From positions 1 to 64,000 of the IMG/VR virus record IMGVR_UViG_3300005573_000857: a DNA stretch of 64,000 nucleotides; one strand, 5' to 3'. A program made the position numbers and the translations under genes. The notes beneath the pieces were generated by a model. That model made no database searches. It was not told the origin of the DNA and saw only the letters and a list, made by a program, of their open reading frames with translations. Shown here piece after piece: positions 1 to 64,000 of the stretch; position 1 is the stretch's first letter, and the number at the start of each line of letters is the position of its first letter. This DNA is from a virus.

Positions 1-2
1 AT

Positions 3-461
3 GGAAAGGTCAGATCGAGAGTCTATATTATAGACTCAAACTCGTGGTTATCGTTCTTTTTCTACAGAAACTGTCTATCTGGTTTTGTCAATATTCTTCC
101 CTATAGATTCTATACTCTCTCACCAGAAGCTCAGTTATTCTTCAGAATTCTAGTACTAAACAATCAAACAGGTAGAACTGTTTTGGTAGACTTACGAGAC
201 ATAACGAACCGCTTTGTTTTTAGACCAGGTGATCCTGAAGTTAAACATATAGTTAGGAAAGTACTACAAGAGTTGGCTGATGAGAAGTTTATAGAAGATC
301 CTAAAGAAATATACACCCCAAAGAAGGGTTTAATCTTTTCTTTCGAGAAACGAGATTTTCTCGAAGAACTACAAGACATAAGAAAAATACAAGAAGAAGA
401 CCAAGGTGAGTATGCACACGAAGAAGAGTTTGAGATGAAGAGTGAGTTCAAGATTGAGTAG
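3..461 (+). CDS. 5'-truncated protein, possible winged-helix replication-initiator-like C-terminus
   Basis: The frame of ORF 183..461 is open back to the window start (GKVRSRVYIIDS...YRFYTLSPEAQLFFRIL...VDLRDI...IVRKVLQELADEKFI). The pattern resembles Rep/TrfA-type wHTH C-terminal domains, and iteron-like repeats follow. Confidence 0.35.
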   Translation, partial: GKVRSRVYIIDSNSWLSFFFYRNCLSGFVNILPYRFYTLSPEAQLFFRILVLNNQTGRTVLVDLRDITNRFVFRPGDPEVKHIVRKVLQELADEKFIEDPKEIYTPKKGLIFSFEKRDFLEELQDIRKIQEEDQGEYAHEEEFEMKSEFKIE

Positions 462-578
462 AATCTACTTTTTCTTAGAGTAAGTCCAGTTTCCAGATTT
501 AGTCTCTACTCTCTTGTAGAAAATTTTCTATGCGAAATGAAAAGAGAAAAAATGGATTAGGCATGGCGGTTTTTTTGT

Positions 579-656
579 AGCGTATGTAAAATCACTCTTG
601 AAGAGTATGTTTTTTGTTTTATAGAGTGTATGTCTTTTGCATTATAGAGAGTATGT
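579..656 (+). repeat. Four AGnGTATGT direct repeats with exact 23-bp period (iteron-like)
   Basis: AGCGTATGT at 579, AGAGTATGT at 602, AGTGTATGT at 625, AGAGTATGT at 648, inside a ~500-bp non-coding gap and followed by an AT-rich tract at ~770-820. Confidence 0.75.
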
Positions 657-769
657 CAATTTTGTCGTAAAGCGAAAGGAAACTGGACTTTTTGCACTTT
701 TTGAAAGAATTTGCATTGTTGTAACTAGTTGAAATTATTGAAAACCGACTCAAGAATTTTTTAGTGCAG

Positions 770-783
770 CTATATATATAAAT
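770..783 (+). promoter_or_regulatory. CTATATATAT motif, putative phage promoter (copy 1)
   Basis: The same 10-mer recurs in the intergenic gaps at 21007 and 30107. Confidence 0.45.
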
Positions 784-969
784 AAAAGATAAAAGTAAAA
801 ATAAAAATAAAATATATAGGCGGCAAAACTCTGTTGACACAGAGTTTTTTGCCACCAGAAAAACATTTTAAAAAGACAAAGACAATCACTTTTAACTATC
901 TCTCAAGACAAAGCTCTCCAGCGTTTCATTACAATTGTTTCAAGTCACTCAAGAGGAGATTAAAAAAAT

Positions 970-1536
970 ATGACAAAGAAAGTGCTTATTGTAGCAATCT
1001 CAGTTTTGGTAGTCTCATTTGTCTCACTTTGCCAAACTTGCAATGCAGAGGTTTCGCTTCGTCATTTTAATGAAGCGATTGGTGTTTTGTCGAATTTCGA
1101 AGAAAATACTCTATTGCTTGTAAATAGAATAGCACATGCAATTAAGTCTAGTAATACTTCAGTTGGCGAAGAAGAGTCTTTAATCTACTCAACATTTATT
1201 GTTGAGAGTTCTTTAGAATACGACTTAGATCCCTTTCTTGTGACGGCTCTAGCATTTGTCGAATCCAAATTTAATCCTAGAGCTACGAACAAGAGAAAAA
1301 CTACTGTAGGTATTATGCAGATCCACCAGCCTACGTGGAAGTTAAAAGATCCACATAATATTCGTTTAAATATCAATTTTGGATGTAAAATACTAAAGGA
1401 ACTAATCCAGAAATATCCAGAGTCGTACTTGAGAAGGTACGCTGGCTTTGGTGATTCTAAAACTGAAAAGAGTATAAGTTATGTCAGAAAAGTCAGAAAA
1501 ATAGAGAAACAATTGAAAGCTCAATCTAGCTTTTAG
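970..1536 (+). CDS. Lytic transglycosylase (SLT domain) with N-terminal signal/anchor
   Basis: LDPFLVTALAFVESKFNPRA (catalytic ES), VGIMQI and NINFGCKIL motifs; hydrophobic N-terminus. Confidence 0.85.
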   Translation: MTKKVLIVAISVLVVSFVSLCQTCNAEVSLRHFNEAIGVLSNFEENTLLLVNRIAHAIKSSNTSVGEEESLIYSTFIVESSLEYDLDPFLVTALAFVESKFNPRATNKRKTTVGIMQIHQPTWKLKDPHNIRLNINFGCKILKELIQKYPESYLRRYAGFGDSKTEKSISYVRKVRKIEKQLKAQSSF

Positions 1537-1578
1537 CATATTAGAGAAACAAACAAAAAAAATGAAAAGGAGAAAGAA

Positions 1579-1776
1579 ATGACTACAGAAGAAGGAAAAG
1601 TAGTTTACGAGAACAAAAAGATCAGGATTTCGACTGAGTGGGACGAACGGTTATGTCCAGCTTGCAGACTTCCTTTGTCTGTTGGATTTAACGACAGGAC
1701 ATTCTGCAGAAATCCATGGTGCCCAAACTCTCCATCTGAAGAGCCCTTCATGAAAAATGGGACTAGAAGACTTTAA
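1579..1776 (+). CDS. Small Zn-ribbon protein
   Basis: CPAC...CRNPWC; AAGGAG SD. Confidence 0.6.
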   Translation: MTTEEGKVVYENKKIRISTEWDERLCPACRLPLSVGFNDRTFCRNPWCPNSPSEEPFMKNGTRRL

Positions 1777-1790
1777 GGTTTTTTCGAAAG

Positions 1791-1815
1791 AGCTCGCATT
1801 TAGCGAGCTTTTTTT
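1791..1815 (+). terminator. Rho-independent terminator
   Basis: AGCTCGC-attta-GCGAGCT followed by a T run. Confidence 0.8.
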
Positions 1816-1846
1816 CTTGTATTCTTTTTTATTGGAGGTGTGAAGT

Positions 1847-2098
1847 ATGTCTACTGTGGTTTGTCCTCAGTGTGGATTTATCCATCCACCAGTAACTGGC
1901 AAGTGTCCTATGGCTAAAGAAGTTAAAGAAGGAGAGACTTCCAAACAAGATATAGATTTCGACCCATTCTTGAGGAGTATCAAGTCTATTTTAATTTCGC
2001 AGTGTAGCAAGAAAAATATAAAGAAGTTTGAGAAGCTTTTAGCTGGTCTTACTGTAGAGATCACTAAGTTTCTCGAGAACTACAAAGAGGAGAGCTAA
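1847..2098 (+). CDS. Hypothetical protein with N-terminal CxxCxxxH..C Zn finger
   Basis: CPQCGFIHPPVTGKC; GGAGGT SD. Confidence 0.6.
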   Translation: MSTVVCPQCGFIHPPVTGKCPMAKEVKEGETSKQDIDFDPFLRSIKSILISQCSKKNIKKFEKLLAGLTVEITKFLENYKEES

Positions 2099-2527
2099 AT
2101 GTCTAGATTGTCGAATAAGGTTATGCTAGAATCCGAGTTTAAAGATTTTTTATTGTTTAGAGCTGCTTGTGCGTGCTTGCACCCTGACCACGATGTGAGG
2201 ATTTTAGTATCGTTCGAAGAGAATACAGGTGTAGAGATAGAATTCCACAAGAAGCTCTCGTTAACAGTCGTTAATGAAGGGTTTCCTTCTTCTCTCAGGG
2301 AAAGACTTAAAGTTATTTGGCAAAGATTAGTCGCTTGCTTCAAGATTCTTTTCACTGGGGAGCTTGAGTTAGAGTCCTCTTTTTTACTGACTGAAGTACA
2401 ACATCTTGACGACTTAATTTCCGCTTTGCAAACAGGGCGAGAAATGGTCGAACTACGGAGAACTGAAATTGGTAGTGGTGAACAAAAAGATGAAGTAAAA
2501 ACAAGAGGAGAGGTAAGAGCGTTGTGA
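2099..2527 (+). CDS. Hypothetical protein
   Basis: ORF abuts both neighbours in the operon. Confidence 0.6.
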   Translation: MSRLSNKVMLESEFKDFLLFRAACACLHPDHDVRILVSFEENTGVEIEFHKKLSLTVVNEGFPSSLRERLKVIWQRLVACFKILFTGELELESSFLLTEVQHLDDLISALQTGREMVELRRTEIGSGEQKDEVKTRGEVRAL

Positions 2528-2907
2528 CTCTTTTAGAAAAAGTCCTTAAAATTTTGAGAGACAACGAAATCAGAGTCTTGAGTCAAACTGAGACTGGCTC
2601 TGGTTGCTTGATTTGCACAAAGTCTCTAATAATCCATGTAAGCGATCCTACCGTCAGCATAGCATTTTGCGTAGATACTGCACCAGATGTAGCAGCTGTC
2701 GTTACACTTCTTTTTTCTAAAGCTTTTGGTCCAGAGAACTTAGCTATAGGCAAAGTCTTCTTTAGAGATGAAAATAATAATATTCTTTGTGGCGAAGATG
2801 CTGAGAAAAAGTTTAGAGAGAATGTCGAGAGTTACTTTTTAGAAAAGTTTACCAGAGAGCAAGCAGAAAATGCAGTTCTACTTTTTTCAGAACCATATAC
2901 TTGCTAG
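2524..2907 (+). CDS. Hypothetical protein
   Basis: GTGA overlap with the previous ORF. Confidence 0.6.
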   Translation: MTLLEKVLKILRDNEIRVLSQTETGSGCLICTKSLIIHVSDPTVSIAFCVDTAPDVAAVVTLLFSKAFGPENLAIGKVFFRDENNNILCGEDAEKKFRENVESYFLEKFTREQAENAVLLFSEPYTC

Positions 2908-2925
2908 AGAAATAGGAGGTTTCAT

Positions 2926-3909
2926 TTGGTAGAAGTAGTGAATAGCTTATGGACTGAAAAGTACAGACCAAAAACTGTAGCAGAGTTGGTCCTTCCAGAT
3001 AGCTACAGGAAAGATTTCGAAGGGTTTATTTCAAAGAAATCGATACCAAACTTGCTTTTTTACGGTCCACCGGGCTCAGGTAAGACTACACTTGCTAGAA
3101 TTATAGTTTCAAGAGAAGGAATTATGCAAAATACAGAAGAGAATCTCCTCGAGATAAATGGTTCTGCTAAAGAAACTCGTGGCATCTCTTTTGTGCAAGA
3201 CGTCATTGAGCCGTTCTTAAAAGTCCCTCCTTTAGCTGATCCTTACAGGATTGTTTTTATTGACGAAGCCGACTATCTAACGGAAGCGTCTTCTCATTCT
3301 TTAAGAGCGGTTATAGAAAAGTATTCTAGTCATGGAAGATTTATCTTCACTTGTAACTACTTGTCTAAGATTCCAGATCCAGTCCAGAGTCGTTGCACTT
3401 CTTATTCTTTTAAGCAAGTTTCTGTAGAGTATGTAGTAGAGTACTGTAAGAAGATCCTGACTCAAGAAGGAGTTGAATTTGACGAAAAAGACTTACTCTA
3501 CATTATAGAAACTTTCTATCCAGACATAAGAAAAGTTGTTAATTCTCTCCAAAAATGCTCAGCAACGAAGAAATTGCGAATAGATAAAGATTTAGTCCAG
3601 CAAGCAGAGAAAACTCTTAGCAGCTTGTTTTTGGAAGTTGTGGAGCTTACTGTCAGGGGAGAAAATGACAAAGTAAACTCATCTGTTTCTTCTATAATTG
3701 ACCTTCTTGCGTCTAGCCAAGAGAGCTTAGACTTTAGGTCAATTTACACTTCACTTTTTTACAGACAGGACGTTCCAGCATTAGTGAAAGTATTGGTAAA
3801 TAAGTACGCAAATTCTCATGGTGACTGTCTAGTTCCGTCAATGCATTTTGCTGCCTTAGTGTTTGAAGTAGTCAAATCTTTGCAAGAGTATAAAAGCTTA
3901 CGAAAGTAG
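2926..3909 (+). CDS. Clamp loader AAA+ subunit (RFC small / T4 gp44-like)
   Basis: WTEKYRP, GPPGSGKTT, FIDEAD and SRC motifs. Confidence 0.93.
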   Translation: MVEVVNSLWTEKYRPKTVAELVLPDSYRKDFEGFISKKSIPNLLFYGPPGSGKTTLARIIVSREGIMQNTEENLLEINGSAKETRGISFVQDVIEPFLKVPPLADPYRIVFIDEADYLTEASSHSLRAVIEKYSSHGRFIFTCNYLSKIPDPVQSRCTSYSFKQVSVEYVVEYCKKILTQEGVEFDEKDLLYIIETFYPDIRKVVNSLQKCSATKKLRIDKDLVQQAEKTLSSLFLEVVELTVRGENDKVNSSVSSIIDLLASSQESLDFRSIYTSLFYRQDVPALVKVLVNKYANSHGDCLVPSMHFAALVFEVVKSLQEYKSLRK

Positions 3910-3920
3910 GAGTTAGTCTC

Positions 3921-4901
3921 TTGATTTACAAGAAGGAGTTCTTGAGCTATCTAGAATCTAAACTTTCGCCAGTTAAAGTAACTCAGAAGAACATTGTAGT
4001 TAGATGCCCCTGGTGCGAGCTTAAAGTTAACAAGAGTCACTACCACTTGTATATCTCTTCTGAGGCTCCAATTTTCCATTGCTTCCACTGCGAAGAGAAG
4101 GGAGTTCTAGCAAAGTTACTAAAGTTTCTCGAAGGAAAAGATTTGTCAGAAAGCTTTGTCGACGAAAAGCACTTGTCTAAGGAAATGTCACTTAGACCTG
4201 ACATAAGGAGTGAAGTTTATCTTCCAGACTTGAGAGAGTTCGACTTTAAAGCTAAAGCCTCTTATGTGCAGCGGCGTTTGAGTCTTGACAGTGTTTCTGA
4301 CTTGAAGAATATAAAGGGGTTAGTGTTCGATGTAAATGCTTTTATTAACATGAACAAAATCGTGGATCCGTCTCTGGATAGGATAAGAGACTACTTGCAT
4401 TCTAACTTCGTCGGATTCCTCACTGAGCATAAGACTATGCTAGTTTTGAGAAATATAGACCAATCGTCTGACTTTAGATACTATAAAATCCAGTTGAGAG
4501 AGAACCCTTTTCTCGACTACTATAAGATCCCTGGCGGGTCGTATTCTAGTAGGAGAGTGGTTATTTCCGAAGGACTATTCGATATACTACTTGAACATAA
4601 CTTAGATAGACTTAAGCTTAAAGACAAAAGCAAACTGTATGTTGCATGTCTTTCTAAGTCGTTTACAAGTGTCTTGAAAAGTATCACTTTTTACGAACAG
4701 ATTTTTAAGTGGCATGTCACTATACTTTCGCATAAAGATGTTCTACCGCAAGAATACATGCAAGTGGTAGAAAAGAGTAAGCATTTCATTGACACTATGG
4801 AAGTTTACTACAATAAGATTGGTAAAGATTTTGGACAAATTAGCATAGTTCCGTACGTTTGTGGGGTTGGAGGATTAAAAGTATGGCCAAAAGGTTCTTA
4901 G
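3921..4901 (+). CDS. DNA primase (Zn finger + TOPRIM, T4 gp61/DnaG-like)
   Basis: RCPWC...FHCFHC Zn-binding domain; ISEGLFD TOPRIM motif; KDFG near the C-terminus. Confidence 0.75.
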   Translation: MIYKKEFLSYLESKLSPVKVTQKNIVVRCPWCELKVNKSHYHLYISSEAPIFHCFHCEEKGVLAKLLKFLEGKDLSESFVDEKHLSKEMSLRPDIRSEVYLPDLREFDFKAKASYVQRRLSLDSVSDLKNIKGLVFDVNAFINMNKIVDPSLDRIRDYLHSNFVGFLTEHKTMLVLRNIDQSSDFRYYKIQLRENPFLDYYKIPGGSYSSRRVVISEGLFDILLEHNLDRLKLKDKSKLYVACLSKSFTSVLKSITFYEQIFKWHVTILSHKDVLPQEYMQVVEKSKHFIDTMEVYYNKIGKDFGQISIVPYVCGVGGLKVWPKGS

Positions 4902-5284
4902 AGCAAGCTGAGAAGCTACTGAGTTTAGCTAGAAAAGCAGTTAAAGAAGGGCCAGATTTTACAGGAAGTATAGAAGATGTAGATTGCTACAACTTGCTCT
5001 GTAAAGCGGCTGAGAGTGACAAACTATACAGACTTCTCGGAGCTGACTTCTGTATTTTTAGAACGACTTACGAAGATAAGCCAGCTTTACTCTTAGTGTT
5101 TTCGTTGCCAGTGAGGATTTCCCACGACGATCCGTCAGACCCACAGCGTGGTAAGCACGTAAGTGAAAGAAGTATAAACATCCTCGAAATGGTTGAAGAA
5201 GCACTTGATTCAGTCGATAGAGTAATTACTAGGCAAGCGAACCAGTTCGTGTACTTAATAATGATTAGAACGAAAAAGAGCTAA
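4883..5284 (+). CDS. Hypothetical protein
   Basis: ATG after GGAGG; lies in the replication operon. Confidence 0.6.
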   Translation: MAKRFLEQAEKLLSLARKAVKEGPDFTGSIEDVDCYNLLCKAAESDKLYRLLGADFCIFRTTYEDKPALLLVFSLPVRISHDDPSDPQRGKHVSERSINILEMVEEALDSVDRVITRQANQFVYLIMIRTKKS

Positions 5285-5296
5285 GGAGGAGAATTG

Positions 5297-6040
5297 ATGG
5301 AAAGTTTAACATTAAGCGGTGACTCTTTTGTGAGTTTCTTGAAGGTTGCTGGAGTTTTGAAAGAATACTGTAATGACATGTGTGTGGTAGACGGGATTGT
5401 TAGACAGAGATCGAACGATAGGTCTTGCATTTTTGAGTTTGACTTAACTAGTGTATTTGGTAATAAGACAGTCTTAATATCCGCTCTAAAGAACGTTTGC
5501 CCAATGTTAGAAGTTCTACCTGAAGCTATGTCTGACATAGAAGTCAAGATAACCGAGAGAGAAATCTTTGTCGGCAAAAAAGGTATTGTCATTTTCCGGC
5601 GGATTATGCCAGACCCTAGTCTTCTAGACAATAAATTCATTCCAGAGGAAGAGCTTAGCAAACTCTTTGTCTTGTCTCAAGATGACATACTAGTGACATT
5701 TCAGATTACGCCAATGTTGTCTAAGATAATAAGAGTTAGTTCGCAACAGTATAATGTTAGCACAGTTAAAGTCAATTTTTTGGGTGAAGAAGCTACTCTT
5801 CAGTTGAATTCGCAAAGTAGAGATGGTGATGCAGAACTTAGTGCGCCTGCGGTAACGAATAAACCAGTAAAAGGGTCTACTAGCTTAGTTGTGTTTCCGT
5901 TTATTATAGAGTATGACGAAAGCATTACTTTGGAGATTTATAGAGTAGAGAAAACAATCTGCATGAATAAGTTTGTAACGAGTGTAGGAGACATACCGGC
6001 AATTATTTATTCGAGGTCTCCCTTTAAAGAAGAGGAATAG
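5297..6040 (+). CDS. Probable sliding clamp (gp45/PCNA-like)
   Basis: ~247 aa with a two-repeat beta-alpha-beta pattern typical of clamp subunits; near the clamp loader and primase. Confidence 0.55.
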   Translation: MESLTLSGDSFVSFLKVAGVLKEYCNDMCVVDGIVRQRSNDRSCIFEFDLTSVFGNKTVLISALKNVCPMLEVLPEAMSDIEVKITEREIFVGKKGIVIFRRIMPDPSLLDNKFIPEEELSKLFVLSQDDILVTFQITPMLSKIIRVSSQQYNVSTVKVNFLGEEATLQLNSQSRDGDAELSAPAVTNKPVKGSTSLVVFPFIIEYDESITLEIYRVEKTICMNKFVTSVGDIPAIIYSRSPFKEEE

Positions 6041-6043
6041 CTA

Positions 6044-6628
6044 GTGAGACTTGGCTCCGACATAGATGGAACGTTCGTTGATTTGAGAGAAGCTATGAAC
6101 TACTACTTAAGTCAGTACGGAGTGAGCATTGACTTCTCAACTTTGAGGACGTACTATATTGAGCGAGTTGTAAATCTTCCTAAAAGTATTGTAGAAGAGT
6201 GTGTAGATAAATCAGTGCAAGATTTAGACAGAATTTCCGCTTTCCCAGGAGCAGTTCACTTCTTTAGAAAGTACTTCGAAGAAACTGGTAGACCCATTAT
6301 CTTTATTACAAGTAGAGATATTAAGTCGAGGGAAAGCACATATAAAGTGATAGACAAATTTTTAGACGTTCCTTACGAAATTGTTTTTACTGCGTCTAAG
6401 GGGATAGCCGCAAGAGATCTCGAACTGGACTTATTTATTGAAGATGTTGCAGAAGTTGCTCTAGATGTTGCTACTTACGTTCCTCTAGTCTTGTTATTCG
6501 ATAGACCGTATAACTCTAAAGTGTTTTGCAGCAATATTCGTATTGTCCAGACTTGGCAGCAGGTTTCTGAAATTTTTGAGAGCGTGAAGGAGGTTTCTTA
6601 TGCAAGTAGTAATCTCTTGCCATCTTGA
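6044..6628 (+). CDS. HAD-family 5'(3')-deoxyribonucleotidase
   Basis: DIDGT, FITSR, K, FIED and DRPYN motifs. Confidence 0.85.
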   Translation: MRLGSDIDGTFVDLREAMNYYLSQYGVSIDFSTLRTYYIERVVNLPKSIVEECVDKSVQDLDRISAFPGAVHFFRKYFEETGRPIIFITSRDIKSRESTYKVIDKFLDVPYEIVFTASKGIAARDLELDLFIEDVAEVALDVATYVPLVLLFDRPYNSKVFCSNIRIVQTWQQVSEIFESVKEVSYASSNLLPS

Positions 6629-7208
6629 TACAGTATTTAAAGATCCTTTTAGTGAAGTGAAAGATGGAATACAGACTGGTTCGTGCGATAACGTTAGTGG
6701 AGTTTTAGCGTGTGCACAACTCATAAAGTTTCCTGAAATTAACATTCAGTTTACTCATTCCGAAGAAGATGGAATGGGTGGAGCTAGATGGGTTGCGGCT
6801 CACTTTTCACCCGAAACTACGTTTTTAGTTGTTGTAGATTGTATTGAGAGAGCTCCTAGATGGAAGAGTATTAATTTTACAGTAGAGAACTTTTCTAACG
6901 TAGATCCGGTGCACATAAAAAGAGCTCTCAAAAGTTTTGCTAGACATTACGTTTTAAGAGAGCGTGGAAGCGAAAGTGAAGCATGGCTATATAGAGAAAA
7001 GGGTTTTTCTTGTCTAGAAGTAGATATACCAGTTACTGGTGGTTTGCATAATCTCACTAACCGAGCTAGGGTTGGAGATATTTTAGCAGCTGCTGACGCT
7101 ATGAAAGCGATAGTCGATTACTTTTCTCAGAAGAGCCGTTCCGAAATTCTTCCGCCCGGGCATAGTGAGTGTTGTCTACAGTCTGGAGAAAAGGAGATTG
7201 GAGTATGA
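6600..7208 (+). CDS. M28/M20-family Zn metallopeptidase-like hydrolase
   Basis: CHLDTV, GSCDNVSG, SEEDG, VVD and GLH metal-ligand pattern. Confidence 0.7.
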   Translation: MQVVISCHLDTVFKDPFSEVKDGIQTGSCDNVSGVLACAQLIKFPEINIQFTHSEEDGMGGARWVAAHFSPETTFLVVVDCIERAPRWKSINFTVENFSNVDPVHIKRALKSFARHYVLRERGSESEAWLYREKGFSCLEVDIPVTGGLHNLTNRARVGDILAAADAMKAIVDYFSQKSRSEILPPGHSECCLQSGEKEIGV

Positions 7209-7531
7209 GTCCAGAAAAGGTTGACAAATTGCCAGATCGAGTAAAAGAGTGGGATGACTTCGCCAAAGAAGTACATGACTACATTTCGAAGTTTACAGTT
7301 CCTAAGTATAGTAGTAAAAATAAGTTTGACTTGATAAGTATAACTGAGCCAAGAGTTTGTGTCTGGAACATACTAAAGTATGCTTTAAGATTGTGGAATG
7401 GTAGAGGAAAGCAGTACGACTGGTTTAAGATTGCTCACTATTGTCAAATGGGTTGGACTGAAGGGAATCGTTCTGGGTCTACTGACTGGAAAGCTCTTGG
7501 TATTGAAGAGGACCAGACAAAGACTGGTTAG
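7205..7531 (+). CDS. DUF3310-like protein (T7 gp1.7-type nucleotide kinase-like)
   Basis: NILKYALRL...GKQYDWFKIAHY resembles the N.lKY..R...D..K...Y signature. Confidence 0.45.
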   Translation: MSPEKVDKLPDRVKEWDDFAKEVHDYISKFTVPKYSSKNKFDLISITEPRVCVWNILKYALRLWNGRGKQYDWFKIAHYCQMGWTEGNRSGSTDWKALGIEEDQTKTG

Positions 7532-7546
7532 GCAAAGGAGAAAAAA

Positions 7547-8701
7547 GTGCAACCGAGCTCGATTTTGTCTTATTACCCCACATACGCTATTTTAGATGAG
7601 GTTCTTTCTTATGGTGGAGGGTCCTACGAAACGCTGAATGTTTTTGTAGACTTAAAGAATGCTCTGCAGAGTTTGTATATGGAAGATACTGTAAAGAGCA
7701 TAGTAGAGTCTACTTTAAGAGCTAAGACAACAGATACTTCTATTTTTTCTTCTATTATATCATTTCTTTCTTTCCATAAGCTTTTTTCTATAAAGAGAAA
7801 TATTAAGCTTTTTGTTTACTTTTTCTTCGAAACTGGTAAATCGTACTACCATCTGAACTTGTGTCCAGACTATAAATCTAGTAGACGTATAGATGACTTG
7901 TTTGGTCTTGATTCGGAAAAGAGAGAAGTTTTTTTCGACGTTTTCCATAAGAATCTCGAGATGATAGAAGCGGTTGGAAATAAGCTTCCAAATACGAAAG
8001 TTCTCCACTTGCGCAATCTTGAAGCAGACTTCGTTCCATACTATCTTGTTCGCAATGGGATTGTACAGACCGGACCAAATGTAGCTAATATTGTATATTC
8101 TAATGATCACGATATGTTACAGTGTGCATTAGAAGATAACGTTTACGTCTATTTAAAGTCGGGTCGTACAAAGAGACTCGTCAAGAAGGGTGAAGTACTG
8201 TCTACGTTCTTACGTTCTCGTACGTCAGTTTCTGACGAACTTTTCCCTCTTGCTATGTCAATTGTTGGTGATTCTGGCGATAATATAAAAGGAGTTTCTG
8301 GTATAGGAGCAAAGCGACTGGAGCAACTCTTGCCGGAAATTGCTGCGGCTGTTGTGTGTGCAGACTCACTCTATAGTAAAATTGAGGCAGAAGAACCAAT
8401 TTTCAACTCAAATTTGCTTTCTTCAGAGAACAAATATATGCGTTCTGTCGTAGAGAGCGAGCTTACTCAAGGCCTAGTTTCTAGGAACATGAAGTTAATA
8501 AGCTTCGAGCTCCTGTCACGAGCTTTAGACTCTCCTTCCTCTACTGAAATGCTAAACAGAAAGAACTACATTAAGCAAATCTGCGAAAGTTCCGAAGTAG
8601 CACCTGCATCTTCTTTAAAGAAGGCTTTATCTTTAGCTAAAGTTTACTTAGAGGAAGACTCACTCGACATCATATACTTTGGAGTAAAAGAAAATGCTTA
8701 A
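7547..8701 (+). CDS. 5'-3' exonuclease / flap endonuclease (T4 RNase H-like)
   Basis: YKSSR, LEADF, SNDHDMLQ and GDSGDNIKGVSGIGAKR (H3TH) motifs. Confidence 0.88.
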   Translation: MQPSSILSYYPTYAILDEVLSYGGGSYETLNVFVDLKNALQSLYMEDTVKSIVESTLRAKTTDTSIFSSIISFLSFHKLFSIKRNIKLFVYFFFETGKSYYHLNLCPDYKSSRRIDDLFGLDSEKREVFFDVFHKNLEMIEAVGNKLPNTKVLHLRNLEADFVPYYLVRNGIVQTGPNVANIVYSNDHDMLQCALEDNVYVYLKSGRTKRLVKKGEVLSTFLRSRTSVSDELFPLAMSIVGDSGDNIKGVSGIGAKRLEQLLPEIAAAVVCADSLYSKIEAEEPIFNSNLLSSENKYMRSVVESELTQGLVSRNMKLISFELLSRALDSPSSTEMLNRKNYIKQICESSEVAPASSLKKALSLAKVYLEEDSLDIIYFGVKENA

Positions 8702-9413
8702 CGCAAACCGAGTCTTAAACTATATAAAAACTAATATTGGATTTCCTTTTCAATTTATTGAAAAGACTGATGAAGAGATCTTAGACTACGTAAAGACGTA
8801 CAGTTTAAGAGAATTTTCTCAGTATTTTCCGGACGTAGTGACTATTGGCTACAATCCGAATATAGAGTCAAATAAAGTTCCAGGACGATCTAACGAATAC
8901 TACATTGTCGATGAACAAGGACTAGAAATTCTTGGTGTTTCTAATGTTTACTTCCCCCAAGGAGACTATCTACTTCATGGGCACCCACCTCTAGGCCCCT
9001 TAAGTTTAGGCGAACTAGCTAGCTGGGTACTTTCAGTAGAAGTTTCTATGTGGGTTAAACAGTTTTCTTCTTACGACCGAACGTTCGAATTTAAGCCGCC
9101 TAATATTCTCAGAATTTCCTCTTCACCTACATCGACTGACTTTTTCGCTATCGAGTATGAAAGAGTGCATCCGCCAGACTTTAGTAAAGTTAGGTCTGAT
9201 TTAGAACACTATTTTCTTGATTTGGCTCTCGCTGACATAATGATAGTCATAGGAAGAGCTCGTAAGAGATATGCTGGTGGAAATTTGAGAACGCCCTTTG
9301 GTGAGATTCCCTTAGATGGCGATATTCTTGAAGAGGGAAAAGAGAAGAAAAGAGAAGTTCTCGAAAAACTTCAAGCTGGACCTCTATTGAACGTCCTTAT
9401 AGATATTGGTTGA
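8694..9413 (+). CDS. Neck / head-completion protein (T4 gp13-like)
   Basis: N-terminal YIKTNIGFP..IE.TDEEI and C-terminal PFGEIPLDG..LEEG.......L...IG match the gp13 pattern. Confidence 0.7.
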   Translation: MLNANRVLNYIKTNIGFPFQFIEKTDEEILDYVKTYSLREFSQYFPDVVTIGYNPNIESNKVPGRSNEYYIVDEQGLEILGVSNVYFPQGDYLLHGHPPLGPLSLGELASWVLSVEVSMWVKQFSSYDRTFEFKPPNILRISSSPTSTDFFAIEYERVHPPDFSKVRSDLEHYFLDLALADIMIVIGRARKRYAGGNLRTPFGEIPLDGDILEEGKEKKREVLEKLQAGPLLNVLIDIG

Positions 9414-9417
9414 TTTT

Positions 9418-9867
9418 ATGCAATTCGTAGGGATTGATTTGTCTTTGACTGCCACTGGGTTTTTAGTGTTAGATTCTAACGGAGGAGTAGTACATCAAGA
9501 AATTATTTCTACGAACAGTAAACAACTCATAGAAGACCGCATTTCTTACATCACGAACAAAATACTGTCTAGCTTGCGCCGAGAAGACAGAATTTTTATT
9601 GAAGGGTTAAGTTTCGGAAGTCAGGGTAACTCTTTAATGGAGCTAGCTGGGCTTCACTACTACCTCAGAACCCACCTAAAGCAGAAAGGCTTCACTTTTA
9701 AAGTCATTTCACCATCGTCTTTAAAAAAGTTTATGACTGGAAAAGGAAACTGTAAGAAAGACCTAGTTTTACTCAATGTTTACAAGAAGTTTGGTGTTGA
9801 GTTCTGCGATAGCAACTTGGCAGACGCATACGTCCTAGCGAGGATGGCATTGGAGGAGTTTAAATGA
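9418..9867 (+). CDS. RuvC-like Holliday junction resolvase
   Basis: GIDLSLTATG, FIEG, LKKF.TGKG..KK and NLADA motifs. Confidence 0.88.
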   Translation: MQFVGIDLSLTATGFLVLDSNGGVVHQEIISTNSKQLIEDRISYITNKILSSLRREDRIFIEGLSFGSQGNSLMELAGLHYYLRTHLKQKGFTFKVISPSSLKKFMTGKGNCKKDLVLLNVYKKFGVEFCDSNLADAYVLARMALEEFK

Positions 9868-10274
9868 ACAAGAAAACAAGGTTTATCGTAGTCCAGCATT
9901 TAGCTAAAAGAGCTGGTCCTCACTACGACTTGAGGTTTCGAATTCCTGGCTCTAAACTGTGGGCTTCGTTCGCTGTTAGAAAAGGAATTCCACTTGGACC
10001 AGGAGTTCGAGTTCTTGCTATGAGAACTCACGACCATACTGAGGAAGAAGCTTTGTTTTTGGGTACTATACCAGAAGGAGAATACGGTGCTGGTGAGCTA
10101 ACTGAGTGGGATTCTGGCCCGTGTGAAGTTATTAAGTATACGACCCCACACATTATAGTCGACTTTAAAGGGAAAAAAGTAAAAGGAATTTATCATTTAG
10201 TTAGTTTGTCAGTGCTAAGGAGAACTTCTGAACGTTCGTACATTCTTTTTAAAGGTAAAGTTTCGAAACAGTAG
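9864..10274 (+). CDS. Stand-alone LigD-type 3'-phosphoesterase
   Basis: RFIVVQH.A..GPHYDLR, SFAVRKG.P, LA..T.DH, GTIPEGEYGAG....WDSG. Confidence 0.88.
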   Translation: MNKKTRFIVVQHLAKRAGPHYDLRFRIPGSKLWASFAVRKGIPLGPGVRVLAMRTHDHTEEEALFLGTIPEGEYGAGELTEWDSGPCEVIKYTTPHIIVDFKGKKVKGIYHLVSLSVLRRTSERSYILFKGKVSKQ

Positions 10275-10284
10275 ACTTCTTGAT

Positions 10285-10389
10285 GTGTTAGAATCGGTGT
10301 TAGAAGGTGTTAGATGCATCTAACACCTAAGTAGAACCTAGCTATATTATTGGAGTTTGATTACGAAATGGTGTTAGGAGGGTGTTAGA
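10285..10389. repeat. GGTGTTAG repeat array with a 24-bp perfect palindrome upstream of nrdJ
   Basis: (G)GTGTTAG at 10285, 10296, 10306, 10370 and 10381; AGGTGTTAGATGCATCTAACACCT at 10305-10328. Confidence 0.8.
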
Positions 10390-10393
10390 AGAG

Positions 10394-12130
10394 ATGAGTA
10401 AGAAAGTGACTCTTTCTGAGAATGCTTTAGCAGTAGCTAGTGCAAGGTACTTCCATAATGGAGAAGATTGGGAAGCTTGTTGCAAAAGAGTTTCTTCTGC
10501 GATAGCTTCAGTAGAAAAAGACAGAGCATCTTTTAGTGAGCAGTTTTTTGAGATGATCTACAACATGGACTTTATGCCGGGTGGAAGAATTTTGAGAAAT
10601 GCTGGAAGACAGAGAGGATCTTTATTTAACTGCTACGTTCTACCAATTGGGGACAGTATTGAAGAGATCGGTCAATTTTTAAAAGAAGCTTTAATATTGT
10701 GGAGTGAGGGTGGGGGTGTAGGTTGTAATTTTTCTCCTCTAAGACCTCAGGGAGACCCAATCTTAAAGAAGGGTGGCTATTCTTCTGGAATGGTTAGTTT
10801 TATAGAAGCTGCTAATGAAGTTTCTAAAACGATCGAAAGTGGAGGACAAAGGCGTGCGGCTGCTTTAGCTTGTGTTGATGTTTCTCATCCAGAAGTTCTC
10901 AAGTTTATTGATGCGAAGCTTGTAGAAGGCAAGTTAAGTCACTTTAATATTTCTGTTGCTGTTAATGAAGATTTTCTTACGAAAGTAGCTTCTAACGGTG
11001 AGTGGGTTCTAAAGTTTAAGCAAAAAGAGTATGAGCGAATTCCGGCTAGACACATCTGGGAAAAGATAGTGACTAATATGGTCAGGTGTGCAGAACCGGG
11101 TCTTTTAAATTGGACTAATCTTTCGAAGAACAATTCTTATTACTATGACCCAATCCTTTCGACAAACCCATGTGGTGAAACTCCGTTGGAAGGTTATGGT
11201 GTGTGCGACTTAGGATCACTTGTCCTTCCAAATTTTATTACGGGAAATGTTAATACGAACTGGAACAAGCTAGAAAAAGTGATAAAGTTAGCCGTTCGTT
11301 TTTTAGATGACGTTATAGAATGCAACAATTATGTTCTACCAGAAAACAGTATAAAAGCTCATAACTCGAGACGCATTGGAATCGGAGTTATGGGTCTTGC
11401 TGAGTATCTCTTTGCAAAACAAGTTCGTTACGGATCTTCACGAGCTGTAGCAGAAGTAGAAAAGCTAATGAGATTCATTAGAGATTGTGCTTACCAAGCT
11501 AGTGTCGAAATTGCAGCAGAAAAAGGAGCGTTTCCGAAGTTTGATGCTGTTCTTTATGGAAATGCTTCTTTCGTCAGGAAACTGCCAGCACAACTGCGGT
11601 TAGACATAAAGAAGTTTGGAATACGAAATGTTACTCTTTTAGCTGTTGCACCAACTGGAACAGTAAGTCTTTTGCCAGAGGTTACGAGTGGTATAGAGCC
11701 GCTTTTCTCAAAAGCTTTCGTTAGGACAGACAGAGTTGGTGAACGAATTTATGTGCATCCTTTACTACAGAAAATGATTTTAACGGGAGAAGATGTTCCA
11801 GACTGGTTTGTAGATACTTCAGACTTGGAGCCAGAAGCACACTTCGAGATACAGGCTGTCACACAGAGGTACGTGGATGGAGCTGTTTCGAAGACGATAA
11901 ATCTTCCTGCTGGAACTACTGCCGAAAAGCTCGATTATTTGCTTCTCGAATATATACATGACTTAAAGGGAGTTACTGTTTATGTAGATGGAAGTCGTCG
12001 CGGTCAAGTCTTGAGAAGACTAGATTATGCCGAAACAGTGAACTATGTAGTTGGTAAGGCTATGGAGATTAGTGGTAGTATGTCCGAGCAGGATGCGGAC
12101 TGTAACTGTCCCCAAAAAGGAGATTCATGA
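10394..12130 (+). CDS. nrdJ: Class II (adenosylcobalamin-dependent) ribonucleotide reductase
   Basis: PGGRIL.NAG, NCYV, GGGVG, RRAA, TNPCGE, APTGT, SKTIN, KGVTVY..GSR; no NrdB beta subunit adjacent. Confidence 0.88.
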   Translation: MSKKVTLSENALAVASARYFHNGEDWEACCKRVSSAIASVEKDRASFSEQFFEMIYNMDFMPGGRILRNAGRQRGSLFNCYVLPIGDSIEEIGQFLKEALILWSEGGGVGCNFSPLRPQGDPILKKGGYSSGMVSFIEAANEVSKTIESGGQRRAAALACVDVSHPEVLKFIDAKLVEGKLSHFNISVAVNEDFLTKVASNGEWVLKFKQKEYERIPARHIWEKIVTNMVRCAEPGLLNWTNLSKNNSYYYDPILSTNPCGETPLEGYGVCDLGSLVLPNFITGNVNTNWNKLEKVIKLAVRFLDDVIECNNYVLPENSIKAHNSRRIGIGVMGLAEYLFAKQVRYGSSRAVAEVEKLMRFIRDCAYQASVEIAAEKGAFPKFDAVLYGNASFVRKLPAQLRLDIKKFGIRNVTLLAVAPTGTVSLLPEVTSGIEPLFSKAFVRTDRVGERIYVHPLLQKMILTGEDVPDWFVDTSDLEPEAHFEIQAVTQRYVDGAVSKTINLPAGTTAEKLDYLLLEYIHDLKGVTVYVDGSRRGQVLRRLDYAETVNYVVGKAMEISGSMSEQDADCNCPQKGDS

Positions 12131-12131
12131 A

Positions 12132-12377
12132 GTGGTTGTAGAGACTGAAAATGGAGGACTTGTTATTCTATCTGCAGAACAAGAAGAAAAGCTTGCGAGA
12201 GCAATTGCTAAACTTCTTCGTTATGAGAAGTACTCAGAGAAGACGTACGAAAAGATAAAAGAGATGATTTCTAAGGACTTAAAAGACTACATACTTCGAT
12301 TTGGGGAGCAGTTGTACTTAACGCAATGGACTAGCTTAACTTCGAAATATGTTTTTGAGCTATTACAGGAGGAATAA
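12132..12377 (+). CDS. Hypothetical protein
   Basis: GTG start after AAGGAG, within ORF 12051..12377. Confidence 0.5.
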   Translation: MVVETENGGLVILSAEQEEKLARAIAKLLRYEKYSEKTYEKIKEMISKDLKDYILRFGEQLYLTQWTSLTSKYVFELLQEE

Positions 12378-12380
12378 CTT

Positions 12381-12638
12381 GTGACTGCTTTAACTTTAAG
12401 AAGCAGAGCAAAAAGAGTGGTAGTATCGAAACGCAAACGAAGTAAGGAGAAAGGCGGTGTGGAGAAATGTAATCTTCAGTTGGATGGTGAGCAACTGAGG
12501 TCTAAACTTTTCAATAATGTAATGAGAGAGGACAAAAGTCTTGCGAATCTTTTTGGTAAGTCTTTTCTCGAAAAATCTGAGCCACCTTTTTTAGTGTTGA
12601 CTTCTTTTCGCGAAGATCAAGATTCGAGTTGTGGCTGA
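12381..12638 (+). CDS. Hypothetical protein
   Basis: GGAGG SD; operonic. Confidence 0.45.
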   Translation: MTALTLRSRAKRVVVSKRKRSKEKGGVEKCNLQLDGEQLRSKLFNNVMREDKSLANLFGKSFLEKSEPPFLVLTSFREDQDSSCG

Positions 12639-12655
12639 GAAAGGAGTAAGCTATA

Positions 12656-12904
12656 ATGATTACGTTAAAACCTAATGAAGTTTGCCCTTTTACAGATATT
12701 TGTATGTACTGGAAAGATTGTTGGGGTGCTAGGAAAGACAGGAAGAATACTTTTACTTGTTCCTTCGTTTCTGAGGACGGAACCATAGAAGAAGGACGAA
12801 CAAGAAACAAGTACGACTTAACCGGAAAGATGGAGGTAGTTTTAGAGACTCCTCCAATAGCTGGTATTTGTGCTCTAGAAGCGAAAGGCTCTTCTTGTGA
12901 GTGA
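12656..12904 (+). CDS. Small Cys-rich hypothetical protein
   Basis: CPF...C....C..A...R...F.C; AAGGAG SD. Confidence 0.6.
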   Translation: MITLKPNEVCPFTDICMYWKDCWGARKDRKNTFTCSFVSEDGTIEEGRTRNKYDLTGKMEVVLETPPIAGICALEAKGSSCE

Positions 12905-12915
12905 GGAGAAACATT

Positions 12916-13272
12916 ATGGACTCTTTCGAAGAAAAGTTTGAGCAATTAATGAGGGAATTTGCGGAGCAGAGAGAAGCTCTGAAAGCAATGATAGACGAGT
13001 TGGAGAAGGTTAAGAACAAAATCGAAAGATTATTTCCTGACTCATTAGACAACAGATACGTTCGCTTTTTCGAAGAGAAGGTAAAAGCTGCGACTGGTAT
13101 TTTCACTGCAATACTAGAAATCAGGAAAGAAGTCATTAAGAGCTTGAAAGACGAGACGGAGATGAGGAGAAAGTTTGCTCAAGAGGCCGGTGAGATGGAT
13201 AGCGACATTAGGAGACTAGCAAAGAGTTTAGAAGCCGCTTCACAAGTAGAAGGTGCACGAAGCTACTTATGA
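12916..13272 (+). CDS. Coiled-coil hypothetical protein
   Basis: GAGGAG SD; heptad-rich. Confidence 0.6.
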   Translation: MDSFEEKFEQLMREFAEQREALKAMIDELEKVKNKIERLFPDSLDNRYVRFFEEKVKAATGIFTAILEIRKEVIKSLKDETEMRRKFAQEAGEMDSDIRRLAKSLEAASQVEGARSYL

Positions 13273-13300
13273 GAAAAAAACTAATTTTGTGGAGGAGTTT

Positions 13301-14509
13301 ATGGAAGAAAACGTAGTACAAGAAGATACCGTTTTAGAAAGTGAAGTAGAAGAAGCTGTAAAGACACAGCCTAAAAAGAAAGTTACTACTAAGAAAGATC
13401 TTCCTACAGATAAAGAGTTGGAAAGTGCTTCTGAGTCTGATATTCTCAGTACTCTAGATTCTAAAACGAAAGAACTATACTTAGAGTTCAGTTCTTTTCT
13501 TAAGACAAAAGCATCGATTACACCAGACGAAGGAGTAAAGCAGACTCTCAGTACTGGTATTGATCTTTTAGATGCTGTAATGGGTGGTGGGTTCGCTATA
13601 GGAACTCTTGGAGTAGTTACGGGTGCTCCTGGCTCCGGAAAAAGTATGCTTGCAATTCAGACTCTAGCAGCTGCTCAAAAGAAGTTCCAGGGCAATATAC
13701 TAACTGCTTTTTTAGACTCAGAAGAAGCTACTACTACTGAAAGAATGGCTAACTTAGGTGTTCTCTATCCGAAGCTGAAGCCTTATACTGATCTGACTTT
13801 AGAGAAAGTGTTTAAGTTTTTAGAGAGTTTGTGTTTATTTAAAGAGAGTAAGAACTTAATAGAAGTGCCGTCAGTAGTAGTGTGGGATTCTGTAGCTAAT
13901 ACTCTAACTGAGAAAGAAAGAGAAGTAGAAGATATAAATTCTGTAATCGGTTATAAAGCTAAAGTCTTGTCGATTCTTATACCTAAGTACGTTGCAAAAG
14001 CTTCTCTATACAATATTTGTCTTATTGTAGTAAATCAGTTGCGAGACGTCTTACAAATTGGTCCTTTTGCTCCTGCGAAAGAACTAAAGTTTATGTCTAC
14101 TGGGAAAGACATGCCTGGCGGTACTACTCTTAAGTTTAATGCTTTTCATTTGTTAGAAATGAATATAAAGAGTGCTTTGCCCAAAGAGAAGTTCGGCTTT
14201 GACGGGATCTTAGTTAAAGCGAAGTGCGTAAAAAATAAGCTGTTTCCACCGAATATAGAAGTAGAATTAGTCGGTAATTTCGTTACTGGGTTTTCTAACT
14301 TTTGGACAAACTATAACTTTCTAATAAATACGAAAAGAATCGAGACTCCGGGCGGTTGGTGTCATTTAGTGTCAATGCCACAGAAAAAGTTTAGAGCAAA
14401 AGAAGTACTTTCACTCTATAATTCAGATCAAGAATTTAAGCAAGAGTTTGACAAAGTAACGGCAGAAGCTATTAAGGCTGAGATACTAGACAAGAGTCCA
14501 GCTTCGTAA
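13301..14509 (+). CDS. RecA/UvsX recombinase with acidic N-terminal extension
   Basis: STGIDLLD, GAPGSGKS, LDSE, WDSVA, NQLR, PGG..LKF, KNK..PP. Confidence 0.9.
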   Translation: MEENVVQEDTVLESEVEEAVKTQPKKKVTTKKDLPTDKELESASESDILSTLDSKTKELYLEFSSFLKTKASITPDEGVKQTLSTGIDLLDAVMGGGFAIGTLGVVTGAPGSGKSMLAIQTLAAAQKKFQGNILTAFLDSEEATTTERMANLGVLYPKLKPYTDLTLEKVFKFLESLCLFKESKNLIEVPSVVVWDSVANTLTEKEREVEDINSVIGYKAKVLSILIPKYVAKASLYNICLIVVNQLRDVLQIGPFAPAKELKFMSTGKDMPGGTTLKFNAFHLLEMNIKSALPKEKFGFDGILVKAKCVKNKLFPPNIEVELVGNFVTGFSNFWTNYNFLINTKRIETPGGWCHLVSMPQKKFRAKEVLSLYNSDQEFKQEFDKVTAEAIKAEILDKSPAS

Positions 14510-14564
14510 GGACGCACTATAGAATTCAAGAGTAACGTACGCTCTCTCTTTTATTTATTGTGAG

Positions 14565-14655
14565 ACTCGTTCTCGTTTTTCTCCAGAACAAATAAACGAA
14601 CTGGAAGTGAAAACTTCGTTTATCTTGTTTTTTTCTAGAAAGGAGAAGAACGAGT
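14565..14655 (+). promoter_or_regulatory. ~90-nt leader hairpin sequestering the RBS of the KH-domain gene
   Basis: ACTCGTTC/GAACGAGT, TTCTCC/GGAGAA and AACAAATAAACGAA/TTCGTTTATcTTGTT nested pairings ending at the ATG. Confidence 0.6.
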
Positions 14656-14988
14656 ATGGCTATGGTCGAGTATCTTAGTCAGTTTGTTGAATCAATCGTA
14701 AAACGACTAGTAGAAAAGCCAGAAGAAGTAAAAGTCTCAACTACTACTTCTACTAAGTCGGTAATTGTGCAGATTAAAAGTGAAAAAAGCGATACAGGAA
14801 AAATTATAGGGAAAAAAGGTAGAATCATTCACGCTCTTAGAGTTCTTGTCTCTGCGATTAAAAACACTCAATTTACTTCAGACCCAAGGCGTTTAGTGAT
14901 AGAAGTTTTAGAAGACGAGAACTCTCAGTTTGCTCGTAAACGAGACGTAAAAGACGGAGGTATTAAAAATGTTGCCCAAAGAGTCTAA
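14656..14988 (+). CDS. khpA: KhpA/YlqC-like single-KH RNA-binding protein
   Basis: LVEKPEEVKV...DTGKIIGKKGRIIHALR (GxxG loop). Confidence 0.85.
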   Translation: MAMVEYLSQFVESIVKRLVEKPEEVKVSTTTSTKSVIVQIKSEKSDTGKIIGKKGRIIHALRVLVSAIKNTQFTSDPRRLVIEVLEDENSQFARKRDVKDGGIKNVAQRV

Positions 14989-15529
14989 AATCAGGATTCT
15001 TGAAACGTTCTATGCTCTAGACTATACTTTCTTTGGCAAGCCTGTAGCTAAAGTAGAGACTTGTTGCCCGATTTTTGTGGAAGAGTACATCTCCGTAAAA
15101 GGGGCTTTGCTTTCGGTTGTAATAGAAATGTTGAGATTGCTCAGACACTCTCCTAAACCGATTGCTGAGAAAGTTTCTACAAAGAAGCTTTTGGAGATGG
15201 CGAAAGCTAGTGCTAAGATAGCTAGAGAGAACAGCAAGAAACTGGTTGTTACAGAGAAGGGGAAACAAGATGTAAAGGCTATGGTTCGAGAGACCATAGA
15301 AACAGCGGAAAAAGGGAAGAAAGTGGATCTTGAGAAGGTAGTACAAGAGAAAATTAGACAGAAAGCGTTCTCTCTTGCAGTAGATAACTTGATCGTAGGA
15401 AGATGCATTCCCGAGTGCAAGTCTGTAAAGAAATTGTCGACTTGGGAAGGCAAAATTATAGAAGACGCTTACAAAATCTTGAGAGATAATTTAGTAGAGT
15501 CAGCTCTAAGTATTCTGGAAGAGAAGTAA
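14969..15529 (+). CDS. Hypothetical protein
   Basis: GGAGG SD; overlaps the end of khpA. Confidence 0.65.
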   Translation: MLPKESKIRILETFYALDYTFFGKPVAKVETCCPIFVEEYISVKGALLSVVIEMLRLLRHSPKPIAEKVSTKKLLEMAKASAKIARENSKKLVVTEKGKQDVKAMVRETIETAEKGKKVDLEKVVQEKIRQKAFSLAVDNLIVGRCIPECKSVKKLSTWEGKIIEDAYKILRDNLVESALSILEEK

Positions 15530-15556
15530 ACTCTTTCCACAAAAAGAAAGTGCGAA

Positions 15557-16393
15557 GTGAGTATCGAAAAAAGCATATACACGAAAGTTCTAGACTATCT
15601 GGAACAGATAGAGCTAAAGCAGGTTCAATCTAGCAAAAAGGTTAGTACAACAGGAAAGCTTCCAGCTGAAACTACGAAAATTGAGACTTCTGCCAAATCT
15701 ACTGGTTTTGACGTTCAGAAACTTGAAACTTTAATGAGAGACAGGTTAATAGCTGGCTACAAGAAGTCTCAAAGCTATGTGCGTCCTTATGTGTCCGTAG
15801 GTGAACTTCTTTCGTGTATGCGGAAGAACTACTTCTACAGAATGGGTTATGCAGTAGACTTTACTTCTCTCTTTAGTTTCGCGTACTTAGACTTAATAAA
15901 TGAAGTGTCGAGAAAAATTCATACTTACATACAAGAGATATACGATTTTTCAGAAGTCGAGAAGAGAATTACTAGTGAACGGTATAAAGTTAGAGGTAGG
16001 GTAGACGCGTGTAAAGAAAACTTCTTGTATGAAATAAAGACTCTGGATGAAGAAAAGTTTTCTGGTCTTGTAGAATCCCACTACCACCAAGGAGTCATCT
16101 ACGCCTACATCTTGAATAGCGAGTACGGTAGTAGAATAAATACAATTACTGTAATATATGTAATGAGAGACAACTTGCGTAAAATTGTCTCTTTTGACTG
16201 TCCGACTAACGATAGTTTGGCAATCTCGTTTTTAGAAAGAGCTCCCAAGTTTTTACAATGTCTTGAAAAGAAGGTCGTGCCAGACCCAATTGGGTTTAGT
16301 GAAGACCAATGCTTTTTTTGCGAATATAAGCAGCATTGCCAACAGAAACCAGCAAAGCAAGAGACAGAGTCTAAGCCTGTTTTCTTGATTTGA
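15557..16393 (+). CDS. Cas4/RecB-like PD-(D/E)XK exonuclease with Fe-S cysteines
   Basis: SCMRK, GRVD, YEIKT, QGVIY and CFFCEYKQHC. Confidence 0.8.
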   Translation: MSIEKSIYTKVLDYLEQIELKQVQSSKKVSTTGKLPAETTKIETSAKSTGFDVQKLETLMRDRLIAGYKKSQSYVRPYVSVGELLSCMRKNYFYRMGYAVDFTSLFSFAYLDLINEVSRKIHTYIQEIYDFSEVEKRITSERYKVRGRVDACKENFLYEIKTLDEEKFSGLVESHYHQGVIYAYILNSEYGSRINTITVIYVMRDNLRKIVSFDCPTNDSLAISFLERAPKFLQCLEKKVVPDPIGFSEDQCFFCEYKQHCQQKPAKQETESKPVFLI

Positions 16394-16409
16394 GAGTGGA
16401 GGACTAGAC

Positions 16410-17405
16410 ATGATTGTTGTTTATCCAGCGCTTGCGTCAAGCACTGTTTCGAACTCTATTTTGCCAGGAATATGTAAGGTGCTCGAAAAGTATGTAATCA
16501 TTTACAAAATGGACGAAATCGCTAAGCAAGTTTCTCATCTAAATAAAGTGTTGACTGCTGTAACGACCGCTGGTTCTCTTGTACCAACTTCTTTGCTTGG
16601 TAGATATGCTAGAGTAGAAGAGCAGGAAGCTCCAAAAGCGAAGGTAGATATGCCACCTCCTATTACACGACGTAAGGCTCGAATAAACGTAAGTGTAGAA
16701 CCGCCTGGTGGTGCTGGTGAAGTAAGAGTTTCTACACCAAAGCTAGAAGCAAGTATTTCTGTGGAACCAACGTGGATTATGGTAACGACTGCTCACCATG
16801 GACCTCAAGTGGTGGGAGTAAAGGTTATTCCATTTCCAGTTAAGTCAGACCAAAATTTAGCAAAGATGCTTTTAAACGATAGAGTTCGCTATGGTTTGTC
16901 AAAAGCAGCAGTAGCTCTTGGAAGGGGGACTGTAAGAACTTTAGCCAAAATTGCAAAAACATTTCATATTCCCTTTATAGCTAAGACCACTGTCGTTGGT
17001 GACCCGAGAAGAGACATTCTTTATGGTCTTTCGAAGCATACAGACGAAATATTTGTGGTTATAAACTACTTAGACTTGTCGGAAGAAGATTTCTTTAGAA
17101 GCACTGTCGGGGTAAAGAAGCTTTTCAAGTTGGGATGGAGTTCTCTTGTTATTACTGACGAAGTAGAGAAAAGAGCTATCTTCTGCATGAAAGAGTTCGA
17201 CGGTCTTTGTTCGTCTGTTCCCTACGGCTTTATCTATAGTAGTCTTGGAAAAGAGCAACACGAAGTTTTTAGGAAGTTAGAAGATGTGAAAGCAGCTGCT
17301 AGTCCGTTCTTTAAGTTGTCGACGTCTCTTGGTAGTGTAACTTCGAAAGCTGTTTCTGAAGCTGTAGTGAGCTCTAGAATACAGCATTACATTGAGTTGC
17401 TGTAA
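16410..17405 (+). CDS. Hypothetical protein (possibly virion)
   Basis: 331-aa ORF with SD, upstream of the baseplate genes. Confidence 0.6.
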   Translation: MIVVYPALASSTVSNSILPGICKVLEKYVIIYKMDEIAKQVSHLNKVLTAVTTAGSLVPTSLLGRYARVEEQEAPKAKVDMPPPITRRKARINVSVEPPGGAGEVRVSTPKLEASISVEPTWIMVTTAHHGPQVVGVKVIPFPVKSDQNLAKMLLNDRVRYGLSKAAVALGRGTVRTLAKIAKTFHIPFIAKTTVVGDPRRDILYGLSKHTDEIFVVINYLDLSEEDFFRSTVGVKKLFKLGWSSLVITDEVEKRAIFCMKEFDGLCSSVPYGFIYSSLGKEQHEVFRKLEDVKAAASPFFKLSTSLGSVTSKAVSEAVVSSRIQHYIELL

Positions 17406-17419
17406 GAGAGGACCCCGCA

Positions 17420-18064
17420 GTGATAGAGGACTTGCAAAAGCTTGTAGAAATAGAGTGTGACGAAGAGAAGCTTAAACTTTCTTCCAAAGATTATCCTTTT
17501 AGTTTGTCTCTCAGAGTGTCTTCGTTCGAAAATGAAACCGAATATACGAGATTTGCTAGAAATTGTGAGAAGCTAGTTCGGTCTAGTTTAGAGTACAAAC
17601 AGTGGAAAGACTATATTAGAGATGTCTTGCAGCAGAACGCATGCGATGTAACTCACGAGACAGTTGGTGAAGTGGAAGTACAGATCCATCACCATATTCC
17701 AACTTTATTCCAAATTGTCAAAGCTATTATAAACAAGAAAGTTGCTTCTGAGCAGTCTTTTTCTACTTTCGACATTTGTTTGGAAGTTATAGAAGTTCAC
17801 TATAAGAACTGGGTTGGATATTCTTGCTTAGTTACTACGATACATGAAAAAATTACGAATGGATATTTGTCATTGCCAGTAGAGCTTGTGCACGGTAACT
17901 ATAGAGCTTTTCTCGAGCAGTACGGTCAGTACTTAGACACGAGTGATTTAGAGGAGATTAACGAAAAGCTTTCTGTCTCTCTCAAAACAATGCCTCGTGA
18001 GCAAATTGTCGAGTGGTCTAAAGACAACTATCCTGGATTTAAGTTTAGAGAAGCCACAATATAA
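17420..18064 (+). CDS. Hypothetical protein with HNH-like His pattern
   Basis: C...QIHHHIP...HY...L..TIHEK. Confidence 0.45.
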   Translation: MIEDLQKLVEIECDEEKLKLSSKDYPFSLSLRVSSFENETEYTRFARNCEKLVRSSLEYKQWKDYIRDVLQQNACDVTHETVGEVEVQIHHHIPTLFQIVKAIINKKVASEQSFSTFDICLEVIEVHYKNWVGYSCLVTTIHEKITNGYLSLPVELVHGNYRAFLEQYGQYLDTSDLEEINEKLSVSLKTMPREQIVEWSKDNYPGFKFREATI

Positions 18065-18081
18065 GGAGTTAGAGTTATAGC

Positions 18082-18471
18082 ATGATAACTATTGATCAAG
18101 AAGCCCGTCAACAAGCGAACCAGCCATTTGACTTAGATAACTTCTGTGAGCGATACAGGACAGCAAACGGCCTCTTCACTTTTTCTAGCCCTTCTTTATG
18201 GACACTTGACAAGCACTTTTTCTTCTTACTGAAGAACTCCAGGGAAGAGCCGTTTAACATGAAGTACTCTATGAGACCTGACTATCTCTCGTTCGATGAG
18301 TACGGAACAGTTATTCTAGCTCCAGTTCTTATGTACGTAAACGGAGTTTTCTGTTACGAAGACTTTATTCTAGATACTGTAATAATTCCATCTTTTTCAG
18401 CTATTATGGAAACTTTACAAGACAGGTTTCCACCGAAGAGTTTCACTGAACTGGAGGGAGTTGTGTGGTAG
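18082..18471 (+). CDS. Baseplate wedge protein (T4 gp53/LysM-like)
   Basis: RPDYLSFDEYGT......LMYVNG signature. Confidence 0.7.
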   Translation: MITIDQEARQQANQPFDLDNFCERYRTANGLFTFSSPSLWTLDKHFFFLLKNSREEPFNMKYSMRPDYLSFDEYGTVILAPVLMYVNGVFCYEDFILDTVIIPSFSAIMETLQDRFPPKSFTELEGVVW

Positions 18472-19346
18472 TAAAAGAAACATTTTCTTTACTGAAAGGT
18501 GTTCCAAACGTTTTTAGCCTGTCTGAAAAAGAGCTTTCTTCGCTCGAAGTTAAGGGTGGTGTAAAGAAAGTTTCTAGTGTCCTCACGATGATACAAGATC
18601 GTATAGACCATTTTGCGAAAAGAAGAGTCTACAAGGAAATTTCTAGTTCGTCTCCAAAGCTATCGGTAGTGAAGATGGACTACTTGCTACCAGTGACGTA
18701 TAACATTCCTACGAATTCTATGATTTTAAACATTTCGTACTTTGGTGTAGACGATATACTTCCAACGAAACCTGATCCAAGAAACCTTTATGCATGTTTG
18801 GTTTATGCAATAGCTTTAAAGAGCCTCGTTAGCGGTAAGACAAAACTTCCTTTATCTTTCTTTCCATCAATCTCTACTTTCCTGTTAAGTGTTTTTATAA
18901 GATTATTCGGCAAAGAGTTTGGGTTTCTCGGTGTTTATGTTAGAGAAATCCCGAAGTTGCACTTCTTGTTAACTTGTTATGTATTGTCCGCGTTCTTTGG
19001 AGTGAGTGGTGTAGAAGCATTTAAGAAGGCTAGCGTAGTTTCTTCGTTCGATTATACTACATTATCCGACCTCGATTCTCTACAGTTTAATGAGATAGAT
19101 GGTTTTGTTGAATCCCTATCCAAGACTGTCATGCCAGGTATAACTCGCTATACGTTTGCCAGCAGAGTCCTCAAAATATTGACATCTGACTTCCTTCCAG
19201 CACTTGAAGATCTCTCTAGATTTATTTCAGTATGTCTTACTTGTACCGTTACTGGCACAACAATTGTTCCTACTTTTCTTGCTACAAAATATAATAAGAG
19301 TGAATTTGCGAAGATTTTAGAAGCTTCGAAGCTGATCTTCAAGTAG
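18465..19346 (+). CDS. Hypothetical protein
   Basis: 293-aa ORF between baseplate genes. Confidence 0.65.
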   Translation: MVVKETFSLLKGVPNVFSLSEKELSSLEVKGGVKKVSSVLTMIQDRIDHFAKRRVYKEISSSSPKLSVVKMDYLLPVTYNIPTNSMILNISYFGVDDILPTKPDPRNLYACLVYAIALKSLVSGKTKLPLSFFPSISTFLLSVFIRLFGKEFGFLGVYVREIPKLHFLLTCYVLSAFFGVSGVEAFKKASVVSSFDYTTLSDLDSLQFNEIDGFVESLSKTVMPGITRYTFASRVLKILTSDFLPALEDLSRFISVCLTCTVTGTTIVPTFLATKYNKSEFAKILEASKLIFK

Positions 19347-19356
19347 GAGAAAACTA

Positions 19357-20229
19357 ATGCCAGAATCTTTCTTTGGGATGTACCGTGCGAAAGTCGTCGA
19401 TAATAAAGATCCAGAAAAGAAGGGTCGCGTTATGGTATGGATCCCCGACTTGATGCCAGAAGTCCCTGAAGAAAAAGGTATTTGGGCTAGACCTGCAAAC
19501 AATCCAGTTGGTGGTAGAAATATGGAAGGAGAAGACGGCCATTTTTCTGGCACATGCTACATACCGCCCAAAGGAAGTTGGATGTGGATTTTTTTCGAGA
19601 ACGGAAATCCCAATCGACCCTACTATTTTGGGGCACTCGATTTAGAGAACGCTCCTACTCTTCCAGAGAACCAGCTTGGATCAAACTACCAAAACAAGTG
19701 GACAATCTTTAAGTCTCACGACGGAAGATGCATTGTAGTTTCAGACGACCCTGACGACGCCAGAATAGAAATAACTGGAAAGAAGAGACTCTTGAAAAAC
19801 CCACCATCTGGTGACACAGACTCGGTTTACACCATCGATGGAAACCAGACTACGATACTCTTGGACGAACGAGACGGTAAAGAGAAGATCTTAGTTCGAA
19901 CGCATACTGGAGACTTTATAAAATTGGACATACAAAATCGAGAGATCCACTTGTTTGTAAACTCAAAAGTACAGATAAAAAACGCTTCGGACATAATAAT
20001 ACAGGCTGGTGAAAATTTACATTTAGTAGCTGGCGATAAATTGTACATACAGGGTGGCAATGGAATTGAAGTAAATTCGATTCGAGACCTAAATATTCAG
20101 TCAGCATCAACACTAAACGAACTAGCTGGAGGTTCGGTTCGAATTCATGGAACGTCTACTTCGATACAGTCTGGTGCTGGTCCAGCTAGTGCTGCAAAAA
20201 CAGCAAACCCAACTGGAGATCGAGACTGA
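19357..20229 (+). CDS. Baseplate hub / spike protein (gp5/VgrG OB-fold + beta-helix)
   Basis: YRAKVVDNKDPEKKGRVMVWIP, PPKGS..WIFFENGNPNRP; 8-residue beta-helix repeats at the C-terminus; no lysozyme domain. Confidence 0.88.
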   Translation: MPESFFGMYRAKVVDNKDPEKKGRVMVWIPDLMPEVPEEKGIWARPANNPVGGRNMEGEDGHFSGTCYIPPKGSWMWIFFENGNPNRPYYFGALDLENAPTLPENQLGSNYQNKWTIFKSHDGRCIVVSDDPDDARIEITGKKRLLKNPPSGDTDSVYTIDGNQTTILLDERDGKEKILVRTHTGDFIKLDIQNREIHLFVNSKVQIKNASDIIIQAGENLHLVAGDKLYIQGGNGIEVNSIRDLNIQSASTLNELAGGSVRIHGTSTSIQSGAGPASAAKTANPTGDRD

Positions 20230-20242
20230 AGGAGATTGAGAA

Positions 20243-20980
20243 ATGGGTGATTTAGCTGAAGTACGAGCACAGTTATGCAATAGACTGAATGAGGAGTTCG
20301 ATAAGACTTTAAGAACGTTACTTGGAGCTAAGTCAGTTATTAGTCCAGAGCTTAATGCTTTAAAAAGGTTATTAAGAGCTACTACTTTTTCACCACCAGA
20401 AGCTTTAGCAGAAGCTGTCCGACAAGTTAGTCAAATTGCTGTCCCGCCTTTTGACAAGAGTGACGCTACAGTAATAAAAGATTTTATCTCTCAGTGTGCA
20501 TTCTTGAAAACTCACGACTTTTTGAGCAAGCCAATTAATATCTTACGACAACTTGAAGATACAATTCGAGAAAGTGCTATGCTAAGTTTGCAGAGCATTT
20601 CAGACATTCTAGGTGTTCCAGAGATTGGTCTAGCGGCAAAAATACAGAAACTAATAGACATTGTAAAAAAGTTTGGTTTTGACAAGCTCTTACCTGAAAC
20701 GAGTATGGTAATAGATTGTATCCGATCCTTGTGTCCTGGGCTCGACATTAGCCATAAGCTAGCTAGGTACAGTATGCTCCAGAAGCTACTAGACCTGACA
20801 GCTGGTGGTGAGCTAGACTTAGACAAAATCTACGAACAATCCGGGTTAGTAGACCAAGCAATCCGCAACATGAACGACTCAGTCCAAGCTGTAGCACGAC
20901 TCTTTAATAAGATTGGTGAATCTATCGCCAATGGGGTTAAAGTAATTAAAGAGTCTGGTCAAGAAATGGACTGGCCGTAG
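20243..20980 (+). CDS. Alpha-helical hypothetical protein (likely tail/baseplate-associated)
   Basis: Follows the gp5-like gene, with SD. Confidence 0.6.
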   Translation: MGDLAEVRAQLCNRLNEEFDKTLRTLLGAKSVISPELNALKRLLRATTFSPPEALAEAVRQVSQIAVPPFDKSDATVIKDFISQCAFLKTHDFLSKPINILRQLEDTIRESAMLSLQSISDILGVPEIGLAAKIQKLIDIVKKFGFDKLLPETSMVIDCIRSLCPGLDISHKLARYSMLQKLLDLTAGGELDLDKIYEQSGLVDQAIRNMNDSVQAVARLFNKIGESIANGVKVIKESGQEMDWP

Positions 20981-21006
20981 TCCTTCCTTTATTTACCCCA
21001 CTACAA

Positions 21007-21020
21007 CTATATATATTTCT
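21007..21020 (+). promoter_or_regulatory. CTATATATATTTCT putative phage promoter (copy 2)
   Basis: Identical 14-mer at 30107; 35 bp upstream of an ATG. Confidence 0.6.
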
Positions 21021-21054
21021 CCTAAAGAGAACAGGTCTAAGAAAAGGAGGAAGA

Positions 21055-22557
21055 ATGATAACCTTCGTACAAAAGGGAGAAAGAAGTTGGGATGTTTTTG
21101 TTGATGAAGAAAAAGTTGCGTCTTTGAGTTTCTCGAACCAGTTCGCAAGGAAGTTTGCAATTATAATGAACTATGTCCAAAAACTTTCTTCAATGTTTGG
21201 TGAGGAATTCGACAATTGGTTAGCAAGGTTCTTAAGAGAGTGCTCCCAAGCTCACTCGGAAGCTGAAAGAGTTAAGGTTGTAGAAAAAAATATTAAGCAA
21301 ATAGAGTGGTTCGTCACCGAAGCAATGGAAAAGTCGTCAATCGACTTTAATAAATTTGTAGACAAAGACAAAGCTAAGAAAGGAAGTATTCTTTTTCTAG
21401 CCGACGAGATGAGAGCAATTTTGCAGTTATCGAACTGCCTGAAGTTGTTTTCTCTTGTCTCTAACGATATGCAGATGCGTTTGAGTCGGTCAAGCCATAG
21501 AAAGATCTATACAGAATTTGCTGCTCCAGTTATTAAAACAAGTTTAGTTAATAAAATTTACGATGTAGTTAAGACTCGAACGTTTCGTTATAATCTTACA
21601 GATCGGTACATGTGGGATTACATTAAGTCAGTGCAATGCAAGAGTATAGAAGAGCACGTGATAGAAATCTTTAACTTTGTCATGAACCATATCTTGATTC
21701 TCTGTGAAGAAGATAAGAATCCGATAACGTACTTTGTCGGTACTATAGAAGAATCAGTAAAGTGGTTCTTGCGTTCTGTCTATAAAGGGAGTATAGTTTA
21801 TGCAGACACCGTTTCTACTGAAGAAATCCATAGCTCTAGCAGTGACAATGTTCGTTCGTTCTGCTATAACGATACTTTAGGACGCTTGAAGAAGTTGGCG
21901 TACGAAAAAGTCTTCGAGTATGTAGAAAATCTCTCTAGTGATAAGCTTATTTCCGATGCAGCAAGAGATGAAAATTTGACTTCGTTCCAAAACAGGATCT
22001 CGTCTGTAAAATTCGTTTCTCCAGTGGCTGAGTTCTTAACATATCCAATTTTTTCTAGAGTGGTTTCCGTTCCTTACAGTTACTTCAGGTCGATTTCTCC
22101 AGAAAGTTCTCTAGTTTTGTCTCTATACTTACAACAACTTATGCAACTAGTTTTTGGTCAGAGATTTTCTGAGTTGACAAAACTTTTGCAGTATTATCCA
22201 TCTCAACTTAGTGCTGTTGCTACCACATATCGAATAAAAACGGTTCTTTACTTTAATGTTGTGCAGGAAGTTGAGTTGCGAGAAGGAACTGTGCTTCCGT
22301 TTCTTTCTCTCATGAAAGATGAGAGTGTTCCTCTGGGTGATCGCTGTGTTGCATTATACTATATTGTAAGCACGTTCGTTGGAAGAATCTCGTCGGGCCA
22401 CTCTGGATTTTTCTGCTCGTACACTGGCAACAAAGTTTCTGGTTTACCTGTCTCTCAAATCGAGAAAGAAATGATCGAGTTCTTCTTGCTATTTTTTGCT
22501 GGAAAGCTTGAAGACAAGTTCGCTCAGATCAAATACAGAGTCGAAATGGACTTATAG
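21055..22557 (+). CDS. 500-aa helical protein; candidate RNAP promoter-specificity (sigma-like) subunit
   Basis: The ORF itself is certain. The function is inferred only from size and position before the RNAP genes. Confidence 0.35.
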   Translation: MITFVQKGERSWDVFVDEEKVASLSFSNQFARKFAIIMNYVQKLSSMFGEEFDNWLARFLRECSQAHSEAERVKVVEKNIKQIEWFVTEAMEKSSIDFNKFVDKDKAKKGSILFLADEMRAILQLSNCLKLFSLVSNDMQMRLSRSSHRKIYTEFAAPVIKTSLVNKIYDVVKTRTFRYNLTDRYMWDYIKSVQCKSIEEHVIEIFNFVMNHILILCEEDKNPITYFVGTIEESVKWFLRSVYKGSIVYADTVSTEEIHSSSSDNVRSFCYNDTLGRLKKLAYEKVFEYVENLSSDKLISDAARDENLTSFQNRISSVKFVSPVAEFLTYPIFSRVVSVPYSYFRSISPESSLVLSLYLQQLMQLVFGQRFSELTKLLQYYPSQLSAVATTYRIKTVLYFNVVQEVELREGTVLPFLSLMKDESVPLGDRCVALYYIVSTFVGRISSGHSGFFCSYTGNKVSGLPVSQIEKEMIEFFLLFFAGKLEDKFAQIKYRVEMDL

Positions 22558-22601
22558 CTAGGAGAACAAACTATTAATAAAGAGACTCGGAGGTTTTTGT
22601 C

Positions 22602-22988
22602 ATGGACTCAGTAAAAAAGTTAGAAAAAGTTTTAGCTAAGTTAATAAAAGAGATTAAAAATACGAAAGTTCAGGGTGGCAAGCCGCTTCGCGAAACTTTC
22701 GAGAAATTTGAGTATGACGATAGGTTAACGTGGTTGCTAAATAGAGATATGAGAACTGCTCTGTTCGAGAGAAAACCAGAATGTTTTATTCCTTTAGCTC
22801 GGTATGGGACACGCATGCCAGTCTTCTGCGTTTGCAATAGAGAGGGGTTCGCTGACAAAAAGATGGTCGAGTTTTCCTTATTGCTGGCGAAAAAACTAGC
22901 CGGCAATAAGGAGGCCGACCCATCTGAAGTAAAAGTTGCTATCGAAAAACTTGAGACAATATACAATAAGCTGACTCGAAAGAAATAA
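22602..22988 (+). CDS. Basic hypothetical protein directly upstream of RNAP beta' 1
   Basis: GGAGG SD; 6-bp gap to beta'. Confidence 0.65.
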   Translation: MDSVKKLEKVLAKLIKEIKNTKVQGGKPLRETFEKFEYDDRLTWLLNRDMRTALFERKPECFIPLARYGTRMPVFCVCNREGFADKKMVEFSLLLAKKLAGNKEADPSEVKVAIEKLETIYNKLTRKK

Positions 22989-22994
22989 AAAGCT

Positions 22995-25900
22995 ATGATT
23001 AAGCTCTTGGATGTTGACGACTTTGCAAAAGGGCTAGTTCCTGTCACTTCTACTGAGTACTTCTCACGAGCGGGTGAGTTTCATCCGGACGGGCTTTTTT
23101 CTGAGCAGATATTTGGTCCAGTTGGAACTTCAGACCGTAGAGAGAAGTACTCATTTATCGAGCTCCACACGAAAGTTGTCCACCCTACGGCGTATAGAAT
23201 AATTGTTGACCATCTTGACGGAAGAGTCGAAAAGTTTATCTCAACCGAAAAAGCGTATAATATTGTAAATGGAGCTCTTGTAGAAGATCCTGACGGTATT
23301 TCTGGTCTTGCATCCTTCATTAAAGTATTCCCTGAGATAAAGTGGAGAGGAGGAACTGCTAAAAGAGACTCTTTTATTCGCTTCTTGAAGCAGTCATATG
23401 AAGAAGGAACTCTTTTCATTAATAAAATTCCAGTCATTCCGCCAGCTTTTCGAGACGCAGTAAAGACAGAAGATAACCAGTGGGAGTTCGACCCTCTTAA
23501 TGACGAGTACTTGCTAGTTATGAGAAGAGCTTTTCAAGTAAGAGCTACGAAAGCTGGTCCTCTCTTTGACTTGTTGTGCTGTAGTCTCCAGGATGCAGTT
23601 ATCAAGTACGACAGTTTTGTAAGAGCTAAAATTGGAAAGAAGCATGGAGTTATTAGAGGGAATCTCCTTGGTAAAAGAGTCGATTTCTCCGGAAGAGCAG
23701 TAATTACTGTCAACCCTAATTTAAAGATTAACGAAGTCGGTATTCCAATAAGAATGGCGGTTCTTCTTTTTGAGCCATTTATAATTCACCATCTATTGTA
23801 CGTTAGAAAAGACCCTAGAGTGGCCGAACTCATAAAAAAGTTCACGGGTTCGGAGATGTCAGTAGACTCAGTAAAGAGAGTGCTAAGAGCTATACGGGCT
23901 GGAGATACTATTCCACAAGAGTTGTATGACATCATATTCGAAGTTACGAGTACTGTGGCGGAAAAAAGAGTAGTTCTTTGCAAGAGAGATCCAGTCCTGC
24001 ATCCAGAATCAGTACGTGCGTTTCAAGCTATTGTAGTGCCAGGAAGTACTTTGCAAATATGTTCTCTCCAAGTTGGTGGTTTTAATGCAGATTTCGATGG
24101 AGACCAGATGGCTGTTTACCATCCACTTACCGATGAGGCACAAGAAGAAGCAAGAACAAGAATGATGGGAGCGTTTACTGGAAGAACCTTTACGGATGTG
24201 AGCTTCGATATTACTAAAGAAGCTTGTGTCGGTTTATACATGCTTTCGTTAAATGTTCCCCTTGAGAAGAAGGCTGCACCCCACGCTACAGCGGAAGCAC
24301 TTGAAAATGCAGTTGATCCGTATACTCCTGTTCACTTTAAAGGACGAACTACTAGCGTAGGTAAAGCAATAATTAATGCTTGCTTTCCAGCAGAGTTCAG
24401 GTTCGTAGATGAAGTAATGACAAAGTCTGTAGTGAAGAAGCTCGTTTACGAAGTAGCTGAAAAGTTTGGTGAAGATGCTGCAAGACAAACTGCGTTTAAC
24501 CTTCAGAAGCAAGGGTTTAAGTGGGCTACACTTTTAGCACCAAGTATATCGCTAGATTCTCTCGAAGTTCCAAAAGAGATTTACGTCTTGAAGCAGAGAT
24601 TGGCAAAAGCAACGCCAGAAGAAGCTACTGAAATTCTAAAGAAAATGAAACAAATTATAACTGACCATTTGCAAGGCTCTCCTCTTTACAATATAGTCGA
24701 GTCTGGAGGTTCTAAGGGGTGGGACCAACCACTTCAGATTTTAGCTGCTAAAGGTGTTATAGCTGATCCTAAAGGTAATATTTTAGCTCCGATAAAGTCT
24801 TCATTTACAGACGGACTAACACCGTCTGAATTCTTCTACTCTGCTAGCGGTTCTAGAAAAGGAATAATTGATAGAGTTATAAATACAGCGGATACTGGGT
24901 ACATTTCTAGACAGTTGGTAATGTTACTAAATCCAGTTGAGATTCATCCGTCTCTAGCTGACTGCAAGACTACCACTTACTTAAACTTGAAGCTTGACAG
25001 CTCTTCTATAAACAGGTTAGAAGGCCGTTTTGTCGTTCGTAGGGGTAAAATAGTACTTTTCGATAAGAACGACTACAAACCAGGAGATGTCATCCAACTT
25101 CGGTCACCGGTTTATTGTCAGTCTTGGAAGATATGCCACACTTGCTATGGTAGATTGCTACTAAAACATAGAAGTCCCTTTATTGGAGTTATTGCTGCAC
25201 AGAGAATTGGCGAGAGAGGGACTCAGCTAATTATGAGGACCTTCCATACTGGAGGAGCAGTCTCTCTTGAGAAAAAAGATATCCTTAATGATATAGTGTC
25301 TAACAACGACTTGCTAACTAAAAGTGACATCAGTAAGTATTTGAAACAAGAAGGAAATACTCTAATAGCTTCTAAAGACTGTTCTCTTACAATTGATTTA
25401 GAGTACTACGAGGATGGTAATACTCTAAAGCTTGACGAAGATTCTGCTACGTTATGGGTAAAGAGTTTGGTTAGCACTTTAACTATCGGTGATATTAAAA
25501 TAGAAGTTATTCTTGATTACGAAGCTACTATCTTTGCTAGAGAATTTTCTAGAACTGACAGATTTATTGTTCTTACCTTTAAAGAAGGCGAGTCTATTTT
25601 AGAAGTTTCTACAGAAGCTCAAGACATTAAAAAGCAAGTTCTCTACTTACGAAGACTTCTTGCTGGAAAAGAAGTCTTCAAAGATGTAGACCACCTCTTT
25701 TATAGGTTGCTCAAAATTTATAGTCCACCAGTAGCAGACATAGATATCGTTCATTTGGAAGTGTTGCTATCTCAGTGTCTTAGAGACAGTTCTAATCCAT
25801 CTATTCCAGCTAGACTTATGCTTGCTAAGGGTAAGTATAGTCCAGCTCTGGCCGATATAAAGAAGAACATTTTTGCATCCGGTTTTCTACAGGGTATTGC

Positions 25901-26009
25901 TTTCGAAAATGTTGGTGAAGCTATTGAGAGTGGTATAACTGCTCCCAAAATCCTGCAGCCGTCTATTATAGAAAGGATTATGACCGGAGAGATTACCCCA
26001 AAAGATTAG
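22995..26009 (+). CDS. Phage RNA polymerase beta'-like subunit, copy 1 (no N-terminal Zn-binding domain)
   Basis: GLFSEQIFG, LLGKRVDFSGRAVI, R.PVLH, NADFDGD, RKG..D....TA..GY..R, CHTCYG, GE..TQL.MRTFH. Confidence 0.95.
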   Translation: MIKLLDVDDFAKGLVPVTSTEYFSRAGEFHPDGLFSEQIFGPVGTSDRREKYSFIELHTKVVHPTAYRIIVDHLDGRVEKFISTEKAYNIVNGALVEDPDGISGLASFIKVFPEIKWRGGTAKRDSFIRFLKQSYEEGTLFINKIPVIPPAFRDAVKTEDNQWEFDPLNDEYLLVMRRAFQVRATKAGPLFDLLCCSLQDAVIKYDSFVRAKIGKKHGVIRGNLLGKRVDFSGRAVITVNPNLKINEVGIPIRMAVLLFEPFIIHHLLYVRKDPRVAELIKKFTGSEMSVDSVKRVLRAIRAGDTIPQELYDIIFEVTSTVAEKRVVLCKRDPVLHPESVRAFQAIVVPGSTLQICSLQVGGFNADFDGDQMAVYHPLTDEAQEEARTRMMGAFTGRTFTDVSFDITKEACVGLYMLSLNVPLEKKAAPHATAEALENAVDPYTPVHFKGRTTSVGKAIINACFPAEFRFVDEVMTKSVVKKLVYEVAEKFGEDAARQTAFNLQKQGFKWATLLAPSISLDSLEVPKEIYVLKQRLAKATPEEATEILKKMKQIITDHLQGSPLYNIVESGGSKGWDQPLQILAAKGVIADPKGNILAPIKSSFTDGLTPSEFFYSASGSRKGIIDRVINTADTGYISRQLVMLLNPVEIHPSLADCKTTTYLNLKLDSSSINRLEGRFVVRRGKIVLFDKNDYKPGDVIQLRSPVYCQSWKICHTCYGRLLLKHRSPFIGVIAAQRIGERGTQLIMRTFHTGGAVSLEKKDILNDIVSNNDLLTKSDISKYLKQEGNTLIASKDCSLTIDLEYYEDGNTLKLDEDSATLWVKSLVSTLTIGDIKIEVILDYEATIFAREFSRTDRFIVLTFKEGESILEVSTEAQDIKKQVLYLRRLLAGKEVFKDVDHLFYRLLKIYSPPVADIDIVHLEVLLSQCLRDSSNPSIPARLMLAKGKYSPALADIKKNIFASGFLQGIAFENVGEAIESGITAPKILQPSIIERIMTGEITPKD

Positions 26010-26019
26010 AGGACGAAAA

Positions 26020-29000
26020 ATGATTGTCTTCGATAGATTACGATTGTATACAATGGTTACTGACGGGCCAAAATACTATCCACTTGATAAAGCCCACCCA
26101 TTTCTACTTGTTTACTTTTCAGAAAATTCTACTTTTTCTGAAGACTACCACAAGTTAAATATTCGCTATATGGACGTCCGTTCTGTAGTTATACCGGTTA
26201 CTCGTTATCCGAGAACTAGACTTATGCCTGACTATAGGAAGTTGCTCCGGTCGTATAAGTTATTTCCGTACCCAGTTGGTAGTCAACCACCTAAGCAAAA
26301 CCTTATATACGATACTTCGCTTTACGTAACTTCGGTCGATGCTGCACTAAAACCGGTTAACTACCGCCAGAGAGCTGGACGATACATTCTAAGCATTTTA
26401 GACTCTGCCTTTGCTCAGTTTCCAGATTATAGAAAGACTTTACTTTATGTAGTAGACATTACGAAGCCTTTTCCGAAGTACATCAATAGGAAGATTTTCC
26501 CAGTCTTGATGCAAATTAGAGATGGTAACTTCTTATTCGACAACTTCTTGCTCTGTACGATTGGACCTAAGGGCCCGCGATACCGTTTGTTGATGAAAGA
26601 CAAACAGTACAACTTCCAGAGATTATACATGTACGTGAAAGCTACTACTTACACAGAAGTAGAGGAAGAAGAAACTGAAGAAAAAGCAGAAGCAGCTGCC
26701 ACTCTTGTAGTGTCTTCCATTCCGAAAGAAGTACTTCCTGAAGAGAAGAAGGATAAAGTAAAACAAGCTACTAAAGACTTCTTGAAGACTGACAAAAGTC
26801 ATATGGAAAAAGTGCTTTCTAAAGAAGTTTCAGATGAGTACATGTCGAATTTAGCTATTGCTTCCGTCTTGCAGAAAGTCTCTGGAAATTTCGATCGCAC
26901 TAAAAACTTATGGAAGATAATGTCTGTAAAGAAAGTAGATCCCTCAAAAGTGCTAAAGAAAGTAGCTAAAGATGTTGTTGACCAGATTCTTGTAAAGAAG
27001 CCTCCAGTCAATACTGCTACTGATCCAGTTACTAAACATATGGATGTAGTAGATGTTACGAACAGAAAGTCACCGGAACACTTGTTCCAGAAAAGGCAAA
27101 TAGATTTCCAGACGAACTTGAAGAAAGACGTTACTAACTCGTTTAAAGTTTTGGAGAAGAAAGAGACTCCGCTCTACGTAAAAGAAGTTTCTATTGAAGA
27201 CAAAGAAAAGAAGCCCGGTAGCTTAGAGCCGTCAGACATTAGCGTAGTAAAAGTAAGTCTGCAAGATGCTTCTGGAAGAAAGCACGACGTTTCTATAGAA
27301 ATTCCTAAGATTGACAAGTTTGGTACGTTTAGAGTTAATGGGCAGCGGAAGTGCTTAGTAAACCAAGTAGTTACTTGTCCAATAAGTTTCCCAAAGAAGT
27401 ACGATTCACGTTTTGAGAGTTCGTATTCGAGTTTTCATATCTACAGTAAACGGGGAAGGATAAATTACTTAGAAGCTTTTATCGCTTCATATAAGATTCC
27501 TCTTTTAGTTTTATTGTCGTACGTTTTTGGCTTTGAAGAAACTTTAAAAGCGTACGGTATTAAGTACAAAGTCCAACCCAAACAAGAAGGAGAATTTTCG
27601 GTAAAGATAGCTCCAAAAACGTTTGTCGTTTTCGAAAACGTAGACTCGGAGCTAAAAAGAGAGCTAGTAAATTCGTTTTCCAAAGCTGGCTTATGGAAGT
27701 TAGACATTTCGGCGGCTTTCCCGACAAAAGAGTTTTTTACGGAAGCTTTGCACAAAATTACTGGTAGAATAAATTCTTCTTACCTTGTAAATGAAGTAAC
27801 TGCTAATGTGGTTGATCCAGTAGCACGACAGATACTTATAAATATGCAACTTCCTTCTGACCTGTTTAGTATTATTTTCTACATGTCTTCGAAAGTTGTA
27901 GAGGGTTACGTTCAAGAGAGGACGGATCTATCTAACTTAAGAGTAAGAGGATCCGAAGTTCTTACTCACTTGATCCAGAAGCAAGTTTTAGCAGCTTTTA
28001 CTGCATACAGAGAGCAAGTTTTATCTGGAAATAAGAATCCGCAGTTCACTATAAGTCCGACAAAAGTTTTGCATGATTTCGTAAATTCCGATATTGTGAC
28101 GCTTATGGAATTTGCGAACCCAGTAGAAGAAATGTCTAGCATAACGAGGACCACACCAATTGGTAGAGGTGTTGGCGGAATAGCTGACAGAGAAGCTATA
28201 CAGATAGAGGCAAGAAACGTCCATCCATCTTTCTTTGGCAATATAGATCCTCTCGATACTCCTGAAGGACCCAACGTTGGCGTCACACAACAGTTAGCTA
28301 TCGATGCTACTGTCACATCTGCTAGAGGACTATTTCAAGTTAAGCCAATCGATGACAGAGAAGGTGCAGGAATTCTTTCTACTAGCACTTGCTTAATTCC
28401 GTTTGTAGAGAATAACGATGGTGTTAGAATAATGATGGCTGCTAACCAAGCTCGTCAAGCTCAACCTTTAAAAGATCCAGAGCCTCCAATAGTTAGAAGT
28501 GGTTTTGAGTCTCTTCTAACTAACGTTTTGTCTGACAACTTTGTAAAGAGATCGCCATGTAATGGGGTGGTCCGAAAAGTAACAAGAGATTCTATTGTAA
28601 TTGCTTGTAGAACTGGAAAACAAGTAGTTGACATAACTCCAGTCCACTTACGGTCTGGCTCTGGGAAGAATACTCTTAGTGTTTTTATTCCGAAGGTTGT
28701 AGAAGGCCAGTCAGTTAAGCAGGGTTCTATAATAGCGGAAGGGTCTTGTATTTCAGATGGAACTATAGCCTTAGGCAGGACGTTATGTGTCTGCTTAATG
28801 CCATACAAGGGTTATAACTTCGAAGACGCAATAGTAATAAACGAAAAGCTAGTGGAAAATGACAAACTAACTTCTCTCCATGGTATAACGATCGATGTAG
28901 ATGTTAGCGAAAAAGATAGACTACTATACATAGCTTCTATAGGACAAAGAACTGAAAAGGGACAAATATTGCTAAAAAAGTCTATTGGCGAAGTAGAAGA

Positions 29001-30102
29001 ACTAATTGGTTATGAGGAAGAGAGAGACGATATTGATGTGGCAGAAGGATACTTTGTCCAGAAAAGTCCGGGTGGTGTTGTAGTAGATATAGAAGTTTTC
29101 TGCAATACAAATCCAGCTAAGTTCCCGGCTTTGCGTGACTTAATTGAAAGAACGAACAAGAAGCATGGAGTATCAAGTGGTAACTACTACACGAGGGAAG
29201 GAAGATTTAAGGGAATAAAAGTTAGATTTAAAGTAGAGCAAGAGCTGAAAATTCAGCTTGGGGACAAGCTTTGCAACCGATACGGAAATAAGGGAATTAT
29301 CTCTCTTATTGAAAAAGACGACTTAATGCCAAGAACACCCTGGGGTGAAACAGTAGACGTCATACTAAATCCCATAGGTGTTTTAAGCAGAATGAACGTT
29401 GGCCAGTTATTTGAGATGTATACTGGCTTAATTTCTAGAGCGTTAGCTTTTAAGTTCTTGGTTTTGTCTAGGACACAAGCAATTGACTTAGCTCGAAAAG
29501 TCCTGCAAGTGTTAGACACATCTAAGAACCAGCAGTTTAGTTCTTCATTTATTAGAGCTCTTAGTAATTTGTCGGAACGAGCATACAAAGAGTTTCTTGA
29601 GAAGTTAAAGAAGAGTACTTTTTTACCGATTGTTATTCCTCCTTTTGCTGCACCAAAGCAAGACAAAATTCGAGCTGCCCTTAGACTGCTGGGCTTAGAA
29701 CCAGCGTATCATTTGTACTTGCCAGAATTTGGGACTAAAACTCATTACAAAGTTCCAGTTGGATACATGTACATCTTAAAGTTGGAGCATTTGGGCGAAA
29801 TGAAGCTCCATGCTAGGTCAACTGGTCCAACTATTTCGAGAACATTGCAGCCAACTGCTGGTAAGAGGAGAGAAGGAGGACAGAGAGTTGGTGAAGCCGA
29901 CACTTATGCCCTTATATCTCAAAACTGCTTAAAAGTTTTAGACGAACTATTTGGTCCTTTAAGCGACGATGTAGTTACTAAAGAAGAGATTATTTCAGAT
30001 ATCGTTAGGACTGGATCAGCTAAGTGGAGGCCATCGAAGACGTCTCCAATACGAGAGTTAGTAAACAGCTACTTTATAGCGTTAATGTTAGAGAGGCAGT
30101 AA
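26020..30102 (+). CDS. Phage RNA polymerase beta-like subunit, copy 1, with long N-terminal extension
   Basis: RNVHPS.FG.I.P..TPEG.NVG, ENND..R.MM..NQ.RQ, GYNFEDA, GDK...RYGNKG, KLEH, GGQRVGE. Confidence 0.95.
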   Translation: MIVFDRLRLYTMVTDGPKYYPLDKAHPFLLVYFSENSTFSEDYHKLNIRYMDVRSVVIPVTRYPRTRLMPDYRKLLRSYKLFPYPVGSQPPKQNLIYDTSLYVTSVDAALKPVNYRQRAGRYILSILDSAFAQFPDYRKTLLYVVDITKPFPKYINRKIFPVLMQIRDGNFLFDNFLLCTIGPKGPRYRLLMKDKQYNFQRLYMYVKATTYTEVEEEETEEKAEAAATLVVSSIPKEVLPEEKKDKVKQATKDFLKTDKSHMEKVLSKEVSDEYMSNLAIASVLQKVSGNFDRTKNLWKIMSVKKVDPSKVLKKVAKDVVDQILVKKPPVNTATDPVTKHMDVVDVTNRKSPEHLFQKRQIDFQTNLKKDVTNSFKVLEKKETPLYVKEVSIEDKEKKPGSLEPSDISVVKVSLQDASGRKHDVSIEIPKIDKFGTFRVNGQRKCLVNQVVTCPISFPKKYDSRFESSYSSFHIYSKRGRINYLEAFIASYKIPLLVLLSYVFGFEETLKAYGIKYKVQPKQEGEFSVKIAPKTFVVFENVDSELKRELVNSFSKAGLWKLDISAAFPTKEFFTEALHKITGRINSSYLVNEVTANVVDPVARQILINMQLPSDLFSIIFYMSSKVVEGYVQERTDLSNLRVRGSEVLTHLIQKQVLAAFTAYREQVLSGNKNPQFTISPTKVLHDFVNSDIVTLMEFANPVEEMSSITRTTPIGRGVGGIADREAIQIEARNVHPSFFGNIDPLDTPEGPNVGVTQQLAIDATVTSARGLFQVKPIDDREGAGILSTSTCLIPFVENNDGVRIMMAANQARQAQPLKDPEPPIVRSGFESLLTNVLSDNFVKRSPCNGVVRKVTRDSIVIACRTGKQVVDITPVHLRSGSGKNTLSVFIPKVVEGQSVKQGSIIAEGSCISDGTIALGRTLCVCLMPYKGYNFEDAIVINEKLVENDKLTSLHGITIDVDVSEKDRLLYIASIGQRTEKGQILLKKSIGEVEELIGYEEERDDIDVAEGYFVQKSPGGVVVDIEVFCNTNPAKFPALRDLIERTNKKHGVSSGNYYTREGRFKGIKVRFKVEQELKIQLGDKLCNRYGNKGIISLIEKDDLMPRTPWGETVDVILNPIGVLSRMNVGQLFEMYTGLISRALAFKFLVLSRTQAIDLARKVLQVLDTSKNQQFSSSFIRALSNLSERAYKEFLEKLKKSTFLPIVIPPFAAPKQDKIRAALRLLGLEPAYHLYLPEFGTKTHYKVPVGYMYILKLEHLGEMKLHARSTGPTISRTLQPTAGKRREGGQRVGEADTYALISQNCLKVLDELFGPLSDDVVTKEEIISDIVRTGSAKWRPSKTSPIRELVNSYFIALMLERQ

Positions 30103-30106
30103 ACTG

Positions 30107-30120
30107 CTATATATATTTCT
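30107..30120 (+). promoter_or_regulatory. CTATATATATTTCT putative phage promoter (copy 3)
   Basis: Identical to 21007-21020; intergenic. Confidence 0.6.
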
Positions 30121-30168
30121 TAGTGAAAGAAGTAACCAAGTCTTGTTTTTTTATGGAGGTTAAAGTGT

Positions 30169-30732
30169 GTGACGAAAGTTCTTAGTTCAATGCAAATCTT
30201 AGAGTTCGAAGAGCATGACGATGTAGATATTGCAGAAGAATCTAGTAAAGAGCATATGATGCAAGAAATAATATCTTCGCTTTCTACACCGTTATTTGAG
30301 TCTACATACAAGTTATTTATGCCAGAAGTACGTAAGCTTGACTTTGCCACTCAGCAACAGTTTTGTTCTTCTATTTTGGAGAGAGTCGGACAAGTTTATT
30401 CTTTTTCACCTATTGACGTTTCTCTAGAGAGCAAAGATGACATAGAAGATGTTTATAAGCTAGTGGAATTTCTTGAATTTGACAACTTGGACTTCTTTGC
30501 TAAACTTTTCAGAAAACTTAGGGCTAACCCACTTTTGGTCGACATACGTGAATTTCTTCAAGAGAAGAAGACAGAAGTAGACTCTTTTATATCCACATTT
30601 AGAAGTGGTTCGAGATTAATTGACCAGTTTCTTATGTCATATCAGTGGGAAAATATGCTGCATTTTTTGTCAGAACGAGCGTTTCGACAGAAGGTCGAAA
30701 TAGCGGTTACACTAGAAGGAGGAGAGATATGA
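30169..30732 (+). CDS. Acidic hypothetical protein
   Basis: GGAGG SD. Confidence 0.65.
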   Translation: MTKVLSSMQILEFEEHDDVDIAEESSKEHMMQEIISSLSTPLFESTYKLFMPEVRKLDFATQQQFCSSILERVGQVYSFSPIDVSLESKDDIEDVYKLVEFLEFDNLDFFAKLFRKLRANPLLVDIREFLQEKKTEVDSFISTFRSGSRLIDQFLMSYQWENMLHFLSERAFRQKVEIAVTLEGGEI

Positions 30733-30977
30733 AGATTAGAATTAAGAAAGGAAGTATTGTTTTTGAGGCCCCCAAAGCCGACTTGATGTCAGTTAATTCT
30801 ACGTGGGACGGTATCGTTTTTTCGTTTAGGGGTGGTATTGATTTAGTTTATACTAACGCGGATTTTCCTAATACGTCAAAAGACTTGATCGTGAATAGCT
30901 GCAACTCTTTTCAGAAAGCTGAGCTTACAGTAGACCTTGACAACCCATTGCATCCTGTAAAAGCTTCTATTTCGTGA
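30729..30977 (+). CDS. Hypothetical protein
   Basis: ATGA overlap and GGAGGAG SD (MKIRIKKG...). Confidence 0.6.
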   Translation: MKIRIKKGSIVFEAPKADLMSVNSTWDGIVFSFRGGIDLVYTNADFPNTSKDLIVNSCNSFQKAELTVDLDNPLHPVKASIS

Positions 30978-31052
30978 CAGAAAAAAAGCACCAAAAAAAG
31001 TTAGTAATGCATATTTTACGTTGAAAAAAAATAAGAAGGAGGAAGATAGAAT

Positions 31053-31928
31053 ATGTTTGAAGAATTTAAAGGCTTAACAGGTTTTGCTGCAAGAGAAATC
31101 GAAAAACCAGAAGAAGCATTCTTCCATAGTGTTTATATTAGTGGAATGCCCAGACAGAATCATCTTGGAATTGTAGAACAGCCTGGCAAACTTCAGATTC
31201 GAGGAGTTGAGTACAATTTAGATAGAGTTTCTCTAATTATAACGAATGTAAAAAATGTCCTAGTGAAGATGAAGACAGTTGGTGATAGAGAAGTGTTGGA
31301 TTGCTTCTCATATCAAGAGGGGCCACCTCCTTGGAAGGGCACATCTGGAAGAGTGTGTGGAAAAAATTCGGCGGAGCGTGCAGCAGTCGAGTTTTGCTCT
31401 GCATGCAGAAGCCACTTAATCGTAGCTGGCCTTTATACTGACGCAAACGGTGTTATTATAAGAGACCGTGAGACTGACAAACCGTTCTTTATTTTCATTA
31501 GAGCTAGGGGTTCTAAGTACGGCAAAGTTGCGGACTATTTGTCCGAACTAAGCAGGTTAGACTTGCCTCCAATTTTCGAGCCAGTGACTGAAGAATCTCG
31601 AGAATTCGAGAAACGAGTAGCTAATTTGTCTCGTTTCGTTACTAATGTAACTGTCGGTAAAGTGACTTTACAACGAGGAATCCATTCGGCTTTTGACTTA
31701 TCGAGAGGCACTGAACTTCCAAAAGCAGCAGTTATAGAAGTTCTTAAAATAGCTAAGAAAATTCTGCCAAAGTTTAAAGAAAAGTTCGATTGGTCTTTGA
31801 CGAAAGCTACTTCTGACTATAGCCAACTTGACGAAAGCCATAAGTTTGAAGAAAAAGCTGAGAAAGAGGTGAAGCCGGAGGAGAAGAAAGCTTCCTTTGA
31901 AGATATAATAAAAGGAATTGACTTCTAG
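31053..31928 (+). CDS. Possible ssDNA-binding protein
   Basis: Beta-rich core with a Cys cluster and a charged tail ending ..GIDF, as in phage SSBs. Confidence 0.4.
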   Translation: MFEEFKGLTGFAAREIEKPEEAFFHSVYISGMPRQNHLGIVEQPGKLQIRGVEYNLDRVSLIITNVKNVLVKMKTVGDREVLDCFSYQEGPPPWKGTSGRVCGKNSAERAAVEFCSACRSHLIVAGLYTDANGVIIRDRETDKPFFIFIRARGSKYGKVADYLSELSRLDLPPIFEPVTEESREFEKRVANLSRFVTNVTVGKVTLQRGIHSAFDLSRGTELPKAAVIEVLKIAKKILPKFKEKFDWSLTKATSDYSQLDESHKFEEKAEKEVKPEEKKASFEDIIKGIDF

Positions 31929-31942
31929 AAAAAGGAGGCTAA

Positions 31943-33166
31943 ATGAAAGAGGAAAGGGAAAAGAAGTACTACGAGCGATTAGACATCCCAATTCTGTCCA
32001 TCGATAGAATAAAGAAGCTCATAAAGGACGTGATATTAGAGACACTGGAGTGTTGGAAGCAAGGAAGGGAAGTCCAGAAAACAACTTTTCACATTATAGG
32101 ACCAGCTGGCGTTGGCAAGACTGACATATGTCGACCACACCAACTTCCGGCAGAACTTAGAAAAGAGACTGGCCAAGATTGGCAGTCTCTTATTATTAAA
32201 TGTCCAGTCTTGTCAAGAGACGACTTCTTGATTCCTTTTCCAGTAAAGGATAATGGTGAAACGAAGTTCAAGATGCTGTACTCAGACTTCGTTCCACTTG
32301 ACGAGAAGTCGTTCGGGTTGTTTGTTATCGACGAGTTTGGAAGAGGAGACCATAATCTACAGCAACTTATGTGGCAAGTCCAGAACGAATGCAAGATCCA
32401 TTTAAAGGACTTACCGCGGGGTTGGTTCGTTATAGCATGCGACAATCCAGCAGACAGAGAGTACTCAATGGACTTTCTTGAAGATGCTGCTGGTCTCCGG
32501 AGGATGTTGCATGTTTATGTAGAAGTGTCAGCCCCAGCATTCTTAGAGTATGCAAAACAAAGAGATTTTCATCCTTTGGTAATCCAGTATATCCAAGCAC
32601 ATCCGGACCACCTGTACGATTTCGCTGCACAAAGAGCTGGAGCAGTATACGCTAACCCAGCTAGCTGGGAACGAGTTTCGGACATACTGTGGATGTTTGA
32701 CCGAAGGGGAATAGTTAGTAACCTCTTCGACATTTCGAATCTGTTGTCTGGCTATCTTAATGTTTCGATGACTAGGCAGTTTATTGACTTCGTTAAAAAG
32801 GGTGAAGATATTCTTCCGAAAGATATTTTCATGAACTATGGAAAGGTTCGTAAGAGAGTCTTGAACCTAGTGCAATCGAAGGACAATGCTGCTCTTGGTA
32901 ATGTTATGAGAGCATTCTTAACTTACTTGAGTAGCGAGAGGCCGGACTTCAAGACAAAAGAGAAGAACATTTCCCAATTCGTAACAGACGTTCCAGCAGA
33001 TACCGCCGCCCTTATTGTGACCTTTGCCGATAGCTTACCAAAAGACTCGGAAGCGTTCAAGTATTTGAATGCGCTAAATGCGTACATGTGTAAGAGAGAT
33101 GAGAATTACAGAAAGAACTTTTACCAAACTATGGTAGACTACGGCAAAGCAGCAAGTGGAGTATAG
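31943..33166 (+). CDS. MoxR-like AAA+ ATPase
   Basis: GPAGVGKT, VIDEFGR, DAAGLRR, NPASWERVS. Confidence 0.85.
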   Translation: MKEEREKKYYERLDIPILSIDRIKKLIKDVILETLECWKQGREVQKTTFHIIGPAGVGKTDICRPHQLPAELRKETGQDWQSLIIKCPVLSRDDFLIPFPVKDNGETKFKMLYSDFVPLDEKSFGLFVIDEFGRGDHNLQQLMWQVQNECKIHLKDLPRGWFVIACDNPADREYSMDFLEDAAGLRRMLHVYVEVSAPAFLEYAKQRDFHPLVIQYIQAHPDHLYDFAAQRAGAVYANPASWERVSDILWMFDRRGIVSNLFDISNLLSGYLNVSMTRQFIDFVKKGEDILPKDIFMNYGKVRKRVLNLVQSKDNAALGNVMRAFLTYLSSERPDFKTKEKNISQFVTDVPADTAALIVTFADSLPKDSEAFKYLNALNAYMCKRDENYRKNFYQTMVDYGKAASGV

Positions 33167-33168
33167 GT

Positions 33169-34440
33169 ATGCTAGATGAAAAGTTGAGAGAATGCATCGT
33201 AAAATTAATGTTTAGCAAGGACAACTCATTTTGGGGCTACATCTTTTCTAGAGTGTCACGAGTTCCAGACTCTAATTTGCCGACTGTAATGGGTGTGACA
33301 ACGGTTGATTGTGAGTCATTCCAACTCATGTACAATCCGGAGCTTCTTCGTGACGCGGAAGACAACCAGATTATGCTTGTTCTCCAGCATGAGGGTGTGC
33401 ATCTGCTAAACATGCATCTTCCTCGTTTGCTTCGAATCTTCGGCAAAGAAACGAACTTAGCTAAAGAGAAGCAGAATATAGCATCTGATTGGAACATAGC
33501 TTGCGATATTTCAGCAAACGAGCTCATCGGACTGGAGCAACCATTTAAGTTTGGGCACTGCGAGATACGTCCACTAACTGCTAGTATGTTTGGTCTTCCA
33601 GAAGGAAAGACAGCGGAGTGGTACTACGAGTATATCCGCAAGAACGGAAAAAAAGTGAGTGCAGTAATGTCCTCAAGTGGTTCTGCTTCTAGGCTTGACG
33701 ACCACTCTGGTTGGTGGAAGTGTACTGAAAAAGTCCCAGATGTACTAGCTGCTTCCAGGAAGCTAGAATCGTTTTCCAAACAGCTGATTGCTGAAGCAGC
33801 GAATGAGTGTAGAGGCAACTTACCGATGGGTATAAAAGAAATTATAGACGAATTGTTGTCTGTGGGGGAACTTCAATATTACGAGCTAATTCGAAAACTT
33901 GTAAAAGGGAGTCTTCTGACAAAATGGCAGAAGTGCCTCACACGGATAAATCGGAAGCGAGTCTATACGTTCGTTACAAGTAAGGAAGACTTTATACCAG
34001 AAATTCCTCCCTTCCCTGGCAGGAAGAGAGATTTTAGCTATTATATAGGCTTGCTTCTAGATACGTCAGGGAGTATGAGTGCATCGGATATTCGCAGAGG
34101 GTTGTCTAGTATTAGAGACATTCTGGAGAACGACAGATCGTGCAAGATCACCGTTATCGAAGTTGACGCTCAAGTGCAGAAAGTCTATGACGTAAAGAAG
34201 ATAGCCGACATTCAGTACGATGTAAGAGGGCGGGGTGGAACGTACCTTAGCCCAGCCCTGTGGAAGTTCAAAGAGCTGGGTGTAGATGTAGTCTTGGCGT
34301 TTACTGATGGTTATTGCGAAGACTTAAGTAACACTCCAAGAAGTGTTCTGCCGAAAAAAATTATATGGATTATCAGTAGTAACGGAAGCTGCAGAGAGAT
34401 AAGTAATACAGGATTTATCTTGAGGTTGCCAGATAAGTGA
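33169..34440 (+). CDS. DUF2201-type metallopeptidase + VWA domain protein
   Basis: QHEGVH (HExxH), WNIACD..AN, LDDH, DTSGSMS (MIDAS), GRGGT, FTDG. Confidence 0.85.
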   Translation: MLDEKLRECIVKLMFSKDNSFWGYIFSRVSRVPDSNLPTVMGVTTVDCESFQLMYNPELLRDAEDNQIMLVLQHEGVHLLNMHLPRLLRIFGKETNLAKEKQNIASDWNIACDISANELIGLEQPFKFGHCEIRPLTASMFGLPEGKTAEWYYEYIRKNGKKVSAVMSSSGSASRLDDHSGWWKCTEKVPDVLAASRKLESFSKQLIAEAANECRGNLPMGIKEIIDELLSVGELQYYELIRKLVKGSLLTKWQKCLTRINRKRVYTFVTSKEDFIPEIPPFPGRKRDFSYYIGLLLDTSGSMSASDIRRGLSSIRDILENDRSCKITVIEVDAQVQKVYDVKKIADIQYDVRGRGGTYLSPALWKFKELGVDVVLAFTDGYCEDLSNTPRSVLPKKIIWIISSNGSCREISNTGFILRLPDK

Positions 34441-34445
34441 CATAG

Positions 34446-34496
34446 AGAGAAGACTAACCACTCTAAGAGCGGTGATTAGTCTTCTCTTTCTTTTTT
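34446..34496 (+). terminator. Rho-independent terminator
   Basis: AGAGAAGACTAA...TTAGTCTTCTCT stem followed by a T-rich run. Confidence 0.75.
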
Positions 34497-34511
34497 CGGA
34501 AAAGGGGGACC

Positions 34512-36308
34512 ATGAAAAAGTACGACGAGAAGGCTATAAAAGTTCTCGATCCAATATCTCACATTCGTCTAAATGCTGGAATGTATATTGGGGAGACTTC
34601 TAATCCAGTTCATTTAATTGAAGAGGCGCTAGATAATAGTTTAGACGAATGTCTAGCTGGCTATGCTAAGAAAGTAGCTGTCAATATTGATACGAAAGAA
34701 AATGTATATACAGTAATGGACGATGGGAGAGGAATTCCAATCCATAACAATGTTCCGGAAATTGTATCTACAGAACTTTTTTCCGGAGCTAAGTTTAAAG
34801 ATTCTAAAGATGCATATACGATATGTTCGGGTTTGCATGGAGTTGGCTTAGTAGCGATTAACGCTCTAAGTGAACAATATACTGTAGAAATTTATAGAGA
34901 CCAAAAACATGCTATCTTCGAATTTGAGAATTCTAAACTAAAAAACAGAAAGATTGAAGACTATAATGGAAGACAACCTTTTTCTACTAAAATTGCTTTC
35001 AAGCCAGACAGAACGATCTTTGAAAAGCTCATGCCAGATGTGGACCGAATTCGAAGACGGCTACTCGTAGCTTCTGTTGAGTTGAGTGAAGTTACTTTCG
35101 TACTAGCAGTAGACAATAAAAAAGAAGTTATAAAGCTTTCTCTCGAAGACTTCTTTAAGAATTATTGTATGTCTGAGAACGACCAGCTTATAGTTCCACT
35201 TGTTTCTTTGTCCGCTAAAAAGGGAATTGAAAGTCTAAGAGTTTCTTTTTCCTACTCTAGTACTGGTCCATCCCCAAAGATTCTCTCTTCTGTAAACTTG
35301 CTACCAGTAGAAGGAGGCGGAACTCATGTAACTTGCTTCTTAGACGTCTTGAAGACAGCTTTTTCTTCGAGAGGCAAGAAACTTAACCTGAAGTTCCAGC
35401 CGAATGACTGTGTAGCTGGACTAAGGTGTTATATAAGTTTAGAGTTAGAGAAACCTGAGTTCGTTGGGCAAACGAAAGACCGGCTAGTTAATAGTCCGAC
35501 CCATTTAGAAGACCTTTTTAAGAAGATTTCTCAAGAGCTAGAAAACTACCTTTCCGAACACCAAGATCAAGTTGAAGCTTTGCTAAATTTCTTCGAGGAC
35601 TATAGGTCACGGCTGGATCTAAGGAAGCTCAAGATTAGTGGTAGGACGACGTCAAGAGCTGCTACTAAATTGACGAAGTTAAGAGACTGTTCTTCAAGAA
35701 ACGGAGAACTCTTTATTGTAGAAGGAGATTCCGCCGAGAGTACTTTACTCCAGTGTAGAGATCCGAAAAGACACGCGATTTTGCCTCTTAGAGGCAAGAT
35801 AGCTTCTGCAGTAAACGTGAAAGACATTTTGGAAAACACTGAAGTTAAAGAGATAATTACTGCTTTGGGAATCGGTGTTTACCCTAATATAAACATGTCT
35901 AATTTGCGTTACGATAAAGTCATTATTATGACTGACGCTGACCCTGACGGAGGACATATCGCGTGTTTGGTTATAATGAATCTGGCAATACTAGTCCCAG
36001 ACTTAGTGAAGGCTGGCAAAGTTTATGTTTGTCAGACTCCACTTTATGCGATAAGTGACCCGAAAAAGAAGATTTTCATTCCGCTTTGGAGTGAGGAAGA
36101 ACTGAAGAAAGCTGTTCAAGAAGGGAAACCAATTTTAAGGGCTAAGGGACTTGGTGAATTAAATCCTGACCAGCTCGAAGAGTGTGCAATTGGTCCGAGG
36201 AGAAGACTTATAAAAGTTTCTTACACGAAAGATATCAACAAGCTAATTAAGCTCTTTTCCACTGCTATTGCTAAACGGGAGCTACTGGAAGGCAAGTTCG
36301 ACATCTAG
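34512..36308 (+). CDS. Type IIA topoisomerase ATPase subunit (GyrB/ParE-like)
   Basis: E..DNSLDE, DDGRGIP, GLHGVG, GGTH, VEGDSA, PLRGK, DADPDG, KGLGE. Confidence 0.93.
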   Translation: MKKYDEKAIKVLDPISHIRLNAGMYIGETSNPVHLIEEALDNSLDECLAGYAKKVAVNIDTKENVYTVMDDGRGIPIHNNVPEIVSTELFSGAKFKDSKDAYTICSGLHGVGLVAINALSEQYTVEIYRDQKHAIFEFENSKLKNRKIEDYNGRQPFSTKIAFKPDRTIFEKLMPDVDRIRRRLLVASVELSEVTFVLAVDNKKEVIKLSLEDFFKNYCMSENDQLIVPLVSLSAKKGIESLRVSFSYSSTGPSPKILSSVNLLPVEGGGTHVTCFLDVLKTAFSSRGKKLNLKFQPNDCVAGLRCYISLELEKPEFVGQTKDRLVNSPTHLEDLFKKISQELENYLSEHQDQVEALLNFFEDYRSRLDLRKLKISGRTTSRAATKLTKLRDCSSRNGELFIVEGDSAESTLLQCRDPKRHAILPLRGKIASAVNVKDILENTEVKEIITALGIGVYPNINMSNLRYDKVIIMTDADPDGGHIACLVIMNLAILVPDLVKAGKVYVCQTPLYAISDPKKKIFIPLWSEEELKKAVQEGKPILRAKGLGELNPDQLEECAIGPRRRLIKVSYTKDINKLIKLFSTAIAKRELLEGKFDI

Positions 36309-36318
36309 AAAGGAGCGA

Positions 36319-37647
36319 ATGGTGGATAAAATAATTAAGGAACTTTACTCCAACTACGGAGACCATGTAAATAAGTATAGAATGTTTCCACTTAGCTTAG
36401 ATGGATTAAGGCCGGTGGAACGTAGGGTGTTGCTTGTAGCTTACCAAGTCGCTAGAGAAAAGTTCCAAAAAGCTACAAAAGTTGACGGAACTACTCTAGC
36501 GAACTACCATCCACATGGTTCAGTTTTTGGAACTATGTGTAGACTAGTTCACAATGGTTTTCTAGACTCCCAGGGTTCCTGGGGGTCGAACGTTGGTATT
36601 AGCCCAGCACCTCCGGCAGCTCCAAGGTATGTAGAGTGTAAGCTTTCCCAGTTAACGCAAAAGTTGTGCTTTACTTTAATAGACCACGTACCTTGGGTAG
36701 AAGCAGAAGCGGACAAAAGTTTGCAAGAACCAGTTTTTCTACCTGCTATGTTTCCTCTCTGCTTGCTAGGTAACGAGCCTGTACAAGGAATAGGCTTTGG
36801 CTATAGAACATTCATTCCTTGCTATAGGCTTCGTGATCTTTACGATCGATTAATGTATCTACTTGGTGAGAAAAAAGAAAAGCCAGTTATAAAACCAGTT
36901 AGTGACTGTAAAGTTGTAGCTCCAACTAGTGAGTTAGAAAAGCTCTTGACTACTGGCAAAGCTACTATAGAACTGGAAGGAAAAATCGAAGTAGACAACG
37001 CCCACCATAAAGTGGTCTTAAGATCTTGGCCAAATAAGTCGTTCGAAAGTCTCATCTCTAAATTTAGGACAGAAATCAACGCCCAAGAAATCGGTTGGAT
37101 TGACCTCTCTACAGACGAGACAAAAATCGTATTTGAAGTTCTAAAGCAGAGGAATAGGGAGTCTACTTTCAAGAGCTTCGTGGAGAAGCTTAAGAAAGCA
37201 ATCCAAGGGCGTATTTCTTACGAAGTAATAGTAGTCGATTTTGCTAGTAACAAGCTTGTTGAAGTTGGAGTTGACGACCTTCTTTTAGCAAGTTTTACTA
37301 ACTATAGCGAAATAACTAAGGTGATGCTTGAAGCACAGAAAAAGAAAGTGCAGAGCATGATTACTGAATACAAAATGTTGCAAGAGATTCGACCCCACCT
37401 GCATAAGTACTTGAATATAACTGATGTAGATACAGTGGCTTCTAAACTTTCTCAAGACACTAGTATTCCAGTTGAGACAGTAAAGGACATGCTTTCTAGA
37501 TACCGGATATCTCGCCTGTTTTCAGTTTCTCTCGATATAAAAGAACTTGACGAGAGGCTGGCCGAAATTGACAACTCCCTTTCTAACCTTAAACAGTATG
37601 TACTGAAAGAGTACAAAGAACTTGCAGAGTTTTCTGCTACTTTGTGA
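36319..37647 (+). CDS. Type IIA topoisomerase breakage-reunion subunit (GyrA/ParC-like, no CTD pinwheel)
   Basis: DGLRPVERR, YHPHG, AAPRY (catalytic Tyr), GIGFG; only ~442 aa. Confidence 0.9.
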   Translation: MVDKIIKELYSNYGDHVNKYRMFPLSLDGLRPVERRVLLVAYQVAREKFQKATKVDGTTLANYHPHGSVFGTMCRLVHNGFLDSQGSWGSNVGISPAPPAAPRYVECKLSQLTQKLCFTLIDHVPWVEAEADKSLQEPVFLPAMFPLCLLGNEPVQGIGFGYRTFIPCYRLRDLYDRLMYLLGEKKEKPVIKPVSDCKVVAPTSELEKLLTTGKATIELEGKIEVDNAHHKVVLRSWPNKSFESLISKFRTEINAQEIGWIDLSTDETKIVFEVLKQRNRESTFKSFVEKLKKAIQGRISYEVIVVDFASNKLVEVGVDDLLLASFTNYSEITKVMLEAQKKKVQSMITEYKMLQEIRPHLHKYLNITDVDTVASKLSQDTSIPVETVKDMLSRYRISRLFSVSLDIKELDERLAEIDNSLSNLKQYVLKEYKELAEFSATL

Positions 37648-37967
37648 GAAAAATGAAGAAAGACGCAAAGCACGCAGTAAAGAAGTTCGGTCCTGGATAT
37701 GTTGTATGCCCAAAGTGCAATGGAAATGGAGAAGTAGTAGAAGAAGCTTACTTTCCTAATAATGTTATAGCCGAACACTCAGAAACTTCGAGACAAGAAA
37801 GGATGCGAACTTTAGAATGTAGAGAATACACAATGCACTTTGACATAAGAGAGAACCTTAAGTTTCCGATTCTTCGTATTTGTCAGGTGTGCTCCGGTAG
37901 AGGAAGCATATCTTTGTTTGAGTGCATAAAGATGGGTTTCGACCCGTTTCAGGCAAAGAACAGTTAG
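37644..37967 (+). CDS. Protein with DnaJ-type CxxCxGxG Zn repeats
   Basis: CPKCNGNG and CQVCSGRG. Confidence 0.6.
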   Translation: MRKMKKDAKHAVKKFGPGYVVCPKCNGNGEVVEEAYFPNNVIAEHSETSRQERMRTLECREYTMHFDIRENLKFPILRICQVCSGRGSISLFECIKMGFDPFQAKNS

Positions 37968-38045
37968 AAAAGAATGGATGGTAAAAAACCGACCTGACTT
38001 GGATGATCGTTGCAAGGTTGCTAGAAAAACTTCATGAGGTGCAAC

Positions 38046-38249
38046 ATGGATGCTTTTTTGACAGCATTAGAAATAGTCGTATTAACTGCAATGGCATTAC
38101 CGCTTGCGTACATCGGTGTAAGAATACTAATAGCTGGTTTATTCGACAACGAATACGATTGGATAGATGCAATTTTTGGCTTGACATTAACAGCAGTAAG
38201 CAGCCTGGGAGGCGGTGTTCTATTGATGCTATTGTCTAAAGGATGGTAA
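38046..38249 (+). CDS. Small two-TM membrane protein, paralog 1
   Basis: GAGGTG SD; two hydrophobic segments. Confidence 0.7.
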   Translation: MDAFLTALEIVVLTAMALPLAYIGVRILIAGLFDNEYDWIDAIFGLTLTAVSSLGGGVLLMLLSKGW

Positions 38250-38260
38250 AGAGGTGCAAC

Positions 38261-38461
38261 ATGGATGCTTTTTCGACGGCATTGGCAATAGCTATAATGG
38301 CTTGGATAGCACTACCACTTGCATATGTCGGTGTAAGAACATTAATAGATGGTTTATCTGGTAAGGATGGTTGGATAGATGTGATTTGTGGCTTGGCATT
38401 AATAGTAGTAAGTAGCCTAGCGAGCGGTGTCCTATTGCTGCTATTGTCTAAAAGATGGTAA
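38261..38461 (+). CDS. Small two-TM membrane protein, paralog 2
   Basis: Shares GAGGTGCAACATGGATGCTTTTT and ALPLAY.GVR.LI.GL with paralog 1. Confidence 0.7.
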   Translation: MDAFSTALAIAIMAWIALPLAYVGVRTLIDGLSGKDGWIDVICGLALIVVSSLASGVLLLLLSKRW

Positions 38462-38471
38462 GGAGTATAAC

Positions 38472-38654
38472 ATGTATACCTTCTTAATGTGGATGGGAAT
38501 AGTTGCAATAATTGGAGTAGTATTGCTTAAAATATTTACAACTTGTCTGTTCGATGACAGGAATTTAGAAGGGCGTGGTTTTGGTTTGACAATAATAATA
38601 AGTAGCTTGGCTATAGGCTGTTCCCTATTGCTATTGCTACTTGAAGGAGAGTAA
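38472..38654 (+). CDS. Small two-TM membrane protein, paralog 3
   Basis: AGGAG SD; LFDD...GLT..ISSLA.G..LLLL resembles paralogs 1 and 2. Confidence 0.6.
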   Translation: MYTFLMWMGIVAIIGVVLLKIFTTCLFDDRNLEGRGFGLTIIISSLAIGCSLLLLLLEGE

Positions 38655-39019
38655 ACTCACCCACACTTGAGGGGAAAAGAAAGGAGAAAAAATGGAAACA
38701 TCGACGAACAAAGTTAATATGGCAGACTTAGAATGGTTAACTGATTTATTGGAAATCTACGACCATATTGTTAAAGTTATAATGGAACATGATAACAGTT
38801 ATGAGGTTAATTATGAAACCTACGATATCCCTGGCCGAGTAATGTTAAAAGAAGTTCTGCAAGGATTACATAAGGGATTTATAAGGGAAATTCTTTATAA
38901 ATTTCCCCAATTGGAATTGGAGAATAATATGGATATTCGAAGATTGCCATTCCGTGACAGGTCAAAGCCACTTCACTATAAACTCTCCAACACTTGAGGG
39001 CAAAGAAAGGAGAAAAATG
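38652..39019 (+). repeat. ~42-bp imperfect direct repeats flanking ORF 38692..38997
   Basis: TAAACTCACCCACACTTGAGGGGAAAAGAAAGGAGAAAAAATG (38652-38694) vs TAAACTCTCCAACACTTGAGGGCAAAGAAAGGAGAAAAATG (38979-39019). Confidence 0.85.
38692..38997 (+). CDS. Hypothetical protein
   Basis: SD present; AT-rich codon usage. Confidence 0.65.
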   Translation: METSTNKVNMADLEWLTDLLEIYDHIVKVIMEHDNSYEVNYETYDIPGRVMLKEVLQGLHKGFIREILYKFPQLELENNMDIRRLPFRDRSKPLHYKLSNT

Positions 39020-39253
39020 AGTAAAGCTAGAGAATTAAAGAATTTAATTGAACAATCGAAAGATGTCCAATTTAAAGTAGGTGACAAAGTTAGGCTTGTT
39101 AGGAAAGTAGCTTCTATTCCCGCAGGTGCAAAAGGAGTGGTTACTGGGAATGATGTAACTAATCCTGATAGAGTTTCAGTAAGCTTCTTTCGCAGTGATG
39201 ACCCAGTCCCTTATAACACTTACATTTACAAGTCTGACCTTGAAAAATACTAG
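39017..39253 (+). CDS. Small SH3/KOW-like protein
   Basis: FKVGDKVRL.....PAGAKGVV.......VSF. Confidence 0.6.
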   Translation: MSKARELKNLIEQSKDVQFKVGDKVRLVRKVASIPAGAKGVVTGNDVTNPDRVSVSFFRSDDPVPYNTYIYKSDLEKY

Positions 39254-39321
39254 GAAAAGATAATCCTGGGGATGCGTGTAGGGAAAACAAGCATAAGATC
39301 AAATACAGGAGGATATTAGAA

Positions 39322-39573
39322 ATGAGTATTAGAGCAGAAATGAGAGACGCTCAAACCATGAAAATGAAATGGAATGAGCTAAGTGATTCCGAAAAGATCG
39401 AACGTATGCGTGAAGTAGTTAAAGGCATCGAACGAGAAATTTTACGTTTGAGACGTAAAATAGATTTAATGAAAAACCACATTCACTTAGACAATAACTT
39501 AGTAATTAGGTTTAGTGATATAGATTCGTCGGATTGTGCATATGGTGAGTGTGAAAAAGATGTATATTTTTAA
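39322..39573 (+). CDS. Hypothetical coiled-coil protein
   Basis: GGAGG SD. Confidence 0.6.
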   Translation: MSIRAEMRDAQTMKMKWNELSDSEKIERMREVVKGIEREILRLRRKIDLMKNHIHLDNNLVIRFSDIDSSDCAYGECEKDVYF

Positions 39574-39630
39574 CTTGCTACTAGCTTGAGAGACAAAAAA
39601 AAAGTTAAAAAATGAAAGGAAAGTAAATCT

Positions 39631-40056
39631 ATGAGAAGTAGAGAAGAAGTTTTGAGAGCAGTAGAAGAGGGACTATGCAAGTGTTTCGATGGGAGAGACC
39701 GTAAAAGGTTGTTGCTTTTCTTTGAGCCAAAATTATGGGAACATTTTGGATATAAAAAGAAGGAGAACGTTAATGATGCTGAAATAGAAATTTTGCCCTG
39801 GAAAGAAGAGACGATTCTGAATGAATTGAAAAGAGATCTGGCTTTTGCTTTTAAAAAAGCCCTTGGCAAGAGGTTTATGTCAGCATCGCTCATGTACCAG
39901 GTTATAAAGATGTGGTTGTGGATTCTTGAAGATCCTTTGTATCAGTTTAATGAGTATGCAATGTATGGTTTACCACTTTTTAAAAGAGTAGCAGTCAAAT
40001 ATGGTTTCGATAATCCTATTGGTGATGATGAGGGGAACGAGGATAAGTACGTTTAA
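39631..40056 (+). CDS. Hypothetical protein
   Basis: 141-aa ORF with SD. Confidence 0.65.
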   Translation: MRSREEVLRAVEEGLCKCFDGRDRKRLLLFFEPKLWEHFGYKKKENVNDAEIEILPWKEETILNELKRDLAFAFKKALGKRFMSASLMYQVIKMWLWILEDPLYQFNEYAMYGLPLFKRVAVKYGFDNPIGDDEGNEDKYV

Positions 40057-40070
40057 TAAGATGAATAAGT

Positions 40071-40466
40071 ATGCTAGAAAATAAGAGAAAAAGAAGGGGA
40101 AATACAATGGCAACTTGCAATCATGATAGGTGGTTGTATATACCACCAAGCCTGGGAATTGGAGATGGTTACTTTCATATTGACGACAAATGTTTTCTAT
40201 GTGCAGATTGCGGTCAATGGATCCAGTTTGGGTCCATTGACGTAGAGAAAATAGTCAATATAAAGCATCTTCCTCCAGAAAGCTGCCCACACGACATAGA
40301 TTACTTTACCATAGGTCGTTACTACCTTTGTCTAAGGTGCGGCTATAGGTGGATTAGAGAACTGCCGAAGCTCGATATAAAAACGGATTCCTTTAACTGG
40401 GAAGAGTGGGATAAGCAAAGGAGACAAGAAGCTCTAGAAAGATACAAAAATGGAGAGATACTTTAA
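40071..40466 (+). CDS. Double Zn-ribbon hypothetical protein
   Basis: CNH...CADCG and CPH...CLRCG. Confidence 0.6.
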   Translation: MLENKRKRRGNTMATCNHDRWLYIPPSLGIGDGYFHIDDKCFLCADCGQWIQFGSIDVEKIVNIKHLPPESCPHDIDYFTIGRYYLCLRCGYRWIRELPKLDIKTDSFNWEEWDKQRRQEALERYKNGEIL

Positions 40467-40489
40467 AGGAGGCGGAGGTTTAGAGAGAT

Positions 40490-40804
40490 ATGGTAGCAAC
40501 TATGAGAGAAATATCGATGAGCAAAAGATTACTTAACTTTCTTAGTGAGAAAGAATCAGTTGACGAGCAGAGCAGGATTCCATCTGATAGTGAGATAGCT
40601 GCAGACGTTAGTAATATTCTGAAAATGCATAAAGATCCAGCAACAGCTACTGGTAAGTTAATGAACCACTTCGTCACGAAGTACAAATTAAGTCTAGATC
40701 AGTTAAAATCAATAGTTCCTAAGATTAACTTAGCTGCTAAGACTTATGGAATAATGACTAAGACTGAAGAATATGCTTACGACATAGGATCTAGAGAGGT
40801 TTAG
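40490..40804 (+). CDS. Hypothetical protein flanked by GAGGTTTAGA..ATATGGTAGCAACT repeats
   Basis: Repeat copies at ~40475-40501 and ~40796-40827. Confidence 0.6.
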   Translation: MVATMREISMSKRLLNFLSEKESVDEQSRIPSDSEIAADVSNILKMHKDPATATGKLMNHFVTKYKLSLDQLKSIVPKINLAAKTYGIMTKTEEYAYDIGSREV

Positions 40805-40844
40805 AAGTAGAAAATATGGTAGCAACTTTACTGGAGGTGCAAAG

Positions 40845-41096
40845 ATGGATTACGCCCACGACCACGGGCTATTTACTTTCTGCCCTAAGTGTAATGAGAC
40901 TGTATCGTTTTTAGTCTGTCATATAAGAGGATGTGTTTCACTTCGTGAAGAAGACGGAAAGTTGTACTGTAAAATAGAGCGTGCTTTAGAAGAAGCGAAG
41001 CGAGGCAAAACAATTAGTCTTATAGACAATGTTGCGGTCGAGATTAAGGGTGCTCGCAGAAAGAAGGCAACTAAAAAGTTGGAGGATAGTGAATGA
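40845..41096 (+). CDS. Small Zn-binding hypothetical protein
   Basis: CPKC motif; GGAGG SD. Confidence 0.55.
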   Translation: MDYAHDHGLFTFCPKCNETVSFLVCHIRGCVSLREEDGKLYCKIERALEEAKRGKTISLIDNVAVEIKGARRKKATKKLEDSE

Positions 41097-41314
41097 AAAA
41101 TCTAAAGAGAATTGCAGAAAGACAGTTAGTCCAAATTGGCTCATCGTGGTATGACGTCTGCCACATTGGCAGGAAACATGTAACGATAGGTGACAAGTCC
41201 AAACCACTAAACATTCCGAAAACTATGGTCAAGAAGTACAAGACTGAGCTGATAGATTTAGAAGAGAGTGAACGAAAGGGAGGAAGCGTATGCCAAGAAC
41301 TTCAGAAAACTTGA
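41093..41314 (+). CDS. Hypothetical protein
   Basis: ATGA overlap; GGAGG SD. Confidence 0.5.
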   Translation: MKNLKRIAERQLVQIGSSWYDVCHIGRKHVTIGDKSKPLNIPKTMVKKYKTELIDLEESERKGGSVCQELQKT

Positions 41315-41937
41315 AGTTTATGGATGACGACAATCTGCTCGACAATCTTAAACCAATTGTTGTAGAACTATACAGTAGAGTAGAAGACCTCGAAGATATA
41401 GCAGAGACGGCGGACAATAAAATAAAAGAACTTGGTAGTGAGTTGACAAATACAGTTGGAAAATTGCAAGAGCTTAAGTTCTCGCAACTAGAGAAAAGCA
41501 CTCCTAAGAAAAAGATATGGACTATTAGCAGGACTTTTGCTATTCCAGTTGGCCATAGGCTTATGACTCATAAGGGAAAATGCCAGAATCTCCACGGCCA
41601 TAATCTAAAAGTGCGTGTTTGCTTAAGAGCTGAGCAGCTTAACCAGAACTGCATGGTAGTCGATTTTTCTGACTTGAAAAGAATAGCTCTAGAATCGATA
41701 CTAGATAAGCTAGATCACTCACTTCTGCTAAATAGAGAAGATCCGCTACTGCAAGAAAAGAATACTTTAAGTGAAAAGTTTAACATCGTAAAGATAGAAG
41801 GAGAACCTACCGCCGAAACTTTGGCTGAGTTTATATATACTTTACTTAGCCAGAAACTGCCTGCAGGCATACAGATGGATTCGGTTACGGTATGGGAAAA
41901 TGACGAATCCGAAGCAACGTACAAGGAGGTCGTATGA
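41290..41937 (+). CDS. queD: 6-carboxy-tetrahydropterin synthase with N-terminal coiled coil
   Basis: GHRL..H.GKC.NLHGHN, MVVDFSDLK, LDH..L, PTAE.LA, VWE. Confidence 0.9.
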   Translation: MPRTSENLKFMDDDNLLDNLKPIVVELYSRVEDLEDIAETADNKIKELGSELTNTVGKLQELKFSQLEKSTPKKKIWTISRTFAIPVGHRLMTHKGKCQNLHGHNLKVRVCLRAEQLNQNCMVVDFSDLKRIALESILDKLDHSLLLNREDPLLQEKNTLSEKFNIVKIEGEPTAETLAEFIYTLLSQKLPAGIQMDSVTVWENDESEATYKEVV

Positions 41938-42347
41938 AAAATCTTAATTTAGACCAAAAAATGAGAGACAAAATTATTGGTGAACACGACGAAAAATTTA
42001 GAACTTCGAGTTATTTTGGAGGTATAAAACATTTCAAGAATCTCCCAGCTACAGCTGTGAGGTATCTGCTGGTAGTTGGATTAGCGCACCCAGACGAAAG
42101 ACAAAATCTATATGGTCCATCTATTGAGGAATTCGTTGATTTTATGGAGAAGTATCCAGAAGTTCCTTTAACGGCTCATGGTTATGTGGTTTCGAAAGAG
42201 CGCGAAGACTACCGAGTTTCGATAGAAGGACTTCATGCAAAGAGTGAAAACATTCCAGAAGAAGTACAAAAAGAGTTTGCTTTAGCTTTTCGCAAAGCAG
42301 ACGAACTAAAGGTTAGCTCTTCTGAACTATACTGCTGGTACGATTAA
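41934..42347 (+). CDS. Hypothetical protein
   Basis: ATGA overlap with queD. Confidence 0.65.
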   Translation: MKNLNLDQKMRDKIIGEHDEKFRTSSYFGGIKHFKNLPATAVRYLLVVGLAHPDERQNLYGPSIEEFVDFMEKYPEVPLTAHGYVVSKEREDYRVSIEGLHAKSENIPEEVQKEFALAFRKADELKVSSSELYCWYD

Positions 42348-42360
42348 GAAAGGAGCAGTA

Positions 42361-43818
42361 ATGCTAACTTTTAAGAGAACTTCTGGAATAGAGATTCCGA
42401 GGACTTACTTGAAGGAAGATTTTTATACTAAAATTAAGGACTTTCTGAGAAGGAGAGTCAAGTCTTACCAGACCTCAGATTTTTCTGTCTATAATTTCTT
42501 TGTAGAAAACAAAGAAAGTCTTATTGTGCCGAGATTCTTCCCTATGGAAATGTTCCTACCAGACTGTGAAGTACAGGATAGTTTAAGTGATGGCCAAGAT
42601 ATTGACATACAGCACAGTATTCTCTTAAGAGATACTGTGCAGCACGATATGGTTGACTACTTACTGAAAAATGACAGAGGTATAATCCAAGCACCTCCAG
42701 GGTCTGGTAAGACTGTTGTCTGTATTTATGCGATTGCAGAGAGAAAAAAGAAAGCTTTTATTTTAGTCCATAGAAGTTCTTTATGTGACCAGTGGAAGGG
42801 TCCTGGTATTGAAGCTAAGCAAGGGTTCTTGTCATTTACGTCTCTGAGTGAGAAAGACGTAGCAATACTCGACTCTTCGTCTTTCGTTGAAGACTTGAAG
42901 AAACCGATAATCATTTCTACAAACCAAACGTTTGTCTCTCTACTTAAGAGGGAGCCGAGCTTTCCTGACGAATTACGAAAAGCAAACATAGGCATTTTCG
43001 TTGCTGACGAAGTCCACACATCAGTTGGTGCTCCTATCTTTTCGTTGTGCTCTATACATGTCCCAGCAAAAGTTGTTTTTGGATTTAGTGCTACTCCGTA
43101 TCGATGGGATGGAAATGAAGACATTATTCGCTACCACCTTGGTGAAGTCTTCATTCCAAGTGGTACTCGAGAAACAGTAGAAGGAAAAGTTACGTTCTTG
43201 ATGTTCGACTTTGGTATAAGGAAAACTAGCTTACCCTACATATACTGGGGCTGCGAATTTCAGAAAAGTCGATACTTAAACTTGCTGAGGAAAGCTGGAA
43301 GGTTCGTAAGTGTATGTAAGTCGTTACTGAAAAAGTTTTCGGAAGATGGAAGACAAGTTATTTTCGTTGCTGAGAGGATTAAGCTCTTGACTGAGCTCTA
43401 TGACTGGTTAGACCATCCTAATAAGTCGGAGTTCTTTGGTAAAGAAGGGAACGAACGTCTAGAATACCAAGTGACGTTTGCTACGCCCGGCAAAATTAGA
43501 GATGGTGTTGACGCTCCTAAAAAAGATTGCTTGATTCTAACCTCGCCGATAGGGAACATCGAGCAAATGTGTGGTAGAATTGAGCGAGTAGTTGAAGGGA
43601 AGAGGAATGTCATAGTAGTCGATATGGTTGACTTAGGTTTTCAAGAAATTTCAAGGACTATGGTTTACAGGCTAAAGTACTACGAAAAGAAAAAATGGTC
43701 TGTACGCTTCGTTAAATTGTCCGAAAACGGTTATGAGGAAATAACAAAGAAGCAAGCTTTAGAACTCGCTAAAATAGCGACAGAAAGGAGAAAGAATGAA
43801 GTTCATCTTTATAGCTGA
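42361..43818 (+). CDS. SF2 helicase (UvsW-like)
   Basis: APPGSGKT, DEVH, SATP.R.DG, GVD, QMCGRIER. Confidence 0.9.
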   Translation: MLTFKRTSGIEIPRTYLKEDFYTKIKDFLRRRVKSYQTSDFSVYNFFVENKESLIVPRFFPMEMFLPDCEVQDSLSDGQDIDIQHSILLRDTVQHDMVDYLLKNDRGIIQAPPGSGKTVVCIYAIAERKKKAFILVHRSSLCDQWKGPGIEAKQGFLSFTSLSEKDVAILDSSSFVEDLKKPIIISTNQTFVSLLKREPSFPDELRKANIGIFVADEVHTSVGAPIFSLCSIHVPAKVVFGFSATPYRWDGNEDIIRYHLGEVFIPSGTRETVEGKVTFLMFDFGIRKTSLPYIYWGCEFQKSRYLNLLRKAGRFVSVCKSLLKKFSEDGRQVIFVAERIKLLTELYDWLDHPNKSEFFGKEGNERLEYQVTFATPGKIRDGVDAPKKDCLILTSPIGNIEQMCGRIERVVEGKRNVIVVDMVDLGFQEISRTMVYRLKYYEKKKWSVRFVKLSENGYEEITKKQALELAKIATERRKNEVHLYS

Positions 43819-44821
43819 TCTTCATTTGGCGCAGTACGGACCTGTTGTGGAGAATGATTTCCCGGAAAAGTTATACTACATCTTGCAAAGTATGCAGGAA
43901 GTTGTTGATTTCGCTAAAGCCAAGAAAATCCAGACTATTGTAGTTGGTGGAGACATTTTCCACACTAAGAGTATAATTCATTCGTTAGCCCAATCCGCTT
44001 TGCTAGACTTTATTAGAAACAACCGTAGTATAGATTTCGTGGTATTAGATGGAAACCACGACATGTCTTCGAAGTCTGCTAAAGCTAGTGTTTCCAGTTT
44101 GAAGTGTTTAGACTCAGAACCTAATGTACATACTATCCACGAACCGGAGCAAAGTGCAGATATTTACTTTCTTCCTTGGATCCATGTCTCGAAAGAGTTA
44201 CTTTCAAATGTGCAGTCGAAGTTTCTTATCTCACACTTTGGGGTGAACGAAGCAAAATTGTCTTCTGGTATTTCTATAGTTTCCGACGTCGGGTTAAAAG
44301 ACTTGGCAAATTTCCGTTATGTACTTCTGGGTCATTACCATAAACCGCAGGAGATCATGTCTAGCAGTTTGTCTCTATACTACGTTGGTTCTCTAATCCA
44401 GTTAGATTGGTCTGAGAAGCATGAAGAAAAACGTTTTCTAGTTGTAGATACTGAGCTAGAGAGTATCGAGAGTTTCCCGACCACTCGGTATAGGAAGTAC
44501 GTAGAGTTACTAGTAACTAAAGAGACTAAACGAGAAGTAATCGAAAGAGCTAAGGCTCTTCTTGAAGAAGGACACCACGTTCGGATAATGACTGATGATT
44601 CGACACTAATGCCAGAAGTAAGTGAGGAAGTCGGTCAAGAGGCTAGTGTTATCCTGAGAGACGAGTCAGATTCGAAGATAACTAATAGAGGAATCTCGTC
44701 TTCTATGAGTATGAAAGATAAACTAAATCGCTACCTTGACTTAAAGAACATTACTCAAGATCGAGAGTTCTATGTAAGAAAAGCAATTGAGATAATAGAG
44801 AAGTCAGGAGGAGAAAAGTGA
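43796..44821 (+). CDS. Mre11/SbcD-like nuclease (T4 gp47-like)
   Basis: ADLH, GGDIFH, GNHD, SH, LGHYH. Confidence 0.92.
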   Translation: MKFIFIADLHLAQYGPVVENDFPEKLYYILQSMQEVVDFAKAKKIQTIVVGGDIFHTKSIIHSLAQSALLDFIRNNRSIDFVVLDGNHDMSSKSAKASVSSLKCLDSEPNVHTIHEPEQSADIYFLPWIHVSKELLSNVQSKFLISHFGVNEAKLSSGISIVSDVGLKDLANFRYVLLGHYHKPQEIMSSSLSLYYVGSLIQLDWSEKHEEKRFLVVDTELESIESFPTTRYRKYVELLVTKETKREVIERAKALLEEGHHVRIMTDDSTLMPEVSEEVGQEASVILRDESDSKITNRGISSSMSMKDKLNRYLDLKNITQDREFYVRKAIEIIEKSGGEK

Positions 44822-47001
44822 AAAGTGTAAGCTTTAAGAGCGTTGGGATGAAGAACTTCTGCTGCTTTAAGGACGAGATATCGCTCGAGTTTAGTGGTGA
44901 AAAGTTAGTTCTAATTACTGGCCCAAATGGCTCTGGAAAAACAACTCTTTTCGATTGCATACCTTTCACGCTTTATGGTTCTACTAGCAAAGGATTAAGA
45001 AGTGACGATGTAGTAAATGTCGAAGTTGGGAAAAACTGCCATACTTGGCTAGAGTTTTCTGTTGACGGTTCTAACTTCCGTATTGATAGGTACTGCAAAC
45101 ATTCGAAAATGGGTAATACTGTTACAGTTGCGAAAGATGGTAGTATTATAAAGAAAGGTCAGACTGAGGTTCTTCCGTTTGTGGAAGAACTGCTTGTTCC
45201 ACAGAAACTTTTCATGAATACTTTACTGTTTTCTCAGAAAGTCAGGACATTCTTTACAGACTTACCAGATTCGGAGCAGAAAGAAATCTTTAGAAAAGTC
45301 TTGCAGCTCGACAACTTCTTGCTTTATTACAATACGTGCAATGCAGAACTGAAACGTATAGAAAATGACCTTCGAACGGTAGAGAAAGATATTGAAGTGA
45401 AAATATCGCTCTTCGAGGAAGCCGTAGGAAATATTACAAGAACTAAGCATGAGAAAGAACAGTTCTACTTGAAGAAAAAAGAGCTCTTAGCTCAGCTTAG
45501 CCAGAAGTTGGTAGAAAAGAAAGCAGAACTTGAGAGTGCGAAAGCTACTTTGGAATCTTTCGAACTAGAGAAGTTGCAAAAAGATCTCGAAGTTTCTACA
45601 GCGAAGATGGCTTCTCTTTCTGCCACTCTTTCGCAACTCAAAACGGAACTCGAAAAAGAGCAGCAAAAGATTATTTACGACAAAAATGAAGCAATGAGTG
45701 AAGTGCGACGAAAGGCGGAGTCAACTCTAAAAAAGAACTTAGAAATAAAGACAGAGAAAGTAAAAGAACTTAGTAAAAAGGCAACAGATAGCGTTAAACC
45801 TCTTACTGAAAGATTTTCTACTTTAGACAAGGAACTCTCTTCTCTTCGGACAGAGATGTCGGTTTCTGGAAGACAAGTACAAGAGTTAGAAGAAAAGATT
45901 GCCGTCTTCGAAGAAGGACTAAAAGGTGACATTCCAGTTTGTGCTGCTTGTAAGCAACCACTAAAGGATGCGACATCTCTTAAAGCTTTTTTGGACAACT
46001 TGAAAAGAGACTACGAACAACTGAAAGCGAAAACGAACTACTTGCCAGAACTGTTTGCACAAAAGAGCAAAGAAAAACAAGAAGTACAAACCGCAATAAG
46101 TGACTTAGAGCGAGCTTATAATGAAGAGTTAGAAGCTCTAGAGAAAGATTACAAGGAGAAAGAAGAAGAAGTTGAATCTAAGCTAAGGAAGACGCTAGAT
46201 GAGTTAGAGGAAGTTGCTAGGCAGAAGCTTGAAACTCTTAGCGAAAGTTTCTCGGAGAAAGAAAGTGAAGTTCTTCGTAACATACAAAACCAAGAGTCAG
46301 AGGAGAAACGACTCCGTAGTGTTCTGCAAGAAGCGAAAATTGTACAGCAGAAAGTTGTGCTACTTGAAAAAGAAGTAGCGATAGCAGAAGAACAGCTTAG
46401 GCAAAAGGAGCAAGAAGAGTTTGACGAAGAGAAGATAACGTATTGGGTAGATATGAAGAAGAATCTAGAAAACTCAATTTGTTCTTTAGAGCAGCGTAAA
46501 GCGGAAGTAGAGAAAGAAAAGAACTGCATAGAGTTTTGGAAAGAAGGGTTCTCTTCCTCTGGTATACCCAGTATGCTAATAGACGAAGCGATACCGTTCA
46601 TGAATAGTAGAATTTCTCAATATTTAGAGAAGATTGGTGGAAGGTACATTGTTTCCTTCGACACCATTGGCGAAACGAAAGCTGGAGAGTTTAGGGATAA
46701 GATTACTGTTAGAGTGCTAGATGTAAAAACGAAAGCAGACTCTAGAAAGAAGTTGTCTGGCGGGCAAACTCGAATTGTAGATATTGCTACTATTTTAACT
46801 CTTAGTGATTTGCAAAGCAAAGTACAAGACATGAAGTTCAACATCATGCTCTTCGACGAAATATTCGATTCCCTAGACGACGAAAATATTTCGTACGTTT
46901 CAAGTTTGCTTAGAACTCTTCTGGAAGGTAAGTCAATCTACATTATTTCGCATAGACATATAGACCAGATAGAGGCAGACGAAGTTCTGCGGTTCTACTA
47001 A
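44818..47001 (+). CDS. Rad50/SbcC-like ATPase (T4 gp46-like)
   Basis: GPNGSGKTT, coiled coil with CAAC Zn hook, LSGGQ, FDEIFDSLD, ISH. Confidence 0.93.
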   Translation: MKSVSFKSVGMKNFCCFKDEISLEFSGEKLVLITGPNGSGKTTLFDCIPFTLYGSTSKGLRSDDVVNVEVGKNCHTWLEFSVDGSNFRIDRYCKHSKMGNTVTVAKDGSIIKKGQTEVLPFVEELLVPQKLFMNTLLFSQKVRTFFTDLPDSEQKEIFRKVLQLDNFLLYYNTCNAELKRIENDLRTVEKDIEVKISLFEEAVGNITRTKHEKEQFYLKKKELLAQLSQKLVEKKAELESAKATLESFELEKLQKDLEVSTAKMASLSATLSQLKTELEKEQQKIIYDKNEAMSEVRRKAESTLKKNLEIKTEKVKELSKKATDSVKPLTERFSTLDKELSSLRTEMSVSGRQVQELEEKIAVFEEGLKGDIPVCAACKQPLKDATSLKAFLDNLKRDYEQLKAKTNYLPELFAQKSKEKQEVQTAISDLERAYNEELEALEKDYKEKEEEVESKLRKTLDELEEVARQKLETLSESFSEKESEVLRNIQNQESEEKRLRSVLQEAKIVQQKVVLLEKEVAIAEEQLRQKEQEEFDEEKITYWVDMKKNLENSICSLEQRKAEVEKEKNCIEFWKEGFSSSGIPSMLIDEAIPFMNSRISQYLEKIGGRYIVSFDTIGETKAGEFRDKITVRVLDVKTKADSRKKLSGGQTRIVDIATILTLSDLQSKVQDMKFNIMLFDEIFDSLDDENISYVSSLLRTLLEGKSIYIISHRHIDQIEADEVLRFY

Positions 47002-47016
47002 GGGAGGTTGGAATAG

Positions 47017-47352
47017 ATGAAACTTAGGAGAGGTTTTGTAACCAATAGCAGTAGTACTTCGTATGTTGTCTTTGGCTTTAAGTTGCCGAAAGAGATCTGG
47101 TTTGAAGACAATGGTCCTTACTTACTTGATAACGAAGAAAAGAAGTCTCTTGGAATTCCTGAGGAACTGCAAGCTTTTTATGACAGCGGTAGGGTTTTAG
47201 TTGGTTCGTGTTTCAAAGAATATGATTCAGAAATAGAAGTTAGTGCAAAAGATCTCTTAGCGAAGACAGAAACAATAAAAGAGTGTGCTGCTAAGTTTGG
47301 TGTAGACCTAAAAGAAGTTCTCTTGTTTGCTAAATTCCACTACGACGGTTGA
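47017..47352 (+). CDS. 'MKxRxGFVxNSSS' motif protein
   Basis: N-terminus MKLRRGFVTNSSSTSYVV; ends ..HYDG. Confidence 0.7.
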   Translation: MKLRRGFVTNSSSTSYVVFGFKLPKEIWFEDNGPYLLDNEEKKSLGIPEELQAFYDSGRVLVGSCFKEYDSEIEVSAKDLLAKTETIKECAAKFGVDLKEVLLFAKFHYDG

Positions 47353-47366
47353 AGAGGAAGAAACTA

Positions 47367-48392
47367 ATGGTTAGAATTGTTAATTGGCTAGTCACTAGAA
47401 AGTGTAATCTTCAATGCTCTTACTGCAGAATTGCTAGGAGCTACGAGTCTCCGAAAGAGTATCCGAAGATAATAGACTTCTACAAGAATGAAGTTAGCCT
47501 TGACTTTATTGTAGAAGCTCTTAGACGATTTAAAAATCATAACCCAGAATGCTTCCATATCTTCTATGGTGGCGAGCCTCTATTGAGGTTAGATTTAAAA
47601 GATATTGTTGCTTTCTGCAATAAAGAAAGCATTAACTATACCGTTATTACGAACGGGACAGAGGAGTTAGAACCATACTTGGAAGAGCTCTTATCCACGA
47701 CGAAGTTAGCTGGTCTCACAACGTCAGTCGATCCAGTAATCTTTTCACGAGAAGAAAGTGAAGACATTCTTAAGAAAAGTTTAGCTGGGTTAGAGCGTCT
47801 CTCTAAGTATAAAGAGCAAGTTGGTGATTTGGTAGCAGAGGTTACTGTTGGCAAAGACAACTTAAAGTTTCTTCATGATCTCACGAGAGAACTTACGTCT
47901 AGAAGAATCACTAGTTCGATTACTTTTATAGACATAGCGAAAAGCCCGTACTACGATTTTTCGAACATAACGGATACTTCTGTCCTTGTCTCTAAAGAAG
48001 AAGCTCTTCCTGTCTTGAACGCTATAGATGATGACGATGATGTAGACGTCCACATGAAGCATACACTTTTACCCAAGCTATACCAAGCTCTTCCGTCTAA
48101 CTTAGATTGTAAGATAGAGGAAAGCGTACATAACCTGACTATTGACAGTGACGGAACAGTGAGACTTTGCTTAAGAATTCGTGGGGTAAAGACACCAGAG
48201 AAGACGATTCTACAATACTTAAATAGTGACGGGTCAATTGGTGACGAACTAAAAGAAAGATTGGCAGAAGACAAGAGAAGCTACTGTAAGCTTTGCAATT
48301 GGACTTGCCCGATCATGAGTTCTCTTGTCGAATGTGGAAGTAGTGATGTAAAATATCTTATCCATTCTGAAAGGAGAGACCAATGGGTATAA
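47367..48392 (+). CDS. Radical SAM enzyme with C-terminal Cys cluster (SPASM/Twitch-like)
   Basis: CNLQCSYC, GGEPL, ITNG; C...IDSDG.V.LC...CKLCNWTC. Confidence 0.85.
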   Translation: MVRIVNWLVTRKCNLQCSYCRIARSYESPKEYPKIIDFYKNEVSLDFIVEALRRFKNHNPECFHIFYGGEPLLRLDLKDIVAFCNKESINYTVITNGTEELEPYLEELLSTTKLAGLTTSVDPVIFSREESEDILKKSLAGLERLSKYKEQVGDLVAEVTVGKDNLKFLHDLTRELTSRRITSSITFIDIAKSPYYDFSNITDTSVLVSKEEALPVLNAIDDDDDVDVHMKHTLLPKLYQALPSNLDCKIEESVHNLTIDSDGTVRLCLRIRGVKTPEKTILQYLNSDGSIGDELKERLAEDKRSYCKLCNWTCPIMSSLVECGSSDVKYLIHSERRDQWV

Positions 48393-48670
48393 TGGAAAAG
48401 GCTTTAACGTTCTTAAGTGCAGCAACCGAAAAAGAGGTGAAAGTTGAGTTTATAAAGAAGGATGGATCAAGAAGAGTAATGAAGTGTACTCTCGATTTTT
48501 CTAAGATTCCAGAAAAGGATAGACCAAAGTCATTTGAGCTGAAGAAGGCTCTTGAGCAGCTTAAGAAAAATAAGATTCTGCACGTCTACGACGTAGAAAA
48601 CCAGGGATGGAGAAGCGTTCCTTTAGACAGAGTCACATCGTTCGTTGTCGATGGCAAAGAATCTTTGTAG
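48383..48670 (+). CDS. WYL-like Sm/SH3 barrel protein
   Basis: VEF.KKDGS.R.M.CTL....VYDVE..GWRS...DRV. Confidence 0.75.
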   Translation: MGIMEKALTFLSAATEKEVKVEFIKKDGSRRVMKCTLDFSKIPEKDRPKSFELKKALEQLKKNKILHVYDVENQGWRSVPLDRVTSFVVDGKESL

Positions 48671-48679
48671 TAAGGAGGA

Positions 48680-49039
48680 ATGATGTTGACAAAGTTTATT
48701 GTTGGAACTCTTAATGTAGACCAGAGCGGAAAGACTATAACTCTTTGTAGAATTGCAAGTGAGAAGCCTGTTCTTACTATTACTAGCGATAGTTTCGAGC
48801 AAGGATCTGACAAATTTACTAGTATAAGAGTTAAAGCTAAGGAAGTAAATGTTGAGACCGAAACTGATAACGATTCGAATGCAGATGACCTTGAAAGCTT
48901 TGTTTTTGAGCTACTTACGAAAGTAGCAGTAGCGAGTAGCACTGTCGCAGATAAGAAGGAGTTCTATACTAATGTACTCGCTACTATAGAAGATTTTCTT
49001 TCCAAGGGGGTTTGTCGTGAGAAAGGAAAAGTCGTTTGA
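48680..49039 (+). CDS. Hypothetical protein
   Basis: AGGAGG SD. Confidence 0.6.
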   Translation: MMLTKFIVGTLNVDQSGKTITLCRIASEKPVLTITSDSFEQGSDKFTSIRVKAKEVNVETETDNDSNADDLESFVFELLTKVAVASSTVADKKEFYTNVLATIEDFLSKGVCREKGKVV

Positions 49040-49412
49040 CAAAATACTTAAGAAGTATGGTCAAGTAAAGACAATATTTTACTATCTTAAAGATGATAGA
49101 ACGAAAAGGCCACATACTACAGTGTGCCTACTTGTTTCGCCAGACGGGCGAATATTGTCTAGAGGAATCTCTATATGCTCTCCGCTAGATTCTTTCCGAA
49201 AGAAGACTGGAAAAGACAAAGCTCTTGGAAGAGCTATAAAGGCCCTTGTACGGAAGATATCTAGCGAACCAATTCAACCTTTCTCTCATTCATTCTCCGG
49301 ATCTGAGGAGAGAATTCGCTATCTCAAAGAAGTAGAGAAAGAATTTGGGTTCAAGTCTACGTATTTGCCAACTGCTAGATATTTTGAGGTAGGACTGCTT
49401 CGAACTGCCTAA
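49017..49412 (+). CDS. Phage Gp49-like protein (possible nucleotide-signal sponge)
   Basis: TVCLL....G....GISIC...DSF....G...AL.RA. Confidence 0.4.
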   Translation: MRKEKSFDKILKKYGQVKTIFYYLKDDRTKRPHTTVCLLVSPDGRILSRGISICSPLDSFRKKTGKDKALGRAIKALVRKISSEPIQPFSHSFSGSEERIRYLKEVEKEFGFKSTYLPTARYFEVGLLRTA

Positions 49413-49420
49413 AACAAACT

Positions 49421-49450
49421 GGGAACTCACTAATTCGTTAGTGAGTTCCC
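49421..49450. promoter_or_regulatory. Perfect 13-bp hairpin with TTCG loop
   Basis: GGGAACTCACTAA-TTCG-TTAGTGAGTTCCC; no + strand U-tract; an A-rich run precedes it. Confidence 0.7.
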
Positions 49451-49492
49451 GTAGATCTAGTCTGGAAGGCAGAGAATAAAAATAATGGAGAG

Positions 49493-50359
49493 GTGTTCAT
49501 GCAGATAGAGAAGTTAGTTCTCGTCGGCTTGGGATCTCTTGGAAGTTTTCTGTGTGAGAAATTATGCAAACTGAGAAAACTTAGGGAAATTACTCTCATT
49601 GACTACGATATCGTAGAACGAAAAAACTTGGAGACAAGTAACTTTAAACAAAGTGACGTTGGTCTACTAAAAGTAGATGCAATGGCCAAGCTTGTAAAAG
49701 CAACTAGCAAAGAGATAAGAGTAAGAAAAATCCCAGAAAAGTTTGTCGAAGGACAAACAAAGATCCCAAAAGCCGATCTTGTATTAGACACTCGAGACTT
49801 TAACTACGATAGAGGAAAGTTAATCGATGCTCGTCTATTCCTTTCCCTACCGTATCTTGTAGTTGACTGCAGGAAAAATGTAACTTACCACAGAAAGTAC
49901 GAAGGAAAGTATCCGTTGAGTATAACGAGAGAAGACATTGTCGATGCCAGTAACCATGCTTACTCTCTTATAGCTAGAGGATACTTAGACCATCTTTTGA
50001 GAAGACAATCAGTCTATACGATAGAGATTGACAAGATTACGAAAGACTTCTTAGAAAGTTCGCATACTTCGTACGATTTTGCTTGCGATATTGACGAAAG
50101 CAGGATTTCAAACATAGTTGCGAATATTCCAGCTGTTCTCGAAATGAACAACCAGGCAGAAGTCGTCGTTTATCTTGGAAGTAAAAAAGATCCAGTCATT
50201 TCAAGAAAGCTTCCGCAAAACTTCTTAAGAACGCCGGATGATGTTTCCTCTTGTTTTCTTTCTATGCTAAAAGGTCTTCCAGACTTTAGGAACTACTTTG
50301 TTGTAGTTTCTAAGAAGGACTTTTGCATAGAACTCATTCCAGAAACTGCTTCCGCATAG
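49493..50359 (+). CDS. ThiF/E1-like adenylyltransferase with possible C-terminal beta-grasp domain
   Basis: LVGLGSLGS, LIDYDIVE.KNL, DVG..KVD, DLVLDTRD. Confidence 0.8.
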   Translation: MFMQIEKLVLVGLGSLGSFLCEKLCKLRKLREITLIDYDIVERKNLETSNFKQSDVGLLKVDAMAKLVKATSKEIRVRKIPEKFVEGQTKIPKADLVLDTRDFNYDRGKLIDARLFLSLPYLVVDCRKNVTYHRKYEGKYPLSITREDIVDASNHAYSLIARGYLDHLLRRQSVYTIEIDKITKDFLESSHTSYDFACDIDESRISNIVANIPAVLEMNNQAEVVVYLGSKKDPVISRKLPQNFLRTPDDVSSCFLSMLKGLPDFRNYFVVVSKKDFCIELIPETASA

Positions 50360-50367
50360 AGGCGAAA

Positions 50368-50751
50368 ATGAACGTAGTCAGAAAAGAAGTAAACATTTAC
50401 CCAAGTAAAGTAAGAATTTACGGCAAGCTCTACAGTGTCGAACCGCGCAGTGAAGAAGTAAAGATAAAGAAAATTACTTTGTACCTAGATAGAGCTAACC
50501 GCTTGACGAAGGTAGTAGTGGACACCAAAGTTCACCCAAACTGCGACCCACGAACGAAAGAGTTTTGTCTTCCAGAAGAAGTTAAGAAATTAGAGTACAA
50601 TGAAACTTTAGTAAAGTTGGTCGGTTCTCTTCTTTCCGTCTGGAATCTAGACAATTGTTTTGCGAAACTCCATTTCTTGAACTATTTTAACTTATGTGAA
50701 GAGGAGGTAGTAGGTAAATGGCACTCAGAGAAGAATTTAAAGCCAAAATAA
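50368..50751 (+). CDS. E2/UBC-like conjugating-enzyme fold protein
   Basis: VHPNCDPRTKEFCL followed by LVGSLLSVWNLDN, matching HPN-x7-C and the LL..xN.d helix of E2s. Confidence 0.6.
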   Translation: MNVVRKEVNIYPSKVRIYGKLYSVEPRSEEVKIKKITLYLDRANRLTKVVVDTKVHPNCDPRTKEFCLPEEVKKLEYNETLVKLVGSLLSVWNLDNCFAKLHFLNYFNLCEEEVVGKWHSEKNLKPK

Positions 50752-50885
50752 GAAACACTGTTTACGAAACAACACACCAGTTTTTCTCTAGTATTAAGCA
50801 GGCAATTAATAATTGTATCGACATGATTGAAGAATATGTAAAAGAAAAGACCGATGAACTCTTCGGTAAGGAGGAGGAAAAATGA
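50718..50885 (+). CDS. 55-aa helical protein (not in ORF track)
   Basis: ATG after GAGGAGG/AGGT: MALREEFKAKIRN...GKEEEK; ATGA overlap with the next gene. Confidence 0.55.
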   Translation: MALREEFKAKIRNTVYETTHQFFSSIKQAINNCIDMIEEYVKEKTDELFGKEEEK

Positions 50886-51097
50886 GTGTTTTCGGTCAAG
50901 AAGCAGTAGAGGAAATTAAGTCTATCGTTAAATCTTGTTTCGACGAAGTGACAAAGAGTGAGAAACAAGAAGCTATTAAGTTAATAGAAGAAAAACTTAG
51001 CAAACTTGTCGCAGACGAGGTGAGTAACTACTTTAGAAAAATTTCTACATATGTTCTATATGGGGAGATTGTCAATAAATTGGAGGAAAAAAAGTAA
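50882..51097 (+). CDS. 71-aa helical protein translationally coupled to RNAP beta' 2
   Basis: GGAGGAGG SD; TAATG overlap. Confidence 0.65.
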   Translation: MSVFGQEAVEEIKSIVKSCFDEVTKSEKQEAIKLIEEKLSKLVADEVSNYFRKISTYVLYGEIVNKLEEKK

Positions 51098-53796
51098 TGC
51101 CAGAACTCTTTAACATTGACGAGTTTTGCAAAGACCTACCAGAAGTGACGAGTTCGAAAATTAAAGAAAAGGGAAAGTTTAGTCCTCACGGGCTTTTTTC
51201 TGAGCAGATATTCGGTCCAGTTACTAACTACACTTGTCAGTGCGGTAAGTACTCTGGACCTTCTTCTCCAGTTGAGAAATGCGACATTTGCGGTGTCGAA
51301 ATAACCTCGTCAATTGAAAGGAGAAGAAGATTCGCCAAAATAGTTCTTCCATTAAAAGTAGTAAATCCGACATTCTACAACTTAATTGCAGTTACAGCTG
51401 GAAGAGTGAAGAGTCTATTAGACACACTAATGAAGGACGAGAAAAGCGTATTGTACAAAGAAGGAGACGAATATGTAGTAGCTCAAACTGCACCTCCGAA
51501 TGTAAAAGTATGGGAAAGATACGAAGCTATGGAAGAACTTATTAGAGGTCTGGCTACTTACACTGTAGAGAACAGTGACCCAGACGTCCCAATCGTTAAG
51601 TCTTGGAAATTCATAAAAGACAACATTGACAAGATGTTTATTAAGAACATTATCGTCCTTCCACCAGACTTGCGACCAATCTCGAAAGCTGGTAATGACG
51701 TGCAGAAAGCTGATCGTATAAACTGGTTTTACAACTTTATTCTGGTTAAGAAAGAGAAAATGAGAGATACTATGTTCGATGTTAACCAGAATAAAGCTCT
51801 CTTTTACGCGTACTTTAAGCAGCTACAGAAGGCTGTAAACGAGCTCTTCGACCACATAATAGAGAAGTTGTCCAAGAAAGAAGGACTAGTTAGAGGGAAC
51901 ATCTTGGGGAAGAGGGTAGATTTCTCTGGAAGAGCAGTGATAGTTCCAAAAGTAACTCTTAACATCGACGAGTGTGGTCTTCCGTACTTTATGCTTTTGG
52001 AAATCTACAAGATGCAGATTGCCAAGCGGCTCGTTGGAACTACCGTAAAAACTCTTAATGAAGCCATAGAGTATGTAGACGAGTGTATTCGAATGAAGAG
52101 CAAAGACCTGCTTGACGTATGTGAAGAGGTTACTAAGCATGAAGTATGTCTGCTAAATCGTCAACCTTCTTTGCACAGACTGAGTTTAGTTGGATTTAAA
52201 ATCAAAGTCTGTCTTGGTGACGTTATTTACCTCCATCCGCTAGTCTGCTCCGGTTTTAATGCAGATTTCGATGGAGACCAGATGGCTGTTTACATTCCCC
52301 TTTCTCCAGAAGCAAAGCAAGAGGTTCGAGAAAAGCTGATGATTACTAAGAACTTCTCGAATCCAGCAAATGCTTCTTTGTCAACTCTTCCAAACCAGGA
52401 CGTAGTCCTTGGTATCTACGCCTTAACTACAAACTCGTTCCCGAATTTAAGAAACTTGGTAGAGTGTAAGGGCAGCTTAGTTACTGAAAGCATGGCTATC
52501 TTTAATAAGTGCTTGCCTGATGACTACCCTTTAGTAAACAAAGTCGTAACGAAGAAAGAGTTAATCGAGATACTAACAGACATAAAAGAGAAGTACGACC
52601 CGGAAACAGTGAGAGTTGTTCTTGACGAAGTAAAGGAGAAAGGGTTCAGGTACTCTACACTTTTCGGAGCTTCATTGTCGCTTCAGTCCTGTTATGTGCC
52701 GGACCATGAAAAAGTAAGAGACGATCTTTACTCACCAAGTGATGTAAAAGAACAGATTGCGAAAGTTTCTGGAAAAGAATCTGAAACTATCTTACGTGAG
52801 AAATTTCCCTATGCCTACATGGTTGAGTCTGGGGCTCGTGGTAGCTGGGACCAAGTTCGTCAGATCGTCTTAACAAGAGGTTTTATTTCGAACTTCAAAG
52901 GACAAATCTTGAAGACTCCAGTAAAGAGAAGTCTTTTGGACGGACTTACTAGAGAAGAGTTCTTCTTGTCTACTTTTGGTTGCAGAAAAGGTCTTCTTGA
53001 TGTTGCACTAAACACTGGAGCATCTGGCTATTTGTCAAGGAAACTAGTGTTTACTGCTGCGAACGCTCTAGTAAGTGAAACAGTTGAAGATTGTGGTACT
53101 ACTGATTTACTTGAAGTTTATGTGGACTCGACTAAGAAAGCTAAGATGCTAATTGGTCGGTACTACAAAGATGCGTCTGGTAAACTCGACAAAATTACGA
53201 AGAAAAACTACGCACAGTTTTTGGGGAAGACTATATTTATAAGGAGCCCAATTTTCTGTCGTAGTCTAGAATTCTGCCACACTTGCTACGGAGATCTGTA
53301 TAAGACTCTGCATAGCCGCTTCGTTGGTGTTATAGCTGCACAAAGCTTAGGAGAGACGAATACTCAGCTAATATTGAGAACGTTCCATACTTCAGGAGTC
53401 GCTGTAGTAAAAGGCGAAGCCTCTCTGAAGCAGAAAGATATAGTAGCAGACTTGAGTGCAGCTTCGAAACTATTACACCAGTTAGAAGGAGTTAACTATA
53501 AAGATTTAGTGCACGATTTGTTCGAAGTCTACAATACTTCTAGAGAAATTTTCTCAGTCCACATTGAAGTTATTGTCTCTGAAATGATGTGGGCTGGAAA
53601 CGTTCTTTGGAGAATGGCGAAAAATAGAGACAAGATAACTCCAACGTACCATAGTGTCCAAAGCGTTCCTGCTAGACAAAGCTGGTTACTTGGTTTCGCT
53701 TTTTCTCATCCGAAGTGGAATTTGCTTAGAGGTGTGCAGTATTCTGGTGAGTACGTTGGTCCAATTGATAAGATGCTAAGAGGCGAGAGAATCTAA
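51097..53796 (+). CDS. Phage RNA polymerase beta'-like subunit, copy 2 (with Zn-binding domain)
   Basis: CQCGKY...CDICGVE, VLPPDLRP, LGKRVDFSGRAVI, NRQPSLHR, NADFDGD, SGARG, RTFH. Confidence 0.95.
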   Translation: MPELFNIDEFCKDLPEVTSSKIKEKGKFSPHGLFSEQIFGPVTNYTCQCGKYSGPSSPVEKCDICGVEITSSIERRRRFAKIVLPLKVVNPTFYNLIAVTAGRVKSLLDTLMKDEKSVLYKEGDEYVVAQTAPPNVKVWERYEAMEELIRGLATYTVENSDPDVPIVKSWKFIKDNIDKMFIKNIIVLPPDLRPISKAGNDVQKADRINWFYNFILVKKEKMRDTMFDVNQNKALFYAYFKQLQKAVNELFDHIIEKLSKKEGLVRGNILGKRVDFSGRAVIVPKVTLNIDECGLPYFMLLEIYKMQIAKRLVGTTVKTLNEAIEYVDECIRMKSKDLLDVCEEVTKHEVCLLNRQPSLHRLSLVGFKIKVCLGDVIYLHPLVCSGFNADFDGDQMAVYIPLSPEAKQEVREKLMITKNFSNPANASLSTLPNQDVVLGIYALTTNSFPNLRNLVECKGSLVTESMAIFNKCLPDDYPLVNKVVTKKELIEILTDIKEKYDPETVRVVLDEVKEKGFRYSTLFGASLSLQSCYVPDHEKVRDDLYSPSDVKEQIAKVSGKESETILREKFPYAYMVESGARGSWDQVRQIVLTRGFISNFKGQILKTPVKRSLLDGLTREEFFLSTFGCRKGLLDVALNTGASGYLSRKLVFTAANALVSETVEDCGTTDLLEVYVDSTKKAKMLIGRYYKDASGKLDKITKKNYAQFLGKTIFIRSPIFCRSLEFCHTCYGDLYKTLHSRFVGVIAAQSLGETNTQLILRTFHTSGVAVVKGEASLKQKDIVADLSAASKLLHQLEGVNYKDLVHDLFEVYNTSREIFSVHIEVIVSEMMWAGNVLWRMAKNRDKITPTYHSVQSVPARQSWLLGFAFSHPKWNLLRGVQYSGEYVGPIDKMLRGERI

Positions 53797-53819
53797 TAAC
53801 TAGAAAGGAGGTCTCTGGA

Positions 53820-56800
53820 TTGAGGATAGTAAATCCGTTTTTTCATCTTAGTGATGGGGGTATCTTCGAACTTAGAGAGAAAGACTATGCGTCAATTGAG
53901 CAGACAGTGAGAGAAATGCTAAAGCCAGCTGAAGAAGCTGGTTTCGTTATAAAAGAGTTTGAGTTGAGAGACCAGAGACCGTCTGTACGAGAACTGATGC
54001 CAACTCTAAAGAAGAATCTGGTAATAGTACTAGAAAAGAACAACTCTGTAGTGAATTTAACTACGCAAATTCCAAAGCTTGTTGACGGAAACTATATTGT
54101 AATTTCTGGAAGGAAGAAGGTACCCCTCTTCCAGTTGTTCGATTTGCCGATTGTTACAAGAGGTAAATCAATAAAGCTACGAACAAATGTTGCAACGTTG
54201 AGTCTAACTGTAAAGGACAAAAAAGGAGAGTCTGACCCCTTTTACGTATCTCTAAATTTCATGAACAAAGACGTTCCCTTTTCTCTCGTCCTGTTTTGCT
54301 GCTACGGATTCGATAGAGTAGTGGACATGTTTGGACTAGATAAACTCACTGAACTTCCAAGTAACTCGGGTCTTCTTGGTAAGTTGGAATGCGATTTCTT
54401 TTCGTACTACAGTGAATCGAAAGAATACACTCAAGAAGACTTTGTGCGAGAGCTTGGAAGATACTACACTTCTTACGATGCGAAAAAGAAAGGTGAAGAA
54501 GTAGTTTACGCGCTCGATCTCATTGCGAAAGTAGACGTTCCATCCTCTAGGTTCTTTACAACGGAGTCTGCTGTCAGTGAGTTATTGCAAGCTCTAAGAA
54601 TTGGTCACATTGACGATACTGACTTCAGAAATAAAAGAATACGCTGTTTCGAGTACATAGTGCTGGCTAAGCTGGCAAGAGACATTTACAACCTCTGTAT
54701 CGCTAGTCGTAACGCTTTGCGCCCAAAGTTTAGTACGAACTCTAAACAAGTTATCTCAGAATGTAAGACTTCGTCAATTATCCAGTACGATCAGTCACTG
54801 AATCCGATAGATGAACTGACAAAACTTAGCAGAGTTAGCTTAGCTGGTCCAGGAGCTTTTACTAAAGAAAATGTCCCAGAGTACTTAAGAGACGTTCATC
54901 CGTCAATGTTTGGTCGGGTGTGTTCTGTGGACACACCAGAAAGAGAGAACTGTGGTGTATTGCAAAGTCTGTTGCCAAAAGTAAAGCTAACTGAGCACAT
55001 GCGGTTCGACGAAGAAGTAGAAGATAAAGCCACAGTTTCGATAGCAGTCTCGATGGTTCCATTTTTAGAGCATGACGACCAAACTAGGTTGCAGATGGCT
55101 TCATCGCAAATGAGACAGGCTGTTACTCTTCTAAAAGTAGAGAAGCCCTACATTCGTTCTGGGTGCGAAGGACTGTACACAGATTATTCGTCTTTCATAA
55201 AAAGAGCTAGAAAGAATGGAGAGATCGTATATCGCGATGAGTCGTTCTGTGTGGTAGTATATGACGACAAAGATTTCGACATCTTTAAGGTCGGATTCAG
55301 GAAAACTCAGACAGAAAATATAGACTTCCTAGTTTGTAAGCATAAAGTTGGAGATAAAGTAAAAGCTGGCGATATAGTAGTTGAAAGCTTCTTCTGCACA
55401 AACGGAGAAATAAAGATAGGAAAGAATTTGTTAACGGTTTTAGCTACATGGCATGGCTTGAATTACGAAGATGCTATTCTAATTTCAGAAGAAGTTAGAG
55501 ACCGAGGTGATTTTACTTCTTTACACTTTATAGACTTATCCTTCGTCCTTCCGCCGAACAAGATACTTCTGGATTTGTCAGATGATAGCAAAGGAAAAAC
55601 TTATAGACCACTTCCGACTCCTTATAGCAAGATCGTTGTAAAGAGGAAGGATAAGGTCTTTGACATGCAAAGCGATAACGAAGTGCAAGAGGAAGTAATA
55701 GAAGACTATTCAGTTGTTGCTTTAGAGAAGGGTCAGAAGTATGCGGTAGTAAAGGAGATGTATGTAGATAATGATGTAGAAAAAGTTTTCGAAGAAGAAC
55801 AAGTTTATAGGACTGAGAGAGACGTAAAAATCTACTCTGTAAATATCTACGCTAACAAATGGTACGATAAAGTTCGCCCATTTGACGAGTGGGTGCAAGA
55901 AACGATAAGAATGCAACAGAAAAGAGAAAGAGATTTTCACGAAAGTCTATACAAGTTTATTCCAAGGGAAAAAGTGCAGGAGTTCATTCGAGATAATGGA
56001 TTAAACAAGTTCACTTCTCAAGGAAGCTACAGAATAAACGGAGAGCTTGTTAATGGAATGTACATAGAGATTCTTGGAGTATATGAAAAGCCGATAAACG
56101 TAGGCGACAAAATTGGAAATCGGCATGGTAATAAGGGAGTTGTAAATATTCTCCCAAAAGAAAAAATGCCGTTACTAGAAAATGGACGGCATGCCGAAGT
56201 ATGTGTAAGTCCGATGTCTACTATCTCGAGAATGAACGTAGGCCAGATCTTCGAGATGCATCTAGCGATGTCTTTACAAGACCTTAAGGCTAAGCTACTG
56301 AAAATGATAGAAGATGGAAAAAGTCAAGAAGAAATGAGAAAGTATCTTCTCGACTACATAAAGATAGTAGATGCTACGAAAGATAACTGGTTCTACAATC
56401 AGTTTGAGAGTCAGTTAGGTGTAATCGACAAGAAGTTTGTAGATGACCTTACTCTAGTGCAACCCCCGTTTGAGTCCTGTTCAAGAGAACAAGTTCTAGA
56501 AGCTTGCAAGTATACGAATACTCCACTTGAGTGTTCGATTTACGATCCAATAACGGGAGAGAAAGTTCTCAACAAAGTTGGATTTGGGTACATGTACTTC
56601 TTCAAGATGGTCCATATTGCCGAAGACAGGTTAGCTGCTAGAGGCATCGGAACGTATTCGAAAAGAACTCTACAACCTCTTGGAGGGAGAAGGAACAGAG
56701 GTGGACAAAGAGTTGGAGAAATGGAAATGTGTTGCTTTATAGCTCACGATGCTACAGAAAACTTGTACGAAACTCTCACTACAAAGTCCGATTCTATCGA

Positions 56801-56957
56801 CCTCAAGAACGAATACTTAAGAACCATTCTCGGATCGGACTTCGTTAGGAGACCCGATAAGATCGACGATGTCCCAGAGGCTGTAAAACTGCTAGACTCT
56901 TATTGCTTAGTAGTCGGTGTAAAGACGAAAAGCGATAAAAAGGAGGGTAGTGAATGA
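53820..56957 (+). CDS. Phage RNA polymerase beta-like subunit, copy 2
   Basis: RDVHPS.FGR.C...TPE..NCG, PFLEHDD..R..M...MRQA, NYEDA, GDKIGNRHGNKG, KMVH, GGQRVGEME, T.KSD. Confidence 0.95.
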   Translation: MRIVNPFFHLSDGGIFELREKDYASIEQTVREMLKPAEEAGFVIKEFELRDQRPSVRELMPTLKKNLVIVLEKNNSVVNLTTQIPKLVDGNYIVISGRKKVPLFQLFDLPIVTRGKSIKLRTNVATLSLTVKDKKGESDPFYVSLNFMNKDVPFSLVLFCCYGFDRVVDMFGLDKLTELPSNSGLLGKLECDFFSYYSESKEYTQEDFVRELGRYYTSYDAKKKGEEVVYALDLIAKVDVPSSRFFTTESAVSELLQALRIGHIDDTDFRNKRIRCFEYIVLAKLARDIYNLCIASRNALRPKFSTNSKQVISECKTSSIIQYDQSLNPIDELTKLSRVSLAGPGAFTKENVPEYLRDVHPSMFGRVCSVDTPERENCGVLQSLLPKVKLTEHMRFDEEVEDKATVSIAVSMVPFLEHDDQTRLQMASSQMRQAVTLLKVEKPYIRSGCEGLYTDYSSFIKRARKNGEIVYRDESFCVVVYDDKDFDIFKVGFRKTQTENIDFLVCKHKVGDKVKAGDIVVESFFCTNGEIKIGKNLLTVLATWHGLNYEDAILISEEVRDRGDFTSLHFIDLSFVLPPNKILLDLSDDSKGKTYRPLPTPYSKIVVKRKDKVFDMQSDNEVQEEVIEDYSVVALEKGQKYAVVKEMYVDNDVEKVFEEEQVYRTERDVKIYSVNIYANKWYDKVRPFDEWVQETIRMQQKRERDFHESLYKFIPREKVQEFIRDNGLNKFTSQGSYRINGELVNGMYIEILGVYEKPINVGDKIGNRHGNKGVVNILPKEKMPLLENGRHAEVCVSPMSTISRMNVGQIFEMHLAMSLQDLKAKLLKMIEDGKSQEEMRKYLLDYIKIVDATKDNWFYNQFESQLGVIDKKFVDDLTLVQPPFESCSREQVLEACKYTNTPLECSIYDPITGEKVLNKVGFGYMYFFKMVHIAEDRLAARGIGTYSKRTLQPLGGRRNRGGQRVGEMEMCCFIAHDATENLYETLTTKSDSIDLKNEYLRTILGSDFVRRPDKIDDVPEAVKLLDSYCLVVGVKTKSDKKEGSE

Positions 56958-57805
56958 CAGAATTGCCAGATATACAGCATAATCAAGAACCAGAGCACAA
57001 GTTTTACATAAATAAGGTTGGAGTGCAAAGTGTACGCTCTCCGTTTATTCTTCAGACACGATACGGTAGTTTCCACGAATTAGTGGCAAAGATTACAATG
57101 ACTACTGATTTGGCACCTAGCATAAAGGGAATAAGTATGTCCAAACTAATAAGGACATTAAAACCTTACTTAGAGAAGCCACTTAAGCATCCTCTTATAA
57201 GAGAGATTCTACAGCGCCTCCGAGTTGAAGTTGAAACTGATTCTGCAAATAGTTCTATTAGGTTTGAGTTCCAACTCCCTGTTATAAAAGTTTCACCGAT
57301 AAGCAAACACACATTTCCAGAATACTACGATTGTGCTTTCGAAGGTTCTCTTGTCGGAGAAAAGTTCCGCTTCTTCCAGAAAGTAATTGTGCAGTATGCT
57401 TCTTATTGCCCGTGCTCTGCTTCGCTATGTGAACACTTAAAGCAAAATTCGAAGCTTGGTTTTCCGCACGCACAGAGGTCGTTCGCAGAAGTTCTTGTAG
57501 AAGTCATACCGCCAGAACTCCTTTGGCTAGAGGATATTATTGACCTTGTTGAAGATGCAGTTAAAACTATACCGTACCCGATTCTTCAAAGGGTCGATGA
57601 GCAAGAGTTAGCAAGGATTGCAGCCCAGAATGCGATGTTTGTAGAGGATGCTATAAGAAGAATTATCGCCAACTTAAATTCCTGTAGCAAAATTTACGAC
57701 TGGATTGTAAAATGTTGTCACGAAGAGTCAATCCATAAGCATGAGGCGATAGCAGTGGCTTGGAAAGGAATCAATGGGGGATTCGATGACAAGAAGTTTC
57801 TTTAA
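56954..57805 (+). CDS. folE2: GTP cyclohydrolase IB
   Basis: LPDIQ, KVGV, KGISMS, CPCS, HAQRS, R.DE, FVED..R, EESIH.H. Confidence 0.92.
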   Translation: MTELPDIQHNQEPEHKFYINKVGVQSVRSPFILQTRYGSFHELVAKITMTTDLAPSIKGISMSKLIRTLKPYLEKPLKHPLIREILQRLRVEVETDSANSSIRFEFQLPVIKVSPISKHTFPEYYDCAFEGSLVGEKFRFFQKVIVQYASYCPCSASLCEHLKQNSKLGFPHAQRSFAEVLVEVIPPELLWLEDIIDLVEDAVKTIPYPILQRVDEQELARIAAQNAMFVEDAIRRIIANLNSCSKIYDWIVKCCHEESIHKHEAIAVAWKGINGGFDDKKFL

Positions 57806-57824
57806 GAAAAAGGAGAAATAAAAT

Positions 57825-58169
57825 ATGGAAAGAAAAAAGCTACTACAACTTTACGAAAAAGAAAGAAGGTACCAAGACAGCGTCTTTGGTGACCCTAAAA
57901 AGAATCCCAATTTAAATGTAGCTAGTTTTCTGCTTTTTATTAAAACGTATGTCGACAGAGCAGCAAGCGAATACTTAAATAAATGGGATTCAGAAGTTCC
58001 TGAGTGGTTCAATGGAAGTATAGAATATTCGACACAAGAAACAGCTCCAGTGAAAACGTATGAAGATCTGGTTAAGATTATGGCCTTGGCCGGAGCGGCT
58101 TTAGAAGCGTTTGTAGAAATTGAACCAGAGTATTGGAGAACGGAAGGAGTAAAAAAGAAATGGCTATAG
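57825..58169 (+). CDS. MazG-like all-alpha NTP pyrophosphohydrolase-like protein
   Basis: ERRYQD..FG ... EDLVKIMALAGAALE; the acidic EExxE motif looks degenerate. Confidence 0.5.
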   Translation: MERKKLLQLYEKERRYQDSVFGDPKKNPNLNVASFLLFIKTYVDRAASEYLNKWDSEVPEWFNGSIEYSTQETAPVKTYEDLVKIMALAGAALEAFVEIEPEYWRTEGVKKKWL

Positions 58170-58330
58170 AAAAAAAGACTGACGAACTAGAAGTGCAAAA
58201 AGTACAAGAAACGCAAGAGCAAGACTTGCTGAAAGTTGGCGACACTTTCATGTTCCGTGGTATAGAGTACGTAGTTACATACTACAACAGTGGCAAGAAA
58301 AGATGGACAGTACAAGTTTACAAATCGTAG
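58160..58330 (+). CDS. Small hypothetical protein
   Basis: ATG after AAGGAG; LKVGD.F beta-barrel-like. Confidence 0.5.
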   Translation: MAIEKKTDELEVQKVQETQEQDLLKVGDTFMFRGIEYVVTYYNSGKKRWTVQVYKS

Positions 58331-58344
58331 AGGGAGGGACGAAG

Positions 58345-59097
58345 ATGGAGGAGAACTTGTTGGACTATTTGCCAAAGACAAAGTCATTTGACGAACCTGC
58401 GCCTGAGGAACCAAAGAAAGTTAGAGAAGTACAGTGTAGGAATATAGAGCCGATACCAGATATACAGACTATCTCTTTGTTCGACTGGTTCGAAGAACAT
58501 AAGAGCGAGTTTGGTAATATTGTTAAGAGCGGCAAGATGAGTCTTACTGGAGTAGAGCGGGGAGAGCATCTCCTTGTAACAATTCCGGATTCTCGGGGAG
58601 GTTTTGCGTCAGATGGATTTCCAAGGAGATTTCCAGTACTCATTCACTGGGTCTCGAAGATAAGAGTTCTAAACTTGAAACCAATCGAGTTTGAGTTCTT
58701 CCAGAACTCTTTATTTAGAGTTCTGTACGATGTCAATGAGGCAATTAAAATAAGAGCGTACTACACGAAGACTGGGCTCATCGTAACATTCTGCTACGTA
58801 ACAGTATCCGACAGGATTGTTCCGTATAATAAAACGAAGATTCGTAACAACGAGAAGTCTGTAAAAGTTCCTTTGCCAGACGCGGTCTTTATCGAAAGAG
58901 CGATGTTTGAGAAAGCGGATACGGAAATGGCGTCGGTTCTTTATAGCAAGTTATCTAAGGAAGAGAAGTACAAGATAAAGACGTTTAAAGACCTCATTGA
59001 CTGGTTTACCCAGCGTGGCAAAGGTGTCACTGACGTAAACCACCTAGCCCAGATTGACGACGTGTGCATCTATGTTCTTAACAAGATAAGAGTGTAG
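58345..59097 (+). CDS. Hypothetical protein
   Basis: GGAGG SD; 250 aa. Confidence 0.65.
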   Translation: MEENLLDYLPKTKSFDEPAPEEPKKVREVQCRNIEPIPDIQTISLFDWFEEHKSEFGNIVKSGKMSLTGVERGEHLLVTIPDSRGGFASDGFPRRFPVLIHWVSKIRVLNLKPIEFEFFQNSLFRVLYDVNEAIKIRAYYTKTGLIVTFCYVTVSDRIVPYNKTKIRNNEKSVKVPLPDAVFIERAMFEKADTEMASVLYSKLSKEEKYKIKTFKDLIDWFTQRGKGVTDVNHLAQIDDVCIYVLNKIRV

Positions 59098-59102
59098 AGT
59101 AA

Positions 59103-59137
59103 AGAAAGAGAGGTTTTCAAGAACCTCTCTTTCTCTT
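59103..59137 (+). terminator. Hairpin terminator (possibly bidirectional)
   Basis: AGAAAGAGAGGTT-ttcaag-AACCTCTCTTTCT. Confidence 0.65.
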
Positions 59138-59147
59138 AAGGAAGCAA

Positions 59148-59870
59148 ATGAAAATTCTGTCTAAAAAACTTTACTTAACTGACGTCTATTCCTACGACAT
59201 TTCAGCTTGCCATTATACTATTCTAAAGAAACTGGGTTACGATATGTCCCAAATTCCAGAGCACGATAAAGCCGCAAGAAACATAGAAATCGGTCTTAGG
59301 ATGAGAGACAACCCAAGCTTAACTACTATCTTGCGAAGTGTTACTGAATCTTTAATTTCGGAGTACATTGTTAGGAACTCAATTAGCGAAGAAGACTTAG
59401 TCTTAAGACAGTACGACGGAATTTTAACTACGAAAAAACTAGTCGAAACTGACTCTTTTCTACCGTTAGAACTACGCGGAATCTTTGATGTTTTTCTGGC
59501 CTCTTCTGACCGTACAAAGTTCGTTGGTAAATACAAGAACGGCGAATTTGTGGCAAAAGGCGTTCCCTATCTATATGAAAACATTGAAAAATTTTTAGAG
59601 AAAATTCTAACTGCGGATGCTTGCAGCAAAAGTGCGTTATTTAGCCGACTGCAAAGAATACGAGACGAGTTTTTCGCAGTGAATGACCCTCTTGTATTTT
59701 GCATTCCAACTGACGACGAAAAGTTTCTAGTGACGCTAAAAGGCTACGGTCAGGTAAGAGTCTCAAAAAGTGCTACGAAAATGATATCTTGCTTGGACAT
59801 CGATAAGCAGTCGTACTGGAATTTCTATTTGCGACCTTTCTGTGAGTCTTTAGTGATTGAGTTTGGATAA
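59148..59870 (+). CDS. Minimal family-B DNA polymerase-like palm protein
   Basis: YSYDISACHY (motif A-like), RQYDGIL (motif C-like), AKG; no exonuclease domain. Confidence 0.5.
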   Translation: MKILSKKLYLTDVYSYDISACHYTILKKLGYDMSQIPEHDKAARNIEIGLRMRDNPSLTTILRSVTESLISEYIVRNSISEEDLVLRQYDGILTTKKLVETDSFLPLELRGIFDVFLASSDRTKFVGKYKNGEFVAKGVPYLYENIEKFLEKILTADACSKSALFSRLQRIRDEFFAVNDPLVFCIPTDDEKFLVTLKGYGQVRVSKSATKMISCLDIDKQSYWNFYLRPFCESLVIEFG

Positions 59871-59875
59871 GGGAG

Positions 59876-60301
59876 GTGTTTTACGTTATGACTAAACAAG
59901 TGAAATCAATAAGGATCTGGAGTTTAGAACAAGCTCCAGACAACTACAAGAGGAAGTTCTCGAAAGATATACGAGCAAAGACCAGAGGGTGGCTTGTTGT
60001 AGTACCACAGCACCTGGCAACAAGCTACCCGAAGGAGTTGGAAGAACTAAGTAGTGGGGAAGTAAATTATGCAGTCTGCGAGAACGGAGATATTTGTTTT
60101 ATCGAGCTCGAGGAGGAAGAAGTTCCAGATCACTTAGAGAATGACGAACTCGATGAAGCAGACTGGCCGTTCGTGGTCGAAGTTCTAGACAGGGAAATGG
60201 AATACCAACTCAGGAGTTGGATTCCAGAGCACGTTGAAGACCTTGTGGGCTTTATAGATCGTATAGAAGAAGTTAGGGAGAAAAAACATGCTCGCAAATG
60301 A
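59876..60301 (+). CDS. Acidic hypothetical protein
   Basis: GGAGG SD. Confidence 0.55.
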   Translation: MFYVMTKQVKSIRIWSLEQAPDNYKRKFSKDIRAKTRGWLVVVPQHLATSYPKELEELSSGEVNYAVCENGDICFIELEEEEVPDHLENDELDEADWPFVVEVLDREMEYQLRSWIPEHVEDLVGFIDRIEEVREKKHARK

Positions 60302-60884
60302 AGCAGTTCTTAACTTAGGCTCTGGAAAAATTCTTCCAGGAGAGTTTCAAAACTGTTTTTTGGTAAACCTGGATACATGCTATTATGGGGGGTCTAAAGC
60401 AAAAGTTATCGAAAGAGCTTACGAGAGAAAGTGGCTATCTAAGAAAGAGCCAGCTACTTTTTTCTGTACTGAAGATGCTTTCACTTTTCTTGAGAGGACG
60501 AGAATCATTTTCGATACTATTGTAGCTTACAGGTTTCTAGAGCACATCCATCCAAGTAAGCTGCTTTATCTTATCCACTTAATGTATGAGTGCTTACGGC
60601 CAAAGGGAAGAGTTATTGGGCTAACACCAGACTACGAAATTCTGGCGAAAAGAATTCTGAGAGAAGATCCGTTTTCTCCAGATTTTGAGAAAGAAAATAT
60701 TGTAACTACTACTGAACTACTCAATGAGCCGAATTCCCCCCACTGTAGTATATGGACTCAAAAAAGAGCTTTCTACTACTTTACTTACGAAGGTAAGTTT
60801 AAACTAACTTCAATAGAATCTCCGTTTTCTTACGATGGACGGAACATCTACATGAAATTCATTGCAGAAAGGAGTACTCTATGA
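60288..60884 (+). CDS. Class I SAM-dependent methyltransferase-like protein
   Basis: LNLGSG, NLD, DAF, FLEHI, LRPKG......PD. Confidence 0.75.
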   Translation: MLANEAVLNLGSGKILPGEFQNCFLVNLDTCYYGGSKAKVIERAYERKWLSKKEPATFFCTEDAFTFLERTRIIFDTIVAYRFLEHIHPSKLLYLIHLMYECLRPKGRVIGLTPDYEILAKRILREDPFSPDFEKENIVTTTELLNEPNSPHCSIWTQKRAFYYFTYEGKFKLTSIESPFSYDGRNIYMKFIAERSTL

Positions 60885-61111
60885 GACAGCTTACAAAAGA
60901 AGAAATAAAGAAGTTAGCAAGTGTTCCTGGAGTTAGGAGAATAGCAGTAGAGAACTTCTTGTTTACTCTGACGAATAATAGAACCCCAGGTGAAGCCCTC
61001 CGAAATCTAGAGTACGACGCAAAGTTGTACAAGTGGGATGCCAAAACTGTTGGCGTTATAAAGAAGGGTATTAGGATGGCGATGAGAGAGGACATAAATG
61101 CAACAACTTAA
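60881..61111 (+). CDS. Hypothetical protein
   Basis: ATGA overlap; SD. Confidence 0.6.
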   Translation: MRQLTKEEIKKLASVPGVRRIAVENFLFTLTNNRTPGEALRNLEYDAKLYKWDAKTVGVIKKGIRMAMREDINATT

Positions 61112-61511
61112 GGACGTCATATTGAAGACACCTTTTAAGAGAATCGAAAAAGACCTGTCTAAGTTCTTTAAAAAGGGCAGAAAAACTAAGTCTCTACGAG
61201 CTTACAGAATCCTGTACTCTAACCTAAAAAGGAAAAGAGCAAAACCGTCTGACGTAATCGTTTGCTTTAAGAAGAGGGGTAAAGAGTGTTGGGAAGTTTA
61301 TGGCAAAAGTGCCACAACTGGACAAGAGTTTGCTCTTGATTATAGTACTTTTTCTGACTGGTTAGGCTTTAACTTGCAAAGAGTTCCACTTTCTTTAGAG
61401 CAAGCTCTTTCTGCTATTCTATGGGAAATGACCTTCTACGGTTTGACTGATTCTAAGGTCTACAAGGAGCGTCGGACTTTGAGGCGCCTGCTAAAAGAAA
61501 GGAGACGTTAG
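61098..61511 (+). CDS. Basic hypothetical protein
   Basis: LWEMTFYG motif; operonic. Confidence 0.6.
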   Translation: MQQLKDVILKTPFKRIEKDLSKFFKKGRKTKSLRAYRILYSNLKRKRAKPSDVIVCFKKRGKECWEVYGKSATTGQEFALDYSTFSDWLGFNLQRVPLSLEQALSAILWEMTFYGLTDSKVYKERRTLRRLLKERRR

Positions 61512-61694
61512 GTGTTAAGTGAGTCCTGTATAAAAATAGAAGAGCCCAATTTGGAAGTTAAGATAGCGAATCTGAATATATTTCTTGTCGAAAAGAGAAC
61601 ACTACTAAATCGAGTGAAGTGGAAACTTTTTTCCAAGCTATTTCCAATTAAGTACCGCTGGATAAAAAAGGAGAAAAAGCATGGCGAACTTTAG
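61512..61694 (+). CDS. Small hypothetical protein
   Basis: Abuts both neighbours. Confidence 0.4.
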   Translation: MLSESCIKIEEPNLEVKIANLNIFLVEKRTLLNRVKWKLFSKLFPIKYRWIKKEKKHGEL

Positions 61695-62526
61695 TGAAAG
61701 AATGGCAGCTGCTGGTGTCGAAGAGTACAAAAGTGGCTGCTTTAAGTATGTAGATGACATTAGCGTTGTCTGCTATAAGAAAGTAACAACTTCAGATCAA
61801 GACAACATCCCATTCTACGCCGTTTTTACTGCTTGTAAACCGCACGAACCACTTCGTTTTGCTGGATTTGTTTCTGAGTACTACAACTTTATTGGTAATC
61901 GAGTTCTTATTAACAAGATAAAAGAGTCTGTACAAGAAACAGGAACTGTGGTTCTTAAAGAAGCTACAGCTTTTAACTCTCGAAAGACGAGCATGATACA
62001 CGAAATTGTAGTAAGTAGTGGTTCTGCACAGGAAGGAGACATTCTTCCAGAAATTGCAGTCCAGAATTCGTACGACGGAACTTGGCAAGCTAAAGTCTTG
62101 TTTGGTTTGTGTGTTGCTGGTACTAAGCTAGTTTTTAGAACGAAGCTTGGATCTTTCTCTCAAGTGCATTCTGTTGCTTCCAAAAGTCGCTTAACAGGAG
62201 CAATTGCCTCTTATTTCGTCACTTTTAAGGAAAACATTACTGAGTTAGTGTCTCTAAATTTTAAGAACAAACTAACCGAAGACGACGTTCTAAGAACTCT
62301 CGAGTTAGTCGAAAGGATCGGTAAGAAAAAGAGACAAGTAGTGTCAGAGTACCTCGCAGAAATGTCAGGACCAGTAACTGCGTGGAATATGTTTCTGGCG
62401 ATTACAAAGTTTTCTTCCACAGAGAAGAACATAAATACTAGAATTCTACTTGAGAATATAGCGGAAAGGGTTCTTGTTTTACCCCAGAAAATGCTTAACT
62501 TATGTGAGGAGGAAGAAACACAATGA
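61681..62526 (+). CDS. DUF932-like protein
   Basis: VSEYY..I.N, NSYDG...A...FGL, H, T.WNMF.AIT. Confidence 0.65.
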   Translation: MANFSERMAAAGVEEYKSGCFKYVDDISVVCYKKVTTSDQDNIPFYAVFTACKPHEPLRFAGFVSEYYNFIGNRVLINKIKESVQETGTVVLKEATAFNSRKTSMIHEIVVSSGSAQEGDILPEIAVQNSYDGTWQAKVLFGLCVAGTKLVFRTKLGSFSQVHSVASKSRLTGAIASYFVTFKENITELVSLNFKNKLTEDDVLRTLELVERIGKKKRQVVSEYLAEMSGPVTAWNMFLAITKFSSTEKNINTRILLENIAERVLVLPQKMLNLCEEEETQ

Positions 62527-62813
62527 CAATAAACGAGCTTTTGAGTCTGACGAAGATTATTAGAGAAAGAATTAACGACTTGCAGGAGCTGAAGAAGCAG
62601 GTTAGTATTAGAGAAAGATTCTACTCTCCAACTGAGAAAGTTGTTGAGCCAAGGTATGACGTTGTGGCAGTAGACAAAAAGATCCAAGAACTTCGCCTGT
62701 TCCTCTTTAGAGCAGATGCTCTCGTAAAAGCGGCAAACGCTAGAACTGAAATTTCTATCGACGTAAATATAGAAAAACTCCTAGAACCTTTGCCGGAAGC
62801 AGGAACTAGATAA
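62523..62813 (+). CDS. Small coiled-coil protein (DIP1984/DUF6847-like)
   Basis: MTINELL...I.ERI..L..L......E........P.YD...VD..I..L......D..VK.ANA.T. Confidence 0.5.
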   Translation: MTINELLSLTKIIRERINDLQELKKQVSIRERFYSPTEKVVEPRYDVVAVDKKIQELRLFLFRADALVKAANARTEISIDVNIEKLLEPLPEAGTR

Positions 62814-62819
62814 ACAGGT

Positions 62820-63019
62820 AAGCGAGCAAAAGAGATAGAAACGCAAGTTAGAAACTTCCTTGTCACTGGTATACACCAGAGTGGGTATTGTAAGTGGGCT
62901 TAAAACAATTTTACTATGTTGTTGATTTTAAAAGCCCACGACAGACCCACACTTTTAGTTGGTTGTTGTAACGGTTTGGAAACCACTAACTTGCTTTCTC
63001 TCTTTGCTCGCTTTTTTTT
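62820..63019 (+). ncRNA. Putative ~195-nt multi-branched structured RNA
   Basis: The 5' arm 62820-62851 pairs with the 3' arm 62986-63013; three internal stems; terminal U-tract. Confidence 0.65.
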
Positions 63020-63022
63020 CGC

Positions 63023-64000
63023 TTAGTAACAGGCTGACAAAGAGCTTTCTAATTTCTCGATTGCTTCGTCTACTTCTTGTTCTTTTAAAATAAGTGGCGG
63101 GCAAAACCTGATTGAAGATTGGCCGCAGGGGAGAGCTAATAAGCCGTTTCGGAAGCACTTTTCGATAATAAGACTTCTTTCCGCTCCAGCTGGCTCTTTT
63201 CGAGTGCGGTCTCTTACAATTTCAATTGCAACCATTAAACCTTTTCCTCTAACATCACCAATCACTTCAAACTTCTCAGCTAGTTGCTTTAGCTTTGCAA
63301 TTAGATAATTCCCAACTCTTTCGACGTTTTCGAGTAATTCTTGTACAACTTCTATTGTGGCAAGAGCAGCAGCACACGAAACTGGGTTACCACCGAACGT
63401 GCTACCGTGAGAACCAGCACTCCAGTCAGTTACTAGCGAGTCTTTTGCTACCATAGCTCCTAGTGGAAGACCAGACGCTATTCCTTTTGCTAGTGTGAAG
63501 ATATCTGGATCTACGTGGAAATGTTCACACGCAAACATTTTACCTGTTCTTCCAAACCCAGTTTGGACTTCGTCAGCTATAAATAAGATGTCATTCTCTT
63601 TGCATAAGTTGTAGAGCTTTGGCAGATAGTCGTCAGGAGGAACTACATATCCTCCTTCTCCAAGAATTGGCTCTATAAAAACGGCTGCTACTTCTTCTGC
63701 AGGAACTGCTTTTTCTAGTACTTCTCTAATGAAAGAAAGGCATTGCATACCGCAAGAGGGGTACTCTAACTTAAAGAAACATCTATAACAATAAGGATAA
63801 GGAACGAATACTGTTGGTAAGAGACTACCATAACCTTTTTTGTTCGAGCTTTTATTTGACGTAATAGATAGAGAACCGAATGTTCGACCATGAAAAGAAC
63901 CTATAAAAGAGATGAAGAAGTTCTTTCTTGTAGAAAAGCGGGCTAGCTTCATTGCTGCTTCGTTTGCTTCTGCGCCAGAATTACAAAGAAAAGCTTTTCT
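63023..64000 (-). CDS. Class III PLP aminotransferase (4-aminobutyrate/acetylornithine type), 5'-truncated
   Basis: Open to the window end (RKAFLCNSGAEANEAA); SFHGRT, IEPI.GEGG, DEVQTGFGRTG, AKG, HGSTFGGNP. Confidence 0.92.
   Translation of the reverse strand, partial: RKAFLCNSGAEANEAAMKLARFSTRKNFFISFIGSFHGRTFGSLSITSNKSSNKKGYGSLLPTVFVPYPYCYRCFFKLEYPSCGMQCLSFIREVLEKAVPAEEVAAVFIEPILGEGGYVVPPDDYLPKLYNLCKENDILFIADEVQTGFGRTGKMFACEHFHVDPDIFTLAKGIASGLPLGAMVAKDSLVTDWSAGSHGSTFGGNPVSCAAALATIEVVQELLENVERVGNYLIAKLKQLAEKFEVIGDVRGKGLMVAIEIVRDRTRKEPAGAERSLIIEKCFRNGLLALPCGQSSIRFCPPLILKEQEVDEAIEKLESSLSACY

What the first reader, a model, noticed from the sequence alone, without database searches (positions are those of the whole stretch)
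22995..56957. Two complete, unsplit beta'/beta RNA polymerases in a phage with a T4-type replisome
Seen: two beta'(NADFDGD)-beta pairs (22995-30102 and 51097-56957), both in beta'->beta order (the reverse of bacterial rpoB-rpoC), both with a compact beta' (1004 and 899 aa), and no recognisable alpha subunit. Established: phiKZ/AR9-type phages have two RNAPs but with split subunits, while T4-like phages with gp13/gp44/gp45/gp46/gp47 use host RNAP. Inference: a lineage combining dual unsplit RNAPs with T4-like modules. Copy 1 lies by the baseplate genes and would be the virion-packaged enzyme; copy 2 lies among metabolic genes and would be the non-virion enzyme.
Basis: partly seen in the sequence, partly recalled or inferred. 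Interest (0 to 1): 0.8.

Follow-up and report, generated by a model that had tools for sequence, protein, structure and literature searches.

The report
Two unsplit RNA polymerases, jumbo phage
A fragment of an uncultured giant T4-like phage carries two complete, undivided beta'/beta RNA polymerase gene pairs; the phage group was published in 2020, but one pair looks like the counterpart of phiKZ's virion-packaged polymerase and the other of its non-virion polymerase, a link the papers searched here do not mention.

Summary
Four intact ORFs (beta'1 1004 aa, beta1 1360 aa, beta'2 899 aa, beta2 1045 aa) have strong Rpb1/Rpb2 Pfam domains, and both beta' carry NADFDGD.

It is not a chimera. The window is collinear over about 60 kb with a complete 277-kb relative. 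Five of five long relatives carry the same two pairs. Independent metagenome assemblies tile the interval between the pairs at even depth.

The lineage is already published as mReC (Weinheimer & Aylward 2020; unsplit beta/beta', T4 gp23-type capsid). Their supplementary table lists '_a_' and '_b_' pairs on one contig, but the text never discusses two enzymes.

New here: pair 1 resembles the virion RNAP of phiKZ/AR9-type phages and pair 2 the non-virion RNAP. The evidence is:
- reciprocal best matches for beta' N-halves;
- HMM scores that sort 13 of 13 beta pieces the same way;
- the same N-terminal zinc-ribbon deletion junction in pair-1 beta' and all nine vRNAP beta'N;
- a beta'N tree joining them (88/86).

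This is not decisive: the AU test does not reject a within-lineage duplication (p 0.18), and the beta tree is unresolved.

Virion packaging remains inferred. No alpha, sigma70, gp68/gp226 or chimallin was detected.

Verdict: a new variant of a known kind, of moderate interest.

The parts
19357..20229 (+). gp5/VgrG-type baseplate central spike protein (290 aa), 2.8 kb upstream of pair 1
   Evidence: PF04717 Phage_base_V 4.1e-9, above cut-off. phrog_430/13211 baseplate hub and tail lysozyme. Ortholog in G001 at the syntenic place, 55% identity.
22564..22577 (+). GAACAAA promoter-like motif, 38 nt before the ORF that heads the pair-1 operon
   Evidence: The motif is enriched about 10-fold upstream of genes in the complete relative G001: 29 sites, consensus rGAACAAAwwaAAAA. 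In this contig AACAAAC is intergenic in 6 of 14 occurrences. The function is inferred.
22602..22988 (+). Conserved 128-aa ORF immediately upstream of beta'1; no known family; candidate accessory subunit
   Evidence: No Pfam or PHROG hit. Ortholog directly upstream of beta'1 in G001, 34% identity, 7.6e-20.
22995..26009 (+). beta'1 (1004 aa), unsplit, NADFDGD, lacks the N-terminal zinc ribbon; vRNAP-type
26020..30102 (+). beta1 (1360 aa), unsplit, with an N-terminal extension of about 350 aa of unknown fold; vRNAP-type
30169..30732 (+). Conserved 187-aa ORF immediately downstream of beta1; no known family
   Evidence: No Pfam or PHROG hit. Syntenic ortholog in G001, 26% identity, 2.6e-15.
49413..49419 (+). 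AACAAAC motif variant, 80 nt before the E1-like gene that heads the pair-2 block
   Evidence: In G001 a full GAACAAA site lies 23 nt before the orthologous E1-like gene.
49493..50359 (+). ThiF/E1-like protein (288 aa) upstream of pair 2
   Evidence: PF00899 ThiF 2.5e-14. Ortholog directly upstream of beta'2 in G001.
50323..50751 (+). 142-aa ORF between the E1-like gene and beta'2 (called E2-like by a first-stage note; not verified here)
   Evidence: No Pfam or PHROG hit. Weak syntenic ortholog in G001, 2.8e-9.
51097..53796 (+). beta'2 (899 aa), unsplit, NADFDGD, keeps the zinc ribbon (CxC...CxxC); nvRNAP-type
53820..56957 (+). beta2 (1045 aa), unsplit; nvRNAP-type
56954..57805 (+). FolE2 GTP cyclohydrolase I, overlapping the beta2 stop codon; a metabolic gene, not an RNAP subunit
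   Evidence: PF02649 1.4e-62.

Best explanation
The window is the first 64 kb of a 92-kb fragment of an uncultured jumbo tailed phage. CheckV puts completeness at 29%, so the genome is about 300 kb. The phage belongs to the published mReC lineage, which has a T4 gp23-type capsid, a T4-type replisome, and its own multisubunit RNA polymerase.

The phage encodes two complete catalytic cores, each made of one beta' and one beta polypeptide.
- Pair 1 (22995-30102) is the counterpart of the virion RNAP of phiKZ/AR9-type phages.
- Pair 2 (51097-56957) is the counterpart of their non-virion RNAP.

By analogy, pair 1 would be made late, packaged in the head, injected with the DNA, and would transcribe early genes, including pair 2. 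Pair 2 would then transcribe middle and late genes. Infection would therefore be largely independent of host RNAP.

Shown: two intact pairs, conserved throughout the lineage, in a genuine phage genome, with specific similarity of pair 1 to vRNAP and of pair 2 to nvRNAP.

Inferred: orthology (about 0.65), packaging and temporal division of labour (about 0.5), and independence from host RNAP.
For: Real and lineage-wide:
- Pfam and PHROG hits.
- Five of five long relatives, including two complete genomes with terminal repeats (277 and 312 kb), each have exactly two beta' and two beta of the same size classes.
- Most window genes between 1.8 and 62.5 kb that have a homologue in G001 lie in the same order there, 159 to 61.5 kb, including both pairs and their small flanking ORFs.
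- Contigs from other samples tile 30.6-50.6 kb at even depth and run on into beta1.

Pair 1 matches vRNAP, pair 2 matches nvRNAP:
- The beta'1 N-half hits AR9 g145 (annotated virion beta'N) at 100.5 bits, against 42.3 for non-virion g270. In phiKZ it hits only gp180, a structural head protein.
- beta'2 hits g270 at 81.3 bits against 16.8 for g145. In phiKZ its best hit is gp55, with only a marginal hit on gp180 in one of two searches.
- An HMM of pair-1 beta scores higher on 7 of 7 vRNAP beta. An HMM of pair-2 beta scores higher on 5 of 5 nvRNAP betaC, and alone hits AR9 nv betaN (annotations).
- The zinc ribbon is deleted at the same junction (FGxx|GSxxR) in all five mReC copy-1 beta' and all nine vRNAP-type beta'N. 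It is kept in copy 2, bacteria, single-RNAP phages and most nv beta'N.
- The careful beta'N tree gives (mReC copy 1 + vRNAP) at 88/86, and all phage dual-RNAP sequences apart from bacteria at 91/83.
- In the six Chimalliviridae loci looked at (phiKZ included), the vRNAP beta'N gene is followed by vRNAP beta, directly or with one gene between, beside a giant tail lysin. That is the same beta'-then-beta order next to a tail or spike gene as here.
Against: - The AU test does not reject a tree in which mReC copy 1 and copy 2 form one clade (p 0.179).
- A tree of the conserved beta core leaves the five groups unresolved.
- The C-terminal halves of both beta' score alike on virion and non-virion beta'C.
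- Zinc-ribbon loss is not unique: AR9 and Staphylococcus phage DC4 nv beta'N also lack it.
- The N-terminal extension of beta1 shows no detectable homology to that of vRNAP beta.
- The GAACAAA motif precedes both RNAP blocks, and in G001 it precedes DNA polymerase and terminase alike. It therefore gives no early/late distinction.
- There is no proteomic or transcript evidence.
Confidence: 0.6

Rival explanations
1. The duplication happened inside the mReC lineage. The two pairs arose after mReC separated from phiKZ/AR9-type phages, and the likeness of pair 1 to vRNAP (zinc-ribbon loss, N-terminal extension) is convergent or a product of rate effects. Both enzymes could be non-virion, serving different gene classes, with host RNAP or one of the pairs starting the programme.
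For: - beta'1 and beta'2 are each other's best match outside their own orthologs (335 bits), above bacterial beta' (194 and 295 bits).
- The AU test does not reject a joint clade (p 0.179).
- The beta core tree is unresolved.
- The zinc ribbon was lost independently in some nv beta'N.
Against: - The reciprocal pattern holds in both subunits and in 13 of 13 beta comparisons. A merely faster-evolving copy would score lower on everything, not higher on vRNAP.
- The deletion junction is identical.
- The ML tree prefers copy 1 + vRNAP.
Confidence: 0.27
2. One of the two pairs is a decaying or non-functional duplicate.
For: None direct. In some relatives one gene is in two ORFs: G004 beta'1 as 226 + 780 aa, and G002 beta1 with an open frame of 1072 aa.
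Against: - Both pairs are full-length with intact NADFDGD in this contig and in relatives that share only 51-58% identity. That implies long purifying selection on both.
Confidence: 0.03
3. Assembly chimera of two genomes, or a host rpoBC locus captured in a viral bin.
For: None found.
Against: - GC is even (0.35-0.43) and GC skew is positive across the window.
- The window is collinear with a complete genome bounded by terminal repeats.
- Both pairs are present in five of five relatives.
- Independent samples bridge the interval.
- Identity to bacterial beta' is at most 29-31%, and both pairs fall outside bacteria in the trees.
- Terminase, tape measure and baseplate wedge genes are on the same contig.
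Confidence: 0.01

Closest known systems
mReC: multimeric-RNAP-encoding Caudovirales (Weinheimer & Aylward 2020, Nat Commun, PMC7481178)
   Same: - Uncultured IMG/VR phage contigs with unsplit beta and beta' of at least 800 aa and NADxDGD.
- T4 gp23-type MCP (PF07068).
- Some genomes over 200 kb.
- Their contig WOR52_10000459 (277,131 bp) is the collinear relative G001 used here.
- Their Supplementary Dataset 2 lists a beta 1362 / beta' 1005 '_a_' pair and a beta 1007 / beta' 904 '_b_' pair on one contig. These are the two size classes seen here.
   Different: - The paper treats 'the' mReC RNAP as one marker. Its text has no statement about two enzymes: searches for 'two copies', 'two sets' and 'second copy' gave 0 hits, and 'paralog' and 'duplicat' refer only to beta versus beta'.
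- According to a 2020 review of jumbo-phage RNAPs, it excluded phiKZ-type RNAPs from its trees, so no virion/non-virion correspondence was drawn.
phiKZ / AR9 (PBS1)-type dual multisubunit RNAPs (vRNAP + nvRNAP)
   Same: - Two paralogous two-barrel RNAPs in one jumbo phage.
- No alpha and no sigma70.
- beta'-then-beta order for the virion set, next to a tail or spike gene.
- Pair-specific sequence likeness, including the zinc-ribbon deletion.
   Different: - There, beta' and beta are each split into 2-3 polypeptides, giving 4-5 subunits. Here each is a single chain.
- Capsid type differs: the phiKZ-type phages are defined by their own MCP type, whereas the relatives here have gp23-type.
- DNA polymerase differs: a divergent PolB there, against a hit to the phrog_262 DNA polymerase family in G001.
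- No gp68/gp226 promoter-specificity subunit and no chimallin were detectable here.
Cultured phages with a single unsplit beta'/beta pair (Rhizobium RHph_TM30 group, Vibrio Va2, Cobetia Carin-5, Yersinia GN1/YerA41)
   Same: - Unsplit beta' of 1080-1190 aa.
- Where the beta gene was seen (Carin-5, GN1), beta' then beta order.
   Different: - Only one beta' per genome (places_in_record = 1).
- They keep the zinc ribbon and branch outside the dual-RNAP clade.
- Carin-5 has an annotated sigma factor beside beta'.
- Identity to the window's proteins is at most 29%.
Fusobacterium phage JD-Fnp4 (180 kb, cultured)
   Same: It has a vRNAP-type beta' that is unsplit (930 aa), lacks the zinc ribbon, and sits inside the vRNAP clade.
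   Different: - Its second beta' is a split N-terminal piece of 466 aa.
- Its catalytic motif is a variant (GDLDGD).
- Its beta genes were not detectable with the window's beta1.

Membership tests
Multisubunit (two-barrel) RNAP beta' / Rpb1 | Double-psi beta-barrel domain with the NADFDGD metal-binding motif (Pfam RNA_pol_Rpb1_2), plus Rpb1_5 | tested here: met
   Both beta': Rpb1_2 at 7.6e-34 and 1.1e-34, Rpb1_5 at 1.6e-24 and 1.3e-25. NADFDGD starts at 0-based offset 363 in beta'1 and 387 in beta'2. Best solved-structure relatives for beta'1 are bacterial beta' at about 222 bits.
Multisubunit RNAP beta / Rpb2 | Rpb2_6 (hybrid-binding/DPBB) and Rpb2_3 (fork) domains | tested here: met
   Rpb2_6 at 1.3e-55 and 4.6e-43. 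Rpb2_3 at 6.8e-11 and 4.2e-13. Rpb2_7 in beta2. beta1 against bacterial beta reaches up to 262 bits.
mReC lineage (Weinheimer & Aylward 2020) | Viral contig encoding both beta and beta' of at least 800 aa with NADxDGD, clustering apart from cellular RNAP | tested here: met
   Lengths are 899-1360 aa and the motif is present. Both pairs fall outside bacteria in the trees. The pairs are 51-58% identical and collinear with a contig that is in the paper's own list.
mReC lineage (Weinheimer & Aylward 2020) | T4 gp23-type major capsid protein (PF07068) and shared TerL family | tested here: inconclusive
   PF07068 was found in five of five long relatives (1e-31 to 1e-35) but not on this 29%-complete contig. 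TerL is present on the contig outside the window (phrog_2, 2.6e-37).
phiKZ/AR9-type dual RNAP system | Two paralogous RNAP sets in one genome | tested here: met
phiKZ/AR9-type dual RNAP system | beta and beta' each split into two or more polypeptides | tested here: not met
   Each subunit is a single ORF here and in most relatives.
phiKZ/AR9-type dual RNAP system | One set present in the virion and injected | not testable with these tools
   Only homology to annotated virion subunits is available: AR9 g145 and g189, and phiKZ gp178 and gp180 'structural head protein'.
phiKZ/AR9-type dual RNAP system | Fifth nvRNAP subunit (phiKZ gp68 / AR9 gp226) | tested here: inconclusive
   gp68 gave no hit in G000, G001 or G004. 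gp226 gave one 14.5-bit hit to a lysine/alanine-rich protein with a hydrophobic C-terminal stretch, judged spurious. These subunits are very divergent, so absence is not shown.
Chimalliviridae (nucleus-forming phages) | Chimallin shell protein | tested here: inconclusive
   phiKZ gp54 gave no hit in six mReC records. The positive control Xoo-sp14 was found (6.1e-22), but PCH45, described as nucleus-forming in PMC10299810, was missed, so sensitivity is limited.
T4-like phages (Iyer et al. 2021 'group 2' jumbo phages) | gp23-type MCP, classic replisome genes, and no own RNAP (host RNAP redirected by phage sigma factors) | tested here: not met
   The capsid and replisome parts are met. The 'no RNAP' part is not met: there are two RNAPs. 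No sigma70 region 2 was found in two complete relatives. T4 gp55/gp33 were not specifically searched. The definition comes from PMC7824862.

The most novel reading that the evidence does not exclude
The split into a virion and a non-virion RNAP may be older than the divergence of the T4-capsid mReC phages and the phiKZ/AR9-type phages. Alternatively, the pair may have moved between them as a module.

On this reading, the undivided mReC subunits preserve the ancestral state, and the 4-5-piece enzymes of phiKZ-type phages are derived by fission. That would contradict the proposal that split phage subunits are pre-LUCA relics that later fused into cellular beta and beta'.

It would also offer a two-polypeptide vRNAP that could be expressed and studied, whereas as of a 2020 review (PMC7598289) no vRNAP had been purified.
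Probability: 0.4. Interest if true: 0.7.

Novelty: new variant of a known kind. Interest (0 to 1): 0.55.

Why it matters
Dual virion/non-virion multisubunit RNAPs are regarded as a hallmark of phiKZ/AR9-type phages and are known only in split form. T4-like jumbo phages are described as lacking an RNAP (PMC7824862).

If the mReC pairs really are unsplit counterparts of vRNAP and nvRNAP, three things follow:
- The two-polymerase, host-independent transcription strategy is much more widespread. About 300 related IMG/VR loci were found, and near-identical DNA turns up in runs labelled hot-spring, sediment and rhizosphere metagenomes.
- The strategy is not tied to the phage nucleus.
- Subunit fission in phiKZ-type enzymes is probably derived.

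A vRNAP made of two chains would also be a more tractable object for biochemistry and structure determination.

Tried and rejected
- **Fifth subunit downstream of beta2.** The ORF overlapping the beta2 stop is FolE2, not an RNAP subunit.
- **gp226-like candidate in G004.** It is a lysine/alanine-rich protein with a hydrophobic C-terminal stretch, so the hit was dropped as spurious.
- **Homology of the beta1 N-terminal extension (1-353) to the vRNAP beta N-terminal region.** hhalign aligns only from residue 364 onwards. Pfam gave nothing. The protein-atlas features gave only sub-threshold Rpb2_1 leads at 0.88 (the first attempt, did not complete).
- **Using the GAACAAA motif to assign early or late classes.** It precedes both RNAP blocks, and in G001 also DNA polymerase, ligase-like and terminase genes. 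The exact 7-mer AACAAAC enriched in this contig is not enriched in G001, where GAACAAA is.
- **beta-core phylogeny.** It was unresolved.
- **phiKZ gp180 and gp55 as deposited.** They end before the DxDxD motif, so other Chimalliviridae were used as better representatives.
- **RNA evidence.** No RNA holder was listed among the public runs.
- **Phage-database DNA/protein search.** It found no close relative, at most 29-31% identity.
- **Not attempted.** Structure prediction and complex prediction were not run.

Full report
**Observation.**
- Pfam gives strong Rpb1 domains for 22995-26009 (1004 aa) and 51097-53796 (899 aa).
- It gives strong Rpb2 domains for 26020-30102 (1360 aa) and 53820-56957 (1045 aa).
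- PHROGs agrees.
- Both beta' carry NADFDGD.
- The paralogs are old. The beta' pair is 32% identical over most of its length (E 3e-113). The beta pair is 25-31% identical, and beta1 has about 350 extra N-terminal residues.

**What the DNA is.** The window is the first 64 kb of a 91,893-bp IMG/VR contig that CheckV rates 29% complete.
- The window encodes a gp44-type clamp loader, a UvsX-like recombinase, class I RNR, topoisomerase II subunits, gp47/gp46-like SbcD/SbcC, a helicase, and a gp5/VgrG-type spike.
- The rest of the contig encodes TerL, a tape measure with a lysin domain, and baseplate wedge proteins.
- Base composition is uniform.

**Not a chimera.**
- A scan of IMG/VR found 297 loci encoding a relative of beta'2; the 80 best kept are 51-58% identical.
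- All five long contigs tested carry exactly two beta' and two beta genes of the same two size classes. Two of them are complete genomes with direct terminal repeats, 277 and 312 kb.
- Gene-by-gene BLAST shows the window's genes with a G001 homologue, from 1.8 to 62.5 kb, mostly in the same order along 159 to 61.5 kb of the 277-kb genome. This includes both pairs, the small ORFs flanking pair 1, and the E1-like gene before pair 2.
- Contigs from independently labelled metagenome runs hold 74-97% of the sampled words. They tile the whole 30.6-50.6 kb interval between the pairs at even depth and run on into beta1.
- All five long relatives have a T4 gp23-type capsid protein.

**Prior knowledge.** This lineage is the 'mReC' clade of Weinheimer & Aylward 2020 (PMC7481178).
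- They describe viral contigs with unsplit beta and beta' of at least 800 aa, NADxDGD, gp23-type MCP, and three contigs over 200 kb.
- The 277-kb relative is their contig WOR52_10000459.
- Their Supplementary Dataset 2 lists, for contig SMTZ23_10000109, an '_a_' pair (beta 1362, beta' 1005) and a '_b_' pair (beta 1007, beta' 904).
- So the two pairs are in the public record. However, the main text never mentions two enzymes.
- According to the Sokolova et al. review, the authors left phiKZ-type RNAPs out of their trees.
- Iyer et al. 2021 describe T4-like ('group 2') jumbo phages as lacking an RNAP, and dual RNAPs as a group 1 (phiKZ) trait with split subunits.
- Later papers I could search do not connect mReC to vRNAP/nvRNAP.

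**Which pair is which.** I searched the four proteins against the phiKZ and AR9 genomes and read the annotations under the hits.

For beta':
- The beta'1 N-half matches AR9 g145 ('virion RNAP subunit, beta' N-terminus') at 100.5 bits, against 42.3 bits for non-virion g270. In phiKZ it matches only gp180, a structural head protein.
- beta'2 matches g270 at 81.3 bits against 16.8 for g145. Its best phiKZ match is gp55, with only a marginal hit on gp180 in one of two searches.
- The C-terminal halves do not discriminate.

For beta:
- An HMM of five mReC beta1 sequences outscored an HMM of six beta2 sequences on all seven vRNAP beta (for example 140 against 106, and 77 against 58 bits).
- The beta2 HMM outscored the beta1 HMM on all five nvRNAP betaC (146 against 105, 134 against 60, 79 against 33, 56 against 26, 38 against 35).
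- Only the beta2 HMM hit AR9 nv betaN (87 bits) (annotations).

An alignment of 34 beta' N-halves shows a discrete shared character:
- The N-terminal zinc ribbon (CxC...CxxC) is missing at the same junction. Compare IFGPV|GTSDRR here with IFGRV|GSTDRE in phiKZ gp180.
- It is missing in all five mReC copy-1 proteins and all nine vRNAP-type beta'N.
- It is present in all six copy-2 proteins, bacteria, single-RNAP phages and most nv beta'N.
- AR9 and DC4 nv beta'N have also lost it, so the character is not free of homoplasy.

**Phylogeny.**
- A careful IQ-TREE analysis (LG+C20+F+G4 by PMSF, 452 columns) places mReC copy 1 as sister to the vRNAP clade (88/86).
- It places all dual-RNAP sequences together, apart from bacteria and single-RNAP phages (91/83).
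- Copy 2 is basal, and the nv clade sits next to (copy 1 + v) on a short branch (85/75).
- The AU test does not reject holding copy 1 and copy 2 together (delta lnL 9.2, p 0.179).
- A tree of the conserved beta core (372 columns) leaves the groups unresolved.
- The orthology claim therefore rests on concordant but not decisive evidence. I put it at about 0.65.

**Other components.**
- No alpha (PF01193), no sigma70 region 2 (PF04542), no phiKZ gp68 and no convincing AR9 gp226 homologue were found in the contig or in two complete relatives.
- No chimallin was detected either, although the control shows limited sensitivity.
- The gene overlapping the beta2 stop is FolE2, not a subunit.
- Two small ORFs of unknown family are conserved directly beside pair 1 (22602-22988 and 30169-30732). 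They are candidate accessory subunits.

**Promoter lead.**
- In the complete relative, GAACAAA is enriched about 10-fold upstream of genes. There are 29 sites, 23-117 nt before start codons, with consensus rGAACAAAwwaAAAA.
- In the window it lies 38 nt before the ORF heading the pair-1 operon (22564). A variant lies before the E1-like gene ahead of pair 2 (49413).
- The motif's AACA core followed by conserved A's about 7-8 nt downstream recalls the AR9 nvRNAP late promoter 5'-AACA-N6-TA-3' (PMC9209446). That is a resemblance only.
- The motif also precedes DNA polymerase and terminase in G001, so it does not separate temporal classes.

**Verdict.** The finding is real and ordinary as regards assembly. 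The lineage and its unsplit subunits have been published since 2020, and the duplicate sets are visible in that paper's supplement. What appears unreported is that the two sets correspond to the virion and non-virion polymerases of phiKZ/AR9-type phages. That makes this an unsplit variant of the dual-RNAP strategy in a T4-capsid phage without a detectable phage nucleus. Packaging, timing and host independence remain inferences.

Noticed in passing
window 56954-57805, 41290-41937, 47349-48392: FolE2 (PF02649, 1.4e-62), a QueD-like 6-pyruvoyl-tetrahydropterin synthase (phrog_2389, 3.1e-32) and a radical SAM enzyme with a weak QueE-like hit. This is a likely 7-deazaguanine (preQ0-type) pathway, probably for DNA modification. 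QueC and DpdA were not searched for.
   Followed up: partly
window 49493-50751: A ThiF/E1-like gene (PF00899, 2.5e-14) and a small downstream ORF sit directly ahead of beta'2. The pair is conserved in the same place in the 277-kb relative. A first-stage note calls the small ORF E2-like; I did not verify the E2 part.
   Followed up: partly
window 39602-40088 and 40484-40814: In a sediment-metagenome strain about 99% identical to the window, two small-ORF segments are replaced by 5-7 other letters. This is natural cassette variation in the block of small genes between the two RNAP loci, which has no G001 counterparts.
   Followed up: no
L115 6004-8796 and L125 (Fusobacterium phage JD-Fnp4, ON464764): A cultured 180-kb phage has an unsplit vRNAP-type beta' (930 aa, mis-annotated as 'alpha', no zinc ribbon, variant catalytic motif GDLDGD) together with a split nv-type beta' N-piece. 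It may be an intermediate between the mReC and phiKZ-type arrangements.
   Followed up: partly
L139 (G004, 312-kb relative) and L137 (G002): In G004, beta'1 is in two ORFs (226 + 780 aa). In G002, the beta1 open frame is only 1072 aa with the Rpb2_6 match in two pieces. This could be introns, inteins, frameshifts or natural fission, and bears on how split subunits arise.
   Followed up: no
G000 contig 72830-73915 (- strand; outside the window, L175 9830-10915): A transposase gene (phrog_506, 3.7e-40) sits just upstream of the TerL gene in the structural region, preceded by a GAACAAA site.
   Followed up: no
G001 (L177-L190), 29 sites; window 22564, 13014, 14586: Promoter-like motif rGAACAAAwwaAAAA, about 10-fold enriched upstream of genes in a relative that shares only about 50% protein identity. 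Its AACA core and spacing recall the AR9 nvRNAP late promoter.
   Followed up: partly
AF399011 (phiKZ) gp180 and gp55, L097/L098: As deposited, both phiKZ beta'N ORFs end just before the catalytic DxDxD motif (gp180 ends ...LGAD). The record's gene models look truncated or interrupted at that point.
   Followed up: no
window 44000-53900 (public runs): Near-identical DNA (74-97% of the sampled words) occurs in runs labelled hot-spring and sediment metagenomes from different studies, and 43% in a rhizosphere run. The phage or close strains therefore recur across samples.
   Followed up: partly

Follow-up and report, generated by a model that had tools for sequence, protein, structure and literature searches.

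Two short tracts shared by the diverged RNA polymerase beta' genes of a giant phage: probable ectopic micro gene conversion

The source of the sequence is an uncultivated giant hot-spring/sediment phage with two anciently duplicated RNA polymerase beta' genes. The full record is 91,893 bp long, about 29% of the genome, and the window, that is, the whole stretch of DNA analysed here, is 64 kb of this record. The beta' genes, the beta subunit genes of the same two sets, and the two tracts shared by the beta' genes are located as follows.

22995..26009, + strand: gene A, unsplit RNA polymerase beta' paralog, 1004 aa (Pfam RNA_pol_Rpb1_2, Rpb1_5)
51097..53796, + strand: gene B, unsplit RNA polymerase beta' paralog, 899 aa (Pfam Rpb1 domains 1–5)
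26020..30102, + strand: beta subunit gene, set A, internal negative control (Pfam Rpb2_6, Rpb2_3)
53820..56957, + strand: beta subunit gene, set B, internal negative control (Pfam evidence)
24078..24119, + strand: tract 1 in gene A, 42 nt, catalytic Mg-binding motif GFNADFDGDQMAVY (42/42 identity)
52252..52293, + strand: tract 1 in gene B, putative donor copy (42/42 identity)
23089..23123, + strand: tract 2 in gene A, 35 nt, GLFSEQIFGPV (34/35 identity)
51188..51222, + strand: tract 2 in gene B, putative donor copy (34/35 identity)

Gene B has an N-terminal Zn ribbon, which is absent from gene A. The two proteins are identical at 306 of 798 aligned residues (38%), the DNA outside the tracts is about 46% identical, and of 300 identical degenerate residues, 141 (47%) have the same codon in both genes. 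Full-length A-type orthologs of gene A show 47–57% identity to it, and B-type orthologs of gene B 51–58%. Of 27 genomes, every one carries a single A gene and a single B gene, and in the tree of these 54 sequences the A and B clades are split at 100% SH-aLRT, hence the duplication predates the family. The whole-gene A–B nucleotide identity within genomes is no higher than that between genomes. Judged by these sequences, the paralogs are ancient and show no whole-gene concerted evolution.

The preliminary description of this DNA reported that tract 1 is identical over 42 nt, including all 13 degenerate codons of GFNADFDGDQMAVY, and that tract 2 matches at 34 of 35 positions; direct comparison reproduces these values. 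The tract 1 match cannot be extended by even one base on either side. Tract 2 starts with the last two bases of a preceding codon, followed by GLFSEQIFGPV, and its sole mismatch is T at 23114 in gene A versus C at 51213 in gene B. The motif LGKRVDFSGRAVI, proposed earlier as an internal control differing at most synonymous sites, indeed has merely five of 13 codons common to A and B. The tracts yield the two longest exact direct repeats of the 64-kb window (42 and 25 nt), the third-longest being an intergenic repeat of 23 nt, and in the 91,893-bp record the 42-mer has exactly two copies. Amino-acid identity between A and B likewise has its two longest runs at the tracts, spanning 14 residues in tract 1 (the catalytic NADFDGD loop) and 11 in tract 2 (GLFSEQIFGPV), and the ends of the tracts coincide exactly with the ends of the amino-acid identity. 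No exact match of at least 16 nt exists between the two beta genes of sets A and B.

The simplest explanation would be chance combined with codon bias, invariant residues and preferred codons sufficing to make the motifs identical. It was assessed by simulation based on codon usage (4,000 runs) and by comparison with 2,739 A × B ortholog/paralog gene pairs from related phages. Some observations are in its favour: A and B genes from different genomes, unable to convert each other, have exact matches of 35–36 nt and identity up to 41/42 at the tract 1 motif, which arises when both genes use the consensus AT-rich codons of the family, and rpoC of one unrelated Tenericutes MAG matches the 33-nt core of tract 1, with 40/42 positions identical overall. 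However, the two-fold codon usage in the window is nearly unbiased, close to 50:50. Under the window codon usage, the analytic probability of a match at all 13 codons of tract 1 is 1.8e-5 and that at all 11 codons of tract 2 is 1.1e-5 (about 1e-5 to 1e-4), so that the joint chance probability for both tracts is about 1e-9 or lower. In the simulation, the longest match reached 42 nt in one of 4,000 runs, and the second-longest reached 25 nt in none of 4,000. Identity of 42/42 at tract 1 is seen in just one of the 2,739 pairs, namely, the within-genome pair of the window. Moreover, both window copies of tract 1 contain minority codons: TTC (4–9% of relatives), GAC (16–25%), CAG (12–20%) and TAC (0–17%). 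In tract 2, the in-frame identity is 32/33 nt for the window pair, while the next-best value among 1,440 pairs is 30. The surprisal-weighted score is 20.0 bits for tract 1 (cross-genome mean 3.8, maximum 10.8) and 16.6 bits for tract 2 (mean 3.5, maximum 12.8). Finally, chance does not account for B-type residues being present in gene A as well. Thus the identity of the tracts exceeds what is expected from the divergence of the paralogs and codon usage. Codon bias alone, named in the preliminary description as a possible refutation, is effectively refuted itself by the window codon usage and the 2,739 pairs, and we assign it a negligible probability.

A metagenome assembly, which is what the record is, may also create such a pattern, if graph simplification or repeat collapse homogenised near-identical stretches, or if a contig was misjoined at the repeat; repeats exceeding k are well-known sources of such errors. 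We used contigs of an independent assembler (Logan, k=31) from runs X1, X2 and X3 of three studies, X1 probably being the source sample of the window. In all three, tract 1 forms a separate 42-nt contig with exact boundaries at 1.4–2× the flank depth (14 versus 8.6 and 6.5; 24.9 versus 20.5 and 16.2; 117.5 versus 60.8 and 58.3), as a clean two-copy repeat should. The left flank contig ends at 24107 and the right one starts at 24090, each reaching 30 nt into tract 1, and outside this tract the strains of the three runs differ by SNPs. At tract 2, the contigs of X2 and X3 break at 23118 and 23094, the signature of an exact 35-nt repeat, and C at 51213 is probably a later substitution in the strain of the window. 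This comparison covered the A locus; for the B locus, support is indirect, from the 1.4–2× node, a contig from a further run, X4, joining the left flank of B to tract 1, and an X3 contig bounded by both tracts. In addition, genes A and B each align end to end with their own ortholog clade, excluding an A/B misjoin. Hence both copies of the tracts exist in the same DNA molecule or population, the assembly collapse considered in the preliminary description is contradicted by independent contigs that agree with the record in three runs, and an assembly artefact is extremely improbable.

The amino-acid states within the tracts indicate which gene was the recipient. In B orthologs, SEQIFGP[VLI] and QMAVY are almost invariant, and the tracts of gene A carry these B-type states, SEQIFGPV and QMAVY. 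Of the 119 A orthologs, five have Q at SE[x]IFG, three have the full GLFSEQIFGPV, and one has the full GFNADFDGDQMAVY; the nearest A orthologs have SEIIFGPV or SELIFGPL at the tract 2 motif. The A orthologs with B-like motifs include P0005, P0007 and P0116, and the contig of P0005 is not in IMG/VR. Since B-type states inside the gene A tracts are rare among A orthologs, they point to a transfer from B to A, with gene B as the likely donor. The evidence for this direction consists of amino-acid frequencies rather than an outgroup whose split is dated. The nearest A ortholog has 57% identity, being the best among 5.8 billion proteins; no closer relatives were found in IMG/VR, and one metagenome scan for them produced just bacterial-type rpoC at about 30% identity. 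As an intermediate relative is thus lacking, gene A before conversion is deduced from distant orthologs only.

At the DNA level, the A tract of the window is the same as the B tract of the window and unlike the tracts of 33 A-type orthologous genes, so here the tract groups by genome rather than by paralog, as the preliminary description suggested checking. In 12 other genomes, the within-genome codon match was 71.6% compared to 61.9% across genomes (p=0.005; second patch p=0.018). A second set, of 13 genomes, failed to replicate this excess (61.7 versus 61.5%, p=0.47; second patch p=0.22); the combined p for both sets is 0.015–0.02, and the general codon-usage baseline is itself significant. 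Family-wide recurrent conversion was therefore dropped. Individual hints of recurrence are seen in g17991 and g10391 at tract 1, in L008 with the full B-type PFNADFDGDQMAVY, and in L017 with the B-type GLFSEQIFGPV.

Both copies could have been overwritten by an outside donor, such as the B gene of a co-infecting relative or host rpoC, or could have converged under a lineage-specific constraint at the nucleotide level, for instance, a shared protein- or RNA-binding site. The A gene of L017, from another lineage, is closer to the B genes of sister genomes (30/33) than to its own B (27/33), so exchange with co-infecting relatives is conceivable. An external donor was rejected, given that the exact 42-mer and 33-mer are absent elsewhere in IMG/VR (2.9 million viral contigs) and the 42-mer is absent from 185,579 GTDB species genomes; by a rough estimate, the Tenericutes match is within the few chance hits expected over that many genomes. 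The 42-nt node is unbranched and has 1.4–2× depth in three samples, hence there is no third abundant context with a shared 31-mer. The motif encoded by tract 2 is phage-specific, bacterial beta' having GLFCxRIFGP at this position. As for the DNA- or RNA-level constraint mentioned in the preliminary description, it is not supported: the tract nucleotides are not conserved in relatives, which have other codons at both motifs, and a single copying event for each tract is by far the more parsimonious account compared with convergence at seven or more silent sites. We consider this group of explanations very improbable.

An origin of tract 1 linked to a homing endonuclease or intein is a special case within gene conversion and does not add to its probability; on this reading, the gene A catalytic motif would be a homing site in the phage family. 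An endonuclease cut in gene A might have been repaired from gene B, the only other homologous sequence in the genome, or an intein at DGD|T might have been removed precisely by copying the uninterrupted B motif over the junction; in either case, the patch left behind would be identical to B and would extend from 27 nt upstream to 15 nt downstream of the insertion point. One relative, G016 (locus L204), has its gene A split immediately downstream of NADFDGD, in the exact centre of tract 1. Its N-terminal ORF has about 130 extra residues beyond the break, the next ORF, of 356 aa, matches Pfam DUF7487 (E 1.6e-15) and has an HNH-like C-terminal motif read by eye, and at the start of the C-terminal ORF, about 52 extra residues, with the ending ...YDLTVEDNYTF...GVFVQD, precede TMAIF. 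The sizes of the extra segments and a block F/G-like motif, again by eye, suit a split intein. This layout agrees with that of fractured genes, where split inteins occur together with a free-standing endonuclease (PMC2677866). In L020, L027 and L028, bona fide LAGLIDADG inteins are present at another gene A motif, and in a documented case gp210 of PhiPA3, an HNH intron endonuclease, targets a conserved motif in the RNAP gene of a competing jumbo phage (PMC11620839). All insertions seen are in A genes, which suits the B to A direction.

On the other hand, the insertion at tract 1 is seen in one relative only, and the matches to its endonuclease are distant and lie elsewhere, none of them at this site. 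In the 91.9-kb record, which covers only about 29% of the genome, no homologs of this endonuclease were found, and ORFs of at least 150 aa contain no Pfam domains of homing endonucleases; the split-intein halves had no match in Pfam or among PDB sequences. The nearest A orthologs already have Q, not Thr required by an intein at +1. As no insertion at tract 2 was seen among about 110 loci, homing cannot account for both tracts. Thus the alternative of shared homing sites gains from the insertion at DGD|T, but leaves the identity itself and tract 2 unexplained. The insertion is at most a trigger for tract 1, an endonuclease break being possible in this role, and overall we regard a homing-linked origin as unlikely. 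That gene B serves as a built-in repair template against selfish elements, by paralog-templated repair or cleaning of the gene A motif, is a quite unlikely, speculative extension.

The explanation we prefer is therefore two independent, very short, non-reciprocal transfers from B to A in the same phage genome, that is, ectopic micro gene conversion, which we consider probable. Short-tract conversion between ancient paralogs had been suggested from the sequence at the outset, and it is upheld by the codon simulation, the 2,739 pairs, the reads, the tree and the B-type residues. The recombinase invoked at that time, RecA/UvsX, is encoded in the window, as are other candidate components.

13253..14509, + strand: RecA/UvsX-like recombinase, candidate strand-exchange enzyme (Pfam RecA, E 2.3e-17)
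43796-44821, + strand: Mre11-like, candidate for end resection (Pfam Metallophos)
44818-47001, + strand: Rad50/SbcC-like, candidate for end resection (Pfam SMC_N, SbcC_Walker_B)
9406..9867, + strand: putative RuvC-like junction resolvase (Pfam RuvC, E 1.8e-6)

From the gene content, we infer that the copying was done by this T4-type recombination-dependent replication machinery (UvsX-like, Mre11/Rad50-like and RuvC-like), possibly starting from a spontaneous break, a stalled fork or an endonuclease cut. The identity runs are the only places where A and B can by chance offer enough local homology for pairing, and pairing would stop where the amino-acid identity ends; alternatively, longer tracts could have overwritten paralog-specific residues and then been lost. 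The cross-genome mean at tract 2 is about 21–22 of 33 nt, so prior homology there would have been poor, which a classical mechanism dependent on homology does not readily accommodate. The events are older than the divergence of the strains in the three runs, and the strain of the window has since acquired, probably, one substitution in tract 2.

Ectopic gene conversion between paralogs is known for tufA/tufB in enterobacteria, for rRNA operons, and as 'microconversion' of human CYP21A2/CYP21A1P. As in these cases, we see a non-reciprocal patch of identity in diverged paralogs of one genome, a tract that groups by genome, an excess detectable by a GENECONV-style test, and an assignable polarity of donor and recipient. 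Unlike the textbook cases, the phage paralogs are far more diverged and lack whole-gene homogenisation, the tracts are merely 35–42 nt long and lie within islands of invariant residues, and the genome is that of a phage with a T4-type recombination system. Recombination at short or diverged homology by lambda Red and by T4 UvsX and gp46/47 in recombination-dependent replication is a source of phage mosaicism. The similarity here is in the genes for a recombinase, an end-resection nuclease and a resolvase, and in exchange bounded by very short conserved sequence, whereas the partners are paralogs in one genome, not co-infecting genomes, and the product is a patch, not a crossover junction. With co-conversion by homing endonucleases, the case shares the HNH-like insert of G016 at the tract 1 centre, the targeting of invariant catalytic motifs of essential polymerase genes, and repair that copies flanks; it differs in that the window has no endonuclease or intein at either tract, no known element is found at tract 2, and a paralog is the donor instead of an allele that bears an element.

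The observations suggest that paralogs at 38% protein identity can still exchange DNA via 35–42-nt 'homology islands' of invariant catalytic residues, as documented here by read-level evidence from an uncultivated giant phage in its natural populations. For a recombination system of the T4 type, they provide a natural lower limit of tract length and of homology. In duplicated polymerase genes, codons of catalytic motifs may evolve non-independently, which bears on phylogenies, dS estimates and k-mer assembly; the 42-mer breaks graphs at k=31. Tract 1 and the G016 element at the same codon junction form a testable link from homing endonucleases and inteins to paralog-templated repair. If this link is true, the B-identical patch may be endonuclease-resistant, and paralog-templated repair would give giant phages protection against invasion by inteins or introns, or a way out of it.

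The window covers the first 64 kb of an IMG/VR viral record of 91,893 bp. The full record is about 29% complete by the CheckV estimate, and hence belongs to a giant phage; the runs containing this phage are hot-spring and sediment metagenomes. The window encodes two beta'/beta RNA polymerase pairs, both complete and unsplit:

22995–26009, plus strand, set A beta' (gene A), Pfam
26020–30102, plus strand, set A beta, Pfam
51097–53796, plus strand, set B beta' (gene B), Pfam
53820–56957, plus strand, set B beta, Pfam

The set-B operon is flanked on both sides by genes encoding QueD/PTPS (41290–41937), a radical-SAM enzyme (47349–48392), FolE2-type GTP cyclohydrolase I (56954–57805) and a ThiF/E1-like protein (49493–50359), which points to a 7-deazaguanine pathway of the queuosine type that may serve DNA modification. 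Elsewhere, the low-GC region at 38–39 kb contains an exact 23-nt direct repeat (38036–38058 and 38251–38273), and a perfect 24-nt palindrome (10305–10328) lies directly upstream of the ribonucleotide reductase gene.

Protein identity between the two beta' subunits is 38%, and codons agree at 47% of the identical degenerate residues. The phage comes from a large uncultivated family, where every contig of sufficient length carries a beta' gene of each type, one A and one B. For 27 genome records, two of which are nearly the same, the A and B proteins (27 each) were placed in a maximum-likelihood tree, where a single branch with 100% support parts the types; the whole-gene A–B nucleotide identity is 0.44–0.52 within and between genomes alike. 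Hence the duplication is older than the family, in agreement with the preliminary description, which called the paralogs ancient, and general concerted evolution is absent. Grouping by genome rather than by paralog is confined to two tracts. The window's lineage forms a long isolated branch (closest ortholog 57% identical), and the gene A protein is the sole outlier in amino-acid composition among the 54 sequences (chi-square p<0.001).

Tract 1, covering the catalytic NADFDGD motif, is identical at 42/42 nt (24078–24119 in gene A, 52252–52293 in gene B) and cannot be extended by a single base. Tract 2, encoding GLFSEQIFGPV, matches at 34/35 nt (23089–23123 and 51188–51222). Both had been noticed from the sequence alone and hold exactly, as does the internal control, the LGKRVDFSGRAVI motif, said to differ at most synonymous sites: 5/13 of its codons are common to A and B. 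The tracts yield the longest exact direct repeats of the whole window (42 and 25 nt), followed by an intergenic one of 23 nt. The beta genes of the two sets have no common stretch of at least 16 nt, despite conserved motifs there too. The tract edges coincide with the edge of amino-acid identity between A and B, the right edge of tract 2 being also that of a Zn-ribbon indel.

Codon bias, initially a possible explanation, does not account for the tracts. Two-fold codon usage in the window is near even (GAC 0.55, TAC 0.59, AAT 0.52, CAA 0.52), and given this usage the probability of agreement is 1.8e-5 for the 13/13 degenerate codons of tract 1 and 1.1e-5 for the 11/11 codons of tract 2. When synonymous codons of both genes were resampled 4,000 times, a 42-nt longest match arose once and a 25-nt second-longest match never. 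As an empirical null we used A × B combinations from related phages, nearly all between different genomes. The NADFDGD motif is the site of the longest exact matches there too, up to 35–36 nt, but always in the consensus AT-rich codons of the family; the codons shared by the window copies are minority ones, TTC (4–9% among relatives), GAC (16–25%), CAG (12–20%) and TAC (0–17%). Identity at 42/42 was seen in one of 2,739 pairs, that of the window. The codon-rarity-weighted score of tract 1 is 20.0 bits (cross-genome mean 3.8, sd 2.0, maximum 10.8) and that of tract 2 is 16.6 bits (mean 3.5, maximum 12.8); in frame, tract 2 matches at 32/33, the runner-up among 1,440 pairs having 30. Thus, the shared tracts are statistically extreme.

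They are also real DNA, supported by reads. Independent Logan k=31 contigs of four metagenome runs (X1–X4) were aligned to 22800–24800; X1, probably the window's own source sample, X2 and X3 represent three separate studies. In each of these three, the left contig ends at 24107, 30 nt inside tract 1, a stand-alone contig of exactly 42 nt covers 24078–24119, and the following contig begins at 24090. In X1 the 42-nt node is covered at depth 14, its flanks at 8.6 and 6.5; the corresponding depths are 24.9, 20.5 and 16.2 in X2, and 117.5, 60.8 and 58.3 in X3. In a de Bruijn graph, this pattern marks an exact repeat that is longer than k and present in two copies; it contradicts the assembly collapse that had been considered, and the node boundaries are the same across strains carrying SNPs relative to the window elsewhere. 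At tract 2, contigs of X2 and X3 stop at 23118 and resume at 23094, as predicted for an exact 35-nt repeat at 23089–23123. Since gene A retains T at 23114 in these runs, their gene B must have T there as well, and C at 51213 in the window is probably a later substitution. In X1 the contig is unbroken, as expected from 34/35. An X3 contig with both tracts as its ends and an X4 contig linking the left flank of gene B to tract 1 are consistent with the same picture. Both beta' genes match their own ortholog clades end to end, so the repeat has not joined A wrongly to B.

As to the direction, SEQIFGP[VLI] and QMAVY are nearly invariant in B-type genes, whereas A-type genes vary at these positions. 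Among 119 A orthologs, five have Q at SE[x]IFG, three the complete GLFSEQIFGPV and one the complete GFNADFDGDQMAVY. The closest A orthologs (52–57% identical) have SEIIFGPV or SELIFGPL at the tract 2 site and QMALF, QIAVY or QMAVF at the tract 1 site. Gene A of the window has B-type residues in both tracts, with the rare GGG and CTT codons of B, and the simplest reading is two transfers from B to A.

A constraint at the DNA or RNA level common to both tracts, suggested earlier as an alternative, is unsupported, since relatives do not keep these nucleotides. A search for both exact tracts in 2.9 million viral contigs found none, nor was the exact 42-mer present in 185,579 species genomes; a 33-nt core matches the rpoC of one Tenericutes MAG (40/42 overall), which we estimate to be within chance expectation.

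The suggestion of shared homing sites fares better as a trigger nested within conversion: at tract 1, an endonuclease cut mended from gene B, or intein removal templated by it. In one relative (G016; IMGVR_UViG_3300037468_000575, G016:C1:68000-74500; locus L204, 885–5520, minus strand) gene A is split precisely after the motif, NADFDGD/TMAIF. The N-terminal ORF has about 130 additional residues, the middle ORF (356 aa) contains DUF7487 (Pfam) and an HNH-like motif read by eye, and the C-terminal ORF starts with about 52 additional residues and resumes at TMAIF. The arrangement resembles a "fractured gene", in which an intein is split and the endonuclease stands free, as described in PMC2677866, although Pfam and PDB searches with the putative intein halves gave no match. 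One known HNH endonuclease targets a conserved motif in the RNAP of a rival jumbo phage (PMC11620839). A second insertion hot spot in gene A follows GERGTQxIM[RK] in the trigger-loop region (about residue 775), with in-frame LAGLIDADG inteins (…IM[RK]/C…HN/[TS]FH…) in loci L020, L027 and L028. The hot spot is also seen in L024, L018, L019, L023, L026, G008 and G011; L024 has an out-of-frame insert of about 1 kb, which may be an intron, and several other genomes have gene A split into two ORFs at this site. However, the insertion inside the tract 1 motif is seen in one relative only, no homolog of its endonuclease was found in the window's 91,893-bp record, and no element was seen at tract 2. 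Such a trigger is credible for tract 1, but on balance unlikely.

Short-tract gene conversion itself, proposed in the preliminary description, remains the best reading, given the codon statistics, contigs, tree and B-type states in gene A. The window encodes candidate machinery:

13253–14509, UvsX/RecA-like recombinase
43796–47001, Mre11-like and Rad50-like pair
9406–9867, RuvC-like resolvase
42361–43818, ResIII/DEAD helicase

Together with a flap endonuclease, clamp loader and type II topoisomerase, this replication and recombination set is a T4-type kit. Gene A, in a copy that was broken or had stalled, would have paired with gene B at the only sites of local homology. That the tracts end with amino-acid identity would mean either that pairing stopped there or that selection purged longer ones. 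The expected prior identity is about 34/42 nt for tract 1 and about 21–22/33 nt for tract 2, which makes the latter mechanistically harder.

Within-genome codon excess at both motifs was observed in the first 12 genomes and not in 13 more, hence we do not claim a general family-wide process. Individual hints of A–B exchange come from g17991, g10391, L008 and L017. The A gene of L008 (IMGVR_UViG_3300031669_004775) has the full B-type motif PFNADFDGDQMAVY, and that of L017 (IMGVR_UViG_3300001782_000005) has B-type GLFSEQIFGPV, with DNA matching B genes of its own clade at 30/33; both may reflect earlier conversions from B to A in other lineages.

The best reading of the tracts is two micro gene conversions, from B to A, between polymerase paralogs of ancient origin. 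We found no published description of such conversion between giant-phage RNA polymerase paralogs. The process is of a known kind; the setting is unusual, with very diverged paralogs, tracts of 35–42 nt at catalytic motifs of the two RNA polymerases of a giant phage, and a relative that carries a mobile element at the same junction.

Follow-up and report, generated by a model that had tools for sequence, protein, structure and literature searches.

Organization of the locus

The window analysed here is the first 64 kb of IMGVR_UViG_3300005573_000857, a 91.9-kb IMG/VR viral contig whose completeness was estimated by CheckV at ~29%. The source is probably a jumbo phage with a genome of ~300 kb. 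Two adjacent genes of the plus strand, an E1-like ORF at 49493-50359 (288 aa) and an E2-like ORF at 50368-50751, lie upstream of the genes of a second phage RNA polymerase. The TAG stop of the E1-like ORF (50357-50359) is followed by 8 bases and then by the ATG of the E2-like ORF at 50368. The locus comprises the following features:

48383-48670: WYL_2 gene, an upstream flank conserved in relatives
49017-49412, plus strand: gene X, 131 aa, matched by the HMM of the relatives' X (E = 3e-28)
49421-49450: hairpin with a 13-bp stem, in the gap between X and the E1-like gene (terminator scan)
49493-50104, plus strand: E1-like gene, ThiF/MoeB-type adenylation domain, residues 1 to ~204 (ORF, Pfam ThiF)
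50033-50098, plus strand: E1-like linker, residues 181-202, low-confidence and variable (AlphaFold pLDDT <50, gapped alignment)
50105-50356, plus strand: E1-like extra C-terminal domain, residues ~205-288 (AlphaFold/DSSP)
50368-50751, plus strand: E2-like gene, 127 aa, minimal UBC fold (model, HPN...Cys)
50718-51097, plus strand: two small helical ORFs of 55 aa and 71 aa, separating the E2-like gene from beta'
51097-56957, plus strand: second phage RNA polymerase, beta' (899 aa) and beta (1045 aa), directly 3' of the pair

The original prediction, made from the letters alone, had described an E1 Rossmann domain with a 127-aa ORF 8 bp downstream. Both ORFs, their spacing and all the quoted motifs are indeed present. 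It began the E1-like gene at 49493; the ORF stands on the plus strand at these coordinates, but the true start is more likely ATG 49499 than GTG 49493; the ribosome-binding site GGAGAGG at 49484-49490 lies 8 nt before this ATG. The same ATG is the start of the ESM Atlas record and of a 99%-identical 286-aa database protein. The gap between X and the E1-like gene measures 80 bp, and its hairpin was called by the terminator scan on the minus strand, the only side with a T-run. Gene X belongs to no Pfam or NCBIfam family, and its PHROG matches are of unknown function only. A radical SAM gene is found 1 kb upstream of the pair.

The E2-like protein has a minimal UBC fold

The E2-like protein carries the motif HPNCDPRTKEFCL, with H56-P57-N58...C67 and thus the cysteine at Asn+9, as well as LVGSLLSVWNLDN. 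The HPN codons occupy 50533-50541 and those of the candidate catalytic Cys67 50566-50568. Neither Pfam (UQ_con, Prok-E2_A to E) nor NCBIfam gave a match for the window protein, a word-based homologue search retrieved only the protein itself, and a search of the BFVD viral structures returned nothing meaningful. Relatives were reached via synteny, as the gene directly 3' of the E1-like gene in related viral contigs; UQ_con matches one of 35 such relatives (E = 0.055). Across 35 sequences, to which the window copy is 15-32% identical, the only invariant columns are P12, H56, P57, N58 and C67, and the window copy keeps all of them. Its C-terminal motif, WNLDNCFAKLHF, departs from the consensus FNLDDCYFTPW.

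An exhaustive profile search recovered 359 cluster representatives (clusters at 50% identity), of which the best 150 were scored. Among these, H56 is present in 150/150, P57 in 146/150, N58 in 148/150 and C67 in 149/150. Such conservation of HPN...Cys is far beyond chance, and the expectation that the signature would be kept in homologues is thereby borne out. The family profile aligns HPN...C to that of UBE2U and Pex4.

The UBC fold proposed for 50368-50751 was also recovered in structural comparisons. Among the 50 rows listed for the model (pLDDT 89.6) in a comparison against 48,161 PDB representatives, E2 or UEV proteins form the majority, including 22 of the top 24; bacterial CdnG-E2, BubB and Cap2 are among these matches. 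Residues 1-110 superpose on the UBC core after helix 1, and no N-terminal helix is present. In this model, the E2-like protein has a minimal UBC fold that begins after the position of the canonical first helix. A PADLOC assignment of residues 17-55 to JAB (E = 0.003) was rejected, since the protein has no HxH/JAMM motif and its fold matches are E2s.

The adenylation domain keeps the nucleotide site and lacks the arginine finger

The E1-like assignment is well founded: Pfam ThiF (PF00899) matches residues 7-103 with E = 2.5e-14, and the PADLOC Cap2 "E1-E2" models match the same region with E values down to 2e-11. Full-length metagenome homologues number 52, all of 280-314 aa and 31-38% identical. 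Against the PDB, the best match of the family profile is MoeB (2.5e-11), with MccB at 7e-11. The E1-like model shows a ThiF/E1 Rossmann-type adenylation fold, and in the fold search its residues 1 to ~206 cover whole MoeB and ThiF chains.

The motifs GLGSLG, DYDIVERKNL, KVD and DLVLD are all found. In the family alignment, G12/G14/G17, D37, K60 and D99 are invariant and D102 is conserved in at least 90% of sequences; alignment with MoeB equates them to G38/G40/G43, D62, K86, D127 and D130, respectively. By this alignment, the nucleotide-binding glycines are retained, as are the ribose Asp, the phosphate Lys and the Mg Asp. The window copy is 27-43% identical to the family and keeps every family-invariant residue; a near-identical (99%) copy occurs on other contigs.

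Three absences had been noted as caveats at the outset, and all of them hold. The NLxRQ arginine (MoeB R73) is replaced by T48 in the window and by Asn in most relatives, with a basic residue four positions later (K52, or R). The CxxC pairs of the structural Zn site occur neither in the E1-like sequence nor in the family alignment. No JAB was found in the whole 92-kb contig. The only conserved E1-like cysteines are C100 (of the LDCRD motif; Thr in the window) and C126, which stands at the start of the crossover loop, and residues 127-145 contain no Cys. Since the NLxRQ arginine, the Zn CxxC and any crossover-loop Cys beyond C126 are missing, the E1-like protein may be a non-catalytic partner.

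MoeB, MccB, PaaA, ThiF and TcdA rank among the top matches to the adenylation domain in sequence and fold, which could also point to a chemistry other than protein tagging, namely thiocarboxylate formation or an MccB/PaaA-like peptide modification with the E2-like protein as a scaffold. The radical SAM gene 1 kb upstream would fit such a pathway, but it lies outside the conserved cassette, and the genes conserved with the pair include no rhodanese, cysteine desulfurase or peptide precursor. Moreover, an invariant HPN...Cys in a UBC fold marks trans-thioesterification and not sulfur transfer. We therefore hold this reading to be very improbable.

An extra C-terminal domain ends in a conserved tail

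Fold searches with the whole E1-like model report residues 1-204 only. Since complete MoeB and ThiF chains are accounted for by residues 1 to ~206, residues 205-288 constitute an addition and not the usual ThiF/MoeB C-terminal subdomain. In the AlphaFold model (pLDDT mostly 80-93 for this domain), DSSP assigns helices and strands as H208-221, E224-229, E234-240, H248-259, E268-273 and E278-283, that is, a helix after the linker followed by beta-beta-alpha-beta-beta. From this secondary structure and the tail, we infer that the domain may be a beta-grasp. The 41-sequence profile found no PDB match and a Pfam scan of the 41 members no Pfam match; neither sequence nor profile comparison detected similarity to ThiS, MoaD, ubiquitin or the lineage's own Ubl, for which hhalign gave a probability of 0.1. 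The ESM Atlas model of the E1-like protein, of low confidence, matched no beta-grasp families, and stand-alone short homologues of the domain were essentially absent from the homologue search.

The best-conserved part of the domain, across 41 diverse sequences, is its extreme C-terminus. The window tail is ELIPETASA (50330-50356), the family consensus is ELIPETGAA, and relatives end in ...ETG[AGS]A. In L002, the closest relative, the end reads AEQAVA, so that strict conservation is confined to the terminal Ala. Conservation of this last residue had been set as a check on the proposed tail, and the Ala proved invariant in alignments of 41 and of 35 sequences, with the protein always stopping at this point. 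A C-terminal Gly or Gly-Gly is absent. An ssrA-like ClpX degron could also explain a conserved ...AA-COOH; since the position before the last is variable (A/S/G) and the preceding E-T-G is conserved, we assign it a low probability.

The C-terminal domain could be a built-in MoaD-like modifier, and the pair would then be self-contained: the terminal Ala would be adenylated by the same or a partner subunit and passed to Cys67 and from there to a target or to the protein itself. The domain is added beyond a complete ThiF/MoeB core, after a disordered linker, with a predicted beta-beta-alpha-beta-beta order, a fixed end and its strongest conservation at that end. MoaD-type tails read PxTGG, which the consensus PETGAA resembles. 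On the other hand, the sequence comparisons revealed no Ubl-like signal and essentially no free-standing counterpart, the tail ends in Ala instead of Gly-Gly (with AEQAVA in L002 and ETASA in the window), the arginine finger that known E1s need for adenylation is missing, and the genome is incomplete. The idea that the E1 carries its own modifier, already present in the original prediction, is possible, if doubtful.

A full cassette precedes the second RNA polymerase genes in related phages

An IMG/VR scan with HMM annotation yielded 71 related loci on contigs of up to 269 kb. Their gene order is WYL_2, a small ORF, an ~850-aa Prok-E2_D protein, JAB, ThiF2, Ubl, X and sometimes Y, followed by the E1-like gene, the HPN-type E2, two small ORFs, beta' and beta. 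As had been anticipated for relatives, the E1-like and E2-like genes adjoin in about 60 of 65 viral loci, and in at least 30 loci the start of the E2 gene overlaps or immediately follows the stop of the E1-like gene. The position of the pair ahead of beta'/beta is likewise general, with homologues of both subunits (identity 45-57%) 3' of the pair in 64 related loci. X stands between Ubl and the E1-like gene in 30 loci, and two small ORFs separate the pair from beta' in 43-58 loci; the HMMs of these ORFs match those of the window weakly (E from 8e-4 to 1e-2). Searches of 50,697 GenBank phage records found no match to the locus DNA (blastn, distant mode) and no E1-like or E2-like homologue (protein searches), and beta' is only 26-29% identical to that of cultured phages. 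In a clade of uncultured jumbo phages, the cassette occupies a fixed place ahead of the second RNA polymerase genes. Outside viruses, a tail-pattern scan of the genomes of 185,579 prokaryote species retrieved no family member, only an unrelated Verrucomicrobia JAB/E1 operon.

Prok-E2_D, JAB, ThiF2 and Ubl are all present in about 55 related loci. The Prok-E2_D domain of the ~850-aa protein reaches E = 2e-6 in L007, above the Pfam cut-off. The JAB peptidase matches Prok-JAB, with PRTRC_A as its best NCBIfam match. ThiF2, of ~230 aa, has NLxRQ, VDNH and a conserved Cys loop, MSCEEL, and is a canonical E1. The Ubl combines a Rho_N head with a ThiS/MoaD-like body and ends in ...LEFLKPAGKKG (KG or KGC), sometimes extended by one to five further residues. 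Since the relatives carry this separate Ubl, the obvious modifier of the lineage is a free protein and not the E1 tail. In locus L064, a 409-aa protein fuses the Ubl head to the E1-like protein; it was rejected as Rosetta-stone evidence, as its Ubl part is truncated and the Lys-Gly end missing.

The constant presence of two ThiF paralogues a few genes apart, with the NLxRQ arginine and the conserved MSCEEL loop in ThiF2 only, recalls the inactive and active adenylation domains of eukaryotic E1s. The E1-like protein could accordingly be an auxiliary, non-catalytic subunit of ThiF2 that would bring in the HPN-type E2 through its C-terminal domain, in the manner of a UFD; in the present phage the partners would be encoded elsewhere. 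In canonical E1s the UFD is C-terminal and sits on a flexible hinge, the position held here by the putative beta-grasp-like domain. However, inactive adenylation domains usually lose the GxGxxG, ribose Asp, Lys and Mg Asp that are intact in the E1-like protein, and a conserved free C-terminus is not seen in UFDs, while in the E1-like protein conservation is highest in the tail. Canonical E2s bind the UFD through their N-terminal helix, which the E2-like protein does not have, and there is no ThiF2 in the 92 kb of this phage. We consider an auxiliary subunit of this kind rather unlikely.

The locus of this phage is a reduced form of the cassette

Whereas more than 50 related phages carry the tag, its trimming protease and the main E1 at this locus, the present phage is without them. 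Its WYL_2 and X genes flank only one 119-aa ORF, and the ~5-kb Prok-E2_D/JAB/ThiF2/Ubl block is missing between them. Relaxed HMM and tblastn searches of the 92-kb contig, which represents ~29% of the genome, found none of Prok-E2_D, JAB, ThiF2 and Ubl, the ThiF2 HMM giving a weak match to the E1-like ORF only. Since the contig is a fraction of the genome, the absence of ThiF2, JAB and Ubl holds for these 92 kb only. This leaves two explanations: relocation of the block to the unsequenced ~70% of the genome, or an ability of the pair to persist in its absence. The novelty of this locus is a natural reduced form of the cassette that keeps only the E1-like/E2-like pair, with X as the sole other cassette gene retained.

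After deletion of the E2_D-JAB-E1-Ubl block, the pair could be a decaying remnant, functionless and drifting. No such block lies between the conserved WYL_2 and X, and both the window tail and the E2 C-terminal motif depart from consensus; indeed, the deviant ETASA and WNLDNCFAKLHF could reflect a relaxed constraint after the loss of partner genes. But both ORFs are intact and have kept all invariant residues at identities of 27-43% (E1) and 15-32% (E2), and a 99%-identical copy is found on other contigs. Furthermore, L002 is also deviant in its tail, yet it keeps the full cassette. Decay of the pair is thus improbable.

The reduced locus also bears on the built-in modifier. In relatives, the upstream module has its own E1, E2_D, Ubl and JAB, so that the pair is otherwise without a modifier, and this phage keeps the pair and all its invariant residues despite lacking the Ubl block. 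The conserved free C-terminus, the intact nucleotide site and this survival of the pair lead us to favour a built-in modifier over an auxiliary subunit. The missing arginine, the lack of a Ubl-like sequence signal and the incomplete genome hold it back.

Predicted interaction and proposed mechanism

Co-folding of the E1-like and E2-like proteins gave a score of 0.58, compared with 0.00 for the best of three controls; the output did not report the interface. The runs agree in at least 58% of contacts, with a partner pLDDT of at least 76. In calibration, the mark applied was reached by 58 of 80 solved complexes and by 2 of 110 mismatched pairs, and scores of 0.60 or less comprised 7 of the 80 solved complexes and both mismatches. 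The predicted complex lends weak support to an interaction between the two proteins, and equally weak support to the auxiliary-subunit reading. Since E1-E2 complexes have already been solved, the pass may reflect likeness to them.

Taken together, the two genes probably encode the E1-like protein and the HPN-type E2 of a virus-specific ubiquitin-like conjugation cassette, located upstream of the second RNA polymerase genes. The E1-like protein would bind ATP and adenylate a C-terminal carboxylate, and the acyl group would then pass to Cys67 of the E2-like protein and on to an amine of a target protein. In relatives, the natural substrate would most likely be the free Ubl ending in Lys-Gly, which the upstream-encoded JAB peptidase and canonical E1 would prepare. 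In this phage, the pair may use components from the unsequenced ~70% of the genome or may work alone on the E1-like tail.

The latter proposal can be put in a stronger form, in which the pair is a complete two-gene system: the E1-like protein would activate its own invariant C-terminal Ala, hand itself to the helix-less E2 and thereby tag a protein of the phage or of the host, such as a component of the RNA polymerase whose genes follow directly. We regard this full scheme as speculative and, on balance, unlikely to be correct. The constant location in front of beta'/beta points to co-expression with the second polymerase and as yet gives no indication of the target.

Relationship to known conjugation systems

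The nearest known counterparts of the upstream block of the relatives are the PRTRC cassette, which occurs on plasmids and ICEs, and operon type 6d, which consists of Ubl, JAB, E1-like and E2-like genes (Iyer, Burroughs and Aravind 2006; PMC1779556). The same authors described Ubl-ThiF fusions alongside a second, solo ThiS (PMC1779556). The likeness to PRTRC resides in PRTRC_A/Prok-JAB, PRTRC_ThiF and Prok-E2_D/PRTRC_B together with a ThiS/MoaD-like Ubl, although all these matches are below curated cut-offs except Prok-E2_D in L007. The window, on the other hand, has none of the JAB, ThiF-type E1, Ubl and Prok-E2, and the HPN-type E2 and the tailed E1-like protein are without counterpart in the PRTRC models.

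In enzymology, the closest systems are CBASS Cap2/Cap3 (PMC10097602), Bil and Bub (PMC11601596). These are host-encoded, whereas the phage pair is virus-encoded, and they differ from it in several respects. In the phage, two individual small proteins serve as E1 and E2, and the E2 combines a eukaryote-like HPN with the absence of an N-terminal helix. The E1-like protein is without the arginine finger and has an extra C-terminal domain, and neither a JAB nor any other protease is present in this contig.

With MoeB-MoaD and ThiF-ThiS, the pair has the ThiF fold in common, as well as a small domain with a conserved tail fused to the adenylating enzyme. In known ThiS-ThiF fusions, however, the Ubl is N-terminal to ThiF, whereas the extra domain of the E1-like protein is C-terminal. 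Unlike ThiS and MoaD, this domain ends in Ala and not Gly-Gly, shows no sequence similarity to them and is coupled to an E2. The succession of an adenylation domain, a hinge and a small C-terminal domain, with an HPN-type E2 as partner, is reminiscent of UBA3, SAE2 and Uba1, and the two ThiF paralogues of the relatives recall the inactive/active adenylation pair of canonical E1s. Yet the phage E1-like protein has no catalytic cysteine domain, the E2 is without helix 1, and the free C-terminus is conserved, while UFDs show no such conservation.

Biological implications

The literature searched treats bacterial ubiquitin-like conjugation as an anti-phage weapon of the host (CBASS Cap2/3, Bil, Bub). 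The machinery described here belongs to a virus and is fixed beside a viral RNA polymerase across an uncultured clade. No description of phage-owned ubiquitin-like conjugation, of a two-E1/two-E2 layout, of a helix-less HPN-type E2 or of a tailed E1-like protein was found in that literature, whose coverage was incomplete, or in a jumbo-phage survey. The E2-like family, with hundreds of members, is absent from Pfam.

The reduced pair poses the question of whether an E1-like protein without the arginine finger and a 127-residue E2 are capable of conjugation, and with which substrate. The answer bears on the tagging by phages of their own or host proteins and on the minimal size of an E1-E2 system. 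If the E1-like protein does hand itself to the E2 in a two-gene system, this phage would be a natural proof that the pair works alone.

A short interval upstream of the E1-like gene

The region between the conserved upstream genes WYL_2 and X (a 131-aa protein) was compared between the window (48383-49412) and three related viral loci, L002:15-5868, L007 and L004. In the relatives, this interval extends over approximately 5 kb and carries a small ORF, a protein of about 850 aa with the second E2 (Prok-E2_D), the JAB peptidase, the canonical E1 (ThiF2) and the free modifier Ubl, whereas in this phage the interval holds a single 119-aa ORF, for which no homologue was detected. The short interval of this phage has the appearance of a deletion or replacement specific to its lineage. 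Two further features of the window lie on either side of it:

47017-48392: shortly ahead of WYL_2, a 111-aa protein with a C-terminal Gly and, after it, a radical SAM enzyme
49421-49450: a hairpin with a perfect 13-bp stem (GGGAACTCACTAA...TTAGTGAGTTCCC), in the gap preceding the E1-like gene

Since a homologue of the radical SAM gene was found at only one related locus (L007), and at its edge, this gene does not belong to the conserved cassette. The hairpin is followed by a T-run on the minus strand only, and the neighbouring genes are all on the plus strand.

Variation of the conjugation genes

Within the HPN-type E2 family, four database proteins of 237-255 aa (P0064, P0136, P0194 and P0199) each give two separate profile matches, which indicates tandem double E2 domains within a single protein. 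In one subclade (L047, L050 and L053), in which the E1-like protein has the tail ELLPETGGA, the position of the HPN-type E2 is taken by a non-homologous small gene (MSD[IL]FSEEMKKE...); despite this replacement, L047 retains JAB, ThiF2 and Ubl upstream. Another arrangement is found at a further viral locus:

L064:5638-6867: a 409-aa joined Ubl/E1-like ORF, in which the Rho_N head and the initial portion of Ubl precede an E1-like protein whose tail reads ILIPAIGGA

The Ubl portion of this ORF is devoid of the Lys-Gly end, and the gene that follows is not recognisable as an E2. Such an organization may reflect a genuine gene fusion, or the locus may be degenerate.

The scan of cellular genomes also picked up an unrelated operon in a Verrucomicrobiaceae MAG:

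L073:6107-8837: genes for three proteins, of which one is JAB-like and contains an HSHP motif, another has 188 aa, and the third, of 439 aa, combines an extra N-terminal domain with an E1 domain

This operon resembles the classical E1/JAB conjugation operons of bacteria.

The viral JAB proteins themselves differ in length. That of L002 has 343 aa and is without the Cys-rich C-terminal region present in the longer forms:

L028:2590-4125 and L007:3391-4764: JAB proteins of 458-512 aa with a Cys-rich C-terminal region

Residues ~326-448 of these proteins give weak PHD, C1 and zinc-ribbon-like matches, and it is possible that the peptidase is thereby extended by an E3 module of treble-clef or RING-like type.
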